From contig JAISYM010000085.1 in NCBI GenBank assembly GCA_031269875.1, positions 1,963 to 65,962 of the forward strand: a DNA stretch of 64,000 nt. Direction: 5' to 3'. Made by a program: the position numbers and the translations under genes. Positions 1 to 64,000 of the stretch are shown one piece after another. The stretch comes from Synergistaceae bacterium. GTDB taxonomy: Bacteria > Synergistota > Synergistia > Synergistales > Synergistaceae. Every line of letters begins with the position of its first letter. The first letter of the stretch is position 1. Under the pieces are notes generated by a model. That model did not search any database. It saw only the letters and a list, made by a program, of their open reading frames with translations, and was not told the DNA's origin.

Positions 1-170
1 CATAAAGCGGTATGGAAAACTTACAGCACTCGATGAAGAAAAGTTAAAACACAAAGAACTGCTTGACAGGATAGCGAGGATGAAAATTTCCTGAAAAAAT
101 CACACATTATCTGTTATCAAAATCTCACACGGTGTTTTGGAACCGCCGCGGGACGTGTTAAAATAATCCA

Positions 171-1358
171 GTGGATGCTTCGATAGCCGGAGGGGTGCGT
201 TTGCAAAATTCGAAAGGCTCCGCCCTCATAAGCAGATTGAAGCAGAGCATCGCGCCTTTTATTGTGTTGCTGTGCTTTTTCGTGGTGCTGGCGGCCATGG
301 TGATATGGCCTCTCGCCTCGGCGCTCGCTTGGGCGGCCGTCTTGTCTTTTTTCACCTATCCGCTCTATCGCTTCATATATCACAAATTGATGCGAGGACA
401 CTTTTCGTACATCGCGTCCGGCATAAATACGTTTCTGATACTGTTTCTGCTGGTACTGCCCATGTTCGGCCTGATTGCGGCGGTGGTTCGGGAATTGGGG
501 TATTTTTACCAATTCTTCGTGGAATGGTTTCCCACAGTGAGAGGACGTCCGTTGAGCGCGGTTTTGCCGATACCACATCTCGACTGGCTTCTGTCGAAAT
601 ATCCGGACTTCTTCGAACTGCCCATGTGGAGCGACATGGCGGCGAACCTTCCGGGCATCATCACGTCATTCATGACCAAACTGTCGGGACAGATACTGGG
701 CAACGCGTTTCAGCTCGGTTTCAACCTGCTCGTCATAACGGTCGGCACGTTTTTTCTCACCCACGACGGAGAGAGTTTCGCCCGTTTCGCGAGGGAGATA
801 CTGCCCCTCTCGGAGACGGAGAAGGATGTATTCTTCTCGCGTGTCAAACAGATGCTCTACGCGATTTTTTACGGGATAATCATGACGGCCGGGATTCAGG
901 CGGCGCTTGGGGGGCTTGGGTGGTGGTTCGTAGGGTTGTCGAATCCGGTGCTTTTCGGCTCGCTGATGTTTTTCCTGGCCATGCTGCCGTTTGTGGGGAC
1001 TCCGATGGTCATGGTACCGGGAGCCGTTTATCTTTTCGCATCCGGCGACGTGAAAAACGCGGCGATTCTCCTCGCATGGAGCATTCTCGTCGTCAGCTCG
1101 ATCGACAATCTGCTGAGACCGCTTTTTATATATGAGGAGACGAACGCTCATATTCTCATGATATTCACGGGCCTCCTCGGAGGAATTTACACCTGGGGCT
1201 TCTTAGGCCTTTTCATGGGGCCGTTGATACTGTCGGTAGCTTACTTCATGCTTCGCCTGTACCACACCGCGACATTTACGCCGGAAGCGGGAATGCCTCC
1301 GGCGGATGAACCGGATAAACCGAACGGCGCGCCGGGCACAACGGCCCCTAAAACTTAA
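171..1358 (+). CDS. AI-2E family transporter (PerM/UPF0118-type permease)
   Basis: 395-aa ORF with many hydrophobic helices. The C-terminal half (GIQAALGGLGWWFVG, MLPFVGTPMVMVPG, SSIDNLLRPLFI) resembles the AI-2E/PF01594 family. Start is uncertain: GTG at 171, or TTG at 201 six nt after GGAGGG. Confidence 0.8.
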   Translation: MDASIAGGVRLQNSKGSALISRLKQSIAPFIVLLCFFVVLAAMVIWPLASALAWAAVLSFFTYPLYRFIYHKLMRGHFSYIASGINTFLILFLLVLPMFGLIAAVVRELGYFYQFFVEWFPTVRGRPLSAVLPIPHLDWLLSKYPDFFELPMWSDMAANLPGIITSFMTKLSGQILGNAFQLGFNLLVITVGTFFLTHDGESFARFAREILPLSETEKDVFFSRVKQMLYAIFYGIIMTAGIQAALGGLGWWFVGLSNPVLFGSLMFFLAMLPFVGTPMVMVPGAVYLFASGDVKNAAILLAWSILVVSSIDNLLRPLFIYEETNAHILMIFTGLLGGIYTWGFLGLFMGPLILSVAYFMLRLYHTATFTPEAGMPPADEPDKPNGAPGTTAPKT

Positions 1359-1984
1359 GGATTGTTCAGTTGGGCTACAATATTCAGAAAAACGCTCACA
1401 AGCTTGTCATGTCTCGCGTAAAGCTCGTCCCCCGGTTGAGCGGCGTTACGAAGCGCCTGTTCGTCGTCTATCAGTTTTCCCAATAGCCGTATCTCCTCTT
1501 TGTAGTCACGTCCCTTGGACTCTCCGGCCTGGCCCTGTTCCGCGATAGAGTGTTTGAGTTCCGACACCTGCCGCGAGAGCGAATCCCGTTCTTCCACCAG
1601 GCGTTTGAAACGGTCGCTCAGACGGGCGTATTGTTCCATCAATTCTTCGTGTTTTTGCTGCGGGACCATTTCGAAGGACACGCTCTGCGGCGCCGGCGCG
1701 GAAGATTCTATCTGCGGCGGATATACCTGCCCTTGTGCCTGTGCATGAGCCTGAGCGGTCGTCTGTATTTGCGCCTCAATCGGTATTTGCACCGGTTCTT
1801 CTCGAGGCTGCGCCGGGACCTGCAATATCTGTTCCGGCGCAGGCGGTTCCTGCGCTGTGTTGTTAATCGGCGTCTTTACAGCGGCCACCGCGGCCGCGAC
1901 TGAAGCCACCGCCGGACCGTGAGCCTTCGGCGGCGGGCTGGGCGGCTGGTAAGCGGTCAATTCCCTGAATTCTTGTTCGGTCAT
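1355..1984 (-). CDS. Hypothetical Pro/Gln/Ala-rich protein with C-terminal coiled coil
   Basis: Track ORF is 1355..2002. The ATG at 1984 (MTEQEF) lies 9 nt after GGGAGGG and just downstream of TTGACA-N16-GATAAT. The N-terminal half is low-complexity and the C-terminal half is heptad-like (ELMEQYARLSDRFKRLVEERDSLSRQVSELK). No family recognised. Confidence 0.55.
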   Translation of the reverse strand: MTEQEFRELTAYQPPSPPPKAHGPAVASVAAAVAAVKTPINNTAQEPPAPEQILQVPAQPREEPVQIPIEAQIQTTAQAHAQAQGQVYPPQIESSAPAPQSVSFEMVPQQKHEELMEQYARLSDRFKRLVEERDSLSRQVSELKHSIAEQGQAGESKGRDYKEEIRLLGKLIDDEQALRNAAQPGDELYARHDKLVSVFLNIVAQLNNP

Positions 1985-2017
1985 CCCTTGATGCCCTCCC
2001 ATGGTGAAATTAACATA

Positions 2018-2045
2018 ATTATCGCGCAGAGCGGCGAAATGTCAA
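2018..2045 (-). promoter_or_regulatory. Sigma70-type promoter for the coiled-coil protein gene
   Basis: On the minus strand: TTGACA, 16-nt spacer, GATAAT, about 30 nt upstream of the ATG at 1984. Confidence 0.5.
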
Positions 2046-2208
2046 ATGTTAAAATTTTAAGAGAAGATTCCCCTTGAGGGAAATTGGCTGAATTTATTAC
2101 TGAACCACAGGCATGAACCTTTATAGCTCCCGCTGGTTGGACTTTGCCTCTGAACAACCAGCGTGAGTAAGCGCTGATCAATTAATCAGCCTGAACTTTC
2201 CTTGGTTT

Positions 2209-2685
2209 TCAGTAATCCTTCCTCTCCGAGGCTTCCCTCATCAGATAGTTCGAATAGTCGTGCACTACCGGTTTGTAGGGTTCGGCGAAGAGGGGGGAGC
2301 TTATCACGAAGTCGGCGGTCGATTTGTTGCATGCGATTACGGTGTTGTAAACGGTGCAAAGGCGCACCAGTGCTTTGACGTCGACGTCGTGCGGCTGTGT
2401 TGTCATCGGATCCGTGAGGAAGACCAGTATATCGAGATTTCCCTCGGTTATGAGAGCTCCCATCTGCTGGTCGCCTCCCAGAGGACCCGATTTGAGGCAC
2501 GTCAGGCTGAGACTGAGTTTCGGGAATTCCCTCTCGAACATCTCAGCTATGAGCTTGCCGGTGGTGCCGGTGCAGATTATCCTGTGAGGGGCCAGTGTCA
2601 CCGCGTTGAAACGCACCCAGTCGAGCATGTCCTGTTTTCGCGCGTCGTGAGCCACCAACCCTATTTTCTTGATTTTTTCCATCAA
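2209..2685 (-). CDS. mgsA: Methylglyoxal synthase
   Basis: 158 aa. Motifs LVAHDARK, TGTTG, SGPLGGDQQ and PHDVDVKAL align with E. coli MgsA along the whole length. Confidence 0.9.
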   Translation of the reverse strand: MMEKIKKIGLVAHDARKQDMLDWVRFNAVTLAPHRIICTGTTGKLIAEMFEREFPKLSLSLTCLKSGPLGGDQQMGALITEGNLDILVFLTDPMTTQPHDVDVKALVRLCTVYNTVIACNKSTADFVISSPLFAEPYKPVVHDYSNYLMREASERKDY

Positions 2686-2726
2686 ACTTCACTTCCTGTC
2701 GTGTTTTGTTTCGTCCCGCGCAGGCG

Positions 2727-4133
2727 TCAGTCGGCCATGGCGGACAGTATTCTGTCATATATGCCGGTGTTCTCGTATTCTCCGGCGAAGGATTCGGATT
2801 TTATTCCGGCGGCCGACACGGGCACCTTTTTGCCGGTGTGTCCGAACGTCGACCAAGTGATACCGCAGTGCGCGTTCGAGGACGCCATGCAGGCGATCGT
2901 GAACGGGTCGTATGCGGAGTACAGTTTGTCGTAGTTCGCCGCGGCGGATTTTCTGCTTTTGGCGGCCATCGCGCTCAGCTTGAACGCGCGTTCGATATCC
3001 GGCGCGGCGGCTATCCATGGCCCGAAAAATTTTTTCGCGGTGTTCACGTAATCGGCCATTTTTTCGCCCTTTTTGGGGGAGACGCGCCGCTCGAAAACGG
3101 CGTACGAGCCTTGCTGCAGCGAGAGCGTATCGTAGACGGCGTTTTCCGCATGATCAAGGGAGGAGAGCGCCATACCCCCAGTCTCGTGGTCGCCCGTGAC
3201 CACTATCAGTGTCGACCCGGGCCTCGTCTCCATGAATTTGACCGCGCGTTCCACCGCTTCGTCGAACGCCATCGTCTCGCGCACCGTCGCGGCGGCGTCG
3301 TGAGCGTGACAGGCGAGATCTATTTTACCCCCTTCCACCATCATGAAAAAACCGTCACGGCCGTCGAGCGTCTCGATTCCGTAATCCACTAGATCGGCCA
3401 GGGACGGGCCGCTTCTTTCGTCGATGACCCACGGCATGTATCCGTTCGACGCCCTGGGGTGCACGGCTATCACTTTATCCGCTATGGGCGCGCCGAGATC
3501 GCGGGTCACCGCGTATCCCTTCGACGACGCTATCCCGTAAAGATCGGCGCTTTTTTTGTCGCGCCCTTTGGGGTTTCGGAAACCGCCCCCGCCGAAATAC
3601 TCGTATCCGCTGCCGGTCAGTTGAATCCCCAAGGAATAATGTTCGGTCCTTTTTCCGGCGTGCCCGTAGAAGGCAGCCGGAGTAGCGTCCTGAAAGAACG
3701 ACGACGTGACGATGCCCGTCTTCATGCCCTTTCGGTGAGCCATTTCGGCGATCGAGACGTAATTTTCGCCGGATTTGGGGTTCATCGCCACCACTCCGTT
3801 CCGCGCCTTGTGCCCCGTCGCGAGCGCGGTGCCCGCCGCGGCGGAGTCCGTGATGCCGGAGAGCGAATCAGTTTCGATGAATCCCTGCACCGGCAGCAAA
3901 TTCATCGCGAGCTGAGCCTCGCGGGGAGTGACGTCGCCGCGCGCCTCCCTCATGCCAGCCAGATACATTTCAGCGGCGTTTCTCTGCGCCGTCCCCATTC
4001 CGTCCCCTATGAAAAGAAATATATATTTCGCGGCGCCGTTCGCGGGCGCGGCTTCGAATCCGGCGAGCAAGACCACCGCAAGGAGAAGCGCCGCGAGGCG
4101 CGGCATGATTTTTTTTACCGAAATTTCTCGCAT
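2727..4133 (-). CDS. Alkaline phosphatase (PhoA family), exported
   Basis: Motifs GDGMG, nucleophile block TDSAAAGTALATGHK, GGKIDLACHAHD and VTGDHETGG. The ATG at 4133 (MREISVKK) is 8 nt after GGAAAGGA and is followed by a signal peptide (LAALLLAVVLLAGFEAAPANG). The track start at 4208 is rejected. Confidence 0.85.
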   Translation of the reverse strand: MREISVKKIMPRLAALLLAVVLLAGFEAAPANGAAKYIFLFIGDGMGTAQRNAAEMYLAGMREARGDVTPREAQLAMNLLPVQGFIETDSLSGITDSAAAGTALATGHKARNGVVAMNPKSGENYVSIAEMAHRKGMKTGIVTSSFFQDATPAAFYGHAGKRTEHYSLGIQLTGSGYEYFGGGGFRNPKGRDKKSADLYGIASSKGYAVTRDLGAPIADKVIAVHPRASNGYMPWVIDERSGPSLADLVDYGIETLDGRDGFFMMVEGGKIDLACHAHDAAATVRETMAFDEAVERAVKFMETRPGSTLIVVTGDHETGGMALSSLDHAENAVYDTLSLQQGSYAVFERRVSPKKGEKMADYVNTAKKFFGPWIAAAPDIERAFKLSAMAAKSRKSAAANYDKLYSAYDPFTIACMASSNAHCGITWSTFGHTGKKVPVSAAGIKSESFAGEYENTGIYDRILSAMAD

Positions 4134-4159
4134 AAAATAAATCCTTTCCGCATTTAAAA

Positions 4160-4187
4160 TTGACGAAACGCCCTTTGATGGTACAAT
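4160..4187 (+). promoter_or_regulatory. Sigma70-type promoter (extended -10) for the kinase-family gene
   Basis: TTGACG (4160..4165), 16-nt spacer ending in TGg, then TACAAT (4182..4187). Confidence 0.45.
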
Positions 4188-4280
4188 TAAAAGTGCGTTT
4201 CCCGTCACGTGTTATTATATTCTATAATGTTCATTTGGACATGCGTCAATTTAAACCGTCCAATCGGAGGGATGCGAGTT

Positions 4281-5939
4281 ATGGGGTTTACTGTGAATGT
4301 AATCGAGGGCGATAAAGTTCAGAAAATATATTCCGACACGCCGATAATGGGACACGAGGTACTGTCGTTCACGGATACCGACGCCAGGGGTCCGGGGCTC
4401 GTCATGGCGTGGCGGGTCAACAAAATTCTGCGCCCCATGAGCTGGGTCATCGACGACGAAGCCGACGTGGAATTCGTGGACACGTCGACATTCGAGGGGG
4501 CCGAAATCTACAGGAGCACGCTGACGTTCCTTCTGGCCCTCGCCTGCAAGAGGGCGCTCGACCGGGACGTGTCCGTGAAATATTCGATGAGCGACAGTTA
4601 TTACTGCGAATTTCAAAAGGGACCGGCCACCGAGGAGCAGATCGCGCGCGTGAGGGAAGAGATGGAGAAGATGGCGGCCTCCGCGCTCCCCATCCAGCTT
4701 GCCACGCTCCCCCTGGACAAAGCCCGCAGGATATTCGAGCGCCAGGGCAGCGGTGACAGGGCAAGGCTCATTCAATGCACGGGAGCCGACCCGGTCATGC
4801 TCTACAGGTGCGCCGGCATATACGGCTATTTCGGCGTCCCGCTGGCGTCGTCCACCAGCGTCATAAAAACGTTCGATCTCAACTTCTTCGCGCCGGGGTT
4901 TTTGCTGCGGTTTCCGTCGATAACGGCCCCTGACGCACTTCCCCCGCTTCAGGTCGTGCCGAAACTGATGGATGTGTTCCGCGAATACTCGAACTGGCTC
5001 GACGTATTGGGACTCTCCACCATGGACAGCCTCCACGAGCGCGTGGCGAGAGGAAAATCGCTCGAACTGATACTGATATCCGAGGCGTTTCACGGCGAGG
5101 CCTTAGCGCGCATCGCGAACAGCGTAATCGGACGTCCCGAGGTAAGGCTGCTCTGTCTTGCCGGGCCGTCCAGCTCGGGAAAGACCACCACTTCCAAGCG
5201 TCTCGCGATACAGCTCCAGGTGAGCGGCAAAAATCCGATAGCTATCGCGCTGGACGATTATTACGTCGACCGCGACAAAACGCCCCGCGGCGAAAACGGC
5301 GATTACGATTTCGAGACGCTGGAAGCCCTCGACCTGGAGCTGATAAACGAACAGATAAACGCCCTCCTGGCGGGCGAGGAAGTTCAGCTTCCGAGGTACG
5401 ATTTCGTCGCCGGCACCCGAAAACCCGGACGCAAACTGAGGCTCCACCTGAACGACATCCTGATCATTGAGGGCATTCACGGACTCAACGACAAACTCAC
5501 CGCGGATATCCCTAAGGAAGCCAAACGCAAAGTATTCATATCCCCCCTCACCGGGGTCAATCTCGACGCGCACAACAGGATAGGCACCACGGACACGCGG
5601 CTTTTGCGCAGACTGGTGCGCGACTACCGCACGAGGGGGCACGGCCCTGAACACACGCTTCTCATGTGGCCGTCGGTGGTGAAGGGTTCGCACAAACATA
5701 TCTTTCCTTACGAGGAGGGAGCCGACCTGCTTTTCAACTCATCGCTTGTCTACGAGATATCGGTGATGAAGGGATACGCGGAACCTCTGCTGCGCTCCGT
5801 GCCGGAGAACTCCCCCGCATACGGCGAAGCGTCGCGCCTTCTGTCCATGCTCAGTTTCGCGCCGGTCATACCGTCCGATAACGTGCCGAACCTATCCATA
5901 CTGCGCGAATTCATAGGAGGAGGCTGCTTTGAGGATTGA
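4281..5939 (+). CDS. Uridine kinase/phosphoribulokinase-family nucleoside kinase with long N-terminal extension
   Basis: Track ORF is 4209..5939. The ATG at 4281 is 9 nt after GGAGGG. The C-terminal half has P-loop GPSSSGKTT plus LDDYY and IIEGIHGLN motifs of the PRK/Udk family. The ~290-aa N-terminal region is of uncertain family. Confidence 0.65.
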   Translation: MGFTVNVIEGDKVQKIYSDTPIMGHEVLSFTDTDARGPGLVMAWRVNKILRPMSWVIDDEADVEFVDTSTFEGAEIYRSTLTFLLALACKRALDRDVSVKYSMSDSYYCEFQKGPATEEQIARVREEMEKMAASALPIQLATLPLDKARRIFERQGSGDRARLIQCTGADPVMLYRCAGIYGYFGVPLASSTSVIKTFDLNFFAPGFLLRFPSITAPDALPPLQVVPKLMDVFREYSNWLDVLGLSTMDSLHERVARGKSLELILISEAFHGEALARIANSVIGRPEVRLLCLAGPSSSGKTTTSKRLAIQLQVSGKNPIAIALDDYYVDRDKTPRGENGDYDFETLEALDLELINEQINALLAGEEVQLPRYDFVAGTRKPGRKLRLHLNDILIIEGIHGLNDKLTADIPKEAKRKVFISPLTGVNLDAHNRIGTTDTRLLRRLVRDYRTRGHGPEHTLLMWPSVVKGSHKHIFPYEEGADLLFNSSLVYEISVMKGYAEPLLRSVPENSPAYGEASRLLSMLSFAPVIPSDNVPNLSILREFIGGGCFED

Positions 5940-5957
5940 ACGCCGGGGTAGCGTAAC

Positions 5958-8900
5958 GTGCTGATCCTCCATTGCTGCCGCGGTGAAGGCTTCTTCCTCT
6001 GGGGGGAGCGCTCGTTCGCGGGCAGGAATTTCAGGGGCAGGCGCCGTCTTACGGGCGCGATACCGGATCATCCGTACGCTCCCGACGCCGAACGCATCCG
6101 CGAGGCTTTGTCCTCCGGTGGGTGCGAATACCCTTTCCCGGCCGGCGCCGCGAAAATAGAGCTGAAACTGCCCACCGTCGGCGGCAAATATCCGATCCCG
6201 TCGACCCCTCTCCTCGGCGAACTTCCCAAACGATACGCGCGGGCCGCAAACGGAGCGTCCGCGCAAGTCTGGATGGCGGAAGCGGTTCCCGCCGGCGCGG
6301 CGGTTTTGGCCGAGACGAGAGAATTTTTCACCTCGCGCGAGACCGTATCGCCCGACGGCAGGTTTCTGGCAAATGGGCTCATGGCCGCGCTCGATCTCTG
6401 TTACGTGATGGAATGCTGCTCTTTCGTCGTCTCGATGCTGGAGCGCGGAAGATTTTTGCCCGATATCAGGATGTCGGAGGATAAAAACAGGTACGAATCC
6501 ATCTGGACGCCGATGCTAGCCGGTGACGACGCCGCGAGGTACCGCAGGCTGCGCGGCGTGATGCCCGATATTCTGAGGACATCGCGCGGCGGGGACGCGC
6601 CGGCCGAAACGGTGCTGCGCGATATAATCTCCGATTTCCTCGACGGCCTCATCCGGGACGCATGGACGCAAAAGGGGAGCTGCGACGCGGACGCGTCGTC
6701 GCGCAAGGTGATGAAGGCGATAATGAAAAACGCCTCCTGTCCCGCCGAGTACGCCCGCGAGAGGAAACGCCGCGGAAAACTGGTGAACGCGCTGAACCCG
6801 CACGCGCTGTGGATTCGCTCTCTCGGCTGGATGGGTGAGACCGACGGCCTGAGCCAGTCACTCGCGTCCATATACCGCGAGGTGAAAGAATGGCGCGGCT
6901 GTTACGAGTGGATGGCGCACGTTCCCTTTCAACTGGCGGTGACGCTCTCGGGAAGCGGGAAAAACCCCGGCCATTGGCATCTGGAGTATTCGTCCGTATG
7001 CGAGACATCGGGCAGGACGCTCCCGGCGCGCGATGTCTGGAACGCGCCGAGTGACACTTCCGAAGCCGGTTATATGAGGCGCTACACACTTCTCATGCTC
7101 GGCCGGATCGGCGCGGTCTTTCCCCCCGTAGAAAGGAGCCTCGAATTGCCCGCTCCCGAGGGGTGCCCGCTGACGCTCGCCGAAACCGCGGATTTTTTGC
7201 AAAACCACGCCCCGGAGTTGACGGAAATGGGTGTGAAAGTAATTTACCCAGACTGGTGGAGCGAAAATTCGTCCGAGATGCTCGCGATCCTCGGTACGCG
7301 CGGCGAAGATTCATCGTTACGGTGGCGCCTCGCGTGGCGCGGAACCGTTTTGTCGGACAAAGAAAAACGCGCGGTGGTGGACGGCGATTGCCCATTGATT
7401 CGCTTGAGGGGGGAGTGGGCGTACATATCGCGCGAGCGCGTCTCGGAACTCATGCTCCGCCTCGGACGTTTACCGGAGGAAATTTCGACGGTCGATGCCA
7501 TACGTATCGCGATACAGGATCCCTTCATCGACGGGTTTTCGGACATGCCTGAACTCGAATCGATATACGCGGCTCTGCGGAGCGAGGTTCCGCCCGAGAT
7601 ACTCCCAGCGCCGAAAAACATGAGGGGAGAACTGCGCGCTTATCAGGAAGTCGGTTATTCGTGGCTCGCGTTTTTATCGGGGCTCGGCATCGGGGCGTGC
7701 CTCGCGGACGATATGGGATTGGGCAAGACGATTCAGACGCTGGCGCTCGTCGAGCGGTACCGCGGCATGGGCCGTCCGCGCCCCGTGCTTCTGATCTGTC
7801 CGACATCGGTCATCGAGACCTGGAGGATGGAGGCCGAGAAATTTTTCCCCTCACTGCCGCTTTACATACATCACGGACACGACAGACGGCGAGGCGAGGC
7901 ATTCGCCCGCGCGGCCGAATCGAGCGCCTTGGTGATGTCGAGTTACGCGCTGCTTCACCGCGACGCCGAATTATACAAAAATGTCGGCTGGCACGGTATC
8001 ATCCTCGACGAAGCACAGAACATCAAGAACCACGACACGAGGCAGTCGCGCGCCGCGAGAAGCCTGCGCGCCGACTGGAGAATAGCGCTCACCGGCACGC
8101 CCATCGAGAATCACGTCGGCGACCTGTGGTCGATCATGGAATTTCTCATGCCGGGCATGCTTGGCAGCAGAAGGCATTTCACCAACCGTTACGTCAAACC
8201 GATATCCGCCGCGCAAGATTCCGGCGCGATGGAAAAATTGAGGAACACGGTGCGGCCGTTTATAATGCGCAGGCTCAAGACCGATCCGGCGATAGCGCCG
8301 GATCTCCCCCGCAAGATAGAGACGGTGGAGTATTGCGGCCTTAAACGCGAGCAGATGAAACTGTACGCGGCCGTCGCCGGCGAATTCACGAGGGAACTCG
8401 ATAGCGTGTCCGGCATGAAGAGAAAGGGCCTGGTTCTGGCCGGTCTCACCAGAATGAAACAAATATGCGACCATCCCTCCCTGTTCGCGAAAGACGGGGA
8501 CTTGGACCCTGAGCGCTCGTCGAAACTGGAAAGGCTTATGTCTCTGGCGGAAGAGATGCACGAGGCCGGCGACGGGACGCTCATATTCACCCAATACGTC
8601 GAAATGGGGGAAATCCTCAAGTACCAGCTTCAGGAACGTTTCGGGCGCGAGGCTTTTTTCCTGCACGGCGGGGTGCCGAAGGCAGACAGGGACAAAATGG
8701 TGCGCGCCTTTCAGGAGAGCGAGGGGGCGAGATTCTTCGTCCTGTCGTTGCGGGCGGGCGGCGTTGGACTGAACCTCACCAGGGCGAACCAGGTCGTCAT
8801 GTACGACCGGTGGTGGAATCCGGCGGTCGAGACGCAGGCCATCGACAGAGCTTACAGGATCGGCCAGACATCCAACGTGCAGGTTCATATATTCTGCTGC

Positions 8901-9056
8901 AAGGGAACGCTCGAGGAACGCATAGGCGACATGATAGCGTCAAAAAAAACGCTGGCGGACAGCGTGATCCTGGAGCGCGGCAACTGGATCACCGAATTGT
9001 CCGACAGGGAACTCAAAAAACTCGTCGCGCTCTCACCAAGGATGGCGCGCTCATGA
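5958..9056 (+). CDS. SNF2-family DEAD/DEAH-box helicase with large N-terminal domain
   Basis: GTG start. Motifs LADDMGLGKT (I), ILDEAQNIKN (II), LTGTPIEN (III) and helicase-C block GGVGLNLTRANQVVMYDRWWNPAVETQAIDRAYRIGQ. The ~560-aa N-terminal region includes RLRGEWAYISRE, which is SNF2-associated-like. Confidence 0.85.
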   Translation: MLILHCCRGEGFFLWGERSFAGRNFRGRRRLTGAIPDHPYAPDAERIREALSSGGCEYPFPAGAAKIELKLPTVGGKYPIPSTPLLGELPKRYARAANGASAQVWMAEAVPAGAAVLAETREFFTSRETVSPDGRFLANGLMAALDLCYVMECCSFVVSMLERGRFLPDIRMSEDKNRYESIWTPMLAGDDAARYRRLRGVMPDILRTSRGGDAPAETVLRDIISDFLDGLIRDAWTQKGSCDADASSRKVMKAIMKNASCPAEYARERKRRGKLVNALNPHALWIRSLGWMGETDGLSQSLASIYREVKEWRGCYEWMAHVPFQLAVTLSGSGKNPGHWHLEYSSVCETSGRTLPARDVWNAPSDTSEAGYMRRYTLLMLGRIGAVFPPVERSLELPAPEGCPLTLAETADFLQNHAPELTEMGVKVIYPDWWSENSSEMLAILGTRGEDSSLRWRLAWRGTVLSDKEKRAVVDGDCPLIRLRGEWAYISRERVSELMLRLGRLPEEISTVDAIRIAIQDPFIDGFSDMPELESIYAALRSEVPPEILPAPKNMRGELRAYQEVGYSWLAFLSGLGIGACLADDMGLGKTIQTLALVERYRGMGRPRPVLLICPTSVIETWRMEAEKFFPSLPLYIHHGHDRRRGEAFARAAESSALVMSSYALLHRDAELYKNVGWHGIILDEAQNIKNHDTRQSRAARSLRADWRIALTGTPIENHVGDLWSIMEFLMPGMLGSRRHFTNRYVKPISAAQDSGAMEKLRNTVRPFIMRRLKTDPAIAPDLPRKIETVEYCGLKREQMKLYAAVAGEFTRELDSVSGMKRKGLVLAGLTRMKQICDHPSLFAKDGDLDPERSSKLERLMSLAEEMHEAGDGTLIFTQYVEMGEILKYQLQERFGREAFFLHGGVPKADRDKMVRAFQESEGARFFVLSLRAGGVGLNLTRANQVVMYDRWWNPAVETQAIDRAYRIGQTSNVQVHIFCCKGTLEERIGDMIASKKTLADSVILERGNWITELSDRELKKLVALSPRMARS

Positions 9057-9907
9057 ACTTGCCCAAACGCAAAAGAGGACGCCCGCCGGGCATCAGGACC
9101 CGTTCGGAATTCGAGAACCCAAGCCCCAGGACGGCAGATCTGATAAACCGCATGTGCGAGGCGGCGTCTCCCAGGCGTATAACCGCTGCCAAAAGAGATG
9201 CCAAAAACGGCCGCGTCCTCGACCTCACAATCTCGTCCGGCCTCATCGAGGCCCATGTCCAGGGGAAACGCAAGGCGCCTTACGCGGTGCGGATTTATAC
9301 AGTACCCCCCCGCAACGGCGCGCTGGATGACGTAGTGAACCGCCTGCGCGAAAAAGCGAAATACAAGGCCGCCCTTCTGATGGGCGCCTCTCCCGGCGAT
9401 ATCGACGACATATTCAAATCATGCGGCATGGCCTTGTCGCTCCACGGCTTCATGAAGAGCAGAAAGTGGTGTGCCTGCCCCGAACAGGGGGATGTCTGCG
9501 AGCACATCCTGGCGGTCGTCTGCGTGGCCGCTTCCGCGATCGACCGCGATCCCTTCTTGCTGATGCGCCTGCGCGGTTTGGAAAAGGGGGAACTGTTGGA
9601 TATATTGTGCGCGCCGGCCAGCGAAAGAATATCGTTCGCCGGCCGCGAGCCCGTCGCGGACGAACCTCAAAAATACGACGCCGAATCAGAACCGGACGCG
9701 GGTATCGCGCCTCCACGAGCGGACGCCGGTTTTTACTGCCCGCCCGCGCTGCCCGGCGAGCTGAACGCTCTCGAAACCCTGTCTCCGGAGACGCGCCGCC
9801 CCGCCCCTATGCTGGATTTTCCCCTGTGGAGGGGAGACGCGTCGTTCGCCGGCTCGCTCGTTCCTTACTACAAGACGGTCAAAAAATATATCTCGGGCCG
9901 GCGGTGA
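9053..9907 (+). CDS. SWIM zinc-finger protein, translationally coupled to the SNF2 helicase
   Basis: The ATG at 9053 overlaps the SNF2 stop (ATGA). SWIM CxC...CxH signature is CACPEQGDVCEHILAV. The track start at 8810 lies inside the SNF2 gene and is rejected. Confidence 0.7.
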   Translation: MNLPKRKRGRPPGIRTRSEFENPSPRTADLINRMCEAASPRRITAAKRDAKNGRVLDLTISSGLIEAHVQGKRKAPYAVRIYTVPPRNGALDDVVNRLREKAKYKAALLMGASPGDIDDIFKSCGMALSLHGFMKSRKWCACPEQGDVCEHILAVVCVAASAIDRDPFLLMRLRGLEKGELLDILCAPASERISFAGREPVADEPQKYDAESEPDAGIAPPRADAGFYCPPALPGELNALETLSPETRRPAPMLDFPLWRGDASFAGSLVPYYKTVKKYISGRR

Positions 9908-9929
9908 CTCGCGCGGGACACAACCTTGT

Positions 9930-10562
9930 CTATATAAACGCGACCGCGGCTTCCGCGGCGGAGGCAGCGTCCGGAGCATAGCTGTCGGCGCCTATCTGGT
10001 CGCAGAAAGCCTGCGTCACAGGCGCGCCGCCGATCATTATCTTCACCCTGTCCCTGGCGCCGGCTTCCTTGAATGCGTCCACCACGCCCTTTATCTCTCC
10101 CATGGTCGTAGTGAGGAGCGCGGAACAGCAGACGATAGGCACATCATTTTCCTTCGCGGCTTCCACAAACCTGCTCGCGGGGACATCGACGCCGAGATCA
10201 ATCATCTCTATGCCGCGGCCCTCCATCATCATTTTCACGAGGTTCTTGCCTATATCGTGCAGGTCGCCCTTCACCGTGCCGATCACGGCCCTGCCCTTCG
10301 CCTTTATTCCCTCGGCCGCCAGTCTCGGCTTGAGCACCTCTGCGCCCTTGTTCATGGCACGCGCCGCCACCAGAACCTCGGGGACGAATACCTCGTTGGC
10401 CTTGAATTTCGCGCCTATGACTCCCATGCCGGCCAGAAGGCCTTCGTCGAGTATCTTTTGCGGCGGAAGCCCCTCTTCAATCGCTTTTCCGACCAGTTCC
10501 ACCACGACCTTCGCCTTGCCGTTCTGAAGGTTCTCGCTTATCTCGTTCAGGATATCGGCCAT
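9930..10562 (-). CDS. Cobalamin-binding (corrinoid) protein, methyltransferase-cognate type
   Basis: B12-binding DxHxxG motif (GDLHDIGKNLV) with an N-terminal helical cap. The 210-aa size and layout resemble MtbC/MtmC/MttC-type proteins. Confidence 0.85.
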   Translation of the reverse strand: MADILNEISENLQNGKAKVVVELVGKAIEEGLPPQKILDEGLLAGMGVIGAKFKANEVFVPEVLVAARAMNKGAEVLKPRLAAEGIKAKGRAVIGTVKGDLHDIGKNLVKMMMEGRGIEMIDLGVDVPASRFVEAAKENDVPIVCCSALLTTTMGEIKGVVDAFKEAGARDRVKIMIGGAPVTQAFCDQIGADSYAPDAASAAEAAVAFI

Positions 10563-10634
10563 CGTTTCATCCTCCTCGTTCTCATTAATTATAGTATTTA
10601 AAAGTTTTGTGAGTCTATATCCCCGGCACTTCGC

Positions 10635-11165
10635 TCATTGTAGCAGATAACAGCCCGTATAGGTGATCGTCCTGGGGCCGTAGTAATACCCGAGGCCATT
10701 TTTCTCACAGACATCGCTCACCAGGAGCCCGAACGCCTCCATCGACGAGACCGACCGCTCGGGGGCAACACATGGGAAATCGGGATAAGTGCACGCGCCG
10801 CACACAGCGCACGCGCCGTTGCCGAGCGCGAGCATACCCGAATACTCGCCCGCGAGCTCGTCCCTGAAAGAGATGAAAAGTTTCTTCTGACGCTGCCCCG
10901 CCGCTTCCATGGATTCGTAATCGAAGTCGTCTTCCAGTTCTCCCGTGGTCTGTACTATCAGGCCAGTCCGGTACGCGCCCATAGCCCGCGCGTTCTCCTC
11001 GATCGAGCCGCACGCCGGCGGACACCTCCAGTTTTTCCCAAAACGGTTGCATTTATCGGCCCGGCACATGTCGCGCACCTCGCTCCGCGCCCTGAGCGTG
11101 AATGCGTCGAGCAAAGCGGCGTGCGAAAAACCGTATTTAACAGCTCTCGTCACCAAGTCGTCCAT
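10635..11165 (-). CDS. Cys-rich predicted metal-binding protein (DUF2284-like)
   Basis: 176 aa with clusters CRADKCNRFGKNWRCPPAC and CAVCGACTYPDFPC. It sits adjacent to the corrinoid protein. The family call is from memory. Confidence 0.55.
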   Translation of the reverse strand: MDDLVTRAVKYGFSHAALLDAFTLRARSEVRDMCRADKCNRFGKNWRCPPACGSIEENARAMGAYRTGLIVQTTGELEDDFDYESMEAAGQRQKKLFISFRDELAGEYSGMLALGNGACAVCGACTYPDFPCVAPERSVSSMEAFGLLVSDVCEKNGLGYYYGPRTITYTGCYLLQ

Positions 11166-11421
11166 CGCGGCTCCCCTTCAGTTTGAACGAATTTTTCCCG
11201 TTATCGTCATGTTATGTGCTTTCACGACGTATTATATATTAACAGCGTTTTTTACGCTATCGTAAAATTGTATTTCCCCGTATTTCTCGATGTGCCGGCA
11301 AAAAAACGCGCGATAATTGACGCGACATGGGGTTTTGGTGTATTGTGGCATCGTTCGTTGTAAATGGAGAAACGCCCTTTTGGTACCTCGTCGGGAAACG
11401 GATGGATGTGAAAGGACAGGC

Positions 11422-12186
11422 ATGCCGACATTAAAGAATTACTATTTCATTCTGGGAGTCCAAAAAAATGCCTCTCCCGTAGAGATAGAGGCAGCCTACG
11501 AAAGCCATTCGGCAGCCGCGGGTTATGACGCGTTCCAGGCCTCCCTGATGCCGGATGTGACCGAGGCTTACAGGTGTCTCAGCGACCCCGCCCTGCGCAG
11601 GGAATACGACGACTCCTTCGGAGAGCCGCCTCGCGTATGCTCGTCTGGCAATGTCCACAACTTCAAATCGCACGAATCAAGCGTAACCCTCGAGTTGGAG
11701 TTTCAAAAACGCCGCAGGAAGGAAAATTTCCGCGGAGCCGTGCTGAAAAACGTCATCCTGGCGGTGATTTTCCTGGCCTTAGCGGGCGCCGCCATCAATT
11801 ACGGGCCAAAATATTTCCGGGGGAAAAATATCCCGATAAAAACGGACTCCAGCACGGCGATACCCTTGCCGGCGGCTCCCGGATCCGAACCCCGGGCCGA
11901 GCGAGCCGAAGCCGAGACAGACGCCAGGGCCGTCCGTATGGTCGGCGAAAAACCGAAGCCGCGGCCTTACGCCATCCAGACGGGCGGTGTCGTGACGCGT
12001 GACCGGTCCGAATGCAGGGCGAAGCCGTCGGAGACATCGGATATAGTCGCGGTGATGCGGAAGGATACGCCCATATTCGTCACGCAGGAAGTGCGCGGCG
12101 GCGACGGAAGCGTATGGTACTACGTCACGAACTCGCGGTTCAGGGGATGGGTGAACGGCAGGGACGTGAAGGTGCATAAATTTTAG
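11422..12186 (+). CDS. J-domain-like / transmembrane / SH3b-like protein
   Basis: ATG at 11422. N-terminal J-like helices (YYFILGV, EIEAAY, AYRCLSDPALRREYD) lack an HPD tripeptide. One TM helix (VILAVIFLALAGAAINY). C-terminal SH3b-like segment (VWYYVTNSRFRGWVNGRDV). Confidence 0.6.
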   Translation: MPTLKNYYFILGVQKNASPVEIEAAYESHSAAAGYDAFQASLMPDVTEAYRCLSDPALRREYDDSFGEPPRVCSSGNVHNFKSHESSVTLELEFQKRRRKENFRGAVLKNVILAVIFLALAGAAINYGPKYFRGKNIPIKTDSSTAIPLPAAPGSEPRAERAEAETDARAVRMVGEKPKPRPYAIQTGGVVTRDRSECRAKPSETSDIVAVMRKDTPIFVTQEVRGGDGSVWYYVTNSRFRGWVNGRDVKVHKF

Positions 12187-12198
12187 TTCCGGGACACT

Positions 12199-13056
12199 TC
12201 AGGGCAAATTGCCCATATAGATATATTTGAGCCTCGCGCCGGCTATGTCCCGAAACCTCAGCATCAACGCGGGATCAGTGGGTTCCTCGCGATACTGGTA
12301 AGCCGGGAAATACCTCGAGATATGAAGCGGCACGCAGTGAGAGACGCTCGTTATCCACGAGATCATCCGAACGAAATCCCCCTCCGAGTCGCTTATGCCG
12401 GGAACGACCAGGTTCGTCAGCTCTATGTGCACCCCGGCGTCGACGAGGCGTCTTATGTTGCGTTTTACCGTTTCGAGAGAACCTCCGAGCTTGGCGTACT
12501 TCTCCTCGTCGAACGTCTTTATGTCTATATTCATGGCGTCGACGCGCCTTGCGGCCTCCTCACAGAACGCTTCGCCGAACATTCCGTTCGTCACCATAAC
12601 CGTGGCTATGCCCTCTTTTTTCAGGACGGCGGAAGCCTCTACTATATACTCCGCCTGCAGCGTCGGCTCGTTATAGGTGTAGGCCACGGCTTTGAGCGAA
12701 GAACGCTTCGCCATTTCGGCAAGCTGCCAGGGCATGATCACACGCTCCCTGAGATTGCCCAGCGGATGCGCGATGGTATGGTTCTGGCAGAACGGGCACG
12801 TCATATCGCACAGTATGCCGCCCAGCGACAGTATTTGCGTGCCGGGACGCCAGCGGCGCAGGGGTTTTTTCTCTATGGGGTCCACCGCCACCGACACGAA
12901 TCTTCCAAGATGCGGCGACTTGAAGCCTTCGTCGGTATATCTTCTCGCCTTGCAAAATCCCGTGCCGCCCTTTTTGATCCTGCACCCGTGAAAACAGAGC
13001 GAGCACACGGCCGACGCTCCGCCGTCGGCCGGCATCCACCACGCCGGTTCCGTCAT
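12199..13056 (-). CDS. amrS: AmmeMemoRadiSam system radical SAM enzyme
   Basis: Radical SAM CxxxCxxC (CDMTCPFCQN) is preceded by a Cys-rich N-terminus (CSLCFHGC, GFCKAR). It overlaps the upstream AMMECR1 gene by 4 nt. Confidence 0.8.
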   Translation of the reverse strand: MTEPAWWMPADGGASAVCSLCFHGCRIKKGGTGFCKARRYTDEGFKSPHLGRFVSVAVDPIEKKPLRRWRPGTQILSLGGILCDMTCPFCQNHTIAHPLGNLRERVIMPWQLAEMAKRSSLKAVAYTYNEPTLQAEYIVEASAVLKKEGIATVMVTNGMFGEAFCEEAARRVDAMNIDIKTFDEEKYAKLGGSLETVKRNIRRLVDAGVHIELTNLVVPGISDSEGDFVRMISWITSVSHCVPLHISRYFPAYQYREEPTDPALMLRFRDIAGARLKYIYMGNLP

Positions 13057-13598
13057 TCTTCGGGATACCTCCGCACCGAAAAACGCTCCAGGGTGACGCC
13101 ATCCGCGCCGCCGAAGATACCGGCCTTGCGCGAAGCTATCTCTATCTGCGCGTCGACCGTGCCGACGCCGTCAAGATCCGGCAGAAGCACGCCGCGACGC
13201 GCTCCTTTCGAGACGATCACACCCCATTTTTTGACGTCGAGCATGCTTTTGTCGGGGATTTTCTCAGGTTCGCTCAGCACGTCGACCGAGAACACGACAT
13301 TATCCAGCTCGGCTTTTTTCATCGGGGGGAAACGCGGGTCGCGGGTGGAGGAAGACACGGCGTTTTCGATGATCTCGATGTCGAGCGAGGGACGGGCGGG
13401 CAGTATCGTCCCGATACAGCCGCGCAGGTCTCCCGAGAGGGTCTTTATCGAGACGAAACAAGCCCGGCGGATGTTCCAAAGTTCCGCGCTCTTGTCTACC
13501 TCGAGCCCGTTCGCGGGCATGATGCCGCCGCTCAGGTATCGTTCCGCGGCGAGGCGGGCCAACACCACGTAAGGATGATTTTTTTCAATATCCGGCAT
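13053..13598 (-). CDS. amrA: AMMECR1-domain protein (AmmeMemoRadiSam system protein A)
   Basis: 181 aa with the AMMECR1 signature ACFVSIKT...GDLRGCIGT. Confidence 0.85.
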   Translation of the reverse strand: MPDIEKNHPYVVLARLAAERYLSGGIMPANGLEVDKSAELWNIRRACFVSIKTLSGDLRGCIGTILPARPSLDIEIIENAVSSSTRDPRFPPMKKAELDNVVFSVDVLSEPEKIPDKSMLDVKKWGVIVSKGARRGVLLPDLDGVGTVDAQIEIASRKAGIFGGADGVTLERFSVRRYPEE

Positions 13599-13616
13599 AT
13601 CGTTTCGTCGCTCCTT

Positions 13617-14411
13617 TCAGAAGACGGATATGGCGTTGCAGTAACCAACCCCGTACGGCCCTTCGTACGACAGGACGTCGATCTTCCCGCCCAGTGCGGA
13701 CACCATGCCGAGCATCGCCAGCACCGAGCGCATGCCGCATTCCCCCGCGTCTTCGATCGCGCGGCGAGACAGGTCGAAGACCGGCGATGGATCGGCTTTT
13801 TTAAGGGATTCCACTACCGCCGCGTCGAATTTCTCCCCCATCGGGCTGAAACCCGCCGGAGCGCCCGGTTTCAGCCTGTGCGACAGGTCTCCGCTCGCGA
13901 GCAAGCCCCATGTTCTGCCGTCGTCGAAACGGGACATCGCCTCGCCGAGTTTGAACGACATTTTCCTCTCGAGCCCGATGGGACTGGACAGCACGATGTC
14001 GGGCAAAGGACCATATGTATTTCTCAGAAAATAGAGCGGCACCGAGGATCCCTGGTCGTGATCGAGGTCGGCCGAGGTCACCATGCTCACCGGCACGTCG
14101 TCCGCACCAAGAAATTCCGCCAGCGCGTCGACTTTCGGCTGTGGCGTGCGCAGTTCGAACGAAGCGTCGCGCGCCCCGTACATCGCGAGCCCGCCTTTCA
14201 CAACCGGCGAAGTGTTCAGCGCGAACGCGCCCAGCGCGTAAGTCTGGTGCGGCGAGAGAAGCAAAATCGCCTCCGGCTTCCGTTCGCGTACACGTTCCAT
14301 CACTCCCGCGATACCTTCCAGGGTGACCGCGGCCTCCTTCTCGCGCCCACCACCGACCCCCGGAACGATAATGGGCGGGTGCGGCGTCAAAGCGGCCCAT
14401 AACCAAGACAT
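13617..14411 (-). CDS. Memo/LigB-fold protein (class III extradiol dioxygenase subunit B-like) in the AmmeMemoRadiSam protein-B slot
   Basis: 264 aa. TPHPPIIVPG N-terminus, with DHDQGS and ASGDLSHRL motifs. It is the first gene of the three-gene minus-strand cluster. Confidence 0.65.
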   Translation of the reverse strand: MSWLWAALTPHPPIIVPGVGGGREKEAAVTLEGIAGVMERVRERKPEAILLLSPHQTYALGAFALNTSPVVKGGLAMYGARDASFELRTPQPKVDALAEFLGADDVPVSMVTSADLDHDQGSSVPLYFLRNTYGPLPDIVLSSPIGLERKMSFKLGEAMSRFDDGRTWGLLASGDLSHRLKPGAPAGFSPMGEKFDAAVVESLKKADPSPVFDLSRRAIEDAGECGMRSVLAMLGMVSALGGKIDVLSYEGPYGVGYCNAISVF

Positions 14412-14561
14412 TCAATCCACCTCCTGAGAACGTTTTTCATATTATATATAATATAACCACATGTCAGCGGCAAATATACCGAACGCGCGACTTGTCAAAA
14501 AAGACATAATGACGCCGGAGAGCGGCGTGATAAAAATTACTGATGAGCGCGCGAAATTTTT

Positions 14562-15290
14562 TTGAGAGGAGCGATCGGTCTGTTGGAAGCGGGGCGAAAA
14601 ATAAGCGGGGCGATACCCCTTCGGGTCGATTTCGTCCGCAAAGGGATCAAGACCATATATCCCGTTTTGTTGTGCGACGGCGAACATCGCATCCTCGTCG
14701 ACTGCGGGTATCCGGGAGGCCTTCCGCTGCTGGAGCGCGCGTCCGAGGAGGCCGGTATTCCGTTCCGAGAGATCACTGGCGTCATCGTCACCCATCACGA
14801 CTACGACCACTGCGGCACGCTGGCCGACATAAAGGAAAAATATCCCCGCGTCACGACGATGGCCTCGGGGCCGGACGCGCTCGTGATCGAGGGGAAAGAG
14901 AAGTCGGTCCGCCTGCGCCAGACTCAATCCGTCCTCATCTACCTGTCCGAGTTGGAGCGGAGACGGGCCGACGAGATTCGCGCCGAATTCGAGTCCATGA
15001 AGCCCGCGCGTATCGACGCCGTCGTAGAGGGAGGGGACGTGATGCCGTGGTGCGGCGGAACCGAGATAATCGCCACCCCCGGACATCTGCCGGGCCATAT
15101 ATCCATGTTCGTGCGGAACGAGAAGACCGTCATCACCGGCGACGCCCTCGTCGCCCTGCTGGGACGGCTGCATGCCGCCAGCCCGCGGTATTCGTTCGAC
15201 ATCGAAACCGCCAGACTGTCGGCGAAAAAACTGCTGAGCCTCGATGCGGACAGGTTCATCTGCTATCACGGAGGCGTGGTCGACAGGTGA
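14562..15290 (+). CDS. MBL-fold metallo-hydrolase
   Basis: HxHxDH zinc motif (THHDYDHCG) and a later ATPGHLPGH. Start codon is uncertain; the track uses TTG at 14562. Confidence 0.8.
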   Translation: MRGAIGLLEAGRKISGAIPLRVDFVRKGIKTIYPVLLCDGEHRILVDCGYPGGLPLLERASEEAGIPFREITGVIVTHHDYDHCGTLADIKEKYPRVTTMASGPDALVIEGKEKSVRLRQTQSVLIYLSELERRRADEIRAEFESMKPARIDAVVEGGDVMPWCGGTEIIATPGHLPGHISMFVRNEKTVITGDALVALLGRLHAASPRYSFDIETARLSAKKLLSLDADRFICYHGGVVDR

Positions 15291-15342
15291 AAAATATCCA
15301 AGCTGTATCTTGGGTTTGAATCGCCTGCTCCGCAGCCGTTTT

Positions 15343-16581
15343 TTAATTCCATAGCGCGGCTATAGGGACTGCTAGGATATCCTTCGCCAAAGGTAAAGTA
15401 TTTTCTCCGGAATACAAGACGATACCGCGAAAGGGTTTTTTAACGTTCCCTTTAAACCAATTCAAGTGTTTACAGTCGCTCTGGCTGACCATTGAACCGG
15501 CTTTGACTTCTATCCCTAAAATTGCCCCCTGACGATTTTCCACAATAAAATCAATTTCCCGTTTCGCCCGGTCTCGGTAATGAAAAAGAGAATACTCATA
15601 GCCTAAGCTAGTTTCAGAAAACAGTTGGTTATACACAAGCGTCTCAAAAATCTTGCCGCTGCGGTCAGAGTCGAGAAAAACATCGTCAAGCCGCCAATCC
15701 AAAAGCGAGGCCATTAAGCCCGTATCGGTGGTAAAAAATTTATCACGTTTGCCAACCCGATCATAATCGGTTTTTCTCCACGACGGAACCTTTTGAAAAA
15801 GATACAATGCCGCGAGCGCATTGATATAACTTGAAAGCGTCGGTTTGGTTATGTTTAATTTAGCACAAATCGAATCAGTATCAAGATATTTACTCGACCA
15901 AGCGGCAAGAACGCCCAATAATTCTCGCAAGGTTTCTTTTCTTCTGATATTGGCGACATCTCTAAGGTCACGGGCAAGCAGAGTGCGAGCATAATCAAGA
16001 TGCCAGCCCGTCCTCTCGTGCGCGTTAAAAAAAAGCGGTTCAGGGTATCCTCCTATAAAGGCCAGCTCTATCACACGTTTCTTGTCATAGCCTTTAATTT
16101 GCGCGGGCCAGCCTTCGCCAAAAGCCCTGTCTAAAAATGAAGGATTGCGCTCCAGCGTTTCGCCGATTGAAAGAGGGCGCAGTTCAATGTTTTTCACTCG
16201 TCCGGCTAGGCTTTCCGTTATTTCAGGGTTTTTTTGGAAATCGCTGGAGCCGGTCAGCAAAAACTGACCGGGAGAGCTGTCTTCATCTACAACTCTTTTA
16301 ATGGCCGTGATTAAAGCCGGGACTTTTTGGACTTCATCTATTACCGTCGCTCCCGTTGACGCGCCCCGATGGTGTTTCGCAAAGCCTAACGGATCACTCG
16401 AGGCTGTCTTGAGTAAGGCGTCATCGTCAAGCGTCAGGAAAGTGTCGTTACTTTGAACCATTTGTTTTACGAGTGTGGTTTTTCCGCATTGCCGTGGGCC
16501 GGATACCATTACCACTCGCCTTGTCTTTAAGGCTTGCGTAATCGTATTGGCTTGCCAGCGAGGGTATATTTTTTTTGCCAT
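15343..16581 (-). CDS. P-loop ATPase with C-terminal DUF4143-like (PD-(D/E)xK-like) domain
   Basis: The ATG at 16581 (MAKKIY) is 6 nt after GAGAGGA. Walker A is GPRQCGKTT and Walker B-like is VIDEVQ. C-terminal block is REIDFIV...GIEVKAG. The gene is visibly less GC-rich than its neighbours. Confidence 0.8.
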   Translation of the reverse strand: MAKKIYPRWQANTITQALKTRRVVMVSGPRQCGKTTLVKQMVQSNDTFLTLDDDALLKTASSDPLGFAKHHRGASTGATVIDEVQKVPALITAIKRVVDEDSSPGQFLLTGSSDFQKNPEITESLAGRVKNIELRPLSIGETLERNPSFLDRAFGEGWPAQIKGYDKKRVIELAFIGGYPEPLFFNAHERTGWHLDYARTLLARDLRDVANIRRKETLRELLGVLAAWSSKYLDTDSICAKLNITKPTLSSYINALAALYLFQKVPSWRKTDYDRVGKRDKFFTTDTGLMASLLDWRLDDVFLDSDRSGKIFETLVYNQLFSETSLGYEYSLFHYRDRAKREIDFIVENRQGAILGIEVKAGSMVSQSDCKHLNWFKGNVKKPFRGIVLYSGENTLPLAKDILAVPIAALWN

Positions 16582-16610
16582 GTCGTGTCCTCTCAAATCA
16601 AGTGTTCAGC

Positions 16611-16705
16611 GCTATTTTACACCGTTAATGGCGTTTGATAAAATAGAATGCCGGCGAATGATAAAATAGCAACATGGCGTTTTGTAAAATAGAATATTGG
16701 CGAAT
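16611..16705. promoter_or_regulatory. Iterated motif array upstream of the DUF4143-type ATPase gene
   Basis: Two 32-nt direct repeats share 27/32 identity: atggcgtttgataaaatagaatgccggcgaat at 16628..16659 and atggcgttttgtaaaatagaatattggcgaat at 16674..16705, 46 nt apart. A third TAAAATAG lies between them and an inverted copy lies at 16612..16619. Confidence 0.5.
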
Positions 16706-16757
16706 CTATAATTTCAACGCTGGCGACGATATTTTGCGGTTTATAGCCGGTAACGGT

Positions 16758-18152
16758 TCAGTCGAAAATTTCGCCGCCGCACGCGCCCTTTGACGTCACG
16801 CACTTGCCGTCATCGCCGAGGTAATTTCCGTCGAAACACGCCGTGCATAACGAATCCGGCGGCAGGCCGATCGCGTTTATCATGTCCTCGCGGCTCAGGT
16901 AACGCAGGGAGTCGGCGCCTACCGTCCTCGTTATGTCGTCGAGACTGTATTTCGCGGCCGCGAGATCGCCGCTCGACGGGGTATCTATGCCGTAAAAACA
17001 CGGATACCTCACGGGAGGCGACGATATCCTGAGGTGCAGGGCGCGCGAGCGGCACTCCCTTATCATGGATATCACCAGTCCGGCGGTCGTGCCGCGCACG
17101 ATCGAGTCGTCGACGAGTACGGAGGCGCGGTCGCGGAAAAGCTCAGGACAGGGACTCAGTTTGATCCTCACGCCTAGTTCGCGCACTTTCTGTGTCGGCT
17201 GTATGAACGTTCTCCCTACGTATCTGTTTCGCACTACCGCCGCCTCGAAAGGAATACCCGCCTGTTCGGCGTAACCGAGTGCGGCGTTGGTGCCGCTGTC
17301 GGGGAAAGCGGCCACAAAATCGGCGTCCACGCCCTCGCTGATGGCAAGCCTCTTGCCCATCTCATGCCGCGCCCTGTAGACCGAGCGTCCTAACAGCACG
17401 CTGTCGGGACGGGCGAAATAGACGTACTCGAAGGAGCAGAACCACTTCCTGGCGCTCGTTATCGGAAGTGTGTGTGATGTGACGCCGTCCGAATTGATCA
17501 GTACGACCTCGCCCGGTTCTATATCGCGCACGAAAGACGCGCCCAGCAGGCTGAAAGCGCAGCTCTCGGACGCCACGTAATAGTTGTCGCCGCGTTTTCC
17601 GAGCGCGAGCGGGCGGAAACCCCACGGGTCGCGCGCCGCCACCAGGCCCTCCTCCAGCAGGACGACGAGACAGTAAGCCCCCCGCACCTCCGCCAGTGCG
17701 CGGAGCAGCGCGTCGAACGGGCTTCGTCTCGGCTGGTGCGCCAGCAATTGCAAAATGGCCTCCGTGTCGCTCGTCGACTGGAAGATGGCCCCCCTGTTTT
17801 CAAGTGTGGCACGCAGCTCTTCGAAATTCGTGAGGTTGCCGTTGTGAGCGATGGCGACCGGCCCTTTCGCGTAGTTCGCGCAAATCGGCTGGGCGTTCTG
17901 CAGCATCGACGCCCCCGCCGTCGAATAACGCACATGCCCTATCGCCGCCTTCGCCGGCGTCTTGGCGAGCACGCTCTGGCTCAATGCCTCGTGCACCAGC
18001 CCCATGCCTTTTATGGAATTGATCCGCCTGCCGCCGTCGATCCAGGCCACTCCCGCCGATTCCTGCCCGCGGTGCTGCAGCGCGGCGAGCCCGAGGTACA
18101 CTTCCTCCGCCACGAAACTGTCGGGGCTGTACGCGCCGAAAATGCCGCACAT
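16758..18152 (-). CDS. purF: Amidophosphoribosyltransferase
   Basis: MCGIFG Ntn-glutaminase start, PRTase loop VLVDDSIVRGTT, and 464-aa length. It is the last gene of the purSQLF string. Confidence 0.95.
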   Translation of the reverse strand: MCGIFGAYSPDSFVAEEVYLGLAALQHRGQESAGVAWIDGGRRINSIKGMGLVHEALSQSVLAKTPAKAAIGHVRYSTAGASMLQNAQPICANYAKGPVAIAHNGNLTNFEELRATLENRGAIFQSTSDTEAILQLLAHQPRRSPFDALLRALAEVRGAYCLVVLLEEGLVAARDPWGFRPLALGKRGDNYYVASESCAFSLLGASFVRDIEPGEVVLINSDGVTSHTLPITSARKWFCSFEYVYFARPDSVLLGRSVYRARHEMGKRLAISEGVDADFVAAFPDSGTNAALGYAEQAGIPFEAAVVRNRYVGRTFIQPTQKVRELGVRIKLSPCPELFRDRASVLVDDSIVRGTTAGLVISMIRECRSRALHLRISSPPVRYPCFYGIDTPSSGDLAAAKYSLDDITRTVGADSLRYLSREDMINAIGLPPDSLCTACFDGNYLGDDGKCVTSKGACGGEIFD

Positions 18153-18158
18153 GCCGCA

Positions 18159-20315
18159 TTACACCTTCGTGCCGTAAAAAGCCGACTGAAGTACCCCGAC
18201 CGGCACTTCCATAAAATCCTTCACGACCAGCGACTTACCGCCGACCTGTCCTATGCGCGCGACGGGAAATCCCTCCCAGCACGCGAGGAATTTATCGGCC
18301 GCGGCGGGAGGAATGATGTAGACGGCGCGCGGGCCGCCCTCGCTGAACATCGCCGCGAACGGGTCGCGTTCCAGTTCTATGGTCATTCCCTGGCCCGACA
18401 GGATCGCCTCTTTGGCGAGCGCGACCGACAGGCCTCCGCCCGCGACGACGCGCGCGCTCTTTTTTATGTCGGCCTTTTTCGACGTCAGAAGCGCGTGCGC
18501 GGCAAACGCGATTTCTGCCTCCGCGTCGTACCTCAACGTCGCGCCGCGCGGCGTCATTCGCTCCGGGTCCGAACAGAGCACCTGCCAGCGTGAGCTGCCG
18601 AGCGAACCCACCGCCGGGCCGGCGAGGAATATCAAGTCGCCCTCGCGCGCGTGCCCGCCGGAGACGAAATAGATGTAATGCGGAACGATGCCGGCGGTCA
18701 CCACCAGCGGCGATGGGTAAACAGCCCCGCGCGGCGTCTCGTTGTACAGGCTGACGTTGCCGGAGACCACCGGACAGTCCATGTCCCGGCATACGGCGGC
18801 GAGGCCTTCGACGCACCGCGACAGGACGTAATAATGCTCCGGGTTCTCGGGAGATGGGAAGTTGAGACAGTTGGTCATGCCGATAGCTTCCGCGCCGCAC
18901 AGCGCCAGCGTCCGTATGGACTGCGCCATCGTCTCCATCGCGCCGAGTTTGGGGTCGGTATGGCACTTCCACGGCTCGGCCTCCATCGCGAAGGCGACCA
19001 GGCTGTCCGAGTCGGGGATGCGAAGCGCGGAGACCGGCGCGCCCGGTTCCGCGGCGGTGCGCAACTGCACCTGACAGTCGTACTGCCGCCATATCTCCTC
19101 ACGGCAGGCGCCGTACACGGAGCCGATGAGTTTAATCAGGTCGGCGGCCGGGTCGGCGCTCTTCATACCTTTTGGAACCTCGCGGCGTTCGGCCATGCCG
19201 GCGGGAGGCGTTTCCGGCCAGTCCACGGGCGGGGCGTCGCCGAGAACGCTCACCGGTATGTCGGCTATCGCAACACCGTCCCTGACGACGCGGTACCGTC
19301 CGTCGTCCGTGATCGTGCCGACCGCGGCGCACTCCAACCCGTAATGGCGGGCGAGATCGCGCACCGCGCCGAGTTTGTCCTCCGAAAGTATGAGCAGCAT
19401 CCTCTCCTGCGATTCGCTCAGAAATATCTCCCACGGCTCCATCTCCTCGCGCAGGGGTATGCGCTCGCAGAAAATTTCAATTCCCGTGCCGCTCTTGTGG
19501 GCTATCTCACTCGACGACGAGAGGATGCCGGCTGCCCCCATGTCCTGCATCGACACTATGAGGCCTTGATCCAGCAGGTCCAGGCAGCATTCGATCAGCA
19601 GCTTCTCCTCGAACGGGTCGCCTATCTGTATGTGGCCGCGGCTCCCGCGGTTTTCCTCGTTCAGTTCCCGCGACGCGAACGACGCGCCCGCGATTCCGTC
19701 GCGCCCGGTCTTGGAGCCCAATAACACCGCCATGTCCCCGGGACGGGCCGTCTTCGAACTCACTATTTTGTCGAGACGGACGAAACCGCAGTTGAAGGCG
19801 TTGACAAGCGGGTTGCCCTCGAAACAGGGGTCGTAGAAGGTCTTTCCTCCTATCGTGGGGACGCCCACGGCGTTGCCGTATCCCGCGATGCCGTCCACTA
19901 TGCCCTCGGCCAGCACCCTCGATTTTCCCGAATCCGGCATCCCGAAGAAAAGCCCGTCCATCGAGGCCGCGGGACGCGCGCCCATCGCGAGTATGTCCCT
20001 TATGATCCCGCCGACGCCTGTCGCCGCTCCCTGATAAGGCGCGACGGCGGAGGGATGGTTGTGGCTCTCCACCTTAAAGGCCAGCCCCCAGCCGGAACGG
20101 CAGTCCACGACCCCCGCGTTCTCGCCGGGCCCTTGCACAAGATATTTTCCTGTCTGCGGAAACTTGGAGAGTAAACGCCGCGTGGATTTGTAGCTGCAGT
20201 GTTCCGACCACATGACGCCTATCAGCGCCGTTTCCAATTCGTTGGGCTCGCGGCCCAGGATGTCATTTACTTTTGCGTATTCCGCGTCGGAGAGTCCGGC
20301 GTCGCGATAGTTCAT
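18159..20315 (-). CDS. purL: Phosphoribosylformylglycinamidine synthase subunit PurL
   Basis: 718 aa. Motifs VESHNHPSAV and MQDMGAAGILSS of the PurL/AIR-synthase-related family. Its start overlaps the purQ stop by 4 nt. Confidence 0.95.
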   Translation of the reverse strand: MNYRDAGLSDAEYAKVNDILGREPNELETALIGVMWSEHCSYKSTRRLLSKFPQTGKYLVQGPGENAGVVDCRSGWGLAFKVESHNHPSAVAPYQGAATGVGGIIRDILAMGARPAASMDGLFFGMPDSGKSRVLAEGIVDGIAGYGNAVGVPTIGGKTFYDPCFEGNPLVNAFNCGFVRLDKIVSSKTARPGDMAVLLGSKTGRDGIAGASFASRELNEENRGSRGHIQIGDPFEEKLLIECCLDLLDQGLIVSMQDMGAAGILSSSSEIAHKSGTGIEIFCERIPLREEMEPWEIFLSESQERMLLILSEDKLGAVRDLARHYGLECAAVGTITDDGRYRVVRDGVAIADIPVSVLGDAPPVDWPETPPAGMAERREVPKGMKSADPAADLIKLIGSVYGACREEIWRQYDCQVQLRTAAEPGAPVSALRIPDSDSLVAFAMEAEPWKCHTDPKLGAMETMAQSIRTLALCGAEAIGMTNCLNFPSPENPEHYYVLSRCVEGLAAVCRDMDCPVVSGNVSLYNETPRGAVYPSPLVVTAGIVPHYIYFVSGGHAREGDLIFLAGPAVGSLGSSRWQVLCSDPERMTPRGATLRYDAEAEIAFAAHALLTSKKADIKKSARVVAGGGLSVALAKEAILSGQGMTIELERDPFAAMFSEGGPRAVYIIPPAAADKFLACWEGFPVARIGQVGGKSLVVKDFMEVPVGVLQSAFYGTKV

Positions 20316-21043
20316 TTTTTATCACCCCAAACACCGAAATGCTCGCCGACGGAATTCCAGAAAATTCTGCCGTCGGCGCCCCGTATGAGATTTTTCAGCG
20401 TCGCCCGTTCCGGGTGCGGCATGAGTCCCAGGACGTTGCCGCGTTCATTTATCACGCCGGCTATGCCGTTCAGCGATCCGTTGGGCGAAAATTTTTCCCC
20501 CGCCCCAGCCGAAGCGGCCGATTTCGGCGCCGAATATCTGAAGACCACATGGCCGCGCGATTCGAGCGCCGCCAGTTCATCGGGCGGCAAAAAATAAAGC
20601 CCCTCGTGATGGGCTATCGGAAACTGCACTATCTGTCCGTCCTTGAACGACTTGGTGAAGGGAGTGTCGCTGCGCTCGACCCTGATATGGCAGGGAGCGC
20701 ATATAAATCGGAGGTTCGCGTTGGGCAGAAGCGCGCCGGGCAGAAGCCCGGCCTCGGTGAGTATCTGGAAACCGTTACAGATGCCGAGCAACAGGCCGCC
20801 GCCCTCGGCGTGGGCGCGCACGGCCTTCATGATCCGCGACTTCGCCGCGAGAGCGCCGGAACGCAGATAGTCGCCGTACGAAAAACCTCCGGGCAGCACC
20901 ACCAGCTCCGGGCCGTTATGCTCGTGGAAACCCTCCTCGTCGTGCCAGACCATATCGACGGGCCCCAAGCCCATGTCGAGTATCGCGCGCTCCACATCCC
21001 TGTCGCAGTTGCTGCCCGGAAACACAACCACGGCTGTCCTCAC
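20312..21043 (-). CDS. purQ: Phosphoribosylformylglycinamidine synthase glutaminase subunit PurQ
   Basis: Class I amidotransferase motifs GFSYGDY, GICNGFQ (Cys nucleophile) and MPHPER. It overlaps purS by 4 nt. Confidence 0.93.
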   Translation of the reverse strand: MRTAVVVFPGSNCDRDVERAILDMGLGPVDMVWHDEEGFHEHNGPELVVLPGGFSYGDYLRSGALAAKSRIMKAVRAHAEGGGLLLGICNGFQILTEAGLLPGALLPNANLRFICAPCHIRVERSDTPFTKSFKDGQIVQFPIAHHEGLYFLPPDELAALESRGHVVFRYSAPKSAASAGAGEKFSPNGSLNGIAGVINERGNVLGLMPHPERATLKNLIRGADGRIFWNSVGEHFGVWGDKK

Positions 21044-21297
21044 GGCAGTTCCTCCATTTTATAGGCGTAAGACTCGATGAGCCCGTTCGCCAGCAGGTCA
21101 TCGGAGACCGAATTCACAATATTTGCGGCCTCGGTTTCCCCCCCGGCTTCCACGACAAAACGGATATACCGGCCGACGCGCACGTCGCCCACGGATTCGT
21201 AGCCGCTCTGTTTGAGGGTGCGTTCGACCGCTTTGCCCTGAATGTCTAGGACGCCGTCTTTGGGAAGGACTGTCACATCTACCCTGTAACGATTCAT
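21040..21297 (-). CDS. purS: Phosphoribosylformylglycinamidine synthase subunit PurS
   Basis: 85 aa. It resembles B. subtilis PurS (VLDIQGKAV, VRVGRYI, LLANGLIESY) and is the first gene of the operon. Confidence 0.85.
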   Translation of the reverse strand: MNRYRVDVTVLPKDGVLDIQGKAVERTLKQSGYESVGDVRVGRYIRFVVEAGGETEAANIVNSVSDDLLANGLIESYAYKMEELP

Positions 21298-21332
21298 GTC
21301 AAATTGAGCCTCCCAGAAAAATTTATGCGGAT

Positions 21333-21361
21333 ATTATCGGCGAGCACGGAAGAATTGTCAA
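21333..21361 (-). promoter_or_regulatory. Sigma70-type promoter of purSQLF
   Basis: On the minus strand: TTGACA, 17-nt spacer, GATAAT, about 35 nt upstream of the purS ATG, which is preceded by GGGAGG. Confidence 0.55.
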
Positions 21362-21400
21362 ATAAAATGGGGAATGTAGGAATTTGGTAATTACAAATGT

Positions 21401-21436
21401 AAATAAATCGGCCAGGGAACCGCGAGTCCCCTGGCC
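21401..21436 (-). terminator. Intrinsic terminator after the rhodanese gene
   Basis: On the minus strand: 8-bp GC-rich stem ggccaggg/ccctggcc with an 11-nt loop, followed by gatttattt. Confidence 0.5.
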
Positions 21437-21455
21437 GGTATAAGTATGTTTCCCT

Positions 21456-22412
21456 TTAGGGGTTCGGTCCCTGCGTTATCTCGGTGGCGGCGTCAGCGCA
21501 CCATGCCTGGTACGACGGGTTGTAGACGCGCACATTCGCGTATCCCGCGAGCCGGAACATCATGGCCACGAATGCCCCGCGCACTCCGTATGTGTCGTAG
21601 CATATTATGGTCTGATTCTTGTCGGTGAACCCGGCCTTCTCGAACATGGAGACCAATTCGCCCTCGGGCAGTATCTTGAAGTCTTCCGTGTACACGCTGT
21701 CCCACGACAGGTTGACCGCTCCCGGTATGTGCCCCGGACGGCGCTCGCCGAAGGGCTTGATCTGACCCGTGTACTCGTTTACCATGCGCACATCCACGAC
21801 CTTGACCTCGGGCTTGTTGTAGTTCTCCTTCATCCAGTCGGTACCGACAGTATAGGATGTGTCGTATTGGAAGTCTGGATATTTTACGGCCTTGTTCGTC
21901 GCGGTCTTGTTGTCCGTCTTGCCGCCTGAAGCGCGGTACACGGTGAATCCGCCGTCCATTATCCTCGCGTTTTTGAAGCCGGTCATGCGGAGCACGCAGA
22001 CCACGAAACCCGCCATACCCCAGTCGCCGCCGTCGCCGTAGACGACCACCTCTTTTTTGCCGTCGATGCCGAGAGCGCCCAGCTTCTTTGCCATCGCGGC
22101 CGCGTCGAGCACCGCGCCGTACGTGGCGTCGCCGGCTTTGCCGTTCATATTGACGAAGTAGGTCCACTCGGCGTTCACCGCGCCCGGAAGGTGTCCCTGC
22201 TGTCCCTTGTAGAGCGCCTGTGCCCTCGCGTCGATCAGGACGACTTTGCCGATATTCGCCTTGACCCACTCGGCGGAGACCAGAAGCGACTGATAGGTCT
22301 CAGCATTCCCGCCCCCATCCGCCGCAAAAGCAGCCCCGGCAAATGCCAGCACCAGCGCGGACAACATCGCCGCCAAAAAAGCGTTCATCGCACGTTTTGT
22401 TTTCAATCCCAT
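21456..22412 (-). CDS. Exported tandem-rhodanese sulfurtransferase
   Basis: The ATG at 22412 follows AAAGAGGAG. Signal peptide is MGLKTKRAMNAFLAAMLSALVLAFAGAAFA. Two rhodanese modules, with a catalytic Cys loop in the second (IICYDTYGVRG). Confidence 0.8.
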   Translation of the reverse strand: MGLKTKRAMNAFLAAMLSALVLAFAGAAFAADGGGNAETYQSLLVSAEWVKANIGKVVLIDARAQALYKGQQGHLPGAVNAEWTYFVNMNGKAGDATYGAVLDAAAMAKKLGALGIDGKKEVVVYGDGGDWGMAGFVVCVLRMTGFKNARIMDGGFTVYRASGGKTDNKTATNKAVKYPDFQYDTSYTVGTDWMKENYNKPEVKVVDVRMVNEYTGQIKPFGERRPGHIPGAVNLSWDSVYTEDFKILPEGELVSMFEKAGFTDKNQTIICYDTYGVRGAFVAMMFRLAGYANVRVYNPSYQAWCADAATEITQGPNP

Positions 22413-22551
22413 CAAGCTCCTCTTTAGTGATTTGCGTTTCCCTAAATCGGTATTATACCATCCCAAAATTCAAACGCGAGACACGCGTAAAATAAAAAAA
22501 TCGGCCCGGCAATGTATAGTGGTCGGAGGAGAGACCGTGTTCAGGCGCGGT

Positions 22552-23955
22552 TCATGACGGCAGCATATCTTCAAAGCGTATCAGTAGGACGTTTTCGGAT
22601 TTTTCCGCCTCCGCCGTGAGGTTCTCCGTAAAACCGGATTTGGCGAACAGGCAGAACCAGGTATTTTTGTAATCGAACATGGCGCTTTGTTCTTTCAAAT
22701 CCACAAGCGCGTCCATCCCGACGGGGGCGTTCGTCCATTTGCATTCTCCGAAAATTGCGTTATCGTCGCGAAACGCCATGATATCGATTTCCTCCTGGCG
22801 TTTCTTCCTTGGGTTGTTTCCCCACCATCTGCCCAGTTTTCCGATGAAAAATGGCAGCGCGTTTTTCCGCGCCCGCAGGAACAGGTACTGTTTGCATATT
22901 TCCTCGAAAATCGGCCCCATATACGCGCTCAGCCGCGGCTCCACTTCGTGATCGTAAACCCCTTCGCCAAGTCCCGCCTCGATGGCGCTCAGGTTCGGGA
23001 ACACGAAACGATACCAAAAACGGAACATTTGATCTCCAAGAAGGTAGACGCTTTTCTTGCCCCCTCTTTCGGTGACGGGGTTTTCTTTTTTCACGATGCC
23101 GAGCGCCATCAGCGAACTCATGTATTTCGCGCATTTATTGCTTTCGGCGCCGCATTTCGTGGCTATTTCATTCAATCGCGACGCGCCGGCCGCTATCGCC
23201 CCTATAATGCCGTTGTAGACAGACGGTTCCCTGAGTTCCTGCTTGAGCAGGTTCGCCGGTTCCTCGTAAAAATGTCCCGAGGGGGTCAAAAACAGGCTGA
23301 TTATGTTATCCCGGAGGGATTTTCCACGGTCGATCTTATTCAGATATTCCGGAACGCCGCCGGTAACTCCGTATAAAACGCCCCTGTCCGTTTTGACAAA
23401 ACCCTCCAGAAATGGCAGGGAGTCGAAAAAAGTAAACGGCGTGATCCTGAACTGTGCCGTCCTCCTGCCGTAAAGCGGGCTTTTATAGCCCAGCACCTGA
23501 TTTTCCATAAAGCTCATGCTGGAGCCGCATAAAATTAAAAACAGTTTGCTGTATGCCAAACGCGAATCGATATGCGCCTGAAGAATGGAGGAGATGGGCC
23601 TGTACCCGTCAGCGAGGAAAGGGTACTCGTCGATCGCGAGTATCATTCTCCTATTCTCCGATATTTTATAGATATAATCGAACGCGTGTTCCCAATCCGA
23701 AAAAAAAGCGCTTCCGGCCAATTCTTCAGCCGTCACGGAATACACGTCCCGGCTGAACCCGTTTAAATTGACCACGCTTCCGGCCTCGCGGGCGGCAAAG
23801 TATATTGCCGCCTTATCCTTTATAAATTCTTTAATCAAAGTGGTTTTTCCGACCCGCCGCCGACCATAAATAACGGCGCATTCGAACCTGCCGCTTCCGT
23901 ACATCTCGTTCAGTTTTTTCAGCTCCGATATCCTTCCGTAAAACAGGACACTCAC
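22552..23955 (-). CDS. P-loop ATPase (archaeal-ATPase type) with C-terminal DUF234-like (PD-(D/E)xK-like) domain
   Basis: Walker A is GRRRVGKTT and Walker B is LAIDEYPF. C-terminal block is EEIDIMAF...FGECKW. 467 aa. Confidence 0.8.
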   Translation of the reverse strand: MSVLFYGRISELKKLNEMYGSGRFECAVIYGRRRVGKTTLIKEFIKDKAAIYFAAREAGSVVNLNGFSRDVYSVTAEELAGSAFFSDWEHAFDYIYKISENRRMILAIDEYPFLADGYRPISSILQAHIDSRLAYSKLFLILCGSSMSFMENQVLGYKSPLYGRRTAQFRITPFTFFDSLPFLEGFVKTDRGVLYGVTGGVPEYLNKIDRGKSLRDNIISLFLTPSGHFYEEPANLLKQELREPSVYNGIIGAIAAGASRLNEIATKCGAESNKCAKYMSSLMALGIVKKENPVTERGGKKSVYLLGDQMFRFWYRFVFPNLSAIEAGLGEGVYDHEVEPRLSAYMGPIFEEICKQYLFLRARKNALPFFIGKLGRWWGNNPRKKRQEEIDIMAFRDDNAIFGECKWTNAPVGMDALVDLKEQSAMFDYKNTWFCLFAKSGFTENLTAEAEKSENVLLIRFEDMLPS

Positions 23956-23979
23956 TCCTTAAAAAACAAACTCACAATT

Positions 23980-24066
23980 ATGCAACTTGTAAGTTGCATT
24001 TTTATATTGTCAAATATATTTTGCCTTTGTCAAGTATATTTTGCCTTCGTCAATTTTATATTTACA
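23980..24066. promoter_or_regulatory. Palindromic operator-like site plus 20-bp tandem repeats upstream of the DUF234-type ATPase gene
   Basis: atgcaactt-gt-aagttgcat at 23980..23999 has 9-bp arms. Units ttgtcaaatatattttgcct (24007..24026) and ttgtcaagtatattttgcct (24027..24046) share 19/20 identity; a degenerate third unit is at 24047..24066. Each unit reads TTGACA on the gene strand. Confidence 0.55.
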
Positions 24067-24218
24067 AACTGCTTCCGTGATGTCAAGCCTCCATATTTTC
24101 AAAAGCACTCCGTTGTGTTAGTCTTGGCTCGGGTGATATGGCTCAAAAAGGATGATGCGCGTATGGACCAAAGTTCCGAAAAACCGGCGGCCGTTTTGGG
24201 ATATGGAGCCGCGAAACC

Positions 24219-24551
24219 ATGACGGCTCGATACGCAAAAGGAATATCGCTGATGCTGATCTGCTCGGTGTGTCTGTGCGCCGGGCAACTGATATGGAAGG
24301 TCATGCCGGGGATGAATATAATTTACCTCGGGAGCGGGTTTGCCGTATTCGCGCTCGGCGCGGCCGCGATGGTGCTGGCGTACCGTTACGGGGAGCTGTC
24401 GGTGTTGCAGCCGTTGAACAGTCTCACATACGTTTTTTCGCTGTTGATAGGCGTGTTCGTCTTTTCAGAGCCGGTTTCGGCCGCGAAACTGCTGGGGGTC
24501 GCGGCGGTTGTCGCGGGCGTCGCGTTGATAGGAAGCTGCGGGAACCGGTGA
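24219..24551 (+). CDS. Half-size EamA/SMR-like membrane protein (ArnE-like flippase subunit)
   Basis: 110 aa with four hydrophobic helices. The C-terminal LLGVAAVVAGVALIG is typical of the EamA/SMR fold. It is paired with a second half-size gene. Confidence 0.65.
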   Translation: MTARYAKGISLMLICSVCLCAGQLIWKVMPGMNIIYLGSGFAVFALGAAAMVLAYRYGELSVLQPLNSLTYVFSLLIGVFVFSEPVSAAKLLGVAAVVAGVALIGSCGNR

Positions 24552-24871
24552 ACTACGCGCTGGTGCTGATCTCTTCGCTTGTGGCGGCGTTCGCCAGTTA
24601 CTTTCTGAAAATAGCGTCGGGGAGCGGCAAAATATCGGGCATCCTGAGAAGCAGGCATCTTTACTTCGGCGGCGCGCTTTATGTGGCGAGCGCGTTTATC
24701 TCGATAGCGCTGCTGAAGAGGATGCCGTTTTCCGTCCTGCTGCCGCTGGGCGGGCTGTGCTACGTGTGGACCATACTCATCTCGCGGAAATTCCTCGGCG
24801 AAAAGATCGGCGCGCGCAAAATCGCCGGCGTTGCCTTGATCATAGCTGGCATCGCCCTCGTGGCGCGGTGA
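24548..24871 (+). CDS. Half-size EamA/SMR-like membrane protein (ArnF-like flippase subunit)
   Basis: The GTG at 24548 overlaps the upstream stop (GTGA). 107 aa, VNYALVLISSLVAAF...IAGVALIIAGIALVAR. The longer track ORF 24152..24871 has an Arg-rich out-of-frame N-terminus and is rejected. Confidence 0.6.
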   Translation: MNYALVLISSLVAAFASYFLKIASGSGKISGILRSRHLYFGGALYVASAFISIALLKRMPFSVLLPLGGLCYVWTILISRKFLGEKIGARKIAGVALIIAGIALVAR

Positions 24872-24926
24872 ATATAGAATGATATAATGACGGCGCGGGC
24901 AAGAAGCCAGTCGCGGGGGATAAGAG

Positions 24927-25853
24927 ATGAACGTACTGATAGCGGGCGGGGCGGGTTTTATTGGATGTCACCTGACGGACGCGCTTATAGACGCCGGGTG
25001 CAAGGTGGTCTGCGCGGATATTCTGCGCTTTGGCGGCAGGGAGAAGCTGGAGAAATATCTCGGGAGCGCGGATTTTTCATTTTACGAGACGGACATCTGC
25101 GACGAGCGCCGGCTCGACGAGATTTTCGCGGCCCATTCGTTCGACAGAGTGTATCATCTGGCGGCCAATTCGGATATCCAGAAAGGCGGCGGGGATCCCT
25201 CGATAGATTTTCACGACACCTTTCTGACGACGGTCAGCCTGTTGAACGCGATGAGGCGTCACGGCGCGCGGGAGATGCTTTTCGCGTCCACCTCGGCCGT
25301 GTACGGCGACAAAAGAGAATTGCTCAAAGAGGACACGGGCGACTTGCGGCCGATATCCTATTACGGCGCCGCCAAACTGGCCTCGGAGTCGTTTATTTCC
25401 GCGTACTCCGCCATGAACGGCCTCCGCGCCTGCGTCACGAGGTTTCCCAACGTTGTCGGCCCAGGGCTGACGCATGGGGCGGTCTATGATTTCATCGCGA
25501 AACTGAGAAAAGACCCCGCGAAACTCGAAATTCTGGGCGACGGAAAACAGGAAAAGCCATACATATACGTTTCGGATCTGGTGGACGCCATGCTGTCGAT
25601 GAATTATCCCGAGGGCGTGACCGTCTGCAACGCGGGGGTCGAGACCGCCACCACCGTGCGGCGCATAGCCGACATAGTGTGCGAGGAAATGGGCCTCGAC
25701 AACGTGGAATACCGTTTCACCGGCGGCGCTGCCGGCTGGCCGGGCGATGTCCCGAAATTTCAGTACGACCTGTCCAAAATACACGCCCTGGGCTGGCGCG
25801 CGAAACACACCTCCGACGAGGCGGTGCGGCTTGCCGCGAGGCTGTCCCTGTGA
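24927..25853 (+). CDS. NAD-dependent epimerase/dehydratase (extended SDR)
   Basis: Rossmann motif GGAGFIGCHL and catalytic YxxxK (YYGAAK). 308 aa. Confidence 0.9.
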   Translation: MNVLIAGGAGFIGCHLTDALIDAGCKVVCADILRFGGREKLEKYLGSADFSFYETDICDERRLDEIFAAHSFDRVYHLAANSDIQKGGGDPSIDFHDTFLTTVSLLNAMRRHGAREMLFASTSAVYGDKRELLKEDTGDLRPISYYGAAKLASESFISAYSAMNGLRACVTRFPNVVGPGLTHGAVYDFIAKLRKDPAKLEILGDGKQEKPYIYVSDLVDAMLSMNYPEGVTVCNAGVETATTVRRIADIVCEEMGLDNVEYRFTGGAAGWPGDVPKFQYDLSKIHALGWRAKHTSDEAVRLAARLSL

Positions 25854-25964
25854 AAGCTGGAGGCGGGGAAATTTTTACGGACTGAAGTTTAACATAATAT
25901 CAAAATCTTGTAAAGAATATGGAACAGGCATTAGAGAGGTGAAAATATTCTCATAATTAATTTC

Positions 25965-26012
25965 CGCCCGCCGGGGGCGCTGTGTTCGTTTGCGCTCGCG
26001 GCGGGCGTTTTT
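25965..26012 (+). terminator. Intrinsic terminator after the epimerase gene
   Basis: Stem cgcccgccg (25965..25973) pairs with cggcgggcg (25999..26007), followed by TTTTT. Confidence 0.6.
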
Positions 26013-26092
26013 CGCGGTATAGATACTTAGCGAAAATTTGAAGGCTGCTTTTCCAGCTTATCTGGGATAGGTTTTTGCCCGCTTCTTGGGCT

Positions 26093-26629
26093 TCAATCTA
26101 CGGACATGGTGTTTTTCAGCCTTTCCCTCAGTTTGCTCACCCTTTGCGACACGGCCTGACGCGAGATGCCGAACATGCGGGCGATTTCGGCGTGGGTGTT
26201 GTTCTCTGCCAGCAGTTCCGCCAAGCGGCGATTTTCTCCGTCGAGCGGGCGTTCTACGGCGTCGGCCAGTTCCAGGCGCTCGAAATCCTCCTCGACTCCG
26301 ATGTCGGCTATATCCTCGGCTCTCAGCAAAGCCTCGCCGTCCTCGTCATCGGGATCGCACTGCGACAACTGAACCGTGCCCTCGGGGTGGTAGAGCTTGA
26401 ACGCCGCGTCGCGGACCATTCCGCGGAGCGAGTTGGATATCGTGCGGTTCAAGTTCTGCCGGGAGGCTTTTTTGACCAGTTTCAGCAGGGCAAGGTAACC
26501 TTCCTGCCGCAGGTCCGCTTCCTCCGCTCCCGCGCGCCGCGAATATTTCCAGGCGTAATAGCCGATCTTTCCGGCGTTCTCATCAATGATGCGCTCCACT
26601 CTCTTCTTGGTGATCCTCATAATTTCCAC
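26093..26629 (-). CDS. Small sigma-70-family RNA polymerase sigma factor
   Basis: Region 2-like DLRQEGYLALLKLVKK and region 4 HTH NTHAEIARMFGISRQAVSQRVSKLRERL. 178 aa. Confidence 0.75.
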   Translation of the reverse strand: MEIMRITKKRVERIIDENAGKIGYYAWKYSRRAGAEEADLRQEGYLALLKLVKKASRQNLNRTISNSLRGMVRDAAFKLYHPEGTVQLSQCDPDDEDGEALLRAEDIADIGVEEDFERLELADAVERPLDGENRRLAELLAENNTHAEIARMFGISRQAVSQRVSKLRERLKNTMSVD

Positions 26630-26649
26630 TTCCTTTCAGTTTGTATTAT

Positions 26650-26991
26650 TCAGTTTTTATATCCTAAATGTAAGTATTTCTTAAAGCCTCCGCAAATTAC
26701 CTGAGAAAAACCTACGCTTTTTGCCATTGCGAAAAGGCGCTTTTGCGCTTCGGGAGCCGCCAGTATATCGGCGGCGCATCCCTCGACGTGCAGGCTGCGC
26801 GGCGCTCCGCCCACTCGCCTGTTATGGGCGGGACAGCGATAACCGCTCGTCACTACCAGCGGGATTTCCGCCTCTTCCCGCAGTTCCTCCAGCATTTGCA
26901 GCAGCCGTGGCGACAATTTCACAAGACCGCAGCAGCGGCACTGGAACTCCCTCAGTTTGAAGTGCGGTGAAATTCTGATGTCGTTTATCAT
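26650..26991 (-). CDS. Peptidase M15A-type (YcbK/DUF882-like) zinc D-Ala-D-Ala carboxypeptidase-family hydrolase
   Basis: Motifs SPHFKLREFQC, SGYRCPAHNRRVGG and SLHVEGCAADI, in 113 aa. Confidence 0.8.
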   Translation of the reverse strand: MINDIRISPHFKLREFQCRCCGLVKLSPRLLQMLEELREEAEIPLVVTSGYRCPAHNRRVGGAPRSLHVEGCAADILAAPEAQKRLFAMAKSVGFSQVICGGFKKYLHLGYKN

Positions 26992-27161
26992 CGGGCGCCC
27001 TCCCCGCTAGAGCGCGCCATCCCCAATATGGCGCTCTCGAGACGCGCTATAGCGCTCGTCAGTTCGTCGAGCCTGCGCTCCATCCTGATCAAAAGAAAGC
27101 CCGCCACCGCGATAGAAAAAGCGCCTTCAGCGAAATTTATCAGCGTCTCGTCCATTTTCAT
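26988..27161 (-). CDS. YvrJ-like small membrane protein (57 aa, below the track cutoff)
   Basis: My translation of the mirror copy 35336..35509 is MKMDETLINFAEGAFSIAVAGFLLIRMERRLDELTSAIARLESAILGMARSSGEGAR. AAAGGAAG lies 4 nt upstream. Its stop overlaps the M15 start (ATGA). One TM helix followed by an amphipathic helix, as in the YvrJ family. Confidence 0.5.
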   Translation of the reverse strand: MKMDETLINFAEGAFSIAVAGFLLIRMERRLDELTSAIARLESAILGMARSSGEGAR

Positions 27162-27185
27162 CGACTTCCTTTCATGAACCGCCGC

Positions 27186-27211
27186 AAAAAAGGCGGGCTG
27201 TCACGCCCGCC
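27186..27211 (-). terminator. Internal intrinsic terminator between the DUF2922-like and YvrJ-like genes
   Basis: On the minus strand: ggcgggc-gtgaca-gcccgcc followed by TTTTTT. Confidence 0.6.
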
Positions 27212-27229
27212 CCATGCCGATTTTCCTGC

Positions 27230-27442
27230 CTAGAACAGCGTTTTCACGCTGCGGCTCGTTATCGCGGCCCCGAGTTTTTCGTTGGGTTCGTAGTTGAAAG
27301 CGTCGCTCGCGATGATGACGTCCATGGCATCTTTCGCCTCCGTCGCCGTGATATCGTCCCTCACGCTCTGGAGTGATACGGTCTTTTTCTTGTCGTCAGC
27401 CGCGCCAAATTTCATCGCCAGTGTCAGAGTTTCAGTCGCCAT
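27230..27442 (-). CDS. DUF2922-like small protein
   Basis: 70 aa, MATETLTLAMKFG...KKTVSLQSVRDDITATEAKDAMDVIIASDAF. The layout matches the DUF2922 proteins I recall from Firmicutes. A GGAGG sits upstream. Confidence 0.55.
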   Translation of the reverse strand: MATETLTLAMKFGAADDKKKTVSLQSVRDDITATEAKDAMDVIIASDAFNYEPNEKLGAAITSRSVKTLF

Positions 27443-27461
27443 TTCGTCGCGCCTCCTTGGG

Positions 27462-27680
27462 TTAAATGACCAGCAGCTCGCTGCGCTGCAGGGATACCTT
27501 CTCCACGTCCATGGAGAACAAGCCGTCCATAGCCGCCGCTACGGCCGCCAGACTGTCCGCGTCGGCCTCGCCCTTGATGCCGCTCATAGACACATTTTTG
27601 TAAATGGTCTTTTCACCCTCCGTCTCGCCGGTGTTCAGTTTGAACGTCATCCTTCCCGGCTGCACCAATATCGTCGCCAT
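27462..27680 (-). CDS. DUF1659-like small protein
   Basis: 72 aa, ...RMTFKLNTGETEGEKTIYKNVSMSGIKGEADADSLAAVAAAMDGL. The layout matches DUF1659. An AAGGAGG sits upstream. Confidence 0.55.
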   Translation of the reverse strand: MATILVQPGRMTFKLNTGETEGEKTIYKNVSMSGIKGEADADSLAAVAAAMDGLFSMDVEKVSLQRSELLVI

Positions 27681-28003
27681 TTCACATTCCTCCTTCAGAG
27701 TCTTCGGGCGGCGGGCCCTTTCCGCCCTATATAGGATAGATTGGGCAGCATCCCCGCAACTGGCTACCGGCCCCGAAAAATCGAAGATTTTTTAAGCGCG
27801 CGGCGCATTGGAAAATTTTGTATCCATCGGGCGGCGGTTTCAAAAAGCGTGTCCCATTGGAATTTTAGGGGTACGCATTGCGTGTCCGTGCGCTCCTTCA
27901 TACCAATATTCATAACTTGCGCCCCGAGTTTTCGATGATATTCTCAAAACACGGTATTTGTGTTTTAATGGTTCCACGAGCGAATAGGATGAGGTGATCT
28001 TGC

Positions 28004-29002
28004 TTGTGTCGACTGGTGAGCGTCGTGGTGCCCGCGTACAATGTTGGCGGCAGAATTGAATATTCGCTTCGTTCGCTGCTTGAACAGGATTACGATCCGA
28101 TCGAGATAATAGTGGTCGACGACGGTTCCTCCGACGGCACGGCCGAAAACGCCGACAGGGTGCTCAGTGCGGGCGGACGCCCGTATAGGATACTGAGAAA
28201 CGCGCAAAACCGCGGCGTCTCCGCGTCGCGAAACGCCGGACTGCGCGACGCGAAGGGTGAGTATGTCCTCTTTATGGACGCCGACGACAAATCGGACGCC
28301 AACTTTATATCCACGCTGCGCCGCATGATCGTTAAAAACGACTCCGACGCCGCGCTCTGCGGTTTCAGGAATTATTTCGAGGATACCGGCCGGGAAGTGC
28401 TCATACCGATAAAGTTGGATCCATCCAGGACTTACGCGGGGGAAGAATTGGCGGCGAGGCGAATCCTGACGCACTTCGGGGCAGTGTGGACCACGCTTTT
28501 CAAGATATCCTTCCTGCGCGAGGCTCGCCTTGAGTTCCCCGAGGAATGTCGGTACGGGGAGGATGTCGAATTTACGGTAAAGGCATTTTCCCGGTGCCGT
28601 CAGGTCGCGGTCTCGCCGGCATGTCCCTATGTTTACGTGCATCACGGCGAAAACGCGTCGGCTTCGCTGCTTTCCTCGCGAGAAAAACGCCTCCGGCGAT
28701 ATTCCGATATCACCGCATCGACGCTCCGAATCGCGAATTACTTCAAAGAACATTCCGCGTCGCCCAAATTGCTGGATATCGCCGACAACTTTCTTGAATC
28801 GCAGTATTTAATGAGAGTTCTGACATTGGCGGCGAAAGAGGGCGACATTGAAAAATTCAACCGCGCGCTCGCCTCTTTGGACGCGCGCCGCCTGCTGGTC
28901 GCCACGGGCAAGTACGCCGCGCGGAAGCCCGAGCTGCTGCTGAAGGCCATGTGCATACTCATTTCTCCCAGGTTGTTCTACAGAGTCAGATCGCGGTCAT
29001 GA
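28004..29002 (+). CDS. Family 2 glycosyltransferase
   Basis: TTG start 7 nt after GAGGTG. Motifs VSVVVPAYN, VVDDGSSDGT and FMDADD (DxD). Confidence 0.88.
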   Translation: MCRLVSVVVPAYNVGGRIEYSLRSLLEQDYDPIEIIVVDDGSSDGTAENADRVLSAGGRPYRILRNAQNRGVSASRNAGLRDAKGEYVLFMDADDKSDANFISTLRRMIVKNDSDAALCGFRNYFEDTGREVLIPIKLDPSRTYAGEELAARRILTHFGAVWTTLFKISFLREARLEFPEECRYGEDVEFTVKAFSRCRQVAVSPACPYVYVHHGENASASLLSSREKRLRRYSDITASTLRIANYFKEHSASPKLLDIADNFLESQYLMRVLTLAAKEGDIEKFNRALASLDARRLLVATGKYAARKPELLLKAMCILISPRLFYRVRSRS

Positions 29003-30051
29003 ATATCATCCATATACTTCCGGAGCTGGAGGATGGCGGTGTGGAGCGCCTTGTGCCGGTGTACGCCAACGAACAGGCTCTTTTGGGGCACAATATCTCC
29101 GTCATCTCGGCCGGGGGCAAATTAGAGTCGCTCTTGTCGCCGGAGGTGCGGCATATCAGGATGCCGGTGCACAGAAAAAACCCGGCGATCGGACTGTTGT
29201 GCGCGTTTCGGCTGGCCCGGATAATCGCGCGCGGCGACGTATCCGTGATCCACGCACATTCCCGGGTTCCGGCGTGGATATGTTGCGTCGCCAAACGCCT
29301 CGCGCCGCGCGTGAAATTCTTCTTCACCGCGCACAGCGACTACGCCAAATACAAACTCGGCATGTGGCCGGTAAAACATGCCGACGGCGTGACCTGCGTC
29401 TCGCAATATGCGCTCAATTCACTTTTAAATTGGCTGCCCGCAAATGTGCCGACAAATGTAATCTACAACCCGGTGATCAAAAAACTCCTGCCCTGGAGGG
29501 GCGGCAGCGGCACGGCAAAACGCCTGCTCTACGCGGGACGCCTGAGCCCAAAAAAATTTCCGCTTGCCGTTCTCGAAGCCCTCGCCCGCCACAGGGAACA
29601 CGCGTGGGTGCTTGATATTTTCGGCGACGGCCCCTTCAGGCAATCCGTAGAGGACAGAGCGCGGGAACTGGGCATCGGTGACAGGGTGATATTGCATGGT
29701 TTCAGTGATAACATACCCGAGATTCTGGCGGATTGCGACCTCCTGCTGCACTCATCCATGGCCGAAGGATTCGGCCTGACGCTGCTGGAGGCACTGTTAT
29801 CGGGAGTTCCCGTTATCGCCTCCGACCTGCCCGCGACGAGGGAACTCACCGGCTCCGACGGAACGGGCCTCCTGCCCCCCGGAGACGCGGAAGCGTGGAG
29901 CGAGGCGTTTGGCGCGTTTTTCGACGGTAAATACGTTCACTCACTGAAACTGGCTGTGAAACTGCCAACACCGGACGAGGCGGCCAAGGCAATGATACGG
30001 TTTTACGGAGAAACCGTCCGGGATGCCGTGCCTCTTGTCAGGACGACATAA
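28999..30051 (+). CDS. GT-B (family 4 / Glycos_transf_1) glycosyltransferase
   Basis: The ATG at 28999 overlaps the GT2 stop (ATGA). E-x7-E motif is EGFGLTLLEALLSGVPVIASD. The track start at 28951 is rejected. Confidence 0.85.
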   Translation: MNIIHILPELEDGGVERLVPVYANEQALLGHNISVISAGGKLESLLSPEVRHIRMPVHRKNPAIGLLCAFRLARIIARGDVSVIHAHSRVPAWICCVAKRLAPRVKFFFTAHSDYAKYKLGMWPVKHADGVTCVSQYALNSLLNWLPANVPTNVIYNPVIKKLLPWRGGSGTAKRLLYAGRLSPKKFPLAVLEALARHREHAWVLDIFGDGPFRQSVEDRARELGIGDRVILHGFSDNIPEILADCDLLLHSSMAEGFGLTLLEALLSGVPVIASDLPATRELTGSDGTGLLPPGDAEAWSEAFGAFFDGKYVHSLKLAVKLPTPDEAAKAMIRFYGETVRDAVPLVRTT

Positions 30052-30151
30052 TTTTGAAAACACGCCCCAACATGAAAATTTTCGGATTGAATGCGATGTG
30101 ATATGAAGAAGTGTCTCTTAACTTTTACTCTCACCGCGGCGGCTTGGCAGT

Positions 30152-30829
30152 TCATACGTATCTTTTCGCGCGCAGTATCAAGCGCGCCAATGGGCGCAAC
30201 AAGAGCTGAAGCCAGCCGGGAGACTTGCCGGCAAAGGCGAAACGCACAGCCGCCCTCTTGATTCCGTAAGTCAAGCAAATACTCATACGATGATGGCCGT
30301 CATTCAGGTTATCCTGGGTTCCCATTTGTCTAAGGAGCATTATTTCCAGGCGATAAACGTCGTTCCAGCCATCCTTCAAGATAGAGGAAGCCAATTTGTC
30401 GTAGCGCTCCAAGCCGCCCTCGCGCGGGTCGTTCCAAACACGCGTAAACGAATACGCCGTTTCGCGTGTGCGCCTGCCGCGCTCAATGCCAAGATCTCGC
30501 AATACGGAGGGGTCTGTGTGATATATTCCGGTGCCGTGCGATACATAATAATTTCGCCAAGCTCTGATGAATAAGGGAAAAGGGTTCCACCACGGAATAC
30601 GTGGAACAAAAGCTACTCTGACTGGAATAAATTCGTCTCCGTTCTCGATCGCCCGCAGTATCCTGAGCCGGCCGGAAAGGAGAGAATCGGGAACGCCGCG
30701 CGATTCGTCGCCGCAAAGAAGCGTAACGTAATCTTCTTTTTCATCTTCATCCGCGGACGAACCTCCAGGCAGGTTTATCAAATCGTTAGGGTCAATAGGA
30801 TATACCTCCGATGACATTCCGATACGCAT
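30152..30829 (-). CDS. Hypothetical protein with C-terminal ParB/Srx-like (DGHHR) motif
   Basis: 225 aa. LNDGHHRMSICLTYGIKRAAV resembles the ParB N-terminal nuclease-like domain core. No clear RBS, so the start is uncertain. Confidence 0.5.
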   Translation of the reverse strand: MRIGMSSEVYPIDPNDLINLPGGSSADEDEKEDYVTLLCGDESRGVPDSLLSGRLRILRAIENGDEFIPVRVAFVPRIPWWNPFPLFIRAWRNYYVSHGTGIYHTDPSVLRDLGIERGRRTRETAYSFTRVWNDPREGGLERYDKLASSILKDGWNDVYRLEIMLLRQMGTQDNLNDGHHRMSICLTYGIKRAAVRFAFAGKSPGWLQLLLRPLARLILRAKRYV

Positions 30830-30971
30830 TGAAATTACGATTCCACGATCATATACATAAAAAATGTCCCGCCACTCCGGAAAGGTTTCCCGGCGCCATT
30901 TGCGTCTCTATTACGTTTGTATCTCGATTGCGTTTTCATCGGATATAACAAGCCCACCCCATGTATGAAAA

Positions 30972-31248
30972 TTTGTAACTATTCAGTCGTGTATTCCTGC
31001 CATAAAATTGTCCCAACACCTGTTATATAAGCAGGTGTTTAGGAAGTAGATGTTAAGTGGCATGATAGCTTGAGGTGTATGGATGAAGAAATTTGACTGT
31101 TGTAAAAACGTACAATGAATTTTTATTACAAGTGTGGACAGTTAGTGGAAAGTAAGATGTATTAGCAAGACACCTGCTTATATAACAGGTGTTCTGGGCA
31201 ATCTTGGGTTAAATCCTTATACCTTTACTAAGACTGAATAGTTACAAA
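30972..31248. mobile_element. AT-rich ~277-bp non-coding element with 17-bp perfect TIRs and subterminal hairpins (MITE-like)
   Basis: TIRs are tttgtaactattcagtc (30972..30988) and gactgaatagttacaaa (31232..31248). The 23-nt hairpin motif acacctg-N9-caggtgt occurs at 31016..31038 and, inverted, at 31170..31192. No ORF of 60 aa or more lies inside. Confidence 0.6.
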
Positions 31249-31525
31249 TTTGTAACTATTCAGTCTTAGTAAAGGTATAAGGATTTAACCCAAGATTGCC
31301 CAGAACACCTGTTATATAAGCAGGTGTCTTGCTAATACATCTTACTTTCCACTAACTGTCCACACTTGTAATAAAAATTCATTGTACGTTTTTACAACAG
31401 TCAAATTTCTTCATCCATACACCTCAAGCTATCATGCCACTTAACATCTACTTCCTAAACACCTGCTTATATAACAGGTGTTGGGACAATTTTATGGCAG
31501 GAATACACGACTGAATAGTTACAAA
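31249..31525. mobile_element. Mirror copy of the TIR element, abutting the first copy tip to tip at the axis
   Basis: Exact reverse complement of 30972..31248. Hairpin motifs are at 31305..31327 and 31459..31481. Confidence 0.6.
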
Positions 31526-31667
31526 TTTTCATACATGGGGTGGGCTTGTTATATCCGATGAAAACGCAATCGAGATACAAACGTAATAGAGACGCAAATG
31601 GCGCCGGGAAACCTTTCCGGAGTGGCGGGACATTTTTTATGTATATGATCGTGGAATCGTAATTTCA

Positions 31668-32345
31668 ATGCGTATCGGAATGTCATCGGAGGTATATCCT
31701 ATTGACCCTAACGATTTGATAAACCTGCCTGGAGGTTCGTCCGCGGATGAAGATGAAAAAGAAGATTACGTTACGCTTCTTTGCGGCGACGAATCGCGCG
31801 GCGTTCCCGATTCTCTCCTTTCCGGCCGGCTCAGGATACTGCGGGCGATCGAGAACGGAGACGAATTTATTCCAGTCAGAGTAGCTTTTGTTCCACGTAT
31901 TCCGTGGTGGAACCCTTTTCCCTTATTCATCAGAGCTTGGCGAAATTATTATGTATCGCACGGCACCGGAATATATCACACAGACCCCTCCGTATTGCGA
32001 GATCTTGGCATTGAGCGCGGCAGGCGCACACGCGAAACGGCGTATTCGTTTACGCGTGTTTGGAACGACCCGCGCGAGGGCGGCTTGGAGCGCTACGACA
32101 AATTGGCTTCCTCTATCTTGAAGGATGGCTGGAACGACGTTTATCGCCTGGAAATAATGCTCCTTAGACAAATGGGAACCCAGGATAACCTGAATGACGG
32201 CCATCATCGTATGAGTATTTGCTTGACTTACGGAATCAAGAGGGCGGCTGTGCGTTTCGCCTTTGCCGGCAAGTCTCCCGGCTGGCTTCAGCTCTTGTTG
32301 CGCCCATTGGCGCGCTTGATACTGCGCGCGAAAAGATACGTATGA
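31668..32345 (+). CDS. Hypothetical protein with ParB/Srx-like (DGHHR) motif (mirror copy)
   Basis: Mirror of 30152..30829, with an identical 225-aa translation in the track. Confidence 0.5.
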   Translation: MRIGMSSEVYPIDPNDLINLPGGSSADEDEKEDYVTLLCGDESRGVPDSLLSGRLRILRAIENGDEFIPVRVAFVPRIPWWNPFPLFIRAWRNYYVSHGTGIYHTDPSVLRDLGIERGRRTRETAYSFTRVWNDPREGGLERYDKLASSILKDGWNDVYRLEIMLLRQMGTQDNLNDGHHRMSICLTYGIKRAAVRFAFAGKSPGWLQLLLRPLARLILRAKRYV

Positions 32346-32445
32346 ACTGCCAAGCCGCCGCGGTGAGAGTAAAAGTTAAGAGACACTTCTTCATATCACA
32401 TCGCATTCAATCCGAAAATTTTCATGTTGGGGCGTGTTTTCAAAA

Positions 32446-33498
32446 TTATGTCGTCCTGACAAGAGGCACGGCATCCCGGACGGTTTCTCCGTAAAACCGT
32501 ATCATTGCCTTGGCCGCCTCGTCCGGTGTTGGCAGTTTCACAGCCAGTTTCAGTGAGTGAACGTATTTACCGTCGAAAAACGCGCCAAACGCCTCGCTCC
32601 ACGCTTCCGCGTCTCCGGGGGGCAGGAGGCCCGTTCCGTCGGAGCCGGTGAGTTCCCTCGTCGCGGGCAGGTCGGAGGCGATAACGGGAACTCCCGATAA
32701 CAGTGCCTCCAGCAGCGTCAGGCCGAATCCTTCGGCCATGGATGAGTGCAGCAGGAGGTCGCAATCCGCCAGAATCTCGGGTATGTTATCACTGAAACCA
32801 TGCAATATCACCCTGTCACCGATGCCCAGTTCCCGCGCTCTGTCCTCTACGGATTGCCTGAAGGGGCCGTCGCCGAAAATATCAAGCACCCACGCGTGTT
32901 CCCTGTGGCGGGCGAGGGCTTCGAGAACGGCAAGCGGAAATTTTTTTGGGCTCAGGCGTCCCGCGTAGAGCAGGCGTTTTGCCGTGCCGCTGCCGCCCCT
33001 CCAGGGCAGGAGTTTTTTGATCACCGGGTTGTAGATTACATTTGTCGGCACATTTGCGGGCAGCCAATTTAAAAGTGAATTGAGCGCATATTGCGAGACG
33101 CAGGTCACGCCGTCGGCATGTTTTACCGGCCACATGCCGAGTTTGTATTTGGCGTAGTCGCTGTGCGCGGTGAAGAAGAATTTCACGCGCGGCGCGAGGC
33201 GTTTGGCGACGCAACATATCCACGCCGGAACCCGGGAATGTGCGTGGATCACGGATACGTCGCCGCGCGCGATTATCCGGGCCAGCCGAAACGCGCACAA
33301 CAGTCCGATCGCCGGGTTTTTTCTGTGCACCGGCATCCTGATATGCCGCACCTCCGGCGACAAGAGCGACTCTAATTTGCCCCCGGCCGAGATGACGGAG
33401 ATATTGTGCCCCAAAAGAGCCTGTTCGTTGGCGTACACCGGCACAAGGCGCTCCACACCGCCATCCTCCAGCTCCGGAAGTATATGGATGATATTCAT
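32446..33498 (-). CDS. GT-B (family 4) glycosyltransferase (mirror copy)
   Basis: Mirror of 28999..30051, with an identical translation. Confidence 0.85.
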   Translation of the reverse strand: MNIIHILPELEDGGVERLVPVYANEQALLGHNISVISAGGKLESLLSPEVRHIRMPVHRKNPAIGLLCAFRLARIIARGDVSVIHAHSRVPAWICCVAKRLAPRVKFFFTAHSDYAKYKLGMWPVKHADGVTCVSQYALNSLLNWLPANVPTNVIYNPVIKKLLPWRGGSGTAKRLLYAGRLSPKKFPLAVLEALARHREHAWVLDIFGDGPFRQSVEDRARELGIGDRVILHGFSDNIPEILADCDLLLHSSMAEGFGLTLLEALLSGVPVIASDLPATRELTGSDGTGLLPPGDAEAWSEAFGAFFDGKYVHSLKLAVKLPTPDEAAKAMIRFYGETVRDAVPLVRTT

Positions 33499-34493
33499 GA
33501 CCGCGATCTGACTCTGTAGAACAACCTGGGAGAAATGAGTATGCACATGGCCTTCAGCAGCAGCTCGGGCTTCCGCGCGGCGTACTTGCCCGTGGCGACC
33601 AGCAGGCGGCGCGCGTCCAAAGAGGCGAGCGCGCGGTTGAATTTTTCAATGTCGCCCTCTTTCGCCGCCAATGTCAGAACTCTCATTAAATACTGCGATT
33701 CAAGAAAGTTGTCGGCGATATCCAGCAATTTGGGCGACGCGGAATGTTCTTTGAAGTAATTCGCGATTCGGAGCGTCGATGCGGTGATATCGGAATATCG
33801 CCGGAGGCGTTTTTCTCGCGAGGAAAGCAGCGAAGCCGACGCGTTTTCGCCGTGATGCACGTAAACATAGGGACATGCCGGCGAGACCGCGACCTGACGG
33901 CACCGGGAAAATGCCTTTACCGTAAATTCGACATCCTCCCCGTACCGACATTCCTCGGGGAACTCAAGGCGAGCCTCGCGCAGGAAGGATATCTTGAAAA
34001 GCGTGGTCCACACTGCCCCGAAGTGCGTCAGGATTCGCCTCGCCGCCAATTCTTCCCCCGCGTAAGTCCTGGATGGATCCAACTTTATCGGTATGAGCAC
34101 TTCCCGGCCGGTATCCTCGAAATAATTCCTGAAACCGCAGAGCGCGGCGTCGGAGTCGTTTTTAACGATCATGCGGCGCAGCGTGGATATAAAGTTGGCG
34201 TCCGATTTGTCGTCGGCGTCCATAAAGAGGACATACTCACCCTTCGCGTCGCGCAGTCCGGCGTTTCGCGACGCGGAGACGCCGCGGTTTTGCGCGTTTC
34301 TCAGTATCCTATACGGGCGTCCGCCCGCACTGAGCACCCTGTCGGCGTTTTCGGCCGTGCCGTCGGAGGAACCGTCGTCGACCACTATTATCTCGATCGG
34401 ATCGTAATCCTGTTCAAGCAGCGAACGAAGCGAATATTCAATTCTGCCGCCAACATTGTACGCGGGCACCACGACGCTCACCAGTCGACACAA
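33495..34493 (-). CDS. Family 2 glycosyltransferase (mirror copy)
   Basis: Mirror of 28004..29002, with an identical 332-aa translation. Confidence 0.88.
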   Translation of the reverse strand: MCRLVSVVVPAYNVGGRIEYSLRSLLEQDYDPIEIIVVDDGSSDGTAENADRVLSAGGRPYRILRNAQNRGVSASRNAGLRDAKGEYVLFMDADDKSDANFISTLRRMIVKNDSDAALCGFRNYFEDTGREVLIPIKLDPSRTYAGEELAARRILTHFGAVWTTLFKISFLREARLEFPEECRYGEDVEFTVKAFSRCRQVAVSPACPYVYVHHGENASASLLSSREKRLRRYSDITASTLRIANYFKEHSASPKLLDIADNFLESQYLMRVLTLAAKEGDIEKFNRALASLDARRLLVATGKYAARKPELLLKAMCILISPRLFYRVRSRS

Positions 34494-34816
34494 GCAAGAT
34501 CACCTCATCCTATTCGCTCGTGGAACCATTAAAACACAAATACCGTGTTTTGAGAATATCATCGAAAACTCGGGGCGCAAGTTATGAATATTGGTATGAA
34601 GGAGCGCACGGACACGCAATGCGTACCCCTAAAATTCCAATGGGACACGCTTTTTGAAACCGCCGCCCGATGGATACAAAATTTTCCAATGCGCCGCGCG
34701 CTTAAAAAATCTTCGATTTTTCGGGGCCGGTAGCCAGTTGCGGGGATGCTGCCCAATCTATCCTATATAGGGCGGAAAGGGCCCGCCGCCCGAAGACTCT
34801 GAAGGAGGAATGTGAA

Positions 34817-35035
34817 ATGGCGACGATATTGGTGCAGCCGGGAAGGATGACGTTCAAACTGAACACCGGCGAGACGGAGGGTGAAAAGACCATTTACAAA
34901 AATGTGTCTATGAGCGGCATCAAGGGCGAGGCCGACGCGGACAGTCTGGCGGCCGTAGCGGCGGCTATGGACGGCTTGTTCTCCATGGACGTGGAGAAGG
35001 TATCCCTGCAGCGCAGCGAGCTGCTGGTCATTTAA
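34817..35035 (+). CDS. DUF1659-like small protein (mirror copy)
   Basis: Mirror of 27462..27680, with an identical translation. Confidence 0.55.
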   Translation: MATILVQPGRMTFKLNTGETEGEKTIYKNVSMSGIKGEADADSLAAVAAAMDGLFSMDVEKVSLQRSELLVI

Positions 35036-35054
35036 CCCAAGGAGGCGCGACGAA

Positions 35055-35267
35055 ATGGCGACTGAAACTCTGACACTGGCGATGAAATTTGGCGCGGCTG
35101 ACGACAAGAAAAAGACCGTATCACTCCAGAGCGTGAGGGACGATATCACGGCGACGGAGGCGAAAGATGCCATGGACGTCATCATCGCGAGCGACGCTTT
35201 CAACTACGAACCCAACGAAAAACTCGGGGCCGCGATAACGAGCCGCAGCGTGAAAACGCTGTTCTAG
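35055..35267 (+). CDS. DUF2922-like small protein (mirror copy)
   Basis: Mirror of 27230..27442, with an identical translation. Confidence 0.55.
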   Translation: MATETLTLAMKFGAADDKKKTVSLQSVRDDITATEAKDAMDVIIASDAFNYEPNEKLGAAITSRSVKTLF

Positions 35268-35285
35268 GCAGGAAAATCGGCATGG

Positions 35286-35311
35286 GGCGGGCGTGACAGC
35301 CCGCCTTTTTT
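35286..35311 (+). terminator. Internal intrinsic terminator (mirror copy)
   Basis: ggcgggc-gtgaca-gcccgcc followed by TTTTTT. Confidence 0.6.
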
Positions 35312-35335
35312 GCGGCGGTTCATGAAAGGAAGTCG

Positions 35336-35509
35336 ATGAAAATGGACGAGACGCTGATAAATTTCGCTGAAGGCGCTTTTTCTATCGCGGTGGCGGGCTT
35401 TCTTTTGATCAGGATGGAGCGCAGGCTCGACGAACTGACGAGCGCTATAGCGCGTCTCGAGAGCGCCATATTGGGGATGGCGCGCTCTAGCGGGGAGGGC
35501 GCCCGATGA
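35336..35509 (+). CDS. YvrJ-like small membrane protein (mirror copy)
   Basis: Hand-translated 57-aa ORF. Its stop overlaps the M15 peptidase start at 35506. Confidence 0.5.
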   Translation: MKMDETLINFAEGAFSIAVAGFLLIRMERRLDELTSAIARLESAILGMARSSGEGAR

Positions 35510-35847
35510 TAAACGACATCAGAATTTCACCGCACTTCAAACTGAGGGAGTTCCAGTGCCGCTGCTGCGGTCTTGTGAAATTGTCGCCACGGCTGCTGCA
35601 AATGCTGGAGGAACTGCGGGAAGAGGCGGAAATCCCGCTGGTAGTGACGAGCGGTTATCGCTGTCCCGCCCATAACAGGCGAGTGGGCGGAGCGCCGCGC
35701 AGCCTGCACGTCGAGGGATGCGCCGCCGATATACTGGCGGCTCCCGAAGCGCAAAAGCGCCTTTTCGCAATGGCAAAAAGCGTAGGTTTTTCTCAGGTAA
35801 TTTGCGGAGGCTTTAAGAAATACTTACATTTAGGATATAAAAACTGA
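35506..35847 (+). CDS. Peptidase M15A-type hydrolase (mirror copy)
   Basis: Mirror of 26650..26991, with an identical translation. Confidence 0.8.
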   Translation: MINDIRISPHFKLREFQCRCCGLVKLSPRLLQMLEELREEAEIPLVVTSGYRCPAHNRRVGGAPRSLHVEGCAADILAAPEAQKRLFAMAKSVGFSQVICGGFKKYLHLGYKN

Positions 35848-35867
35848 ATAATACAAACTGAAAGGAA

Positions 35868-36404
35868 GTGGAAATTATGAGGATCACCAAGAAGAGAGTG
35901 GAGCGCATCATTGATGAGAACGCCGGAAAGATCGGCTATTACGCCTGGAAATATTCGCGGCGCGCGGGAGCGGAGGAAGCGGACCTGCGGCAGGAAGGTT
36001 ACCTTGCCCTGCTGAAACTGGTCAAAAAAGCCTCCCGGCAGAACTTGAACCGCACGATATCCAACTCGCTCCGCGGAATGGTCCGCGACGCGGCGTTCAA
36101 GCTCTACCACCCCGAGGGCACGGTTCAGTTGTCGCAGTGCGATCCCGATGACGAGGACGGCGAGGCTTTGCTGAGAGCCGAGGATATAGCCGACATCGGA
36201 GTCGAGGAGGATTTCGAGCGCCTGGAACTGGCCGACGCCGTAGAACGCCCGCTCGACGGAGAAAATCGCCGCTTGGCGGAACTGCTGGCAGAGAACAACA
36301 CCCACGCCGAAATCGCCCGCATGTTCGGCATCTCGCGTCAGGCCGTGTCGCAAAGGGTGAGCAAACTGAGGGAAAGGCTGAAAAACACCATGTCCGTAGA
36401 TTGA
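35868..36404 (+). CDS. Small sigma-70-family sigma factor (mirror copy)
   Basis: Mirror of 26093..26629, with an identical translation. Confidence 0.75.
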   Translation: MEIMRITKKRVERIIDENAGKIGYYAWKYSRRAGAEEADLRQEGYLALLKLVKKASRQNLNRTISNSLRGMVRDAAFKLYHPEGTVQLSQCDPDDEDGEALLRAEDIADIGVEEDFERLELADAVERPLDGENRRLAELLAENNTHAEIARMFGISRQAVSQRVSKLRERLKNTMSVD

Positions 36405-36484
36405 AGCCCAAGAAGCGGGCAAAAACCTATCCCAGATAAGCTGGAAAAGCAGCCTTCAAATTTTCGCTAAGTATCTATACCGCG

Positions 36485-36532
36485 AAAAACGCCCGCCGCG
36501 AGCGCAAACGAACACAGCGCCCCCGGCGGGCG
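36485..36532 (-). terminator. Intrinsic terminator after the epimerase gene (mirror copy)
   Basis: Mirror of 25965..26012. Confidence 0.6.
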
Positions 36533-36643
36533 GAAATTAATTATGAGAATATTTTCACCTCTCTAATGCCTGTTCCATATTCTTTACAAGATTTTGATAT
36601 TATGTTAAACTTCAGTCCGTAAAAATTTCCCCGCCTCCAGCTT

Positions 36644-37570
36644 TCACAGGGACAGCCTCGCGGCAAGCCGCACCGCCTCGTCGGAGGTGTGTTTCGCGCG
36701 CCAGCCCAGGGCGTGTATTTTGGACAGGTCGTACTGAAATTTCGGGACATCGCCCGGCCAGCCGGCAGCGCCGCCGGTGAAACGGTATTCCACGTTGTCG
36801 AGGCCCATTTCCTCGCACACTATGTCGGCTATGCGCCGCACGGTGGTGGCGGTCTCGACCCCCGCGTTGCAGACGGTCACGCCCTCGGGATAATTCATCG
36901 ACAGCATGGCGTCCACCAGATCCGAAACGTATATGTATGGCTTTTCCTGTTTTCCGTCGCCCAGAATTTCGAGTTTCGCGGGGTCTTTTCTCAGTTTCGC
37001 GATGAAATCATAGACCGCCCCATGCGTCAGCCCTGGGCCGACAACGTTGGGAAACCTCGTGACGCAGGCGCGGAGGCCGTTCATGGCGGAGTACGCGGAA
37101 ATAAACGACTCCGAGGCCAGTTTGGCGGCGCCGTAATAGGATATCGGCCGCAAGTCGCCCGTGTCCTCTTTGAGCAATTCTCTTTTGTCGCCGTACACGG
37201 CCGAGGTGGACGCGAAAAGCATCTCCCGCGCGCCGTGACGCCTCATCGCGTTCAACAGGCTGACCGTCGTCAGAAAGGTGTCGTGAAAATCTATCGAGGG
37301 ATCCCCGCCGCCTTTCTGGATATCCGAATTGGCCGCCAGATGATACACTCTGTCGAACGAATGGGCCGCGAAAATCTCGTCGAGCCGGCGCTCGTCGCAG
37401 ATGTCCGTCTCGTAAAATGAAAAATCCGCGCTCCCGAGATATTTCTCCAGCTTCTCCCTGCCGCCAAAGCGCAGAATATCCGCGCAGACCACCTTGCACC
37501 CGGCGTCTATAAGCGCGTCCGTCAGGTGACATCCAATAAAACCCGCCCCGCCCGCTATCAGTACGTTCAT
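36644..37570 (-). CDS. NAD-dependent epimerase/dehydratase (mirror copy)
   Basis: Mirror of 24927..25853, with an identical translation. Confidence 0.9.
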   Translation of the reverse strand: MNVLIAGGAGFIGCHLTDALIDAGCKVVCADILRFGGREKLEKYLGSADFSFYETDICDERRLDEIFAAHSFDRVYHLAANSDIQKGGGDPSIDFHDTFLTTVSLLNAMRRHGAREMLFASTSAVYGDKRELLKEDTGDLRPISYYGAAKLASESFISAYSAMNGLRACVTRFPNVVGPGLTHGAVYDFIAKLRKDPAKLEILGDGKQEKPYIYVSDLVDAMLSMNYPEGVTVCNAGVETATTVRRIADIVCEEMGLDNVEYRFTGGAAGWPGDVPKFQYDLSKIHALGWRAKHTSDEAVRLAARLSL

Positions 37571-37625
37571 CTCTTATCCCCCGCGACTGGCTTCTTGCCC
37601 GCGCCGTCATTATATCATTCTATAT

Positions 37626-37949
37626 TCACCGCGCCACGAGGGCGATGCCAGCTATGATCAAGGCAACGCCGGCGATTTTGCGCGCGCCGATCTTTTCGCC
37701 GAGGAATTTCCGCGAGATGAGTATGGTCCACACGTAGCACAGCCCGCCCAGCGGCAGCAGGACGGAAAACGGCATCCTCTTCAGCAGCGCTATCGAGATA
37801 AACGCGCTCGCCACATAAAGCGCGCCGCCGAAGTAAAGATGCCTGCTTCTCAGGATGCCCGATATTTTGCCGCTCCCCGACGCTATTTTCAGAAAGTAAC
37901 TGGCGAACGCCGCCACAAGCGAAGAGATCAGCACCAGCGCGTAGTTCAC
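37626..37949 (-). CDS. ArnF-like half-size EamA/SMR membrane protein (mirror copy)
   Basis: Mirror of 24548..24871. Confidence 0.6.
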   Translation of the reverse strand: MNYALVLISSLVAAFASYFLKIASGSGKISGILRSRHLYFGGALYVASAFISIALLKRMPFSVLLPLGGLCYVWTILISRKFLGEKIGARKIAGVALIIAGIALVAR

Positions 37950-38278
37950 CGGTTCCCGCAGCTTCCTATCAACGCGACGCCCGCGACAACCGCCGCGACC
38001 CCCAGCAGTTTCGCGGCCGAAACCGGCTCTGAAAAGACGAACACGCCTATCAACAGCGAAAAAACGTATGTGAGACTGTTCAACGGCTGCAACACCGACA
38101 GCTCCCCGTAACGGTACGCCAGCACCATCGCGGCCGCGCCGAGCGCGAATACGGCAAACCCGCTCCCGAGGTAAATTATATTCATCCCCGGCATGACCTT
38201 CCATATCAGTTGCCCGGCGCACAGACACACCGAGCAGATCAGCATCAGCGATATTCCTTTTGCGTATCGAGCCGTCAT
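37946..38278 (-). CDS. ArnE-like half-size EamA/SMR membrane protein (mirror copy)
   Basis: Mirror of 24219..24551, with an identical translation. Confidence 0.65.
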   Translation of the reverse strand: MTARYAKGISLMLICSVCLCAGQLIWKVMPGMNIIYLGSGFAVFALGAAAMVLAYRYGELSVLQPLNSLTYVFSLLIGVFVFSEPVSAAKLLGVAAVVAGVALIGSCGNR

Positions 38279-38430
38279 GGTTTCGCGGCTCCATATCCCA
38301 AAACGGCCGCCGGTTTTTCGGAACTTTGGTCCATACGCGCATCATCCTTTTTGAGCCATATCACCCGAGCCAAGACTAACACAACGGAGTGCTTTTGAAA
38401 ATATGGAGGCTTGACATCACGGAAGCAGTT

Positions 38431-38517
38431 TGTAAATATAAAATTGACGAAGGCAAAATATACTTGACAAAGGCAAAATATATTTGACAATATAAAAATG
38501 CAACTTACAAGTTGCAT
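38431..38517. promoter_or_regulatory. Palindrome plus 20-bp tandem repeats upstream of the DUF234-type ATPase (mirror copy)
   Basis: Mirror of 23980..24066. It reads ...cTTGACAaaggcaaaatatatTTGACAatataaaaatgcaacttacaagttgcat on the gene strand. Confidence 0.55.
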
Positions 38518-38541
38518 AATTGTGAGTTTGTTTTTTAAGGA

Positions 38542-39945
38542 GTGAGTGTCCTGTTTTACGGAAGGATATCGGAGCTGAAAAAACTGAACGAGATGTACGG
38601 AAGCGGCAGGTTCGAATGCGCCGTTATTTATGGTCGGCGGCGGGTCGGAAAAACCACTTTGATTAAAGAATTTATAAAGGATAAGGCGGCAATATACTTT
38701 GCCGCCCGCGAGGCCGGAAGCGTGGTCAATTTAAACGGGTTCAGCCGGGACGTGTATTCCGTGACGGCTGAAGAATTGGCCGGAAGCGCTTTTTTTTCGG
38801 ATTGGGAACACGCGTTCGATTATATCTATAAAATATCGGAGAATAGGAGAATGATACTCGCGATCGACGAGTACCCTTTCCTCGCTGACGGGTACAGGCC
38901 CATCTCCTCCATTCTTCAGGCGCATATCGATTCGCGTTTGGCATACAGCAAACTGTTTTTAATTTTATGCGGCTCCAGCATGAGCTTTATGGAAAATCAG
39001 GTGCTGGGCTATAAAAGCCCGCTTTACGGCAGGAGGACGGCACAGTTCAGGATCACGCCGTTTACTTTTTTCGACTCCCTGCCATTTCTGGAGGGTTTTG
39101 TCAAAACGGACAGGGGCGTTTTATACGGAGTTACCGGCGGCGTTCCGGAATATCTGAATAAGATCGACCGTGGAAAATCCCTCCGGGATAACATAATCAG
39201 CCTGTTTTTGACCCCCTCGGGACATTTTTACGAGGAACCGGCGAACCTGCTCAAGCAGGAACTCAGGGAACCGTCTGTCTACAACGGCATTATAGGGGCG
39301 ATAGCGGCCGGCGCGTCGCGATTGAATGAAATAGCCACGAAATGCGGCGCCGAAAGCAATAAATGCGCGAAATACATGAGTTCGCTGATGGCGCTCGGCA
39401 TCGTGAAAAAAGAAAACCCCGTCACCGAAAGAGGGGGCAAGAAAAGCGTCTACCTTCTTGGAGATCAAATGTTCCGTTTTTGGTATCGTTTCGTGTTCCC
39501 GAACCTGAGCGCCATCGAGGCGGGACTTGGCGAAGGGGTTTACGATCACGAAGTGGAGCCGCGGCTGAGCGCGTATATGGGGCCGATTTTCGAGGAAATA
39601 TGCAAACAGTACCTGTTCCTGCGGGCGCGGAAAAACGCGCTGCCATTTTTCATCGGAAAACTGGGCAGATGGTGGGGAAACAACCCAAGGAAGAAACGCC
39701 AGGAGGAAATCGATATCATGGCGTTTCGCGACGATAACGCAATTTTCGGAGAATGCAAATGGACGAACGCCCCCGTCGGGATGGACGCGCTTGTGGATTT
39801 GAAAGAACAAAGCGCCATGTTCGATTACAAAAATACCTGGTTCTGCCTGTTCGCCAAATCCGGTTTTACGGAGAACCTCACGGCGGAGGCGGAAAAATCC
39901 GAAAACGTCCTACTGATACGCTTTGAAGATATGCTGCCGTCATGA
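38542..39945 (+). CDS. P-loop ATPase with DUF234-like domain (mirror copy)
   Basis: Mirror of 22552..23955, with an identical 467-aa translation. Confidence 0.8.
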   Translation: MSVLFYGRISELKKLNEMYGSGRFECAVIYGRRRVGKTTLIKEFIKDKAAIYFAAREAGSVVNLNGFSRDVYSVTAEELAGSAFFSDWEHAFDYIYKISENRRMILAIDEYPFLADGYRPISSILQAHIDSRLAYSKLFLILCGSSMSFMENQVLGYKSPLYGRRTAQFRITPFTFFDSLPFLEGFVKTDRGVLYGVTGGVPEYLNKIDRGKSLRDNIISLFLTPSGHFYEEPANLLKQELREPSVYNGIIGAIAAGASRLNEIATKCGAESNKCAKYMSSLMALGIVKKENPVTERGGKKSVYLLGDQMFRFWYRFVFPNLSAIEAGLGEGVYDHEVEPRLSAYMGPIFEEICKQYLFLRARKNALPFFIGKLGRWWGNNPRKKRQEEIDIMAFRDDNAIFGECKWTNAPVGMDALVDLKEQSAMFDYKNTWFCLFAKSGFTENLTAEAEKSENVLLIRFEDMLPS

Positions 39946-40084
39946 ACCGCGCCTGAACACGGTCTCTCCTCCGACCACTATACATTGCCGGGCCGATTTT
40001 TTTATTTTACGCGTGTCTCGCGTTTGAATTTTGGGATGGTATAATACCGATTTAGGGAAACGCAAATCACTAAAGAGGAGCTTG

Positions 40085-41041
40085 ATGGGATTGAAAACAA
40101 AACGTGCGATGAACGCTTTTTTGGCGGCGATGTTGTCCGCGCTGGTGCTGGCATTTGCCGGGGCTGCTTTTGCGGCGGATGGGGGCGGGAATGCTGAGAC
40201 CTATCAGTCGCTTCTGGTCTCCGCCGAGTGGGTCAAGGCGAATATCGGCAAAGTCGTCCTGATCGACGCGAGGGCACAGGCGCTCTACAAGGGACAGCAG
40301 GGACACCTTCCGGGCGCGGTGAACGCCGAGTGGACCTACTTCGTCAATATGAACGGCAAAGCCGGCGACGCCACGTACGGCGCGGTGCTCGACGCGGCCG
40401 CGATGGCAAAGAAGCTGGGCGCTCTCGGCATCGACGGCAAAAAAGAGGTGGTCGTCTACGGCGACGGCGGCGACTGGGGTATGGCGGGTTTCGTGGTCTG
40501 CGTGCTCCGCATGACCGGCTTCAAAAACGCGAGGATAATGGACGGCGGATTCACCGTGTACCGCGCTTCAGGCGGCAAGACGGACAACAAGACCGCGACG
40601 AACAAGGCCGTAAAATATCCAGACTTCCAATACGACACATCCTATACTGTCGGTACCGACTGGATGAAGGAGAACTACAACAAGCCCGAGGTCAAGGTCG
40701 TGGATGTGCGCATGGTAAACGAGTACACGGGTCAGATCAAGCCCTTCGGCGAGCGCCGTCCGGGGCACATACCGGGAGCGGTCAACCTGTCGTGGGACAG
40801 CGTGTACACGGAAGACTTCAAGATACTGCCCGAGGGCGAATTGGTCTCCATGTTCGAGAAGGCCGGGTTCACCGACAAGAATCAGACCATAATATGCTAC
40901 GACACATACGGAGTGCGCGGGGCATTCGTGGCCATGATGTTCCGGCTCGCGGGATACGCGAATGTGCGCGTCTACAACCCGTCGTACCAGGCATGGTGCG
41001 CTGACGCCGCCACCGAGATAACGCAGGGACCGAACCCCTAA
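40085..41041 (+). CDS. Exported tandem-rhodanese sulfurtransferase (mirror copy)
   Basis: Mirror of 21456..22412. The ATG at 40085 follows AAAGAGGAG. Confidence 0.8.
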   Translation: MGLKTKRAMNAFLAAMLSALVLAFAGAAFAADGGGNAETYQSLLVSAEWVKANIGKVVLIDARAQALYKGQQGHLPGAVNAEWTYFVNMNGKAGDATYGAVLDAAAMAKKLGALGIDGKKEVVVYGDGGDWGMAGFVVCVLRMTGFKNARIMDGGFTVYRASGGKTDNKTATNKAVKYPDFQYDTSYTVGTDWMKENYNKPEVKVVDVRMVNEYTGQIKPFGERRPGHIPGAVNLSWDSVYTEDFKILPEGELVSMFEKAGFTDKNQTIICYDTYGVRGAFVAMMFRLAGYANVRVYNPSYQAWCADAATEITQGPNP

Positions 41042-41060
41042 AGGGAAACATACTTATACC

Positions 41061-41096
41061 GGCCAGGGGACTCGCGGTTCCCTGGCCGATTTATTT
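41061..41096 (+). terminator. Intrinsic terminator after the rhodanese gene (mirror copy)
   Basis: Stem ggccaggg (41061..41068) pairs with ccctggcc (41080..41087), followed by gatttattt. Confidence 0.5.
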
Positions 41097-41135
41097 ACAT
41101 TTGTAATTACCAAATTCCTACATTCCCCATTTTAT

Positions 41136-41164
41136 TTGACAATTCTTCCGTGCTCGCCGATAAT
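41136..41164 (+). promoter_or_regulatory. Sigma70-type promoter of purSQLF (mirror copy)
   Basis: TTGACA (41136..41141), 17-nt spacer, GATAAT (41159..41164). Confidence 0.55.
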
Positions 41165-41199
41165 ATCCGCATAAATTTTTCTGGGAGGCTCAATTTGAC

Positions 41200-41457
41200 A
41201 TGAATCGTTACAGGGTAGATGTGACAGTCCTTCCCAAAGACGGCGTCCTAGACATTCAGGGCAAAGCGGTCGAACGCACCCTCAAACAGAGCGGCTACGA
41301 ATCCGTGGGCGACGTGCGCGTCGGCCGGTATATCCGTTTTGTCGTGGAAGCCGGGGGGGAAACCGAGGCCGCAAATATTGTGAATTCGGTCTCCGATGAC
41401 CTGCTGGCGAACGGGCTCATCGAGTCTTACGCCTATAAAATGGAGGAACTGCCGTGA
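41200..41457 (+). CDS. purS: PurS (mirror copy)
   Basis: Mirror of 21040..21297, with an identical translation. Confidence 0.85.
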   Translation: MNRYRVDVTVLPKDGVLDIQGKAVERTLKQSGYESVGDVRVGRYIRFVVEAGGETEAANIVNSVSDDLLANGLIESYAYKMEELP

Positions 41458-42185
41458 GGACAGCCGTGGTTGTGTTTCCGGGCAGCAACTGCGACAGGGA
41501 TGTGGAGCGCGCGATACTCGACATGGGCTTGGGGCCCGTCGATATGGTCTGGCACGACGAGGAGGGTTTCCACGAGCATAACGGCCCGGAGCTGGTGGTG
41601 CTGCCCGGAGGTTTTTCGTACGGCGACTATCTGCGTTCCGGCGCTCTCGCGGCGAAGTCGCGGATCATGAAGGCCGTGCGCGCCCACGCCGAGGGCGGCG
41701 GCCTGTTGCTCGGCATCTGTAACGGTTTCCAGATACTCACCGAGGCCGGGCTTCTGCCCGGCGCGCTTCTGCCCAACGCGAACCTCCGATTTATATGCGC
41801 TCCCTGCCATATCAGGGTCGAGCGCAGCGACACTCCCTTCACCAAGTCGTTCAAGGACGGACAGATAGTGCAGTTTCCGATAGCCCATCACGAGGGGCTT
41901 TATTTTTTGCCGCCCGATGAACTGGCGGCGCTCGAATCGCGCGGCCATGTGGTCTTCAGATATTCGGCGCCGAAATCGGCCGCTTCGGCTGGGGCGGGGG
42001 AAAAATTTTCGCCCAACGGATCGCTGAACGGCATAGCCGGCGTGATAAATGAACGCGGCAACGTCCTGGGACTCATGCCGCACCCGGAACGGGCGACGCT
42101 GAAAAATCTCATACGGGGCGCCGACGGCAGAATTTTCTGGAATTCCGTCGGCGAGCATTTCGGTGTTTGGGGTGATAAAAAATGA
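41454..42185 (+). CDS. purQ: PurQ (mirror copy)
   Basis: Mirror of 20312..21043, with an identical translation. Confidence 0.93.
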   Translation: MRTAVVVFPGSNCDRDVERAILDMGLGPVDMVWHDEEGFHEHNGPELVVLPGGFSYGDYLRSGALAAKSRIMKAVRAHAEGGGLLLGICNGFQILTEAGLLPGALLPNANLRFICAPCHIRVERSDTPFTKSFKDGQIVQFPIAHHEGLYFLPPDELAALESRGHVVFRYSAPKSAASAGAGEKFSPNGSLNGIAGVINERGNVLGLMPHPERATLKNLIRGADGRIFWNSVGEHFGVWGDKK

Positions 42186-44338
42186 ACTATCGCGACGCCG
42201 GACTCTCCGACGCGGAATACGCAAAAGTAAATGACATCCTGGGCCGCGAGCCCAACGAATTGGAAACGGCGCTGATAGGCGTCATGTGGTCGGAACACTG
42301 CAGCTACAAATCCACGCGGCGTTTACTCTCCAAGTTTCCGCAGACAGGAAAATATCTTGTGCAAGGGCCCGGCGAGAACGCGGGGGTCGTGGACTGCCGT
42401 TCCGGCTGGGGGCTGGCCTTTAAGGTGGAGAGCCACAACCATCCCTCCGCCGTCGCGCCTTATCAGGGAGCGGCGACAGGCGTCGGCGGGATCATAAGGG
42501 ACATACTCGCGATGGGCGCGCGTCCCGCGGCCTCGATGGACGGGCTTTTCTTCGGGATGCCGGATTCGGGAAAATCGAGGGTGCTGGCCGAGGGCATAGT
42601 GGACGGCATCGCGGGATACGGCAACGCCGTGGGCGTCCCCACGATAGGAGGAAAGACCTTCTACGACCCCTGTTTCGAGGGCAACCCGCTTGTCAACGCC
42701 TTCAACTGCGGTTTCGTCCGTCTCGACAAAATAGTGAGTTCGAAGACGGCCCGTCCCGGGGACATGGCGGTGTTATTGGGCTCCAAGACCGGGCGCGACG
42801 GAATCGCGGGCGCGTCGTTCGCGTCGCGGGAACTGAACGAGGAAAACCGCGGGAGCCGCGGCCACATACAGATAGGCGACCCGTTCGAGGAGAAGCTGCT
42901 GATCGAATGCTGCCTGGACCTGCTGGATCAAGGCCTCATAGTGTCGATGCAGGACATGGGGGCAGCCGGCATCCTCTCGTCGTCGAGTGAGATAGCCCAC
43001 AAGAGCGGCACGGGAATTGAAATTTTCTGCGAGCGCATACCCCTGCGCGAGGAGATGGAGCCGTGGGAGATATTTCTGAGCGAATCGCAGGAGAGGATGC
43101 TGCTCATACTTTCGGAGGACAAACTCGGCGCGGTGCGCGATCTCGCCCGCCATTACGGGTTGGAGTGCGCCGCGGTCGGCACGATCACGGACGACGGACG
43201 GTACCGCGTCGTCAGGGACGGTGTTGCGATAGCCGACATACCGGTGAGCGTTCTCGGCGACGCCCCGCCCGTGGACTGGCCGGAAACGCCTCCCGCCGGC
43301 ATGGCCGAACGCCGCGAGGTTCCAAAAGGTATGAAGAGCGCCGACCCGGCCGCCGACCTGATTAAACTCATCGGCTCCGTGTACGGCGCCTGCCGTGAGG
43401 AGATATGGCGGCAGTACGACTGTCAGGTGCAGTTGCGCACCGCCGCGGAACCGGGCGCGCCGGTCTCCGCGCTTCGCATCCCCGACTCGGACAGCCTGGT
43501 CGCCTTCGCGATGGAGGCCGAGCCGTGGAAGTGCCATACCGACCCCAAACTCGGCGCGATGGAGACGATGGCGCAGTCCATACGGACGCTGGCGCTGTGC
43601 GGCGCGGAAGCTATCGGCATGACCAACTGTCTCAACTTCCCATCTCCCGAGAACCCGGAGCATTATTACGTCCTGTCGCGGTGCGTCGAAGGCCTCGCCG
43701 CCGTATGCCGGGACATGGACTGTCCGGTGGTCTCCGGCAACGTCAGCCTGTACAACGAGACGCCGCGCGGGGCTGTTTACCCATCGCCGCTGGTGGTGAC
43801 CGCCGGCATCGTTCCGCATTACATCTATTTCGTCTCCGGCGGGCACGCGCGCGAGGGCGACTTGATATTCCTCGCCGGCCCGGCGGTGGGTTCGCTCGGC
43901 AGCTCACGCTGGCAGGTGCTCTGTTCGGACCCGGAGCGAATGACGCCGCGCGGCGCGACGTTGAGGTACGACGCGGAGGCAGAAATCGCGTTTGCCGCGC
44001 ACGCGCTTCTGACGTCGAAAAAGGCCGACATAAAAAAGAGCGCGCGCGTCGTCGCGGGCGGAGGCCTGTCGGTCGCGCTCGCCAAAGAGGCGATCCTGTC
44101 GGGCCAGGGAATGACCATAGAACTGGAACGCGACCCGTTCGCGGCGATGTTCAGCGAGGGCGGCCCGCGCGCCGTCTACATCATTCCTCCCGCCGCGGCC
44201 GATAAATTCCTCGCGTGCTGGGAGGGATTTCCCGTCGCGCGCATAGGACAGGTCGGCGGTAAGTCGCTGGTCGTGAAGGATTTTATGGAAGTGCCGGTCG
44301 GGGTACTTCAGTCGGCTTTTTACGGCACGAAGGTGTAA
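42182..44338 (+). CDS. purL: PurL (mirror copy)
   Basis: Mirror of 18159..20315, with an identical translation. Confidence 0.95.
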   Translation: MNYRDAGLSDAEYAKVNDILGREPNELETALIGVMWSEHCSYKSTRRLLSKFPQTGKYLVQGPGENAGVVDCRSGWGLAFKVESHNHPSAVAPYQGAATGVGGIIRDILAMGARPAASMDGLFFGMPDSGKSRVLAEGIVDGIAGYGNAVGVPTIGGKTFYDPCFEGNPLVNAFNCGFVRLDKIVSSKTARPGDMAVLLGSKTGRDGIAGASFASRELNEENRGSRGHIQIGDPFEEKLLIECCLDLLDQGLIVSMQDMGAAGILSSSSEIAHKSGTGIEIFCERIPLREEMEPWEIFLSESQERMLLILSEDKLGAVRDLARHYGLECAAVGTITDDGRYRVVRDGVAIADIPVSVLGDAPPVDWPETPPAGMAERREVPKGMKSADPAADLIKLIGSVYGACREEIWRQYDCQVQLRTAAEPGAPVSALRIPDSDSLVAFAMEAEPWKCHTDPKLGAMETMAQSIRTLALCGAEAIGMTNCLNFPSPENPEHYYVLSRCVEGLAAVCRDMDCPVVSGNVSLYNETPRGAVYPSPLVVTAGIVPHYIYFVSGGHAREGDLIFLAGPAVGSLGSSRWQVLCSDPERMTPRGATLRYDAEAEIAFAAHALLTSKKADIKKSARVVAGGGLSVALAKEAILSGQGMTIELERDPFAAMFSEGGPRAVYIIPPAAADKFLACWEGFPVARIGQVGGKSLVVKDFMEVPVGVLQSAFYGTKV

Positions 44339-44344
44339 TGCGGC

Positions 44345-45739
44345 ATGTGCGGCATTTTCGGCGCGTACAGCCCCGACAGTTTCGTGGCGGAGGAAGTGTA
44401 CCTCGGGCTCGCCGCGCTGCAGCACCGCGGGCAGGAATCGGCGGGAGTGGCCTGGATCGACGGCGGCAGGCGGATCAATTCCATAAAAGGCATGGGGCTG
44501 GTGCACGAGGCATTGAGCCAGAGCGTGCTCGCCAAGACGCCGGCGAAGGCGGCGATAGGGCATGTGCGTTATTCGACGGCGGGGGCGTCGATGCTGCAGA
44601 ACGCCCAGCCGATTTGCGCGAACTACGCGAAAGGGCCGGTCGCCATCGCTCACAACGGCAACCTCACGAATTTCGAAGAGCTGCGTGCCACACTTGAAAA
44701 CAGGGGGGCCATCTTCCAGTCGACGAGCGACACGGAGGCCATTTTGCAATTGCTGGCGCACCAGCCGAGACGAAGCCCGTTCGACGCGCTGCTCCGCGCA
44801 CTGGCGGAGGTGCGGGGGGCTTACTGTCTCGTCGTCCTGCTGGAGGAGGGCCTGGTGGCGGCGCGCGACCCGTGGGGTTTCCGCCCGCTCGCGCTCGGAA
44901 AACGCGGCGACAACTATTACGTGGCGTCCGAGAGCTGCGCTTTCAGCCTGCTGGGCGCGTCTTTCGTGCGCGATATAGAACCGGGCGAGGTCGTACTGAT
45001 CAATTCGGACGGCGTCACATCACACACACTTCCGATAACGAGCGCCAGGAAGTGGTTCTGCTCCTTCGAGTACGTCTATTTCGCCCGTCCCGACAGCGTG
45101 CTGTTAGGACGCTCGGTCTACAGGGCGCGGCATGAGATGGGCAAGAGGCTTGCCATCAGCGAGGGCGTGGACGCCGATTTTGTGGCCGCTTTCCCCGACA
45201 GCGGCACCAACGCCGCACTCGGTTACGCCGAACAGGCGGGTATTCCTTTCGAGGCGGCGGTAGTGCGAAACAGATACGTAGGGAGAACGTTCATACAGCC
45301 GACACAGAAAGTGCGCGAACTAGGCGTGAGGATCAAACTGAGTCCCTGTCCTGAGCTTTTCCGCGACCGCGCCTCCGTACTCGTCGACGACTCGATCGTG
45401 CGCGGCACGACCGCCGGACTGGTGATATCCATGATAAGGGAGTGCCGCTCGCGCGCCCTGCACCTCAGGATATCGTCGCCTCCCGTGAGGTATCCGTGTT
45501 TTTACGGCATAGATACCCCGTCGAGCGGCGATCTCGCGGCCGCGAAATACAGTCTCGACGACATAACGAGGACGGTAGGCGCCGACTCCCTGCGTTACCT
45601 GAGCCGCGAGGACATGATAAACGCGATCGGCCTGCCGCCGGATTCGTTATGCACGGCGTGTTTCGACGGAAATTACCTCGGCGATGACGGCAAGTGCGTG
45701 ACGTCAAAGGGCGCGTGCGGCGGCGAAATTTTCGACTGA
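44345..45739 (+). CDS. purF: Amidophosphoribosyltransferase (mirror copy)
   Basis: Mirror of 16758..18152, with an identical translation. Confidence 0.95.
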   Translation: MCGIFGAYSPDSFVAEEVYLGLAALQHRGQESAGVAWIDGGRRINSIKGMGLVHEALSQSVLAKTPAKAAIGHVRYSTAGASMLQNAQPICANYAKGPVAIAHNGNLTNFEELRATLENRGAIFQSTSDTEAILQLLAHQPRRSPFDALLRALAEVRGAYCLVVLLEEGLVAARDPWGFRPLALGKRGDNYYVASESCAFSLLGASFVRDIEPGEVVLINSDGVTSHTLPITSARKWFCSFEYVYFARPDSVLLGRSVYRARHEMGKRLAISEGVDADFVAAFPDSGTNAALGYAEQAGIPFEAAVVRNRYVGRTFIQPTQKVRELGVRIKLSPCPELFRDRASVLVDDSIVRGTTAGLVISMIRECRSRALHLRISSPPVRYPCFYGIDTPSSGDLAAAKYSLDDITRTVGADSLRYLSREDMINAIGLPPDSLCTACFDGNYLGDDGKCVTSKGACGGEIFD

Positions 45740-45791
45740 ACCGTTACCGGCTATAAACCGCAAAATATCGTCGCCAGCGTTGAAATTATAG

Positions 45792-45886
45792 ATTCGCCAA
45801 TATTCTATTTTACAAAACGCCATGTTGCTATTTTATCATTCGCCGGCATTCTATTTTATCAAACGCCATTAACGGTGTAAAATAGC
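45792..45886. promoter_or_regulatory. Iterated motif array upstream of the DUF4143-type ATPase (mirror copy)
   Basis: Mirror of 16611..16705. Confidence 0.5.
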
Positions 45887-45915
45887 GCTGAACACTTGAT
45901 TTGAGAGGACACGAC

Positions 45916-47154
45916 ATGGCAAAAAAAATATACCCTCGCTGGCAAGCCAATACGATTACGCAAGCCTTAAAGACAAGGCGAGTGGTAATGGTATCCGGCC
46001 CACGGCAATGCGGAAAAACCACACTCGTAAAACAAATGGTTCAAAGTAACGACACTTTCCTGACGCTTGACGATGACGCCTTACTCAAGACAGCCTCGAG
46101 TGATCCGTTAGGCTTTGCGAAACACCATCGGGGCGCGTCAACGGGAGCGACGGTAATAGATGAAGTCCAAAAAGTCCCGGCTTTAATCACGGCCATTAAA
46201 AGAGTTGTAGATGAAGACAGCTCTCCCGGTCAGTTTTTGCTGACCGGCTCCAGCGATTTCCAAAAAAACCCTGAAATAACGGAAAGCCTAGCCGGACGAG
46301 TGAAAAACATTGAACTGCGCCCTCTTTCAATCGGCGAAACGCTGGAGCGCAATCCTTCATTTTTAGACAGGGCTTTTGGCGAAGGCTGGCCCGCGCAAAT
46401 TAAAGGCTATGACAAGAAACGTGTGATAGAGCTGGCCTTTATAGGAGGATACCCTGAACCGCTTTTTTTTAACGCGCACGAGAGGACGGGCTGGCATCTT
46501 GATTATGCTCGCACTCTGCTTGCCCGTGACCTTAGAGATGTCGCCAATATCAGAAGAAAAGAAACCTTGCGAGAATTATTGGGCGTTCTTGCCGCTTGGT
46601 CGAGTAAATATCTTGATACTGATTCGATTTGTGCTAAATTAAACATAACCAAACCGACGCTTTCAAGTTATATCAATGCGCTCGCGGCATTGTATCTTTT
46701 TCAAAAGGTTCCGTCGTGGAGAAAAACCGATTATGATCGGGTTGGCAAACGTGATAAATTTTTTACCACCGATACGGGCTTAATGGCCTCGCTTTTGGAT
46801 TGGCGGCTTGACGATGTTTTTCTCGACTCTGACCGCAGCGGCAAGATTTTTGAGACGCTTGTGTATAACCAACTGTTTTCTGAAACTAGCTTAGGCTATG
46901 AGTATTCTCTTTTTCATTACCGAGACCGGGCGAAACGGGAAATTGATTTTATTGTGGAAAATCGTCAGGGGGCAATTTTAGGGATAGAAGTCAAAGCCGG
47001 TTCAATGGTCAGCCAGAGCGACTGTAAACACTTGAATTGGTTTAAAGGGAACGTTAAAAAACCCTTTCGCGGTATCGTCTTGTATTCCGGAGAAAATACT
47101 TTACCTTTGGCGAAGGATATCCTAGCAGTCCCTATAGCCGCGCTATGGAATTAA
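45916..47154 (+). CDS. P-loop ATPase with DUF4143-like domain (mirror copy)
   Basis: Mirror of 15343..16581. The ATG at 45916 is 6 nt after GAGAGGA. Confidence 0.8.
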   Translation: MAKKIYPRWQANTITQALKTRRVVMVSGPRQCGKTTLVKQMVQSNDTFLTLDDDALLKTASSDPLGFAKHHRGASTGATVIDEVQKVPALITAIKRVVDEDSSPGQFLLTGSSDFQKNPEITESLAGRVKNIELRPLSIGETLERNPSFLDRAFGEGWPAQIKGYDKKRVIELAFIGGYPEPLFFNAHERTGWHLDYARTLLARDLRDVANIRRKETLRELLGVLAAWSSKYLDTDSICAKLNITKPTLSSYINALAALYLFQKVPSWRKTDYDRVGKRDKFFTTDTGLMASLLDWRLDDVFLDSDRSGKIFETLVYNQLFSETSLGYEYSLFHYRDRAKREIDFIVENRQGAILGIEVKAGSMVSQSDCKHLNWFKGNVKKPFRGIVLYSGENTLPLAKDILAVPIAALWN

Positions 47155-47206
47155 AAAACGGCTGCGGAGCAGGCGATTCAAACCCAAGATACAGCTTGGA
47201 TATTTT

Positions 47207-47935
47207 TCACCTGTCGACCACGCCTCCGTGATAGCAGATGAACCTGTCCGCATCGAGGCTCAGCAGTTTTTTCGCCGACAGTCTGGCGGTTTCGATGTCG
47301 AACGAATACCGCGGGCTGGCGGCATGCAGCCGTCCCAGCAGGGCGACGAGGGCGTCGCCGGTGATGACGGTCTTCTCGTTCCGCACGAACATGGATATAT
47401 GGCCCGGCAGATGTCCGGGGGTGGCGATTATCTCGGTTCCGCCGCACCACGGCATCACGTCCCCTCCCTCTACGACGGCGTCGATACGCGCGGGCTTCAT
47501 GGACTCGAATTCGGCGCGAATCTCGTCGGCCCGTCTCCGCTCCAACTCGGACAGGTAGATGAGGACGGATTGAGTCTGGCGCAGGCGGACCGACTTCTCT
47601 TTCCCCTCGATCACGAGCGCGTCCGGCCCCGAGGCCATCGTCGTGACGCGGGGATATTTTTCCTTTATGTCGGCCAGCGTGCCGCAGTGGTCGTAGTCGT
47701 GATGGGTGACGATGACGCCAGTGATCTCTCGGAACGGAATACCGGCCTCCTCGGACGCGCGCTCCAGCAGCGGAAGGCCTCCCGGATACCCGCAGTCGAC
47801 GAGGATGCGATGTTCGCCGTCGCACAACAAAACGGGATATATGGTCTTGATCCCTTTGCGGACGAAATCGACCCGAAGGGGTATCGCCCCGCTTATTTTT
47901 CGCCCCGCTTCCAACAGACCGATCGCTCCTCTCAA
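47207..47935 (-). CDS. MBL-fold metallo-hydrolase (mirror copy)
   Basis: Mirror of 14562..15290, with an identical translation. Confidence 0.8.
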   Translation of the reverse strand: MRGAIGLLEAGRKISGAIPLRVDFVRKGIKTIYPVLLCDGEHRILVDCGYPGGLPLLERASEEAGIPFREITGVIVTHHDYDHCGTLADIKEKYPRVTTMASGPDALVIEGKEKSVRLRQTQSVLIYLSELERRRADEIRAEFESMKPARIDAVVEGGDVMPWCGGTEIIATPGHLPGHISMFVRNEKTVITGDALVALLGRLHAASPRYSFDIETARLSAKKLLSLDADRFICYHGGVVDR

Positions 47936-48085
47936 AAAAATTTCGCGCGCTCATCAGTAATTTTTATCACGCCGCTCTCCGGCGTCATTATGTCTTTTTT
48001 GACAAGTCGCGCGTTCGGTATATTTGCCGCTGACATGTGGTTATATTATATATAATATGAAAAACGTTCTCAGGAGGTGGATTGA

Positions 48086-48880
48086 ATGTCTTGGTTATGG
48101 GCCGCTTTGACGCCGCACCCGCCCATTATCGTTCCGGGGGTCGGTGGTGGGCGCGAGAAGGAGGCCGCGGTCACCCTGGAAGGTATCGCGGGAGTGATGG
48201 AACGTGTACGCGAACGGAAGCCGGAGGCGATTTTGCTTCTCTCGCCGCACCAGACTTACGCGCTGGGCGCGTTCGCGCTGAACACTTCGCCGGTTGTGAA
48301 AGGCGGGCTCGCGATGTACGGGGCGCGCGACGCTTCGTTCGAACTGCGCACGCCACAGCCGAAAGTCGACGCGCTGGCGGAATTTCTTGGTGCGGACGAC
48401 GTGCCGGTGAGCATGGTGACCTCGGCCGACCTCGATCACGACCAGGGATCCTCGGTGCCGCTCTATTTTCTGAGAAATACATATGGTCCTTTGCCCGACA
48501 TCGTGCTGTCCAGTCCCATCGGGCTCGAGAGGAAAATGTCGTTCAAACTCGGCGAGGCGATGTCCCGTTTCGACGACGGCAGAACATGGGGCTTGCTCGC
48601 GAGCGGAGACCTGTCGCACAGGCTGAAACCGGGCGCTCCGGCGGGTTTCAGCCCGATGGGGGAGAAATTCGACGCGGCGGTAGTGGAATCCCTTAAAAAA
48701 GCCGATCCATCGCCGGTCTTCGACCTGTCTCGCCGCGCGATCGAAGACGCGGGGGAATGCGGCATGCGCTCGGTGCTGGCGATGCTCGGCATGGTGTCCG
48801 CACTGGGCGGGAAGATCGACGTCCTGTCGTACGAAGGGCCGTACGGGGTTGGTTACTGCAACGCCATATCCGTCTTCTGA
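48086..48880 (+). CDS. Memo/LigB-fold protein of the AmmeMemoRadiSam cluster (mirror copy)
   Basis: Mirror of 13617..14411, with an identical translation. Confidence 0.65.
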   Translation: MSWLWAALTPHPPIIVPGVGGGREKEAAVTLEGIAGVMERVRERKPEAILLLSPHQTYALGAFALNTSPVVKGGLAMYGARDASFELRTPQPKVDALAEFLGADDVPVSMVTSADLDHDQGSSVPLYFLRNTYGPLPDIVLSSPIGLERKMSFKLGEAMSRFDDGRTWGLLASGDLSHRLKPGAPAGFSPMGEKFDAAVVESLKKADPSPVFDLSRRAIEDAGECGMRSVLAMLGMVSALGGKIDVLSYEGPYGVGYCNAISVF

Positions 48881-48898
48881 AAGGAGCGACGAAACGAT

Positions 48899-49444
48899 AT
48901 GCCGGATATTGAAAAAAATCATCCTTACGTGGTGTTGGCCCGCCTCGCCGCGGAACGATACCTGAGCGGCGGCATCATGCCCGCGAACGGGCTCGAGGTA
49001 GACAAGAGCGCGGAACTTTGGAACATCCGCCGGGCTTGTTTCGTCTCGATAAAGACCCTCTCGGGAGACCTGCGCGGCTGTATCGGGACGATACTGCCCG
49101 CCCGTCCCTCGCTCGACATCGAGATCATCGAAAACGCCGTGTCTTCCTCCACCCGCGACCCGCGTTTCCCCCCGATGAAAAAAGCCGAGCTGGATAATGT
49201 CGTGTTCTCGGTCGACGTGCTGAGCGAACCTGAGAAAATCCCCGACAAAAGCATGCTCGACGTCAAAAAATGGGGTGTGATCGTCTCGAAAGGAGCGCGT
49301 CGCGGCGTGCTTCTGCCGGATCTTGACGGCGTCGGCACGGTCGACGCGCAGATAGAGATAGCTTCGCGCAAGGCCGGTATCTTCGGCGGCGCGGATGGCG
49401 TCACCCTGGAGCGTTTTTCGGTGCGGAGGTATCCCGAAGAATGA
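48899..49444 (+). CDS. amrA: AMMECR1-domain protein (mirror copy)
   Basis: Mirror of 13053..13598, with an identical translation. Confidence 0.85.
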   Translation: MPDIEKNHPYVVLARLAAERYLSGGIMPANGLEVDKSAELWNIRRACFVSIKTLSGDLRGCIGTILPARPSLDIEIIENAVSSSTRDPRFPPMKKAELDNVVFSVDVLSEPEKIPDKSMLDVKKWGVIVSKGARRGVLLPDLDGVGTVDAQIEIASRKAGIFGGADGVTLERFSVRRYPEE

Positions 49445-50298
49445 CGGAACCGGCGTGGTGGATGCCGGCCGACGGCGGAGCGTCGGCCGTGTGCTCGCTC
49501 TGTTTTCACGGGTGCAGGATCAAAAAGGGCGGCACGGGATTTTGCAAGGCGAGAAGATATACCGACGAAGGCTTCAAGTCGCCGCATCTTGGAAGATTCG
49601 TGTCGGTGGCGGTGGACCCCATAGAGAAAAAACCCCTGCGCCGCTGGCGTCCCGGCACGCAAATACTGTCGCTGGGCGGCATACTGTGCGATATGACGTG
49701 CCCGTTCTGCCAGAACCATACCATCGCGCATCCGCTGGGCAATCTCAGGGAGCGTGTGATCATGCCCTGGCAGCTTGCCGAAATGGCGAAGCGTTCTTCG
49801 CTCAAAGCCGTGGCCTACACCTATAACGAGCCGACGCTGCAGGCGGAGTATATAGTAGAGGCTTCCGCCGTCCTGAAAAAAGAGGGCATAGCCACGGTTA
49901 TGGTGACGAACGGAATGTTCGGCGAAGCGTTCTGTGAGGAGGCCGCAAGGCGCGTCGACGCCATGAATATAGACATAAAGACGTTCGACGAGGAGAAGTA
50001 CGCCAAGCTCGGAGGTTCTCTCGAAACGGTAAAACGCAACATAAGACGCCTCGTCGACGCCGGGGTGCACATAGAGCTGACGAACCTGGTCGTTCCCGGC
50101 ATAAGCGACTCGGAGGGGGATTTCGTTCGGATGATCTCGTGGATAACGAGCGTCTCTCACTGCGTGCCGCTTCATATCTCGAGGTATTTCCCGGCTTACC
50201 AGTATCGCGAGGAACCCACTGATCCCGCGTTGATGCTGAGGTTTCGGGACATAGCCGGCGCGAGGCTCAAATATATCTATATGGGCAATTTGCCCTGA
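49441..50298 (+). CDS. amrS: AmmeMemoRadiSam radical SAM enzyme (mirror copy)
   Basis: Mirror of 12199..13056, with an identical translation. Confidence 0.8.
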   Translation: MTEPAWWMPADGGASAVCSLCFHGCRIKKGGTGFCKARRYTDEGFKSPHLGRFVSVAVDPIEKKPLRRWRPGTQILSLGGILCDMTCPFCQNHTIAHPLGNLRERVIMPWQLAEMAKRSSLKAVAYTYNEPTLQAEYIVEASAVLKKEGIATVMVTNGMFGEAFCEEAARRVDAMNIDIKTFDEEKYAKLGGSLETVKRNIRRLVDAGVHIELTNLVVPGISDSEGDFVRMISWITSVSHCVPLHISRYFPAYQYREEPTDPALMLRFRDIAGARLKYIYMGNLP

Positions 50299-50310
50299 AG
50301 TGTCCCGGAA

Positions 50311-51075
50311 CTAAAATTTATGCACCTTCACGTCCCTGCCGTTCACCCATCCCCTGAACCGCGAGTTCGTGACGTAGTACCATACGCTTCCGTCGCCGCC
50401 GCGCACTTCCTGCGTGACGAATATGGGCGTATCCTTCCGCATCACCGCGACTATATCCGATGTCTCCGACGGCTTCGCCCTGCATTCGGACCGGTCACGC
50501 GTCACGACACCGCCCGTCTGGATGGCGTAAGGCCGCGGCTTCGGTTTTTCGCCGACCATACGGACGGCCCTGGCGTCTGTCTCGGCTTCGGCTCGCTCGG
50601 CCCGGGGTTCGGATCCGGGAGCCGCCGGCAAGGGTATCGCCGTGCTGGAGTCCGTTTTTATCGGGATATTTTTCCCCCGGAAATATTTTGGCCCGTAATT
50701 GATGGCGGCGCCCGCTAAGGCCAGGAAAATCACCGCCAGGATGACGTTTTTCAGCACGGCTCCGCGGAAATTTTCCTTCCTGCGGCGTTTTTGAAACTCC
50801 AACTCGAGGGTTACGCTTGATTCGTGCGATTTGAAGTTGTGGACATTGCCAGACGAGCATACGCGAGGCGGCTCTCCGAAGGAGTCGTCGTATTCCCTGC
50901 GCAGGGCGGGGTCGCTGAGACACCTGTAAGCCTCGGTCACATCCGGCATCAGGGAGGCCTGGAACGCGTCATAACCCGCGGCTGCCGAATGGCTTTCGTA
51001 GGCTGCCTCTATCTCTACGGGAGAGGCATTTTTTTGGACTCCCAGAATGAAATAGTAATTCTTTAATGTCGGCAT
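50311..51075 (-). CDS. J-domain-like / TM / SH3b-like protein (mirror copy)
   Basis: Mirror of 11422..12186. Confidence 0.6.
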   Translation of the reverse strand: MPTLKNYYFILGVQKNASPVEIEAAYESHSAAAGYDAFQASLMPDVTEAYRCLSDPALRREYDDSFGEPPRVCSSGNVHNFKSHESSVTLELEFQKRRRKENFRGAVLKNVILAVIFLALAGAAINYGPKYFRGKNIPIKTDSSTAIPLPAAPGSEPRAERAEAETDARAVRMVGEKPKPRPYAIQTGGVVTRDRSECRAKPSETSDIVAVMRKDTPIFVTQEVRGGDGSVWYYVTNSRFRGWVNGRDVKVHKF

Positions 51076-51331
51076 GCCTGTCCTTTCACATCCATCCGTT
51101 TCCCGACGAGGTACCAAAAGGGCGTTTCTCCATTTACAACGAACGATGCCACAATACACCAAAACCCCATGTCGCGTCAATTATCGCGCGTTTTTTTGCC
51201 GGCACATCGAGAAATACGGGGAAATACAATTTTACGATAGCGTAAAAAACGCTGTTAATATATAATACGTCGTGAAAGCACATAACATGACGATAACGGG
51301 AAAAATTCGTTCAAACTGAAGGGGAGCCGCG

Positions 51332-51862
51332 ATGGACGACTTGGTGACGAGAGCTGTTAAATACGGTTTTTCGCACGCCGCTTTGCTCGACGCATTCACG
51401 CTCAGGGCGCGGAGCGAGGTGCGCGACATGTGCCGGGCCGATAAATGCAACCGTTTTGGGAAAAACTGGAGGTGTCCGCCGGCGTGCGGCTCGATCGAGG
51501 AGAACGCGCGGGCTATGGGCGCGTACCGGACTGGCCTGATAGTACAGACCACGGGAGAACTGGAAGACGACTTCGATTACGAATCCATGGAAGCGGCGGG
51601 GCAGCGTCAGAAGAAACTTTTCATCTCTTTCAGGGACGAGCTCGCGGGCGAGTATTCGGGTATGCTCGCGCTCGGCAACGGCGCGTGCGCTGTGTGCGGC
51701 GCGTGCACTTATCCCGATTTCCCATGTGTTGCCCCCGAGCGGTCGGTCTCGTCGATGGAGGCGTTCGGGCTCCTGGTGAGCGATGTCTGTGAGAAAAATG
51801 GCCTCGGGTATTACTACGGCCCCAGGACGATCACCTATACGGGCTGTTATCTGCTACAATGA
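51332..51862 (+). CDS. Cys-rich DUF2284-like protein (mirror copy)
   Basis: Mirror of 10635..11165, with an identical translation. Confidence 0.55.
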   Translation: MDDLVTRAVKYGFSHAALLDAFTLRARSEVRDMCRADKCNRFGKNWRCPPACGSIEENARAMGAYRTGLIVQTTGELEDDFDYESMEAAGQRQKKLFISFRDELAGEYSGMLALGNGACAVCGACTYPDFPCVAPERSVSSMEAFGLLVSDVCEKNGLGYYYGPRTITYTGCYLLQ

Positions 51863-51934
51863 GCGAAGTGCCGGGGATATAGACTCACAAAACTTTTAAA
51901 TACTATAATTAATGAGAACGAGGAGGATGAAACG

Positions 51935-52567
51935 ATGGCCGATATCCTGAACGAGATAAGCGAGAACCTTCAGAACGGCAAGGCGAAGGTCGTGGTGGAA
52001 CTGGTCGGAAAAGCGATTGAAGAGGGGCTTCCGCCGCAAAAGATACTCGACGAAGGCCTTCTGGCCGGCATGGGAGTCATAGGCGCGAAATTCAAGGCCA
52101 ACGAGGTATTCGTCCCCGAGGTTCTGGTGGCGGCGCGTGCCATGAACAAGGGCGCAGAGGTGCTCAAGCCGAGACTGGCGGCCGAGGGAATAAAGGCGAA
52201 GGGCAGGGCCGTGATCGGCACGGTGAAGGGCGACCTGCACGATATAGGCAAGAACCTCGTGAAAATGATGATGGAGGGCCGCGGCATAGAGATGATTGAT
52301 CTCGGCGTCGATGTCCCCGCGAGCAGGTTTGTGGAAGCCGCGAAGGAAAATGATGTGCCTATCGTCTGCTGTTCCGCGCTCCTCACTACGACCATGGGAG
52401 AGATAAAGGGCGTGGTGGACGCATTCAAGGAAGCCGGCGCCAGGGACAGGGTGAAGATAATGATCGGCGGCGCGCCTGTGACGCAGGCTTTCTGCGACCA
52501 GATAGGCGCCGACAGCTATGCTCCGGACGCTGCCTCCGCCGCGGAAGCCGCGGTCGCGTTTATATAG
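51935..52567 (+). CDS. Corrinoid (B12-binding) protein (mirror copy)
   Basis: Mirror of 9930..10562, with an identical translation. Confidence 0.85.
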   Translation: MADILNEISENLQNGKAKVVVELVGKAIEEGLPPQKILDEGLLAGMGVIGAKFKANEVFVPEVLVAARAMNKGAEVLKPRLAAEGIKAKGRAVIGTVKGDLHDIGKNLVKMMMEGRGIEMIDLGVDVPASRFVEAAKENDVPIVCCSALLTTTMGEIKGVVDAFKEAGARDRVKIMIGGAPVTQAFCDQIGADSYAPDAASAAEAAVAFI

Positions 52568-52589
52568 ACAAGGTTGTGTCCCGCGCGAG

Positions 52590-53444
52590 TCACCGCCGGC
52601 CCGAGATATATTTTTTGACCGTCTTGTAGTAAGGAACGAGCGAGCCGGCGAACGACGCGTCTCCCCTCCACAGGGGAAAATCCAGCATAGGGGCGGGGCG
52701 GCGCGTCTCCGGAGACAGGGTTTCGAGAGCGTTCAGCTCGCCGGGCAGCGCGGGCGGGCAGTAAAAACCGGCGTCCGCTCGTGGAGGCGCGATACCCGCG
52801 TCCGGTTCTGATTCGGCGTCGTATTTTTGAGGTTCGTCCGCGACGGGCTCGCGGCCGGCGAACGATATTCTTTCGCTGGCCGGCGCGCACAATATATCCA
52901 ACAGTTCCCCCTTTTCCAAACCGCGCAGGCGCATCAGCAAGAAGGGATCGCGGTCGATCGCGGAAGCGGCCACGCAGACGACCGCCAGGATGTGCTCGCA
53001 GACATCCCCCTGTTCGGGGCAGGCACACCACTTTCTGCTCTTCATGAAGCCGTGGAGCGACAAGGCCATGCCGCATGATTTGAATATGTCGTCGATATCG
53101 CCGGGAGAGGCGCCCATCAGAAGGGCGGCCTTGTATTTCGCTTTTTCGCGCAGGCGGTTCACTACGTCATCCAGCGCGCCGTTGCGGGGGGGTACTGTAT
53201 AAATCCGCACCGCGTAAGGCGCCTTGCGTTTCCCCTGGACATGGGCCTCGATGAGGCCGGACGAGATTGTGAGGTCGAGGACGCGGCCGTTTTTGGCATC
53301 TCTTTTGGCAGCGGTTATACGCCTGGGAGACGCCGCCTCGCACATGCGGTTTATCAGATCTGCCGTCCTGGGGCTTGGGTTCTCGAATTCCGAACGGGTC
53401 CTGATGCCCGGCGGGCGTCCTCTTTTGCGTTTGGGCAAGTTCAT
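52590..53444 (-). CDS. SWIM zinc-finger protein (mirror copy)
   Basis: Mirror of 9053..9907. Confidence 0.7.
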   Translation of the reverse strand: MNLPKRKRGRPPGIRTRSEFENPSPRTADLINRMCEAASPRRITAAKRDAKNGRVLDLTISSGLIEAHVQGKRKAPYAVRIYTVPPRNGALDDVVNRLREKAKYKAALLMGASPGDIDDIFKSCGMALSLHGFMKSRKWCACPEQGDVCEHILAVVCVAASAIDRDPFLLMRLRGLEKGELLDILCAPASERISFAGREPVADEPQKYDAESEPDAGIAPPRADAGFYCPPALPGELNALETLSPETRRPAPMLDFPLWRGDASFAGSLVPYYKTVKKYISGRR

Positions 53445-56400
53445 GAGCGCGCCATCCTTGGTGAGAGCGCGACGAGTTTTTTGAGTTCCCTGTCGGACAA
53501 TTCGGTGATCCAGTTGCCGCGCTCCAGGATCACGCTGTCCGCCAGCGTTTTTTTTGACGCTATCATGTCGCCTATGCGTTCCTCGAGCGTTCCCTTGCAG
53601 CAGAATATATGAACCTGCACGTTGGATGTCTGGCCGATCCTGTAAGCTCTGTCGATGGCCTGCGTCTCGACCGCCGGATTCCACCACCGGTCGTACATGA
53701 CGACCTGGTTCGCCCTGGTGAGGTTCAGTCCAACGCCGCCCGCCCGCAACGACAGGACGAAGAATCTCGCCCCCTCGCTCTCCTGAAAGGCGCGCACCAT
53801 TTTGTCCCTGTCTGCCTTCGGCACCCCGCCGTGCAGGAAAAAAGCCTCGCGCCCGAAACGTTCCTGAAGCTGGTACTTGAGGATTTCCCCCATTTCGACG
53901 TATTGGGTGAATATGAGCGTCCCGTCGCCGGCCTCGTGCATCTCTTCCGCCAGAGACATAAGCCTTTCCAGTTTCGACGAGCGCTCAGGGTCCAAGTCCC
54001 CGTCTTTCGCGAACAGGGAGGGATGGTCGCATATTTGTTTCATTCTGGTGAGACCGGCCAGAACCAGGCCCTTTCTCTTCATGCCGGACACGCTATCGAG
54101 TTCCCTCGTGAATTCGCCGGCGACGGCCGCGTACAGTTTCATCTGCTCGCGTTTAAGGCCGCAATACTCCACCGTCTCTATCTTGCGGGGGAGATCCGGC
54201 GCTATCGCCGGATCGGTCTTGAGCCTGCGCATTATAAACGGCCGCACCGTGTTCCTCAATTTTTCCATCGCGCCGGAATCTTGCGCGGCGGATATCGGTT
54301 TGACGTAACGGTTGGTGAAATGCCTTCTGCTGCCAAGCATGCCCGGCATGAGAAATTCCATGATCGACCACAGGTCGCCGACGTGATTCTCGATGGGCGT
54401 GCCGGTGAGCGCTATTCTCCAGTCGGCGCGCAGGCTTCTCGCGGCGCGCGACTGCCTCGTGTCGTGGTTCTTGATGTTCTGTGCTTCGTCGAGGATGATA
54501 CCGTGCCAGCCGACATTTTTGTATAATTCGGCGTCGCGGTGAAGCAGCGCGTAACTCGACATCACCAAGGCGCTCGATTCGGCCGCGCGGGCGAATGCCT
54601 CGCCTCGCCGTCTGTCGTGTCCGTGATGTATGTAAAGCGGCAGTGAGGGGAAAAATTTCTCGGCCTCCATCCTCCAGGTCTCGATGACCGATGTCGGACA
54701 GATCAGAAGCACGGGGCGCGGACGGCCCATGCCGCGGTACCGCTCGACGAGCGCCAGCGTCTGAATCGTCTTGCCCAATCCCATATCGTCCGCGAGGCAC
54801 GCCCCGATGCCGAGCCCCGATAAAAACGCGAGCCACGAATAACCGACTTCCTGATAAGCGCGCAGTTCTCCCCTCATGTTTTTCGGCGCTGGGAGTATCT
54901 CGGGCGGAACCTCGCTCCGCAGAGCCGCGTATATCGATTCGAGTTCAGGCATGTCCGAAAACCCGTCGATGAAGGGATCCTGTATCGCGATACGTATGGC
55001 ATCGACCGTCGAAATTTCCTCCGGTAAACGTCCGAGGCGGAGCATGAGTTCCGAGACGCGCTCGCGCGATATGTACGCCCACTCCCCCCTCAAGCGAATC
55101 AATGGGCAATCGCCGTCCACCACCGCGCGTTTTTCTTTGTCCGACAAAACGGTTCCGCGCCACGCGAGGCGCCACCGTAACGATGAATCTTCGCCGCGCG
55201 TACCGAGGATCGCGAGCATCTCGGACGAATTTTCGCTCCACCAGTCTGGGTAAATTACTTTCACACCCATTTCCGTCAACTCCGGGGCGTGGTTTTGCAA
55301 AAAATCCGCGGTTTCGGCGAGCGTCAGCGGGCACCCCTCGGGAGCGGGCAATTCGAGGCTCCTTTCTACGGGGGGAAAGACCGCGCCGATCCGGCCGAGC
55401 ATGAGAAGTGTGTAGCGCCTCATATAACCGGCTTCGGAAGTGTCACTCGGCGCGTTCCAGACATCGCGCGCCGGGAGCGTCCTGCCCGATGTCTCGCATA
55501 CGGACGAATACTCCAGATGCCAATGGCCGGGGTTTTTCCCGCTTCCCGAGAGCGTCACCGCCAGTTGAAAGGGAACGTGCGCCATCCACTCGTAACAGCC
55601 GCGCCATTCTTTCACCTCGCGGTATATGGACGCGAGTGACTGGCTCAGGCCGTCGGTCTCACCCATCCAGCCGAGAGAGCGAATCCACAGCGCGTGCGGG
55701 TTCAGCGCGTTCACCAGTTTTCCGCGGCGTTTCCTCTCGCGGGCGTACTCGGCGGGACAGGAGGCGTTTTTCATTATCGCCTTCATCACCTTGCGCGACG
55801 ACGCGTCCGCGTCGCAGCTCCCCTTTTGCGTCCATGCGTCCCGGATGAGGCCGTCGAGGAAATCGGAGATTATATCGCGCAGCACCGTTTCGGCCGGCGC
55901 GTCCCCGCCGCGCGATGTCCTCAGAATATCGGGCATCACGCCGCGCAGCCTGCGGTACCTCGCGGCGTCGTCACCGGCTAGCATCGGCGTCCAGATGGAT
56001 TCGTACCTGTTTTTATCCTCCGACATCCTGATATCGGGCAAAAATCTTCCGCGCTCCAGCATCGAGACGACGAAAGAGCAGCATTCCATCACGTAACAGA
56101 GATCGAGCGCGGCCATGAGCCCATTTGCCAGAAACCTGCCGTCGGGCGATACGGTCTCGCGCGAGGTGAAAAATTCTCTCGTCTCGGCCAAAACCGCCGC
56201 GCCGGCGGGAACCGCTTCCGCCATCCAGACTTGCGCGGACGCTCCGTTTGCGGCCCGCGCGTATCGTTTGGGAAGTTCGCCGAGGAGAGGGGTCGACGGG
56301 ATCGGATATTTGCCGCCGACGGTGGGCAGTTTCAGCTCTATTTTCGCGGCGCCGGCCGGGAAAGGGTATTCGCACCCACCGGAGGACAAAGCCTCGCGGA

Positions 56401-56539
56401 TGCGTTCGGCGTCGGGAGCGTACGGATGATCCGGTATCGCGCCCGTAAGACGGCGCCTGCCCCTGAAATTCCTGCCCGCGAACGAGCGCTCCCCCCAGAG
56501 GAAGAAGCCTTCACCGCGGCAGCAATGGAGGATCAGCAC
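53441..56539 (-). CDS. SNF2-family helicase (mirror copy)
   Basis: Mirror of 5958..9056, with an identical 1032-aa translation. Confidence 0.85.
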   Translation of the reverse strand: MLILHCCRGEGFFLWGERSFAGRNFRGRRRLTGAIPDHPYAPDAERIREALSSGGCEYPFPAGAAKIELKLPTVGGKYPIPSTPLLGELPKRYARAANGASAQVWMAEAVPAGAAVLAETREFFTSRETVSPDGRFLANGLMAALDLCYVMECCSFVVSMLERGRFLPDIRMSEDKNRYESIWTPMLAGDDAARYRRLRGVMPDILRTSRGGDAPAETVLRDIISDFLDGLIRDAWTQKGSCDADASSRKVMKAIMKNASCPAEYARERKRRGKLVNALNPHALWIRSLGWMGETDGLSQSLASIYREVKEWRGCYEWMAHVPFQLAVTLSGSGKNPGHWHLEYSSVCETSGRTLPARDVWNAPSDTSEAGYMRRYTLLMLGRIGAVFPPVERSLELPAPEGCPLTLAETADFLQNHAPELTEMGVKVIYPDWWSENSSEMLAILGTRGEDSSLRWRLAWRGTVLSDKEKRAVVDGDCPLIRLRGEWAYISRERVSELMLRLGRLPEEISTVDAIRIAIQDPFIDGFSDMPELESIYAALRSEVPPEILPAPKNMRGELRAYQEVGYSWLAFLSGLGIGACLADDMGLGKTIQTLALVERYRGMGRPRPVLLICPTSVIETWRMEAEKFFPSLPLYIHHGHDRRRGEAFARAAESSALVMSSYALLHRDAELYKNVGWHGIILDEAQNIKNHDTRQSRAARSLRADWRIALTGTPIENHVGDLWSIMEFLMPGMLGSRRHFTNRYVKPISAAQDSGAMEKLRNTVRPFIMRRLKTDPAIAPDLPRKIETVEYCGLKREQMKLYAAVAGEFTRELDSVSGMKRKGLVLAGLTRMKQICDHPSLFAKDGDLDPERSSKLERLMSLAEEMHEAGDGTLIFTQYVEMGEILKYQLQERFGREAFFLHGGVPKADRDKMVRAFQESEGARFFVLSLRAGGVGLNLTRANQVVMYDRWWNPAVETQAIDRAYRIGQTSNVQVHIFCCKGTLEERIGDMIASKKTLADSVILERGNWITELSDRELKKLVALSPRMARS

Positions 56540-56557
56540 GTTACGCTACCCCGGCGT

Positions 56558-58216
56558 TCAATCCTCAAAGCAGCCTCCTCCTATGAATTCGCGCAGTATG
56601 GATAGGTTCGGCACGTTATCGGACGGTATGACCGGCGCGAAACTGAGCATGGACAGAAGGCGCGACGCTTCGCCGTATGCGGGGGAGTTCTCCGGCACGG
56701 AGCGCAGCAGAGGTTCCGCGTATCCCTTCATCACCGATATCTCGTAGACAAGCGATGAGTTGAAAAGCAGGTCGGCTCCCTCCTCGTAAGGAAAGATATG
56801 TTTGTGCGAACCCTTCACCACCGACGGCCACATGAGAAGCGTGTGTTCAGGGCCGTGCCCCCTCGTGCGGTAGTCGCGCACCAGTCTGCGCAAAAGCCGC
56901 GTGTCCGTGGTGCCTATCCTGTTGTGCGCGTCGAGATTGACCCCGGTGAGGGGGGATATGAATACTTTGCGTTTGGCTTCCTTAGGGATATCCGCGGTGA
57001 GTTTGTCGTTGAGTCCGTGAATGCCCTCAATGATCAGGATGTCGTTCAGGTGGAGCCTCAGTTTGCGTCCGGGTTTTCGGGTGCCGGCGACGAAATCGTA
57101 CCTCGGAAGCTGAACTTCCTCGCCCGCCAGGAGGGCGTTTATCTGTTCGTTTATCAGCTCCAGGTCGAGGGCTTCCAGCGTCTCGAAATCGTAATCGCCG
57201 TTTTCGCCGCGGGGCGTTTTGTCGCGGTCGACGTAATAATCGTCCAGCGCGATAGCTATCGGATTTTTGCCGCTCACCTGGAGCTGTATCGCGAGACGCT
57301 TGGAAGTGGTGGTCTTTCCCGAGCTGGACGGCCCGGCAAGACAGAGCAGCCTTACCTCGGGACGTCCGATTACGCTGTTCGCGATGCGCGCTAAGGCCTC
57401 GCCGTGAAACGCCTCGGATATCAGTATCAGTTCGAGCGATTTTCCTCTCGCCACGCGCTCGTGGAGGCTGTCCATGGTGGAGAGTCCCAATACGTCGAGC
57501 CAGTTCGAGTATTCGCGGAACACATCCATCAGTTTCGGCACGACCTGAAGCGGGGGAAGTGCGTCAGGGGCCGTTATCGACGGAAACCGCAGCAAAAACC
57601 CCGGCGCGAAGAAGTTGAGATCGAACGTTTTTATGACGCTGGTGGACGACGCCAGCGGGACGCCGAAATAGCCGTATATGCCGGCGCACCTGTAGAGCAT
57701 GACCGGGTCGGCTCCCGTGCATTGAATGAGCCTTGCCCTGTCACCGCTGCCCTGGCGCTCGAATATCCTGCGGGCTTTGTCCAGGGGGAGCGTGGCAAGC
57801 TGGATGGGGAGCGCGGAGGCCGCCATCTTCTCCATCTCTTCCCTCACGCGCGCGATCTGCTCCTCGGTGGCCGGTCCCTTTTGAAATTCGCAGTAATAAC
57901 TGTCGCTCATCGAATATTTCACGGACACGTCCCGGTCGAGCGCCCTCTTGCAGGCGAGGGCCAGAAGGAACGTCAGCGTGCTCCTGTAGATTTCGGCCCC
58001 CTCGAATGTCGACGTGTCCACGAATTCCACGTCGGCTTCGTCGTCGATGACCCAGCTCATGGGGCGCAGAATTTTGTTGACCCGCCACGCCATGACGAGC
58101 CCCGGACCCCTGGCGTCGGTATCCGTGAACGACAGTACCTCGTGTCCCATTATCGGCGTGTCGGAATATATTTTCTGAACTTTATCGCCCTCGATTACAT
58201 TCACAGTAAACCCCAT
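56558..58216 (-). CDS. Uridine kinase/PRK-family kinase with N-terminal extension (mirror copy)
   Basis: Mirror of 4281..5939. Confidence 0.65.
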   Translation of the reverse strand: MGFTVNVIEGDKVQKIYSDTPIMGHEVLSFTDTDARGPGLVMAWRVNKILRPMSWVIDDEADVEFVDTSTFEGAEIYRSTLTFLLALACKRALDRDVSVKYSMSDSYYCEFQKGPATEEQIARVREEMEKMAASALPIQLATLPLDKARRIFERQGSGDRARLIQCTGADPVMLYRCAGIYGYFGVPLASSTSVIKTFDLNFFAPGFLLRFPSITAPDALPPLQVVPKLMDVFREYSNWLDVLGLSTMDSLHERVARGKSLELILISEAFHGEALARIANSVIGRPEVRLLCLAGPSSSGKTTTSKRLAIQLQVSGKNPIAIALDDYYVDRDKTPRGENGDYDFETLEALDLELINEQINALLAGEEVQLPRYDFVAGTRKPGRKLRLHLNDILIIEGIHGLNDKLTADIPKEAKRKVFISPLTGVNLDAHNRIGTTDTRLLRRLVRDYRTRGHGPEHTLLMWPSVVKGSHKHIFPYEEGADLLFNSSLVYEISVMKGYAEPLLRSVPENSPAYGEASRLLSMLSFAPVIPSDNVPNLSILREFIGGGCFED

Positions 58217-58309
58217 AACTCGCATCCCTCCGATTGGACGGTTTAAATTGACGCATGTCCAAATGAACATTATAGAATATAATAACACGTGACGGGAAAC
58301 GCACTTTTA

Positions 58310-58337
58310 ATTGTACCATCAAAGGGCGTTTCGTCAA
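58310..58337 (-). promoter_or_regulatory. Sigma70-type promoter for the kinase-family gene (mirror copy)
   Basis: Mirror of 4160..4187. Confidence 0.45.
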
Positions 58338-58363
58338 TTTTAAATGCGGAAAGGATTTATTTT

Positions 58364-59770
58364 ATGCGAGAAATTTCGGTAAAAAAAATCATGCCGCGCC
58401 TCGCGGCGCTTCTCCTTGCGGTGGTCTTGCTCGCCGGATTCGAAGCCGCGCCCGCGAACGGCGCCGCGAAATATATATTTCTTTTCATAGGGGACGGAAT
58501 GGGGACGGCGCAGAGAAACGCCGCTGAAATGTATCTGGCTGGCATGAGGGAGGCGCGCGGCGACGTCACTCCCCGCGAGGCTCAGCTCGCGATGAATTTG
58601 CTGCCGGTGCAGGGATTCATCGAAACTGATTCGCTCTCCGGCATCACGGACTCCGCCGCGGCGGGCACCGCGCTCGCGACGGGGCACAAGGCGCGGAACG
58701 GAGTGGTGGCGATGAACCCCAAATCCGGCGAAAATTACGTCTCGATCGCCGAAATGGCTCACCGAAAGGGCATGAAGACGGGCATCGTCACGTCGTCGTT
58801 CTTTCAGGACGCTACTCCGGCTGCCTTCTACGGGCACGCCGGAAAAAGGACCGAACATTATTCCTTGGGGATTCAACTGACCGGCAGCGGATACGAGTAT
58901 TTCGGCGGGGGCGGTTTCCGAAACCCCAAAGGGCGCGACAAAAAAAGCGCCGATCTTTACGGGATAGCGTCGTCGAAGGGATACGCGGTGACCCGCGATC
59001 TCGGCGCGCCCATAGCGGATAAAGTGATAGCCGTGCACCCCAGGGCGTCGAACGGATACATGCCGTGGGTCATCGACGAAAGAAGCGGCCCGTCCCTGGC
59101 CGATCTAGTGGATTACGGAATCGAGACGCTCGACGGCCGTGACGGTTTTTTCATGATGGTGGAAGGGGGTAAAATAGATCTCGCCTGTCACGCTCACGAC
59201 GCCGCCGCGACGGTGCGCGAGACGATGGCGTTCGACGAAGCGGTGGAACGCGCGGTCAAATTCATGGAGACGAGGCCCGGGTCGACACTGATAGTGGTCA
59301 CGGGCGACCACGAGACTGGGGGTATGGCGCTCTCCTCCCTTGATCATGCGGAAAACGCCGTCTACGATACGCTCTCGCTGCAGCAAGGCTCGTACGCCGT
59401 TTTCGAGCGGCGCGTCTCCCCCAAAAAGGGCGAAAAAATGGCCGATTACGTGAACACCGCGAAAAAATTTTTCGGGCCATGGATAGCCGCCGCGCCGGAT
59501 ATCGAACGCGCGTTCAAGCTGAGCGCGATGGCCGCCAAAAGCAGAAAATCCGCCGCGGCGAACTACGACAAACTGTACTCCGCATACGACCCGTTCACGA
59601 TCGCCTGCATGGCGTCCTCGAACGCGCACTGCGGTATCACTTGGTCGACGTTCGGACACACCGGCAAAAAGGTGCCCGTGTCGGCCGCCGGAATAAAATC
59701 CGAATCCTTCGCCGGAGAATACGAGAACACCGGCATATATGACAGAATACTGTCCGCCATGGCCGACTGA
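58364..59770 (+). CDS. Alkaline phosphatase, exported (mirror copy)
   Basis: Mirror of 2727..4133. The ATG at 58364 is 8 nt after GGAAAGGA. Confidence 0.85.
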   Translation: MREISVKKIMPRLAALLLAVVLLAGFEAAPANGAAKYIFLFIGDGMGTAQRNAAEMYLAGMREARGDVTPREAQLAMNLLPVQGFIETDSLSGITDSAAAGTALATGHKARNGVVAMNPKSGENYVSIAEMAHRKGMKTGIVTSSFFQDATPAAFYGHAGKRTEHYSLGIQLTGSGYEYFGGGGFRNPKGRDKKSADLYGIASSKGYAVTRDLGAPIADKVIAVHPRASNGYMPWVIDERSGPSLADLVDYGIETLDGRDGFFMMVEGGKIDLACHAHDAAATVRETMAFDEAVERAVKFMETRPGSTLIVVTGDHETGGMALSSLDHAENAVYDTLSLQQGSYAVFERRVSPKKGEKMADYVNTAKKFFGPWIAAAPDIERAFKLSAMAAKSRKSAAANYDKLYSAYDPFTIACMASSNAHCGITWSTFGHTGKKVPVSAAGIKSESFAGEYENTGIYDRILSAMAD

Positions 59771-59811
59771 CGCCTGCGCGGGACGAAACAAAACACGACA
59801 GGAAGTGAAGT

Positions 59812-60288
59812 TTGATGGAAAAAATCAAGAAAATAGGGTTGGTGGCTCACGACGCGCGAAAACAGGACATGCTCGACTGGGTGCGTTTCAACGCGGTGAC
59901 ACTGGCCCCTCACAGGATAATCTGCACCGGCACCACCGGCAAGCTCATAGCTGAGATGTTCGAGAGGGAATTCCCGAAACTCAGTCTCAGCCTGACGTGC
60001 CTCAAATCGGGTCCTCTGGGAGGCGACCAGCAGATGGGAGCTCTCATAACCGAGGGAAATCTCGATATACTGGTCTTCCTCACGGATCCGATGACAACAC
60101 AGCCGCACGACGTCGACGTCAAAGCACTGGTGCGCCTTTGCACCGTTTACAACACCGTAATCGCATGCAACAAATCGACCGCCGACTTCGTGATAAGCTC
60201 CCCCCTCTTCGCCGAACCCTACAAACCGGTAGTGCACGACTATTCGAACTATCTGATGAGGGAAGCCTCGGAGAGGAAGGATTACTGA
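59812..60288 (+). CDS. mgsA: Methylglyoxal synthase (mirror copy)
   Basis: Mirror of 2209..2685, with an identical translation. Confidence 0.9.
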   Translation: MMEKIKKIGLVAHDARKQDMLDWVRFNAVTLAPHRIICTGTTGKLIAEMFEREFPKLSLSLTCLKSGPLGGDQQMGALITEGNLDILVFLTDPMTTQPHDVDVKALVRLCTVYNTVIACNKSTADFVISSPLFAEPYKPVVHDYSNYLMREASERKDY

Positions 60289-60451
60289 AAACCAAGGAAA
60301 GTTCAGGCTGATTAATTGATCAGCGCTTACTCACGCTGGTTGTTCAGAGGCAAAGTCCAACCAGCGGGAGCTATAAAGGTTCATGCCTGTGGTTCAGTAA
60401 TAAATTCAGCCAATTTCCCTCAAGGGGAATCTTCTCTTAAAATTTTAACAT

Positions 60452-60479
60452 TTGACATTTCGCCGCTCTGCGCGATAAT
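60452..60479 (+). promoter_or_regulatory. Sigma70-type promoter for the coiled-coil protein gene (mirror copy)
   Basis: TTGACA (60452..60457), 16-nt spacer, GATAAT (60474..60479). Confidence 0.5.
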
Positions 60480-60512
60480 TATGTTAATTTCACCATGGGA
60501 GGGCATCAAGGG

Positions 60513-61142
60513 ATGACCGAACAAGAATTCAGGGAATTGACCGCTTACCAGCCGCCCAGCCCGCCGCCGAAGGCTCACGGTCCGGCGGTGGCTTCAGTCG
60601 CGGCCGCGGTGGCCGCTGTAAAGACGCCGATTAACAACACAGCGCAGGAACCGCCTGCGCCGGAACAGATATTGCAGGTCCCGGCGCAGCCTCGAGAAGA
60701 ACCGGTGCAAATACCGATTGAGGCGCAAATACAGACGACCGCTCAGGCTCATGCACAGGCACAAGGGCAGGTATATCCGCCGCAGATAGAATCTTCCGCG
60801 CCGGCGCCGCAGAGCGTGTCCTTCGAAATGGTCCCGCAGCAAAAACACGAAGAATTGATGGAACAATACGCCCGTCTGAGCGACCGTTTCAAACGCCTGG
60901 TGGAAGAACGGGATTCGCTCTCGCGGCAGGTGTCGGAACTCAAACACTCTATCGCGGAACAGGGCCAGGCCGGAGAGTCCAAGGGACGTGACTACAAAGA
61001 GGAGATACGGCTATTGGGAAAACTGATAGACGACGAACAGGCGCTTCGTAACGCCGCTCAACCGGGGGACGAGCTTTACGCGAGACATGACAAGCTTGTG
61101 AGCGTTTTTCTGAATATTGTAGCCCAACTGAACAATCCTTAA
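60513..61142 (+). CDS. Hypothetical Pro/Gln-rich coiled-coil protein (mirror copy)
   Basis: Mirror of 1355..1984. The ATG at 60513 is 9 nt after GGGAGGG. Confidence 0.55.
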   Translation: MTEQEFRELTAYQPPSPPPKAHGPAVASVAAAVAAVKTPINNTAQEPPAPEQILQVPAQPREEPVQIPIEAQIQTTAQAHAQAQGQVYPPQIESSAPAPQSVSFEMVPQQKHEELMEQYARLSDRFKRLVEERDSLSRQVSELKHSIAEQGQAGESKGRDYKEEIRLLGKLIDDEQALRNAAQPGDELYARHDKLVSVFLNIVAQLNNP

Positions 61143-62326
61143 GTTTTAGGGGCCGTTGTGCCCGGCGCGCCGTTCGGTTTATCCGGTTCATCCGCCGGAG
61201 GCATTCCCGCTTCCGGCGTAAATGTCGCGGTGTGGTACAGGCGAAGCATGAAGTAAGCTACCGACAGTATCAACGGCCCCATGAAAAGGCCTAAGAAGCC
61301 CCAGGTGTAAATTCCTCCGAGGAGGCCCGTGAATATCATGAGAATATGAGCGTTCGTCTCCTCATATATAAAAAGCGGTCTCAGCAGATTGTCGATCGAG
61401 CTGACGACGAGAATGCTCCATGCGAGGAGAATCGCCGCGTTTTTCACGTCGCCGGATGCGAAAAGATAAACGGCTCCCGGTACCATGACCATCGGAGTCC
61501 CCACAAACGGCAGCATGGCCAGGAAAAACATCAGCGAGCCGAAAAGCACCGGATTCGACAACCCTACGAACCACCACCCAAGCCCCCCAAGCGCCGCCTG
61601 AATCCCGGCCGTCATGATTATCCCGTAAAAAATCGCGTAGAGCATCTGTTTGACACGCGAGAAGAATACATCCTTCTCCGTCTCCGAGAGGGGCAGTATC
61701 TCCCTCGCGAAACGGGCGAAACTCTCTCCGTCGTGGGTGAGAAAAAACGTGCCGACCGTTATGACGAGCAGGTTGAAACCGAGCTGAAACGCGTTGCCCA
61801 GTATCTGTCCCGACAGTTTGGTCATGAATGACGTGATGATGCCCGGAAGGTTCGCCGCCATGTCGCTCCACATGGGCAGTTCGAAGAAGTCCGGATATTT
61901 CGACAGAAGCCAGTCGAGATGTGGTATCGGCAAAACCGCGCTCAACGGACGTCCTCTCACTGTGGGAAACCATTCCACGAAGAATTGGTAAAAATACCCC
62001 AATTCCCGAACCACCGCCGCAATCAGGCCGAACATGGGCAGTACCAGCAGAAACAGTATCAGAAACGTATTTATGCCGGACGCGATGTACGAAAAGTGTC
62101 CTCGCATCAATTTGTGATATATGAAGCGATAGAGCGGATAGGTGAAAAAAGACAAGACGGCCGCCCAAGCGAGCGCCGAGGCGAGAGGCCATATCACCAT
62201 GGCCGCCAGCACCACGAAAAAGCACAGCAACACAATAAAAGGCGCGATGCTCTGCTTCAATCTGCTTATGAGGGCGGAGCCTTTCGAATTTTGCAAACGC
62301 ACCCCTCCGGCTATCGAAGCATCCAC
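61139..62326 (-). CDS. AI-2E family transporter (mirror copy)
   Basis: Mirror of 171..1358, with an identical translation. Confidence 0.8.
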   Translation of the reverse strand: MDASIAGGVRLQNSKGSALISRLKQSIAPFIVLLCFFVVLAAMVIWPLASALAWAAVLSFFTYPLYRFIYHKLMRGHFSYIASGINTFLILFLLVLPMFGLIAAVVRELGYFYQFFVEWFPTVRGRPLSAVLPIPHLDWLLSKYPDFFELPMWSDMAANLPGIITSFMTKLSGQILGNAFQLGFNLLVITVGTFFLTHDGESFARFAREILPLSETEKDVFFSRVKQMLYAIFYGIIMTAGIQAALGGLGWWFVGLSNPVLFGSLMFFLAMLPFVGTPMVMVPGAVYLFASGDVKNAAILLAWSILVVSSIDNLLRPLFIYEETNAHILMIFTGLLGGIYTWGFLGLFMGPLILSVAYFMLRLYHTATFTPEAGMPPADEPDKPNGAPGTTAPKT

Positions 62327-62496
62327 TGGATTATTTTAACACGTCCCGCGGCGGTTCCAAAACACCGTGTGAGATTTTGATAACAGATAATGTGTGATTT
62401 TTTCAGGAAATTTTCATCCTCGCTATCCTGTCAAGCAGTTCTTTGTGTTTTAACTTTTCTTCATCGAGTGCTGTAAGTTTTCCATACCGCTTTATG

Positions 62497-62535
62497 AAAA
62501 AGCCCTAAATCCTTGTTATTGATGGATTTAGGGCT
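62497..62535 (-). terminator. Intrinsic terminator of the oxidoreductase beta-subunit gene
   Basis: 12-bp stem agccctaaatcc (62501..62512) pairs with ggatttagggct (62524..62535), with an 11-nt loop. On the minus strand it is followed by TTTT (62497..62500). Confidence 0.6.
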
Positions 62536-62539
62536 CTCG

Positions 62540-63496
62540 TTAATTTGGCTGAAATTTAAAGCGGTCCCACTCACATTTGCGCTTCAACCTCTCCCAATCC
62601 CTATCGATGTCCTCCTGCGCGGAGGCGAGGAGACGGAATGTGTCCGCGTCTTTTTTGAAGAGGTGCGCATACCTGCCCTGGGCGCGCAGAAATTCCTCCA
62701 CCGGCTTCGGCTGCTTTGGGTCGTAGGACAGTTTATATACGCCGTCAATTACCTCGTATACCGGCCAAAACCTCGTGTCGGCGGCGAGCCGGCAAATTTC
62801 GACCTGGTCCGAGGGGTCCGTCTTCCAGAAAAGCGGGCAGGGAACCAAAACGTTTACGAACGCCGGCCCGGGAGTCTCCACGGCGCGTTTGACCTTGGCC
62901 GCCAGGTCTGTAGGGCTGTGAAGCGTCGTCTGCGCTACATAGGGGATATCGTGCGATACGGCTATTTCGGTGAGGTTTTTGGCACGCTGCGGTTTGCCGG
63001 ACGACTTCGAACCGGCGGGAGACGTGGTGGCCGACGCGGAGCGCGGCGTCGCCCCGCTCCGCTGCGCGCCGGTGTTCATGTAACCCTGGTTGTTGTAACA
63101 GATGTAGGTTATATCATGCCCACGCTCGAGCGCCCCGGAGAGCGACTGCAGGCCAATGTCGTAAGTGCCCCCGTCCCCGCCGAATGCCACGAATTTTATG
63201 TTTTCCCGGCACGCCCCTCTTTTCCTGAGCGCCTTCCCCGCGCTTTCCGCGCCAGAGATCGCGGCGCCCGCGTTCTCGAACGCTATGTGAAGGAAAGGGA
63301 CGCGCCACGCGCTGAAAGGATACACCGTCGTCGATACCTCCAGACACCCCGTGGCTCCCACCACCACCACAGGATCGTCTATCGCCATGAAAGCCTGACG
63401 CAAAGCGGTGGGGGCGCCGCAGCCGGGACACATCCGGTGCCCCTCGCAGAGCGCGTTTGAACGGTTGGTCAGTTTCTTCAGATTTATCCTGTCCAT
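62540..63496 (-). CDS. Pyruvate/2-oxoacid:ferredoxin oxidoreductase beta (TPP-binding) subunit
   Basis: 318 aa. Motifs CPGCG and GGDGGTYDIGLQSLSGALERGHDITYICYNNQGYMNTGAQRS match the TPP/Mg site of PorB/VorB-type subunits. There is no mirror partner. Confidence 0.85.
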   Translation of the reverse strand: MDRINLKKLTNRSNALCEGHRMCPGCGAPTALRQAFMAIDDPVVVVGATGCLEVSTTVYPFSAWRVPFLHIAFENAGAAISGAESAGKALRKRGACRENIKFVAFGGDGGTYDIGLQSLSGALERGHDITYICYNNQGYMNTGAQRSGATPRSASATTSPAGSKSSGKPQRAKNLTEIAVSHDIPYVAQTTLHSPTDLAAKVKRAVETPGPAFVNVLVPCPLFWKTDPSDQVEICRLAADTRFWPVYEVIDGVYKLSYDPKQPKPVEEFLRAQGRYAHLFKKDADTFRLLASAQEDIDRDWERLKRKCEWDRFKFQPN

Positions 63497-64000
63497 CAGT
63501 CGAGCCCCCCCGCGGTGAATTTATCTCTCAAACCGATGTAACAGTCGTCGCCTGGATCTCTGCCGTTTATCAGATCGTCGAACACCGCTTCGGCGTCGTG
63601 CGGGAAAAAATCCCTGCCACCCAGCCCGAAAATATAACCGTGCACCGGAACGCGGCGCGCGAGGCCGTACAAGGCCGAACGCACTTCGGCGGCGAGCGGC
63701 GCCGTTCCTCCGGGAGACACGCTCCTGTCGAGGACGGCTGCGGCGCGTTTCCCGTCGAGTGCCGACGCTACCTCGCCGGCCGGAAACGGGCGAAACATCC
63801 GCACTCGCAGACAGCCGGCTTTTATGCCCCTGCCGCGCAGCGCGTCGACCACGTCCTTTGCCACTCCGGCGGCGGAAGCCATTATCACGATGACATATTC
63901 GGCGTCATCCGTCATATAACGCTCCACAGGCGCGAATTCCCTGCCGGTGAGGGCCGCTAACTCGCGCGACAGTTCCGCGCGGACGCGGTTTACATTGCGA
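63496..64000 (-). CDS. Pyruvate/2-oxoacid:ferredoxin oxidoreductase alpha subunit, 3' part (runs off the window)
   Basis: The reading frame stays open to base 64000; I checked for in-frame stops between 63928 and 63999 and found none. DAEYVIVIMASAAGVAKDVVDALRGRGIKAGCLRVRMFRPFP is typical of POR-alpha domain II. Its stop overlaps the beta-subunit start (ATGA). Confidence 0.75.
   Translation of the reverse strand, partial: RNVNRVRAELSRELAALTGREFAPVERYMTDDAEYVIVIMASAAGVAKDVVDALRGRGIKAGCLRVRMFRPFPAGEVASALDGKRAAAVLDRSVSPGGTAPLAAEVRSALYGLARRVPVHGYIFGLGGRDFFPHDAEAVFDDLINGRDPGDDCYIGLRDKFTAGGLD

Follow-up and report, generated by a model that had tools for sequence, protein, structure and literature searches.

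The contig to which the stretch of DNA analyzed here belongs is probably a fold-back assembly artefact: a single stretch of about 33 kb from the chromosome of an uncultured termite-gut Synergistaceae bacterium was, most likely, printed twice by a short-read assembler, and the palindrome that resulted most likely reflects a problem of data quality instead of a structure with biological meaning. The analyzed stretch (which we refer to as the window) is 64,000 bp long and belongs to a contig of 66,420 bp in an NCBI Synergistaceae metagenome-assembled genome (MAG; locus tag LBS45).

Comparing the window with itself, we found that every position x from 1 to 31248 pairs with its complement at position 62497-x (0 mismatches in 31,248 pairs), giving a palindrome from 1 to 62496 without a spacer, whose axis falls between positions 31248 and 31249, where the sequence reads ...GACTGAATAGTTACAAA/TTTGTAACTATTCAGTC... 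(Table 1). Symmetry of this kind cannot have arisen by chance. The sequence-only reading that preceded this work had described both the exact, spacer-less palindrome with this axis and the occurrence of all 32 genes twice in mirror order, and both descriptions hold; the 32 genes per arm in the window agree with the 33 annotated proteins per arm when the annotation is followed through PorB.

Table 1. Features of the palindrome, of its axis and of the element beside it (window coordinates).
Feature	Position	Strand	Remarks
Left arm in window	1..31248	-	Exact reverse complement of 31249..62496; 0 mismatches
Right arm in window	31249..62496	+	Mirror of 1..31248
Right-arm continuation	62497..64000	+	PorB at 62540..63496 (-), then start of the alpha subunit; TPP_enzyme_C match
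AAATTT	31246..31251	.	Sole bases between the two mirrored element termini; contains the axis (31248/31249)
Putative IS66-family MITE	31252..31522	+	271 bp, non-autonomous; termini GTAAC...GTTAC
MITE mirror copy	30975..31245	-	Reverse complement of 31252..31522
Inner 17-mer TTTGTAACTATTCAGTC	31249..31265	+	14-bp IS66-type inverted repeat plus 3 flank bases; mirror at 31232..31248
Outer 17-mer GACTGAATAGTTACAAA	31509..31525	+	Right terminus plus flank AAA; mirror at 30972..30988
Subterminal 41-nt inverted repeat	31304..31344	+	Partner at 31442..31482, 83% complementary
Right flank AAATTTT, then C	31523..31529	+	Fits the target typical of the family, predicted target-site copy; mirror at 30968..30974
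Axis-proximal ORF	31668..32345	+	225 aa; LBS45_07400 in NCBI, 221 aa; mirror at 30152..30829
Right-arm genes, part 1	31249..62496		225-aa ORF, GT4, GT2, M15 peptidase, epimerase, EamA, DUF234 ATPase, rhodanese
Right-arm genes, part 2	31249..62496		purQ/purL/purF, DUF4143 ATPase, DnaJ/SH3 protein, DUF2284, corrinoid protein
Right-arm genes, part 3	31249..62496		SNF2 helicase, PRK-like kinase, alkaline phosphatase, MGS-like protein, AI-2E transporter

The extent first given for the palindrome, 62,496 bp, proved too small. PorB lies outside 1..62496, yet it has two accessions in the same MAG, in mirror order (MDR1515469 and MDR1515534), which sum to 3031003, as do those of all other mirror pairs; eight proteins, PorB among them, are each entered under two accessions with this sum on the one 66,420-bp contig, those of the axis-proximal ORF being consecutive (MDR1515501 and MDR1515502). 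Because PorB is also annotated twice, the length of the symmetric region is at least 64,496 bp. The palindrome begins at window base 1 and PorB is mirrored as well, so that the limits 1..62496 are those of the window and not of the feature: the left arm is clipped by the window edge, and at least 999 bp more lie to its left in the contig. The segment 62497..64000 looks unique because its mirror copy falls outside the window (that of PorB would lie at -999..-43), and the suggestion that it could serve as an unmirrored depth control for the arms is therefore invalid, since it is itself mirrored in the contig. The mirrored annotation covers at least 64,496 of the 66,420 bp, with the final 458-1,900 bp outside our view; the symmetry probably spans the whole contig, and each arm would be 33,210 bp if it does.

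A contig that is palindromic from end to end is the signature of a unitig that mirrors itself, and exactness over 31 kb is the outcome to be expected when an assembler writes out a single path of a de Bruijn graph on both strands. For the same reason the identity of the arms is uninformative on age or on real duplication, and the earlier argument from zero divergence against an old duplication has no force, both arms being the same unitig. Published precedents point the same way. Inverted loops in the graph give palindromic maximal unitigs, which SPAdes and MEGAHIT print at full length (Rahman & Medvedev 2022, PMC9528984), and whole-contig palindromes have been judged assembly errors both in SPAdes assemblies of M. 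bovis (81 contigs; PMC9455707) and in single-cell assemblies (bioRxiv 10.1101/2023.06.06.543983). The palindromic de Bruijn contigs of these three studies are likewise exact over the whole contig, and they share with the present one the mirror-order double annotation of all genes and an origin in short-read graph assembly. They differ in that their axis content is not stated, whereas here the axis can be placed 3 bp outside the terminus of a MITE, and in that the window is known from contig sequence and annotation alone.

The probable source of the contig suits this reading. The MAG proteins (MDR15154xx-15155xx) belong to the same accession block as those of JAISXE (MDR1626320/1), a MAG whose contigs are named in the k119_ style of MEGAHIT, and MDR1626320/1 fall within the deposited range of a termite-gut batch prepared from bead-beaten DNA, sequenced as Illumina 2x150 reads and assembled with MEGAHIT v1.2.8 (k = 21..119). 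The source is thus most probably an Illumina 2x150/MEGAHIT metagenome bin, produced without amplification or long reads, on the circumstantial ground of accession proximity; the MAG is not in the supplements of the likely source paper. A fold-back artefact, as opposed to a stable palindrome, had been proposed from the sequence and is the best-supported reading, but a fold-back long read or a strand switch during amplification (MDA) as its mechanism does not fit such a source, for which a palindromic unitig in a de Bruijn graph is the relevant mechanism. The gene set itself (purQLF, glycosyltransferases, SNF2 helicase, PorB) is ordinary chromosomal, and the top matches of PurL are Synergistaceae MAGs, at most 92% identical.

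The axis (earlier noted, at the correct position, as gttacaaa/tttgtaac) adjoins an element end that had been overlooked. Judged by its sequence, the 271-bp element is an IS66-family MITE, with 35.8% GC and a strong snap-back fold (z = -6.6). Its 14-bp ends, GTAAC...GTTAC, are those of single-ORF IS66-family insertion sequences and their MITE derivatives, and are identical to the ends of 1.47-1.7 kb elements encoding DDE_Tnp_IS66 (E = 2.6e-41); whereas these full-length relatives carry a transposase, the element here has no ORF, and tblastn with the family transposase as query found none in the window. The 17-mer formed by terminus and flank has four exact copies in the window (0.06 expected by chance), and the subterminal repeat contains the palindromic motif ACACCTG-N-CAGGTGT at 31305 and 31459. 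We found the terminal 20-mer again in 32 metagenome contigs unrelated to this one, often where a contig ends; neither it nor the head-to-head pattern was found in IMG/VR. The outer end of the MITE reads GACTGAATAGTTAC, and the contig flank there is AAATTTTCATAC. IS66-family elements duplicate 7-8 bp of target, and other family loci have such copies (AAATTTTC on both sides at L026, AAATTTTT on both sides at L016, AAATTTT at L014), whereas the left copy of the window MITE is unreadable because the contig folds back after three bases.

Specifically, the axis lies 3 bp outside the MITE terminus and inside the predicted left target-site copy: TTT (31249..31251) matches the last three bases of a predicted 7-bp copy AAATTTT, after which the contig turns back. 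These three bases are all of the left flank that can be read before the axis, and they fit a 7-bp target copy, not an 8-bp one. The junction string is GTTACAAATTTGTAAC, with the inner sequence of the element (CTTTACTAA...TTAGTAAAG) on both sides; in the contig, TTTGTAACTATTCAGTCTTAG is preceded by GTTACAAA. If the contig is an artefact, the true left flank is expected to be ...AAAT. Because an axis within 3 bp of the MITE terminus has a probability of only about 4e-4 under a uniform model, some link between axis and MITE is required. The terminus of a MITE is the kind of repeat boundary at which graph paths dead-end and unitigs stop, and a dead end of this sort, as would be expected from assembler heuristics, may be that link.

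On the preferred reading, a unitig carrying the por genes, then purQLF and then the glycosyltransferase cluster would have ended at the MITE, whose terminal repeat and AAATTTT target motif are common to many elements. There the true continuation would have dropped from the graph, to be replaced by an 'inverted loop', a k-mer path leading from the end of the unitig into the reverse complement of the same unitig; the maximal unitig passing through this loop would be a palindromic string, which the assembler would have printed at full length. Fragment support would be needed for only about 100-150 bp across the axis, and one fold-back library fragment would suffice, because both of its mates read identical sequence. 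We infer that the continuation would have been lost through the repeat hub and the pruning of weak links and tips at low k, in which case it should be a contig ending in AAATTTTGTAACTATTCAG...; the source of the junction k-mers is likewise an inferred part of the explanation. A derivation of the junction from k-mers of other family members was rejected, as any 22-mer crossing the axis must hold CAAATTTG plus the inner sequence of this element. Such an artefact is not a routine consequence of these ends, since none of 124 natural head-to-head junctions between them in GTDB contigs is a fold-back. In an assembler of the unitig type, a fold-back survives solely if the true continuation is absent or pruned, and a real palindrome or hairpin end can give the same result.

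The alternative that survives best, and which we consider unlikely, is that a palindromic duplication of recent date, or a chromosome break capped by a hairpin, really exists in part of the population. A double-strand break would have occurred 3 bp outside the end of the MITE (for example, through transposase action) and been sealed or primed into a hairpin, whose replication would yield an inverted duplication without a spacer, both arms of which the assembler would collapse to one unitig and print twice. The position of the axis at a mobile-element terminus, and not at a random site, agrees with this scheme, as do the snap-back capacity of the element and the presence, in similar communities, of IS66-family transposases recognizing these ends; a fold-back unitig without a competing branch is also what a real structure is expected to give. 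Weighing against it are the absence of a transposase from the window, a literature search on IS66 circular intermediates that gave nothing relevant, and the consequences for the chromosome, in which housekeeping genes would be doubled and the left-hand part lost or rearranged. Perfect palindromes of tens of kilobases are moreover unstable in bacteria, through SbcCD cleavage and slippage. The repeat-mediated routes to a fold-back that we worked through (snap-back or template switching between the MITE terminal repeats, cruciform resolution at the base of the MITE, and break-induced copying from the other repeat) would each leave one central MITE copy, whereas two complete mirrored copies are observed, for which reason we rejected them. 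Hairpin-capped breaks and tandem inversion duplications in yeast and Salmonella likewise yield spacer-less or nearly spacer-less products centred on a break near short inverted repeats; those cases pivot on the loop between the repeats and have an asymmetric centre, whereas in this contig two complete repeat-bearing element copies flank an exactly symmetric 6-bp centre. Whole-contig palindromes, finally, are documented artefacts (PMC9455707; bioRxiv 10.1101/2023.06.06.543983). That a sizeable fraction of cells physically contains the junction, whether as an inverted duplication of more than 33 kb without a spacer, arising by way of a hairpin from a break 3 bp outside the MITE, or as a palindromic extrachromosomal amplicon, is in our estimate distinctly unlikely; if true, it would suggest that IS66 transposition includes a step in which a hairpin is formed or cleavage is offset.

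A partly real structure, in which two identical MITEs stand head to head (a palindrome of about 548 bp, which 150-bp reads cannot span) and the assembler re-entered the same flank, appears very unlikely. Abutting ends of the family are common enough, occurring in more than 120 GTDB contigs and at 3 of 32 ends in an unbiased sample, but the spacers of natural junctions are shared 7-9 bp target-site copies (7 bp in 62 and 8 bp in 21 of the 124 GTDB junctions) and not an exact 6-bp palindrome, and none of the 124 is symmetric beyond about 20 bp. A natural pair with the usual 7-bp spacer would have the odd-length centre AAATTTT instead of the even, exact AAATTT, and in a unitig assembler differing outer flanks would branch at 31522/31523, stopping the contig where it in fact runs on for 31 kb.

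It is extremely improbable that the contig centre arose by reading around the tip of a hairpin telomere, the covalently closed end of a linear replicon. Reading through a hairpin end gives a perfect palindrome, as in Borrelia, phage N15 and the linear chromosome of Agrobacterium, and a spacer-less one at the contig centre is what would be expected here; in systems whose hairpins are formed by resolvases (TelN of N15, ResT of Borrelia, TelA of Agrobacterium), however, the tip is a dedicated telomere site, whereas in this contig it consists of an IS66-type terminal repeat plus target-site bases, a transposon end, with no resolvase gene and no gene context of a replicon end. Searches of the 33 kb against Pfam, NCBIfam and PHROGs found no telomere resolvase (protelomerase), and the same 33 kb gave no recombinase, phage or plasmid signal; a megablast of 31249..40000 against plasmids and phages returned no match, and scans for tRNAs and Rfam families found nothing. 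A GTDB scan with the axis-proximal protein returned no relative. In the closest relative (L033, 80% amino acid identity), the orthologue of the axis-proximal ORF is preceded by a gene without a counterpart in the window, and L033 and L034 both carry additional genes upstream of the orthologous ORF; because L033 continues past the equivalent point, the locus is not a chromosome end in relatives. We know of no hairpin-ended linear replicon in Synergistota.

For data hygiene the finding matters: in a MAG that is public in both NCBI and IMG, about 33 kb with at least 33 proteins are present in duplicate, and such a doubled contig makes the genome size, the gene counts and the apparent duplication too large and could pass for a giant palindrome, a hairpin telomere or a gene amplification. 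Two traps accompany it, in that neither the exactness of the arms nor a 'unique flank' created by a fixed window is evidence for or against a real structure. As biology, the palindrome most probably does not matter; were the junction real, it would be a rare natural bacterial case in which a large palindrome was seeded by the end of a mobile element, and would hint at the way in which IS66-family elements are cut.

We compared base x with base 62497-x across the window and found 31,248 of 31,248 pairs to be complementary, with no mismatches and no spacer at the axis (GACTGAATAGTTACAAA on its left, TTTGTAACTATTCAGTC on its right). This confirms the exact, spacer-less palindrome that the sequence-only reading had placed at 1-62496 and, together with the database record, enlarges its extent to at least 64,496 bp. 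The palindrome is already running at window base 1, and its left limit is therefore the window edge. An exact-sequence look-up maps the window to a 66,420-bp contig of the NCBI MAG 'Synergistaceae bacterium' (locus-tag prefix LBS45; second holding in IMG), where the axis-proximal ORF is annotated under the consecutive accessions MDR1515501 and MDR1515502, and seven further proteins (PurL, PurF, DUF2284, the corrinoid protein, a 209-aa protein, the AI-2E transporter and PorB) have accession pairs with the same sum as this pair, 3031003. PorB lies beyond the reported palindrome and yet has two accessions, so that its mirror copy must sit to the left of window base 1. The window offset inside the contig is 999-2,420 bp, the symmetric span is at least 64,496 of 66,420 bp, and the arms would be 33,210 bp long if the entire contig is symmetric. 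The '1.5-kb unique flank' is thus a truncation effect, and arm depth cannot be judged against depth over 62497..64000, as had been suggested, because that stretch is mirrored too (PorB being annotated twice). In the public record (NCBI MDR1515469-MDR1515534, and the IMG copy) at least 33 proteins are deposited twice under separate accessions.

Feature coordinates in the window, in the opposite arm and in L033, a relative with an orthologue of the axis-proximal ORF
Feature	Window	Mirror	L033
Arm-end segment (271 bp, 36% GC)	31252..31522	30975..31245	
ACACCTG-N(8-10)-CAGGTGT motif pair	31305..31327 and 31459..31481	31016 and 31170	371 and 525
Axis-proximal ORF (225 aa)	31668..32345(+)	30152..30829	
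M15 peptidase ORF (113 aa)	35506..35847	26650..26991	
ATPase gene (ATPase_2 + DUF234)	38542..39945		
Tandem repeat (unit about 23 bp, x3)	45792..45869	16628..16705	
ATPase gene (AAA_14 + DUF4143)	45901..47154		
PorB	62540..63496	-999..-43	

Long perfect palindromes are unstable in bacteria. Given this instability, a documented class of artefact and two complete mirrored copies of the arm-end element described below, the palindrome is probably an assembly artefact, and we would not count it as a real feature. The earlier attribution to a fold-back chimera is supported in substance, with a different mechanism, probably a palindromic unitig of a de Bruijn graph. Inverted loops in such graphs give palindromic maximal unitigs, which SPAdes and MEGAHIT output at full length (Rahman & Medvedev, PMC9528984). 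Whole-contig palindromes with mirrored gene sets were judged assembly errors both for 81 contigs of SPAdes M. bovis assemblies (PMC9455707) and in single-cell assemblies (bioRxiv 10.1101/2023.06.06.543983); our contig resembles these in its mirrored genes and in a symmetry that covers at least nearly the whole contig. Because both arms are the same unitig in such a graph, they cannot differ anywhere along the 31 kb, and their identity carries no evidence on age or on real duplication, and the argument that it excludes an old duplication falls away. The only physical claim of the contig is a k-mer path over the axis, about one read length.

The segment at the end of each arm (GTAACTATTCAGTC...GACTGAATAGTTAC) contains a 41-nt subterminal inverted repeat and has a strong snap-back fold (z = -6.6); a 17-mer of its ends is present in four exact copies, where chance would give 0.06 in a sequence such as the window. 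Its terminal 20-mer was found in 32 unrelated metagenome contigs (L001-L032), often near contig ends, where the same ends enclose both single-ORF elements of 1.47-1.7 kb (DDE_Tnp_IS66, E = 2.6e-41, plus DUF6444) and elements of 122-310 bp that lack an ORF. With no transposase in the window, we take the segment to be an IS66-family MITE. The elements are flanked by 7-8 bp duplications of an AAATTTT-like target (AAATTTTC on both flanks in L026, AAATTTTT on both flanks in L016, AAATTTT in L014); the right flank of the window MITE is AAATTTT(C), and its mirrored inner termini are separated by AAATTT only, which places the axis 3 bp outside the MITE terminus. Across L001-L032 the target preference is clear, with AAATTTT(N)-like flanks on both sides at most loci; the 14-bp terminal repeat is identical between very different hosts, and in several elements the transposase ORF stops within the right terminal repeat (...TE*). 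Inside the window MITE two copies of a palindromic motif lie exactly 154 bp apart; L033 has the same pair at the same distance upstream of its orthologue, where IS66-type ends are absent. The pair could be two operators, or else a small mobile module of independent origin that the IS66 ends have come to enclose.

Under a uniform model, the probability of an axis at such a position is about 4e-4; we propose the following mechanism, which accounts for an axis at a repeat boundary. The 14-bp MITE end plus the 7-bp target copy would form a string of about 21 nt, common to other family members in the community and equal to the smallest k used. The true continuation of the unitig would run into a repeat hub at the MITE end, could be disconnected there, and at low k could then be lost to the clipping of short tips. 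A single fold-back fragment in the library, lying in the final few tens of bases, would suffice to join the dead end to its own reverse complement; both mates of that fragment would read identical sequence, thereby reaching the minimum count of 2, and the join would be inherited by later k steps. Tip clipping, the minimum count and k inheritance would be the assembler heuristics behind this mechanism. As to provenance, JAISXE010000258, a GTDB match, has a contig name of the form k119_... (isolate Nc350_bin164) and falls within JAIRJQ-JAITXW, the accession range of one batch of MAGs from termite guts (bead-beaten DNA, Illumina NovaSeq 2x150, MEGAHIT v1.2.8 with k = 21..119, MetaBAT binning). 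Its proteins MDR1626320 and MDR1626321 share an accession block with the window's MDR15154xx-15155xx, and from this proximity we infer that the window MAG comes from the same batch; it is missing from the supplements of the batch paper.

A real fold-back duplication or a hairpin-capped break is improbable. Either would likewise give a fold-back unitig without a competing branch. The repeat-mediated routes considered leave one central MITE copy, so that a real structure would require a hairpin to close bluntly at a point 3 bp beyond the MITE end, a step that to our knowledge has no parallel among IS66 elements. Repeat-mediated origins as such (MITE-end snap-back, template switching between the MITE ends, cruciform resolution or break-induced copying) were rejected, because they predict one central copy and two complete mirrored copies are observed.

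Less probable again is a real head-to-head MITE pair mis-walked by the assembler. A GTDB scan for two such ends abutting within 14 bp gave at least 120 contigs from many bacterial phyla and archaea. Of the 124 junctions among the matches listed, 62 have a 7-bp spacer and 21 an 8-bp spacer; the spacers are non-palindromic, and no junction is symmetric for more than about 20 bp to either side of its centre. For 85 of these junctions the spacer could be compared with the flank on the far side of the adjoining small element, and the two are identical in 21, indicating that spacers are shared target-site copies. By this rule AAATTTT is expected before the window MITE. Three bases agree (TTT) and then the contig turns back, so the window junction is not a normal head-to-head pair; with 0 fold-backs among the 124 junctions listed, folding back is no routine outcome at such ends. 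Abutting ends are themselves very common for the single-ORF IS66 subgroup and its MITEs (GTDB contigs L035-L154, and L003, L027 and L028), with GAATAGTTAC-N-GTAACTATTC carried by at least 120 species-representative contigs and a sharp 7-bp spacer peak. This suggests that new copies insert preferentially right beside an end that is already there, or in the target-site copy of that end, building arrays (L045/L099, L061).

A hairpin telomere is very improbable: the L033 orthologue (80% amino-acid identity, aligning to the window only right of about 31606) has an upstream gene absent from the window, and sequence likewise continues upstream of the L034 orthologue (59% identity), so that the locus is no chromosome end in these relatives.

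One arm holds ordinary chromosomal genes: the 225-aa ORF, GT4 and GT2 glycosyltransferases, a small M15 peptidase, an NAD-dependent epimerase, an EamA transporter, a DUF234 ATPase, a rhodanese, purQ, purL, purF, a DUF4143 ATPase, a DnaJ/SH3 protein, DUF2284, a corrinoid protein, an SNF2 helicase, a PRK-like kinase, an alkaline phosphatase, an AI-2E transporter and PorB. The closest PurL relatives are from Synergistaceae MAGs (identity at most 92%). Scans found no tRNAs or Rfam families, a megablast search with 31249..40000 found no plasmid or phage similarity, and NCBIfam and PHROGs gave no resolvase, recombinase or phage structural matches for ORFs lacking a Pfam match. The M15 peptidase ORF, inside the glycosyltransferase/epimerase cluster, has endolysins as its best PHROG match (E = 2.2e-31), with no further phage genes nearby. 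The purQLF cluster is flanked by two distinct 'archaeal ATPase'-type genes, and a tandem repeat (ATTCGCC..ATTCTATTTTA.CAAACGCCAT) lies just upstream of the second. The double deposit of this arm inflates the MAG size and duplication statistics, and halving of the record is advisable.

Follow-up and report, generated by a model that had tools for sequence, protein, structure and literature searches.

A 62-kb perfect palindrome in a termite-gut Synergistaceae contig: probable assembler fold-back beside a putative MITE-like promoter cassette

Introduction

Why should a stretch of ordinary bacterial chromosome be followed, base for base, by its own reverse complement, and why should the turning point fall exactly at the tip of an AT-rich element bounded by inverted repeats? 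This question is raised by a contig of a termite-gut Synergistaceae MAG, of which a window of 64,000 nucleotides, the whole stretch of DNA analysed here, has been followed up. A preliminary description of the locus had placed the symmetry axis at the outer end of a 277-bp element with terminal inverted repeats (TIRs) and subterminal hairpins, and had proposed a non-autonomous TIR element (MITE) or a recombinase-binding module. Contigs of this kind inflate genome size and gene counts, and they may pass for hairpin telomeres or giant inverted duplications.

A palindrome without spacer and its two arms

Positions 1..62496 of the window form a perfect zero-spacer palindrome, in which 1..31248 and 31249..62496 are reverse-complementary with 0 mismatches over 31,248 bp, and the extent of this palindrome is bounded solely by the window edge. 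The source contig, which carries the locus tag LBS45_07400, is 66,420 bp long, an even number that corresponds to about 2 x 33,210, and the protein adjacent to the axis has been deposited twice at NCBI under consecutive accessions. Apparently, this contig of a public MAG (prefix LBS45) is self-mirror throughout, and if so, about 33 kb of sequence, together with the genes that it harbors, are artefactually duplicated.

The left arm reads as unremarkable chromosome. Pfam scans identify purF, purL and purQ, a trio of AMMECR1, LigB-like and radical-SAM genes, a SNF2 helicase, an alkaline phosphatase, a corrinoid protein, an epimerase, and glycosyltransferases of the GT2 and GT4 families. None of the scanned ORFs of the 31-kb arm matched a transposase, resolvase, recombinase, integrase or phage gene in Pfam, no known RNA family was matched in an Rfam scan of 1..32000, and a megablast search of 29000..31248 against plasmids gave no match. 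The mirror arm (Table 1) is interpreted as made by the assembler, and not as genomic. The preliminary description had counted four hairpin motifs within about 470 bp; two of them are real, but the other two count as mirror copies because the whole of 1..62496 is palindromic.

Table 1. Coordinates of the features around the axis, in window positions.
Feature	Position	Strand	Description
Left (genuine) arm	1..31248	.	Ordinary chromosome of a termite-gut Synergistaceae MAG; Pfam scans
Mirror arm	31249..62496	.	Reverse complement of 1..31248, without mismatch
Last gene before the axis	30152..30829	-	Orphan protein of 225 aa, member of a glycosyltransferase cluster; NCBI version 221 aa, starting at 30817
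Native leader of the 225-aa gene	30830..30891	-	Conserved with L004; blastn 62 nt, 75.8% identity, E = 3.5e-6
IR_L	30969..30988	+	AAATTTGTAACTATTCAGTC; the 17/20-nt repeat in its left copy, located toward the 225-aa gene and 27 nt outside the distal site
Conserved promoter-like cassette	31005..31199	+	Homologous to L010 493-691 and L011 959-1170
Distal 7-N9-7 site	31016..31038	+	ACACCTG-TTATATAAG-CAGGTGT
Spacer between the sites	31039..31169	+	131 nt; conserved blocks GAAGAAATTTGACTG and GGACAGTTAG..AAGTAAGAT
Promoter-like motif	31135..31163	+	TGGACA-17-TGTATT; ends 6 nt before the proximal site; inferred
Proximal 7-N9-7 site	31170..31192	+	ACACCTG-CTTATATAA-CAGGTGT; 23/23 identical to the distal site as an inverted copy
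IR_R	31232..31248	+	GACTGAATAGTTACAAA; right inverted copy, 39 nt past the proximal site, ending exactly at the axis
Axis word	31232..31265	.	34-bp perfect palindrome GACTGAATAGTTAC-AAATTT-GTAACTATTCAGTC, centred on 31248|31249
Mirror copies of the two 7-N9-7 sites and of IR_L	31305..31327, 31459..31481; 31509..31528	.	In the arm interpreted as artefactual

The word at the axis

The palindrome that spans the axis consists of two 14-bp arms flanking a symmetric 6-bp core, and folding it as a DNA hairpin gives a dG of -13.1 kcal/mol. Neither the 21-mers nor the 22-mers that span the axis occur in the left arm, on either strand. Since the left arm is devoid of any axis-spanning 21-mer, the reads must have contained a palindromic word of 22 nt or more, and a junction built by the assembler from the 20-bp repeat alone is ruled out for the same reason. 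A fold-back by pairing of IR_L with IR_R, or by inversion between them, is rejected by reasoning, as it would center the contig on a non-palindromic segment of 243 bp; these routes do not place the axis at the outer tip either.

It had been argued that the native tip of the element carries AAATTT, the hexamer that straddles the axis. IR_L is indeed preceded by AAA, but positions 31249..31251 are the mirror of 31246..31248. Similarly, the letters that extend the repeat to 20 bp with AAA/TTT are present, but the independent evidence amounts to 17 bp plus the AAA in front of IR_L. The match of this AAA across the axis hints that the joint AAATTT is natural sequence, which fits a genomic palindrome and a biological junction equally. 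With regard to a target-site duplication at the 277-bp element, AAA precedes it on the left while mirror sequence takes the place of its right flank, and AAATTT can be read as a palindromic duplication or simply as the mirror.

How an assembler can fold a contig back

Sister MAGs of the same locus-tag and sample series, with k119_ contig names, were produced in a MEGAHIT v1.2.8 batch with k = 21..119, and we infer from the locus-tag and sample series that this contig belongs to the same batch. The source sample is filed under BioProject PRJNA732531. Rahman & Medvedev (Genome Res 2022, PMC9528984) showed that palindromic unitigs are written out at full length by MEGAHIT and SPAdes and that coverage gaps make unitigs unsafe. 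That study covers genuine (synthetic) palindromes and small unsafe unitigs. Its 'lonely inverted loop' palindromic unitigs resemble the present case in being perfect zero-spacer mirrors centred on a self-complementary word, although no 62-kb fold-back of unique chromosome is described in it. Apart from this paper, the literature found on palindromic MEGAHIT contigs consists of CRISPR mentions.

A toy de Bruijn graph was built on the real arm and run under several scenarios of coverage and junction. Fold-back of the whole arm was obtained only with the 34-bp palindrome followed by a coverage stop, or with a DNA end together with fold-back molecules, and a well-covered right flank gave no fold-back. 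With a genomic 34-bp palindrome, the fold-back appeared at k = 31 only; its persistence to k = 119 would depend on MEGAHIT carrying earlier contigs forward to larger k. Fold-back thus needs a palindromic word longer than k plus a lost continuation, and both together are sufficient in the toy graph. This requirement amounts to a rule for which screening is simple.

These observations are brought together in a two-layer reading that we regard as probable, in which an assembler fold-back at the axis lies next to a genuine MITE-like promoter cassette. The first layer proposes that MEGAHIT, in building the contig, passed through an inverted loop and from there went back along the reverse complement of what it had assembled. 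For this to happen, a self-complementary word longer than k, namely GACTGAATAGTTAC-AAATTT-GTAACTATTCAGTC in whole or at the minimum in its central 22 nt, would have spanned the axis in the reads, and no competing continuation would have existed past it. The favored source of the word would be a short genomic palindrome, which is postulated to consist of the 17-nt repeat unit directly adjoined by an inverted copy of itself and to sit in the leader of the missing downstream gene. With the repeat unit as the provider of the palindromic word, the axis would then coincide with the tip of the repeat. The true right flank may have been lost to a coverage gap or to strain variation and clipped as a tip, and it would follow GTAACTATTCAGTC or ACAAATTT as non-mirror sequence. 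The preliminary description had not considered the simplest way to account for a contig that is a perfect palindrome throughout, namely a short-read de Bruijn assembly that runs through an inverted loop.

The repeat-bounded element

All sequence details on which the 277-bp element had been drawn are confirmed. The 17-bp inverted repeat is perfect (TTTGTAACTATTCAGTC at 30972..30988 and GACTGAATAGTTACAAA at 31232..31248), and the two 23-nt motifs are exact reverse complements of each other, located 44 and 56 nt from the tips. A recount gives 18 G+C out of 60 at 31081..31140 versus 41 out of 60 at 17041..17100, and the GC content of the whole element is 35%, compared to 57% for the arm. No ORF of 60 aa or more lies inside, the longest being of at most 37 aa. 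When the 419-bp intergenic region was shuffled 1000 times, no inverted repeat exceeded 12 bp, and none that ended at the end of the region exceeded 9 bp, versus the 17 bp observed. From shuffles of the window, 0.06 occurrences are expected for the 17-mer and 0.00 for the 23-mer, whereas four of each were found. The module is real, non-coding and AT-rich, with inverted repeats at its ends.

Its identity as a non-autonomous TIR element is upheld in part: the inverted repeats, the non-coding character and a core that is gained and lost agree with it, but the definition as 277 bp bounded by 17-bp TIRs finds no other copy in the sequences compared. Further TIR copies, for which a search had been suggested, are present neither elsewhere in the 31-kb arm nor, with up to 4 mismatches, in the related loci scanned, including the three cassette loci, and the 17/20-nt repeat is likewise absent from the cassettes of L004, L010 and L011. 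The 17-mer has two matches in viral contigs, one intergenic and one inside an apparent coding stretch; their contexts are unrelated, and they were treated as chance and not as copies of the element. A transposase partner with matching ends, also to be looked for according to the preliminary description, is not encoded in the 31-kb arm according to Pfam, and neither plasmid nor phage records were matched when the element was searched with blastn. Finally, the hairpins had been described as subterminal to the TIRs, but in the other copies it is the hairpins themselves that bound the conserved cassette. Judging by these comparisons, the AT-rich module is probably not a 277-bp MITE as first drawn.

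A promoter-like cassette shared with other Synergistaceae

The unit that is conserved is the shorter cassette of Table 1, which is composed of ATTGTCC-N2-3, the distal 7-N9-7 site, the spacer and the proximal site, and which points to the right, toward the axis. It points away from the neighboring 225-aa gene, whose product has 7 homologues among 5.8 billion proteins. The 24-nt hairpin repeat collapses at k = 21 in the toy graph.

Four copies of the cassette are known, in the window and at loci L004, L010 and L011. Those of L010 and L011 come from two other Synergistaceae MAGs, and the one in L004 is more diverged. The spacer of the window aligns with those of L010 (z = 16.5) and L011 (z = 16.1) on the + strand only (0/500 shuffles), and the spacers of L010 and L011 align with each other at z = 5.8. 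With blastn, the window cassette is matched over 195 nt at 68-69% identity (E = 1.6e-10), and nhmmer gives it an E of 8.7e-54, a value to be read with the window being one of the three sequences from which the model was built. Beyond its two sites, the L004 cassette matches weakly, with an nhmmer E of 0.01 and a global z of about 2.9. Both the window and L004 have a spacer of 131 nt, whereas that of L010 measures 134 nt and that of L011 146 nt. Between the two sites, the loops are identical (9/9) inside each of the window, L010 and L011 cassettes, and share 2-8 of 9 positions between cassettes. No match to the exact 23-nt hairpin was found in the genome and metagenome contig collections, nor to the two-site architecture pattern in viral contigs. 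These searches gave no contig of the same species that would show the true right flank, and four proteins of the window had no exact entry in the contig index. The pattern matches L006-L009 from metagenomes were left out of the comparison as unrelated, since they represent other hairpin families, arranged in tandem or forming longer palindromes.

The genes that follow the cassette are diverse. In L010 it is located upstream of the gene for a secreted 287-aa protein, between a cobalamin riboswitch terminator and the gene; in the orthologous loci L012 (80%) and L016 (59%), the riboswitch terminator leads straight to the ATG, without a cassette. In L011 it precedes a glf-like gene. L004 is the locus of an 80% orthologue of the 225-aa gene, toward which its cassette points, and the orthologous loci L005 and L003 are without one. 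Neither a cassette nor a flipped copy was detected in the orthologue loci L013-L016. The cassette thus recurs upstream of unrelated genes and differs in presence between orthologous loci, and the proposal that its core behaves as a gained and lost module is substantiated by homologues at non-orthologous loci and by absence from orthologous ones. Neither a target-site duplication nor a clean empty site was seen at the cassette loci compared.

The position of the putative promoter is also shared, as TGGACA-17-TGTATT in the window aligns in position with TTGACG-17-TATTTT of L011. Promoter activity is putative and is suggested by the consensus-like match; a generic promoter scan of the window did not call this motif. 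The downstream ATG lies 67 nt past the proximal site in L010 and 52 nt past it in L011, and the axis of the window lies 56 nt past it, so that by analogy a gene start is expected near the axis and real sequence is probably missing there. Furthermore, the relatives L004 and L005 run past the equivalent point into a divergent gene.

In the second layer of the two-layer reading, the cassette core would be a movable, MITE-like promoter module of about 190 bp. A recombinase or transposase acting in trans would recognize its two 7-N9-7 sites, and transcription of a gene located 50-70 nt downstream would start from an outward promoter close to the inner edge of the proximal site. The cassette most likely works as such a movable promoter module; both its mobility and the enzyme are presumed.

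Alternative origins of the junction and of the cassette

It can also be proposed that the junction is a real product of element-end processing by a transposase or recombinase at the tip of the 277-bp element, which the assembler then extended to the 62-kb mirror. The ends might have been hairpin-capped, or abutted head-to-head or as in a circle, or joined by sister-chromatid recombination via AAATTT. A polymerase strand switch and a Tn5/Tn10-type hairpin had been put forward in the preliminary description as candidate mechanisms; the axis does lie exactly at the tip of the 17-bp repeat, where such a hairpin would form. The 14-bp arms around the symmetric 6-bp core have indeed the layout of a recombinase full site or of abutted ends, and IR_L equals the core plus one arm, like an att hybrid site or a TIR with a palindromic target duplication. 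The junction word must have been in the reads, the contig is regained at all values of k tested when a DNA end is combined with 10% fold-back molecules, and the presence of the cassette core is polymorphic. However, neither a transposase nor a recombinase is found in the 31-kb arm, the 17-mer has no other copy in the arm or the related loci, with the two viral matches in unrelated contexts, and the other cassettes do without this repeat. Besides, a minority junction species with a normally covered flank gives no fold-back contig in the toy graph, and the axis would therefore need to be the end point of the majority of molecules. We hold this origin to be unlikely, and we judge in the same way the fuller claim that the 7-N9-7 cassette is an active mobile or invertible module with the axis word as the recombination or hairpin joint of its enzyme at the tip. 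If it were true, the assembly would by accident have preserved an intermediate of transposition or recombination, or else a DNA end capped by a hairpin, from an uncultured bacterium.

A different view concerns the cassette itself and leaves the fold-back as an artefact. Invertible promoters such as E. coli fimS and the polysaccharide promoter invertons of Bacteroides fragilis are short promoter segments placed between inverted repeats. By analogy, a recombinase might flip the 131-nt spacer, or the 243-nt segment between the 20-bp repeats, and expression would toggle between the side of the 225-aa gene and glycosyltransferases and the missing right-hand gene. The locus shares with those systems a short promoter-like segment, flanked here by two nested pairs of perfect inverted repeats, beside surface-polysaccharide genes, as well as a family of similar units before different loci, of which one precedes the glf-like gene of L011, and two repeats that are kept identical. 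Each site consists of two inverted arms of 7-8 bp around an asymmetric 9-nt spacer, and these spacers are identical within a cassette and differ between cassettes, as crossover regions must. The cassette also points away from the 225-aa gene in the window and toward its 80% orthologue in L004, but this opposition leans on the weak similarity of the L004 cassette and involves two different species, and no locus was seen in both orientations in one species. In addition, the cassettes of L010, L011 and L004 all point at the adjacent gene, and no invertase or other recombinase gene occurs nearby among the scanned ORFs of the arm. Presence and absence at orthologous loci fits insertion better than a fixed switch, which is usually not missing from such loci. 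The axis, 56 nt outside the sites, is left unexplained by inversion, whose graph paths lead to a non-palindromic center. Taken together, this makes an inverton quite unlikely, and the movable promoter module of the two-layer reading is preferred.

The junction word might also have been supplied by fold-back chimeras of the library or the sequencing where coverage of the true flank failed, with neither a genomic palindrome nor a biological junction. Judging by the toy graph, a lost continuation would suffice for this if at least two chimeric reads were identical, the self-complementary AAATTT could prime or ligate head-to-head, and the library kit is unreported. Recurrent identical chimeras, however, require a defined DNA end exactly at 31248, random chimeras are usually pruned, and the mirror reproduces the left flank of IR_L for 3 nt, which is unexpected (about 1/64 to 1/20) for a random break. 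We therefore consider this source of the word very unlikely compared to the genomic palindrome postulated above.

Hairpin telomeres are processed by dedicated resolvases, among them TelN of phage N15 acting at telRL, ResT of Borrelia and TelA of Agrobacterium. A replicon end of this type, whether a hairpin telomere that is covalently closed or a chromosome variant with a hairpin cap or a palindromic layout, would give such a mirror contig by read-through of the hairpin, and the zero-spacer dyad with its AT-rich 6-bp core between 14-bp arms does resemble a replicated-telomere junction, with an inward half-site copy (IR_L) and with a toy graph in which a DNA end plus fold-back molecules reproduces the contig, but it is highly improbable in view of an arm that holds housekeeping chromosome and no resolvase in 31 kb, of relatives whose orthologous loci continue into a divergent gene, of Synergistota genomes that are, to our knowledge, circular, and of a promoter-like motif and leader that face the axis where other copies start a gene, since a native end would leave the promoter firing into nothing.

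Relation to known promoter-carrying elements

The closest counterparts of the movable promoter module are perhaps the Correia elements of Neisseria, which are bacterial MITEs that carry promoters. As in Correia-type MITEs, the cassette is about 200 bp long, non-coding, AT-rich and intergenic, and its bounding inverted repeats measure about 25 nt; gene starts follow closely downstream of it, a promoter-like motif is directed outward, and it is present or absent at orthologous loci. It differs from them in that its terminal repeats are themselves 7-N9-7 palindromes, in its lineage, the termite-gut Synergistaceae, and in the lack of a target-site duplication or clean empty site at the loci compared.

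The family is a modest new observation: a small group of repeat-bounded, promoter-like cassettes placed before surface-related and other genes in termite-gut Synergistaceae. If the cassettes were mobile or invertible, they could rewire expression or provide phase variation in an uncultured gut lineage, which would be a known kind of mechanism and of modest interest. At L010, insertion after the cobalamin riboswitch terminator would uncouple the gene from B12 control.

The cassette and its bounding sites

The axis of the mirror palindrome, between 31248 and 31249, most probably arose as an assembly artefact, for which a short palindromic word bordering a putative promoter cassette, itself genuine DNA, served as the seed. 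A scan of public genomes for the architecture of two ACACCTG-N9-CAGGTGT sites retrieved two further termite-gut Synergistaceae contigs (L010 and L011). L004, the orthologue of the window locus in a relative with 80% identity, likewise carries a pair of these sites, at a spacing of exactly 131 nt. Similarity of the window spacer to the L010 and L011 spacers is confined to the + strand (local scores 58 and 51; z ~16; 0/500 dinucleotide shuffles), and L010 and L011 resemble one another in that orientation too (z = 5.8). In blastn the cassette aligned over 195 nt with an identity of 68-69% (E = 1.6e-10), and its homology ends immediately past CAGGTGTT. It opens with ATTGTCC-N2-3, after which come the distal site, 131-146 nt of spacer and the proximal site. 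A promoter scan called the σ70-like motif TTGACG-17-TATTTT in L011, ending 6 nt before the proximal site; at the motif aligned to it in the window (Table) the generic scan made no call.

The 9-nt centres of the distal and proximal sites of the same cassette are inverted copies of each other at 9/9 positions in the window, L010 and L011, and at 7/9 in L004, whereas centres from different cassettes are alike at just 2-8/9. Thus, the two sites of a cassette are kept matched to each other, a pattern that partner recombination sites or terminal repeats would show. The constancy of the stems favours recognition of the sequence over a merely structural hairpin.

The preliminary description had placed the axis at the tip of a ~277-bp element with terminal inverted repeats (TIRs) and subterminal hairpins, either a MITE or a recombinase-binding module. 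Its observations were reproduced: the perfect 17-bp inverted repeat, which reaches 20 bp if AAA/TTT is included (31249..31251 sit past the axis and mirror 31246..31248, the independent support being 17 bp plus the AAA preceding the left copy); the 23-nt motifs, exact mutual reverse complements with similar flanks, 44 and 56 nt inside the tips; G+C counts of 18/60 against 41/60 in purF; and the lack of any ORF of 60 aa or more, the longest within the element having at most 37 aa. The inverted repeats far exceed chance expectation, since the longest one in shuffles of the 419-bp intergenic region was at most 12 bp, and window shuffles gave 0.06 expected matches for the 17-mer repeat and 0.00 for the 23-nt motif. 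The proposed unit has to be redrawn, however. None of the other three cassettes (L004, L010, L011) has the 17/20-nt repeat; it has no further copy within the 31-kb arm, and non-homologous gaps of 18 and 29 nt lie between it and the cassette. The MITE idea holds in part for the cassette and is not supported for the 277-bp element, and the supposed subterminal hairpins are instead the boundaries of a recurring, gained-and-lost putative promoter cassette.

This cassette family, known from four copies (window, L004, L010, L011), is a new one of an already known kind; it showed no similarity to annotated plasmids and phages and no match to Rfam families. It resembles promoter-bearing MITEs, such as the Correia elements, and also families of invertible promoters, and may belong to either. 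No target duplication and no locus in two orientations was seen among the four copies, and no enzyme in the arm.

Features of the window and of cassette-bearing relatives (window coordinates unless a locus is named)
Feature	Location	Strand	Remarks
Inverted repeat, left	30972..30988	+	
Inverted repeat, right	31232..31248	+	ends at the axis
Conserved unit (cassette)	31005..31199	+	placed by profile
Distal site	31016..31038		
Proximal site	31170..31192		
Motif aligned to L011 promoter	31135..31163		TGGACA-17-TGTATT
Arm genes	1..31248		purF, purL, purQ; AMMECR1/LigB-like/radical-SAM trio; SNF2 helicase; alkaline phosphatase; corrinoid protein; epimerase; GT2 and GT4 glycosyltransferases
ATPase gene	15343-16596	-	
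ATPase gene	22552-23955	-	additional weak Mrr_cat-like match
Last gene before axis	30152..30829	-	LBS45_07400, hypothetical protein, Synergistaceae bacterium MAG
Mirror copy of LBS45_07400	31668-32345		
L010 downstream gene	ATG 67 nt past proximal site		secreted 287-aa protein
L011 downstream gene	start 52 nt past proximal site		glf-like flavoenzyme
L004 downstream gene	start 55 nt past site		225-aa homologue

Genes downstream of the cassette

In L010 (154-751), a cobalamin riboswitch (Rfam RF00174) and its terminator precede the cassette and the regulated gene follows it, the cassette supplying its own leader and RBS. In two orthologous loci, L012 (80%; 135-499) and L016 (59%; about 140-458), the same terminator is followed by the ATG within 52 and 25 nt, and the cassette is absent, as it is from L005 and L003, which carry orthologues of the window's 225-aa gene. 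The insertion in L010 would be expected to uncouple the downstream operon from B12 control; this operon comprises an Fe-S protein and HGD-D/BcrAD-type genes, and the orthologous locus L013 has a TonB-dependent receptor.

The window cassette faces the axis, which falls 56 nt past the proximal site. This is where the gene starts in the other copies and a gene should follow, so that genuine sequence would run on past 31248 and the mirror would have replaced it. A natural replicon end is likewise made less likely by a cassette that points at the axis.

The mirror palindrome and its arm

The stretch 31249..62496 is the exact reverse complement of 1..31248, with 0 mismatches and zero spacer, and the match is bounded only by the window edge. 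The deposited contig has 66,420 bp, an even length of ~2 x 33,210 that fits a wholly palindromic contig. LBS45_07400 has been deposited at NCBI under two consecutive accessions (MDR1515501.1 and MDR1515502.1), which means that both mirror copies were deposited. The deposited genome thus probably contains ~33 kb of sequence whose genes are duplicated artefactually.

The arm is ordinary chromosome, and Pfam scans of ORFs across its 31 kb returned no genes for a transposase, resolvase or integrase and none of phage type. The axis-adjacent 225-aa protein lacks a Pfam domain, and a search of 5.8 billion proteins gave just 7 homologues, whose identifiable sources are termite-gut data sets; its gene lies within a glycosyltransferase cluster wherever the context is visible (window and L003). 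Two ATPase genes, of the types DUF4143/AAA_14 and ATPase_2/DUF234, flank the purine-biosynthesis genes; they are ordinary, but a defence role is possible.

Probable origin of the fold-back

The sister MAG contigs JAITRO010000206.1 (L010, carrying LBU13_10180) and JAISXR010000068.1 (L011) have MEGAHIT-style k119_ names. The JAIRJQ-JAITXW batch, which includes both MAGs, was sequenced by NovaSeq 2x150 and assembled with MEGAHIT v1.2.8 at k = 21,31,...,119 (PMC11257099). The locus-tag and sample series suggest that the LBS45 MAG comes from the same batch. Inverted loops arise from k-mers whose suffix is self-complementary, palindromic unitigs from such loops are emitted in full by SPAdes and MEGAHIT, and imperfect coverage makes unitigs unsafe (PMC9528984). 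The fold-back matches an inverted-loop unitig artefact of this sort.

Neither strand of the left arm contains any axis-spanning word (0/20 21-mers, no 22-mer), and the left repeat copy accounts for merely 3 nt beyond the axis. The junction could thus not be invented at MEGAHIT's smallest k, and the reads must therefore have included a palindrome, 22 nt or longer, with its centre at 31248/31249. As a DNA hairpin, the axis word has a dG of -13 kcal/mol.

MEGAHIT passes contigs built at low k on to higher k, removes tips of less than 2k and requires (k+1)-mers to occur twice. A toy de Bruijn graph, built with the real 2-kb arm, tip clipping and low-depth pruning, yielded no fold-back from a plain end. 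Nor did one form where the flank was well covered, whether it followed a 34-bp palindrome or was accompanied by 10% fold-back molecules. Whole-arm fold-back arose at k = 31 when flank coverage ended 40 nt past the 34-bp palindrome, and at each k tested when 10% fold-back molecules were added to a DNA end. These outcomes indicate that the contig needs a palindromic word plus a missing continuation. The two cassette sites, 24 nt long and perfectly inverted, already merge in the graph at k = 21, so the region is a tangle from the start.

The favoured source of the junction word would be a short genuine palindrome, formed by the repeat unit adjoining its own inverted copy, and the true right flank would then have been lost through a coverage gap or strain variation. 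If the repeat unit is itself the palindromic word, the coincidence of the axis with the repeat tip is explained and special chemistry becomes unnecessary.

Real junction molecules from element-end processing, by a hairpin, abutted ends or recombination via the symmetric AAATTT core, are an unlikely source: the joint is laid out as 14-6-14 and the left repeat resembles the core plus one arm, but the 31-kb arm offers no enzyme, no second copy was seen there or in the other cassettes, and most molecules would need to end at the axis. That the module is an inverton seems quite unlikely. Its architecture, matched centres, adjoining glycan genes and orientation opposite to that of L004 would fit; however, the L004 orientation is weakly supported (nhmmer E = 0.01; global z ~2.9), a recombinase is absent from the 31-kb arm, and the position of the axis is left unexplained. 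Library chimeras, arising without any genomic palindrome, are very unlikely, and a hairpin telomere or true giant palindrome is hardly credible given the gene content, the synteny in relatives and the orphaned promoter.

Related motifs in other contigs

The ACACCTG-N9-CAGGTGT stems recur in other repeat families on unrelated metagenome contigs: as direct repeats in three copies, spaced by 98 and 49 nt, in L006 (3421-3588) and L008 (4100-4266), and as five longer palindromes (CCCAACACCTGCCCATTGGGCAGGTGTTTGGG) in both orientations in L009 (1266-1776). The motif may be a more widespread protein-recognised palindrome. L011 has a third, degenerate 7-N9-7 site (ACACTATTTATTTGAGTAGGTGT, 1179-1205), 16 nt past the proximal site and just ahead of the glf-like start codon, and a direct repeat, TCTTGAAAATT, that occurs on the inner side of its distal site and again on the outer side of its proximal site. 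At the left boundary of the insertion in L010 (459-488) lies an imperfect 30-bp palindrome (ATTTTTTATTCTAAA/TTTCTAATTAAAAAT) centred on AAA/TTT, which could reflect chance in AT-rich DNA or an AAATTT-centred site marking cassette boundaries; it matches the window axis word at 13/20 positions.
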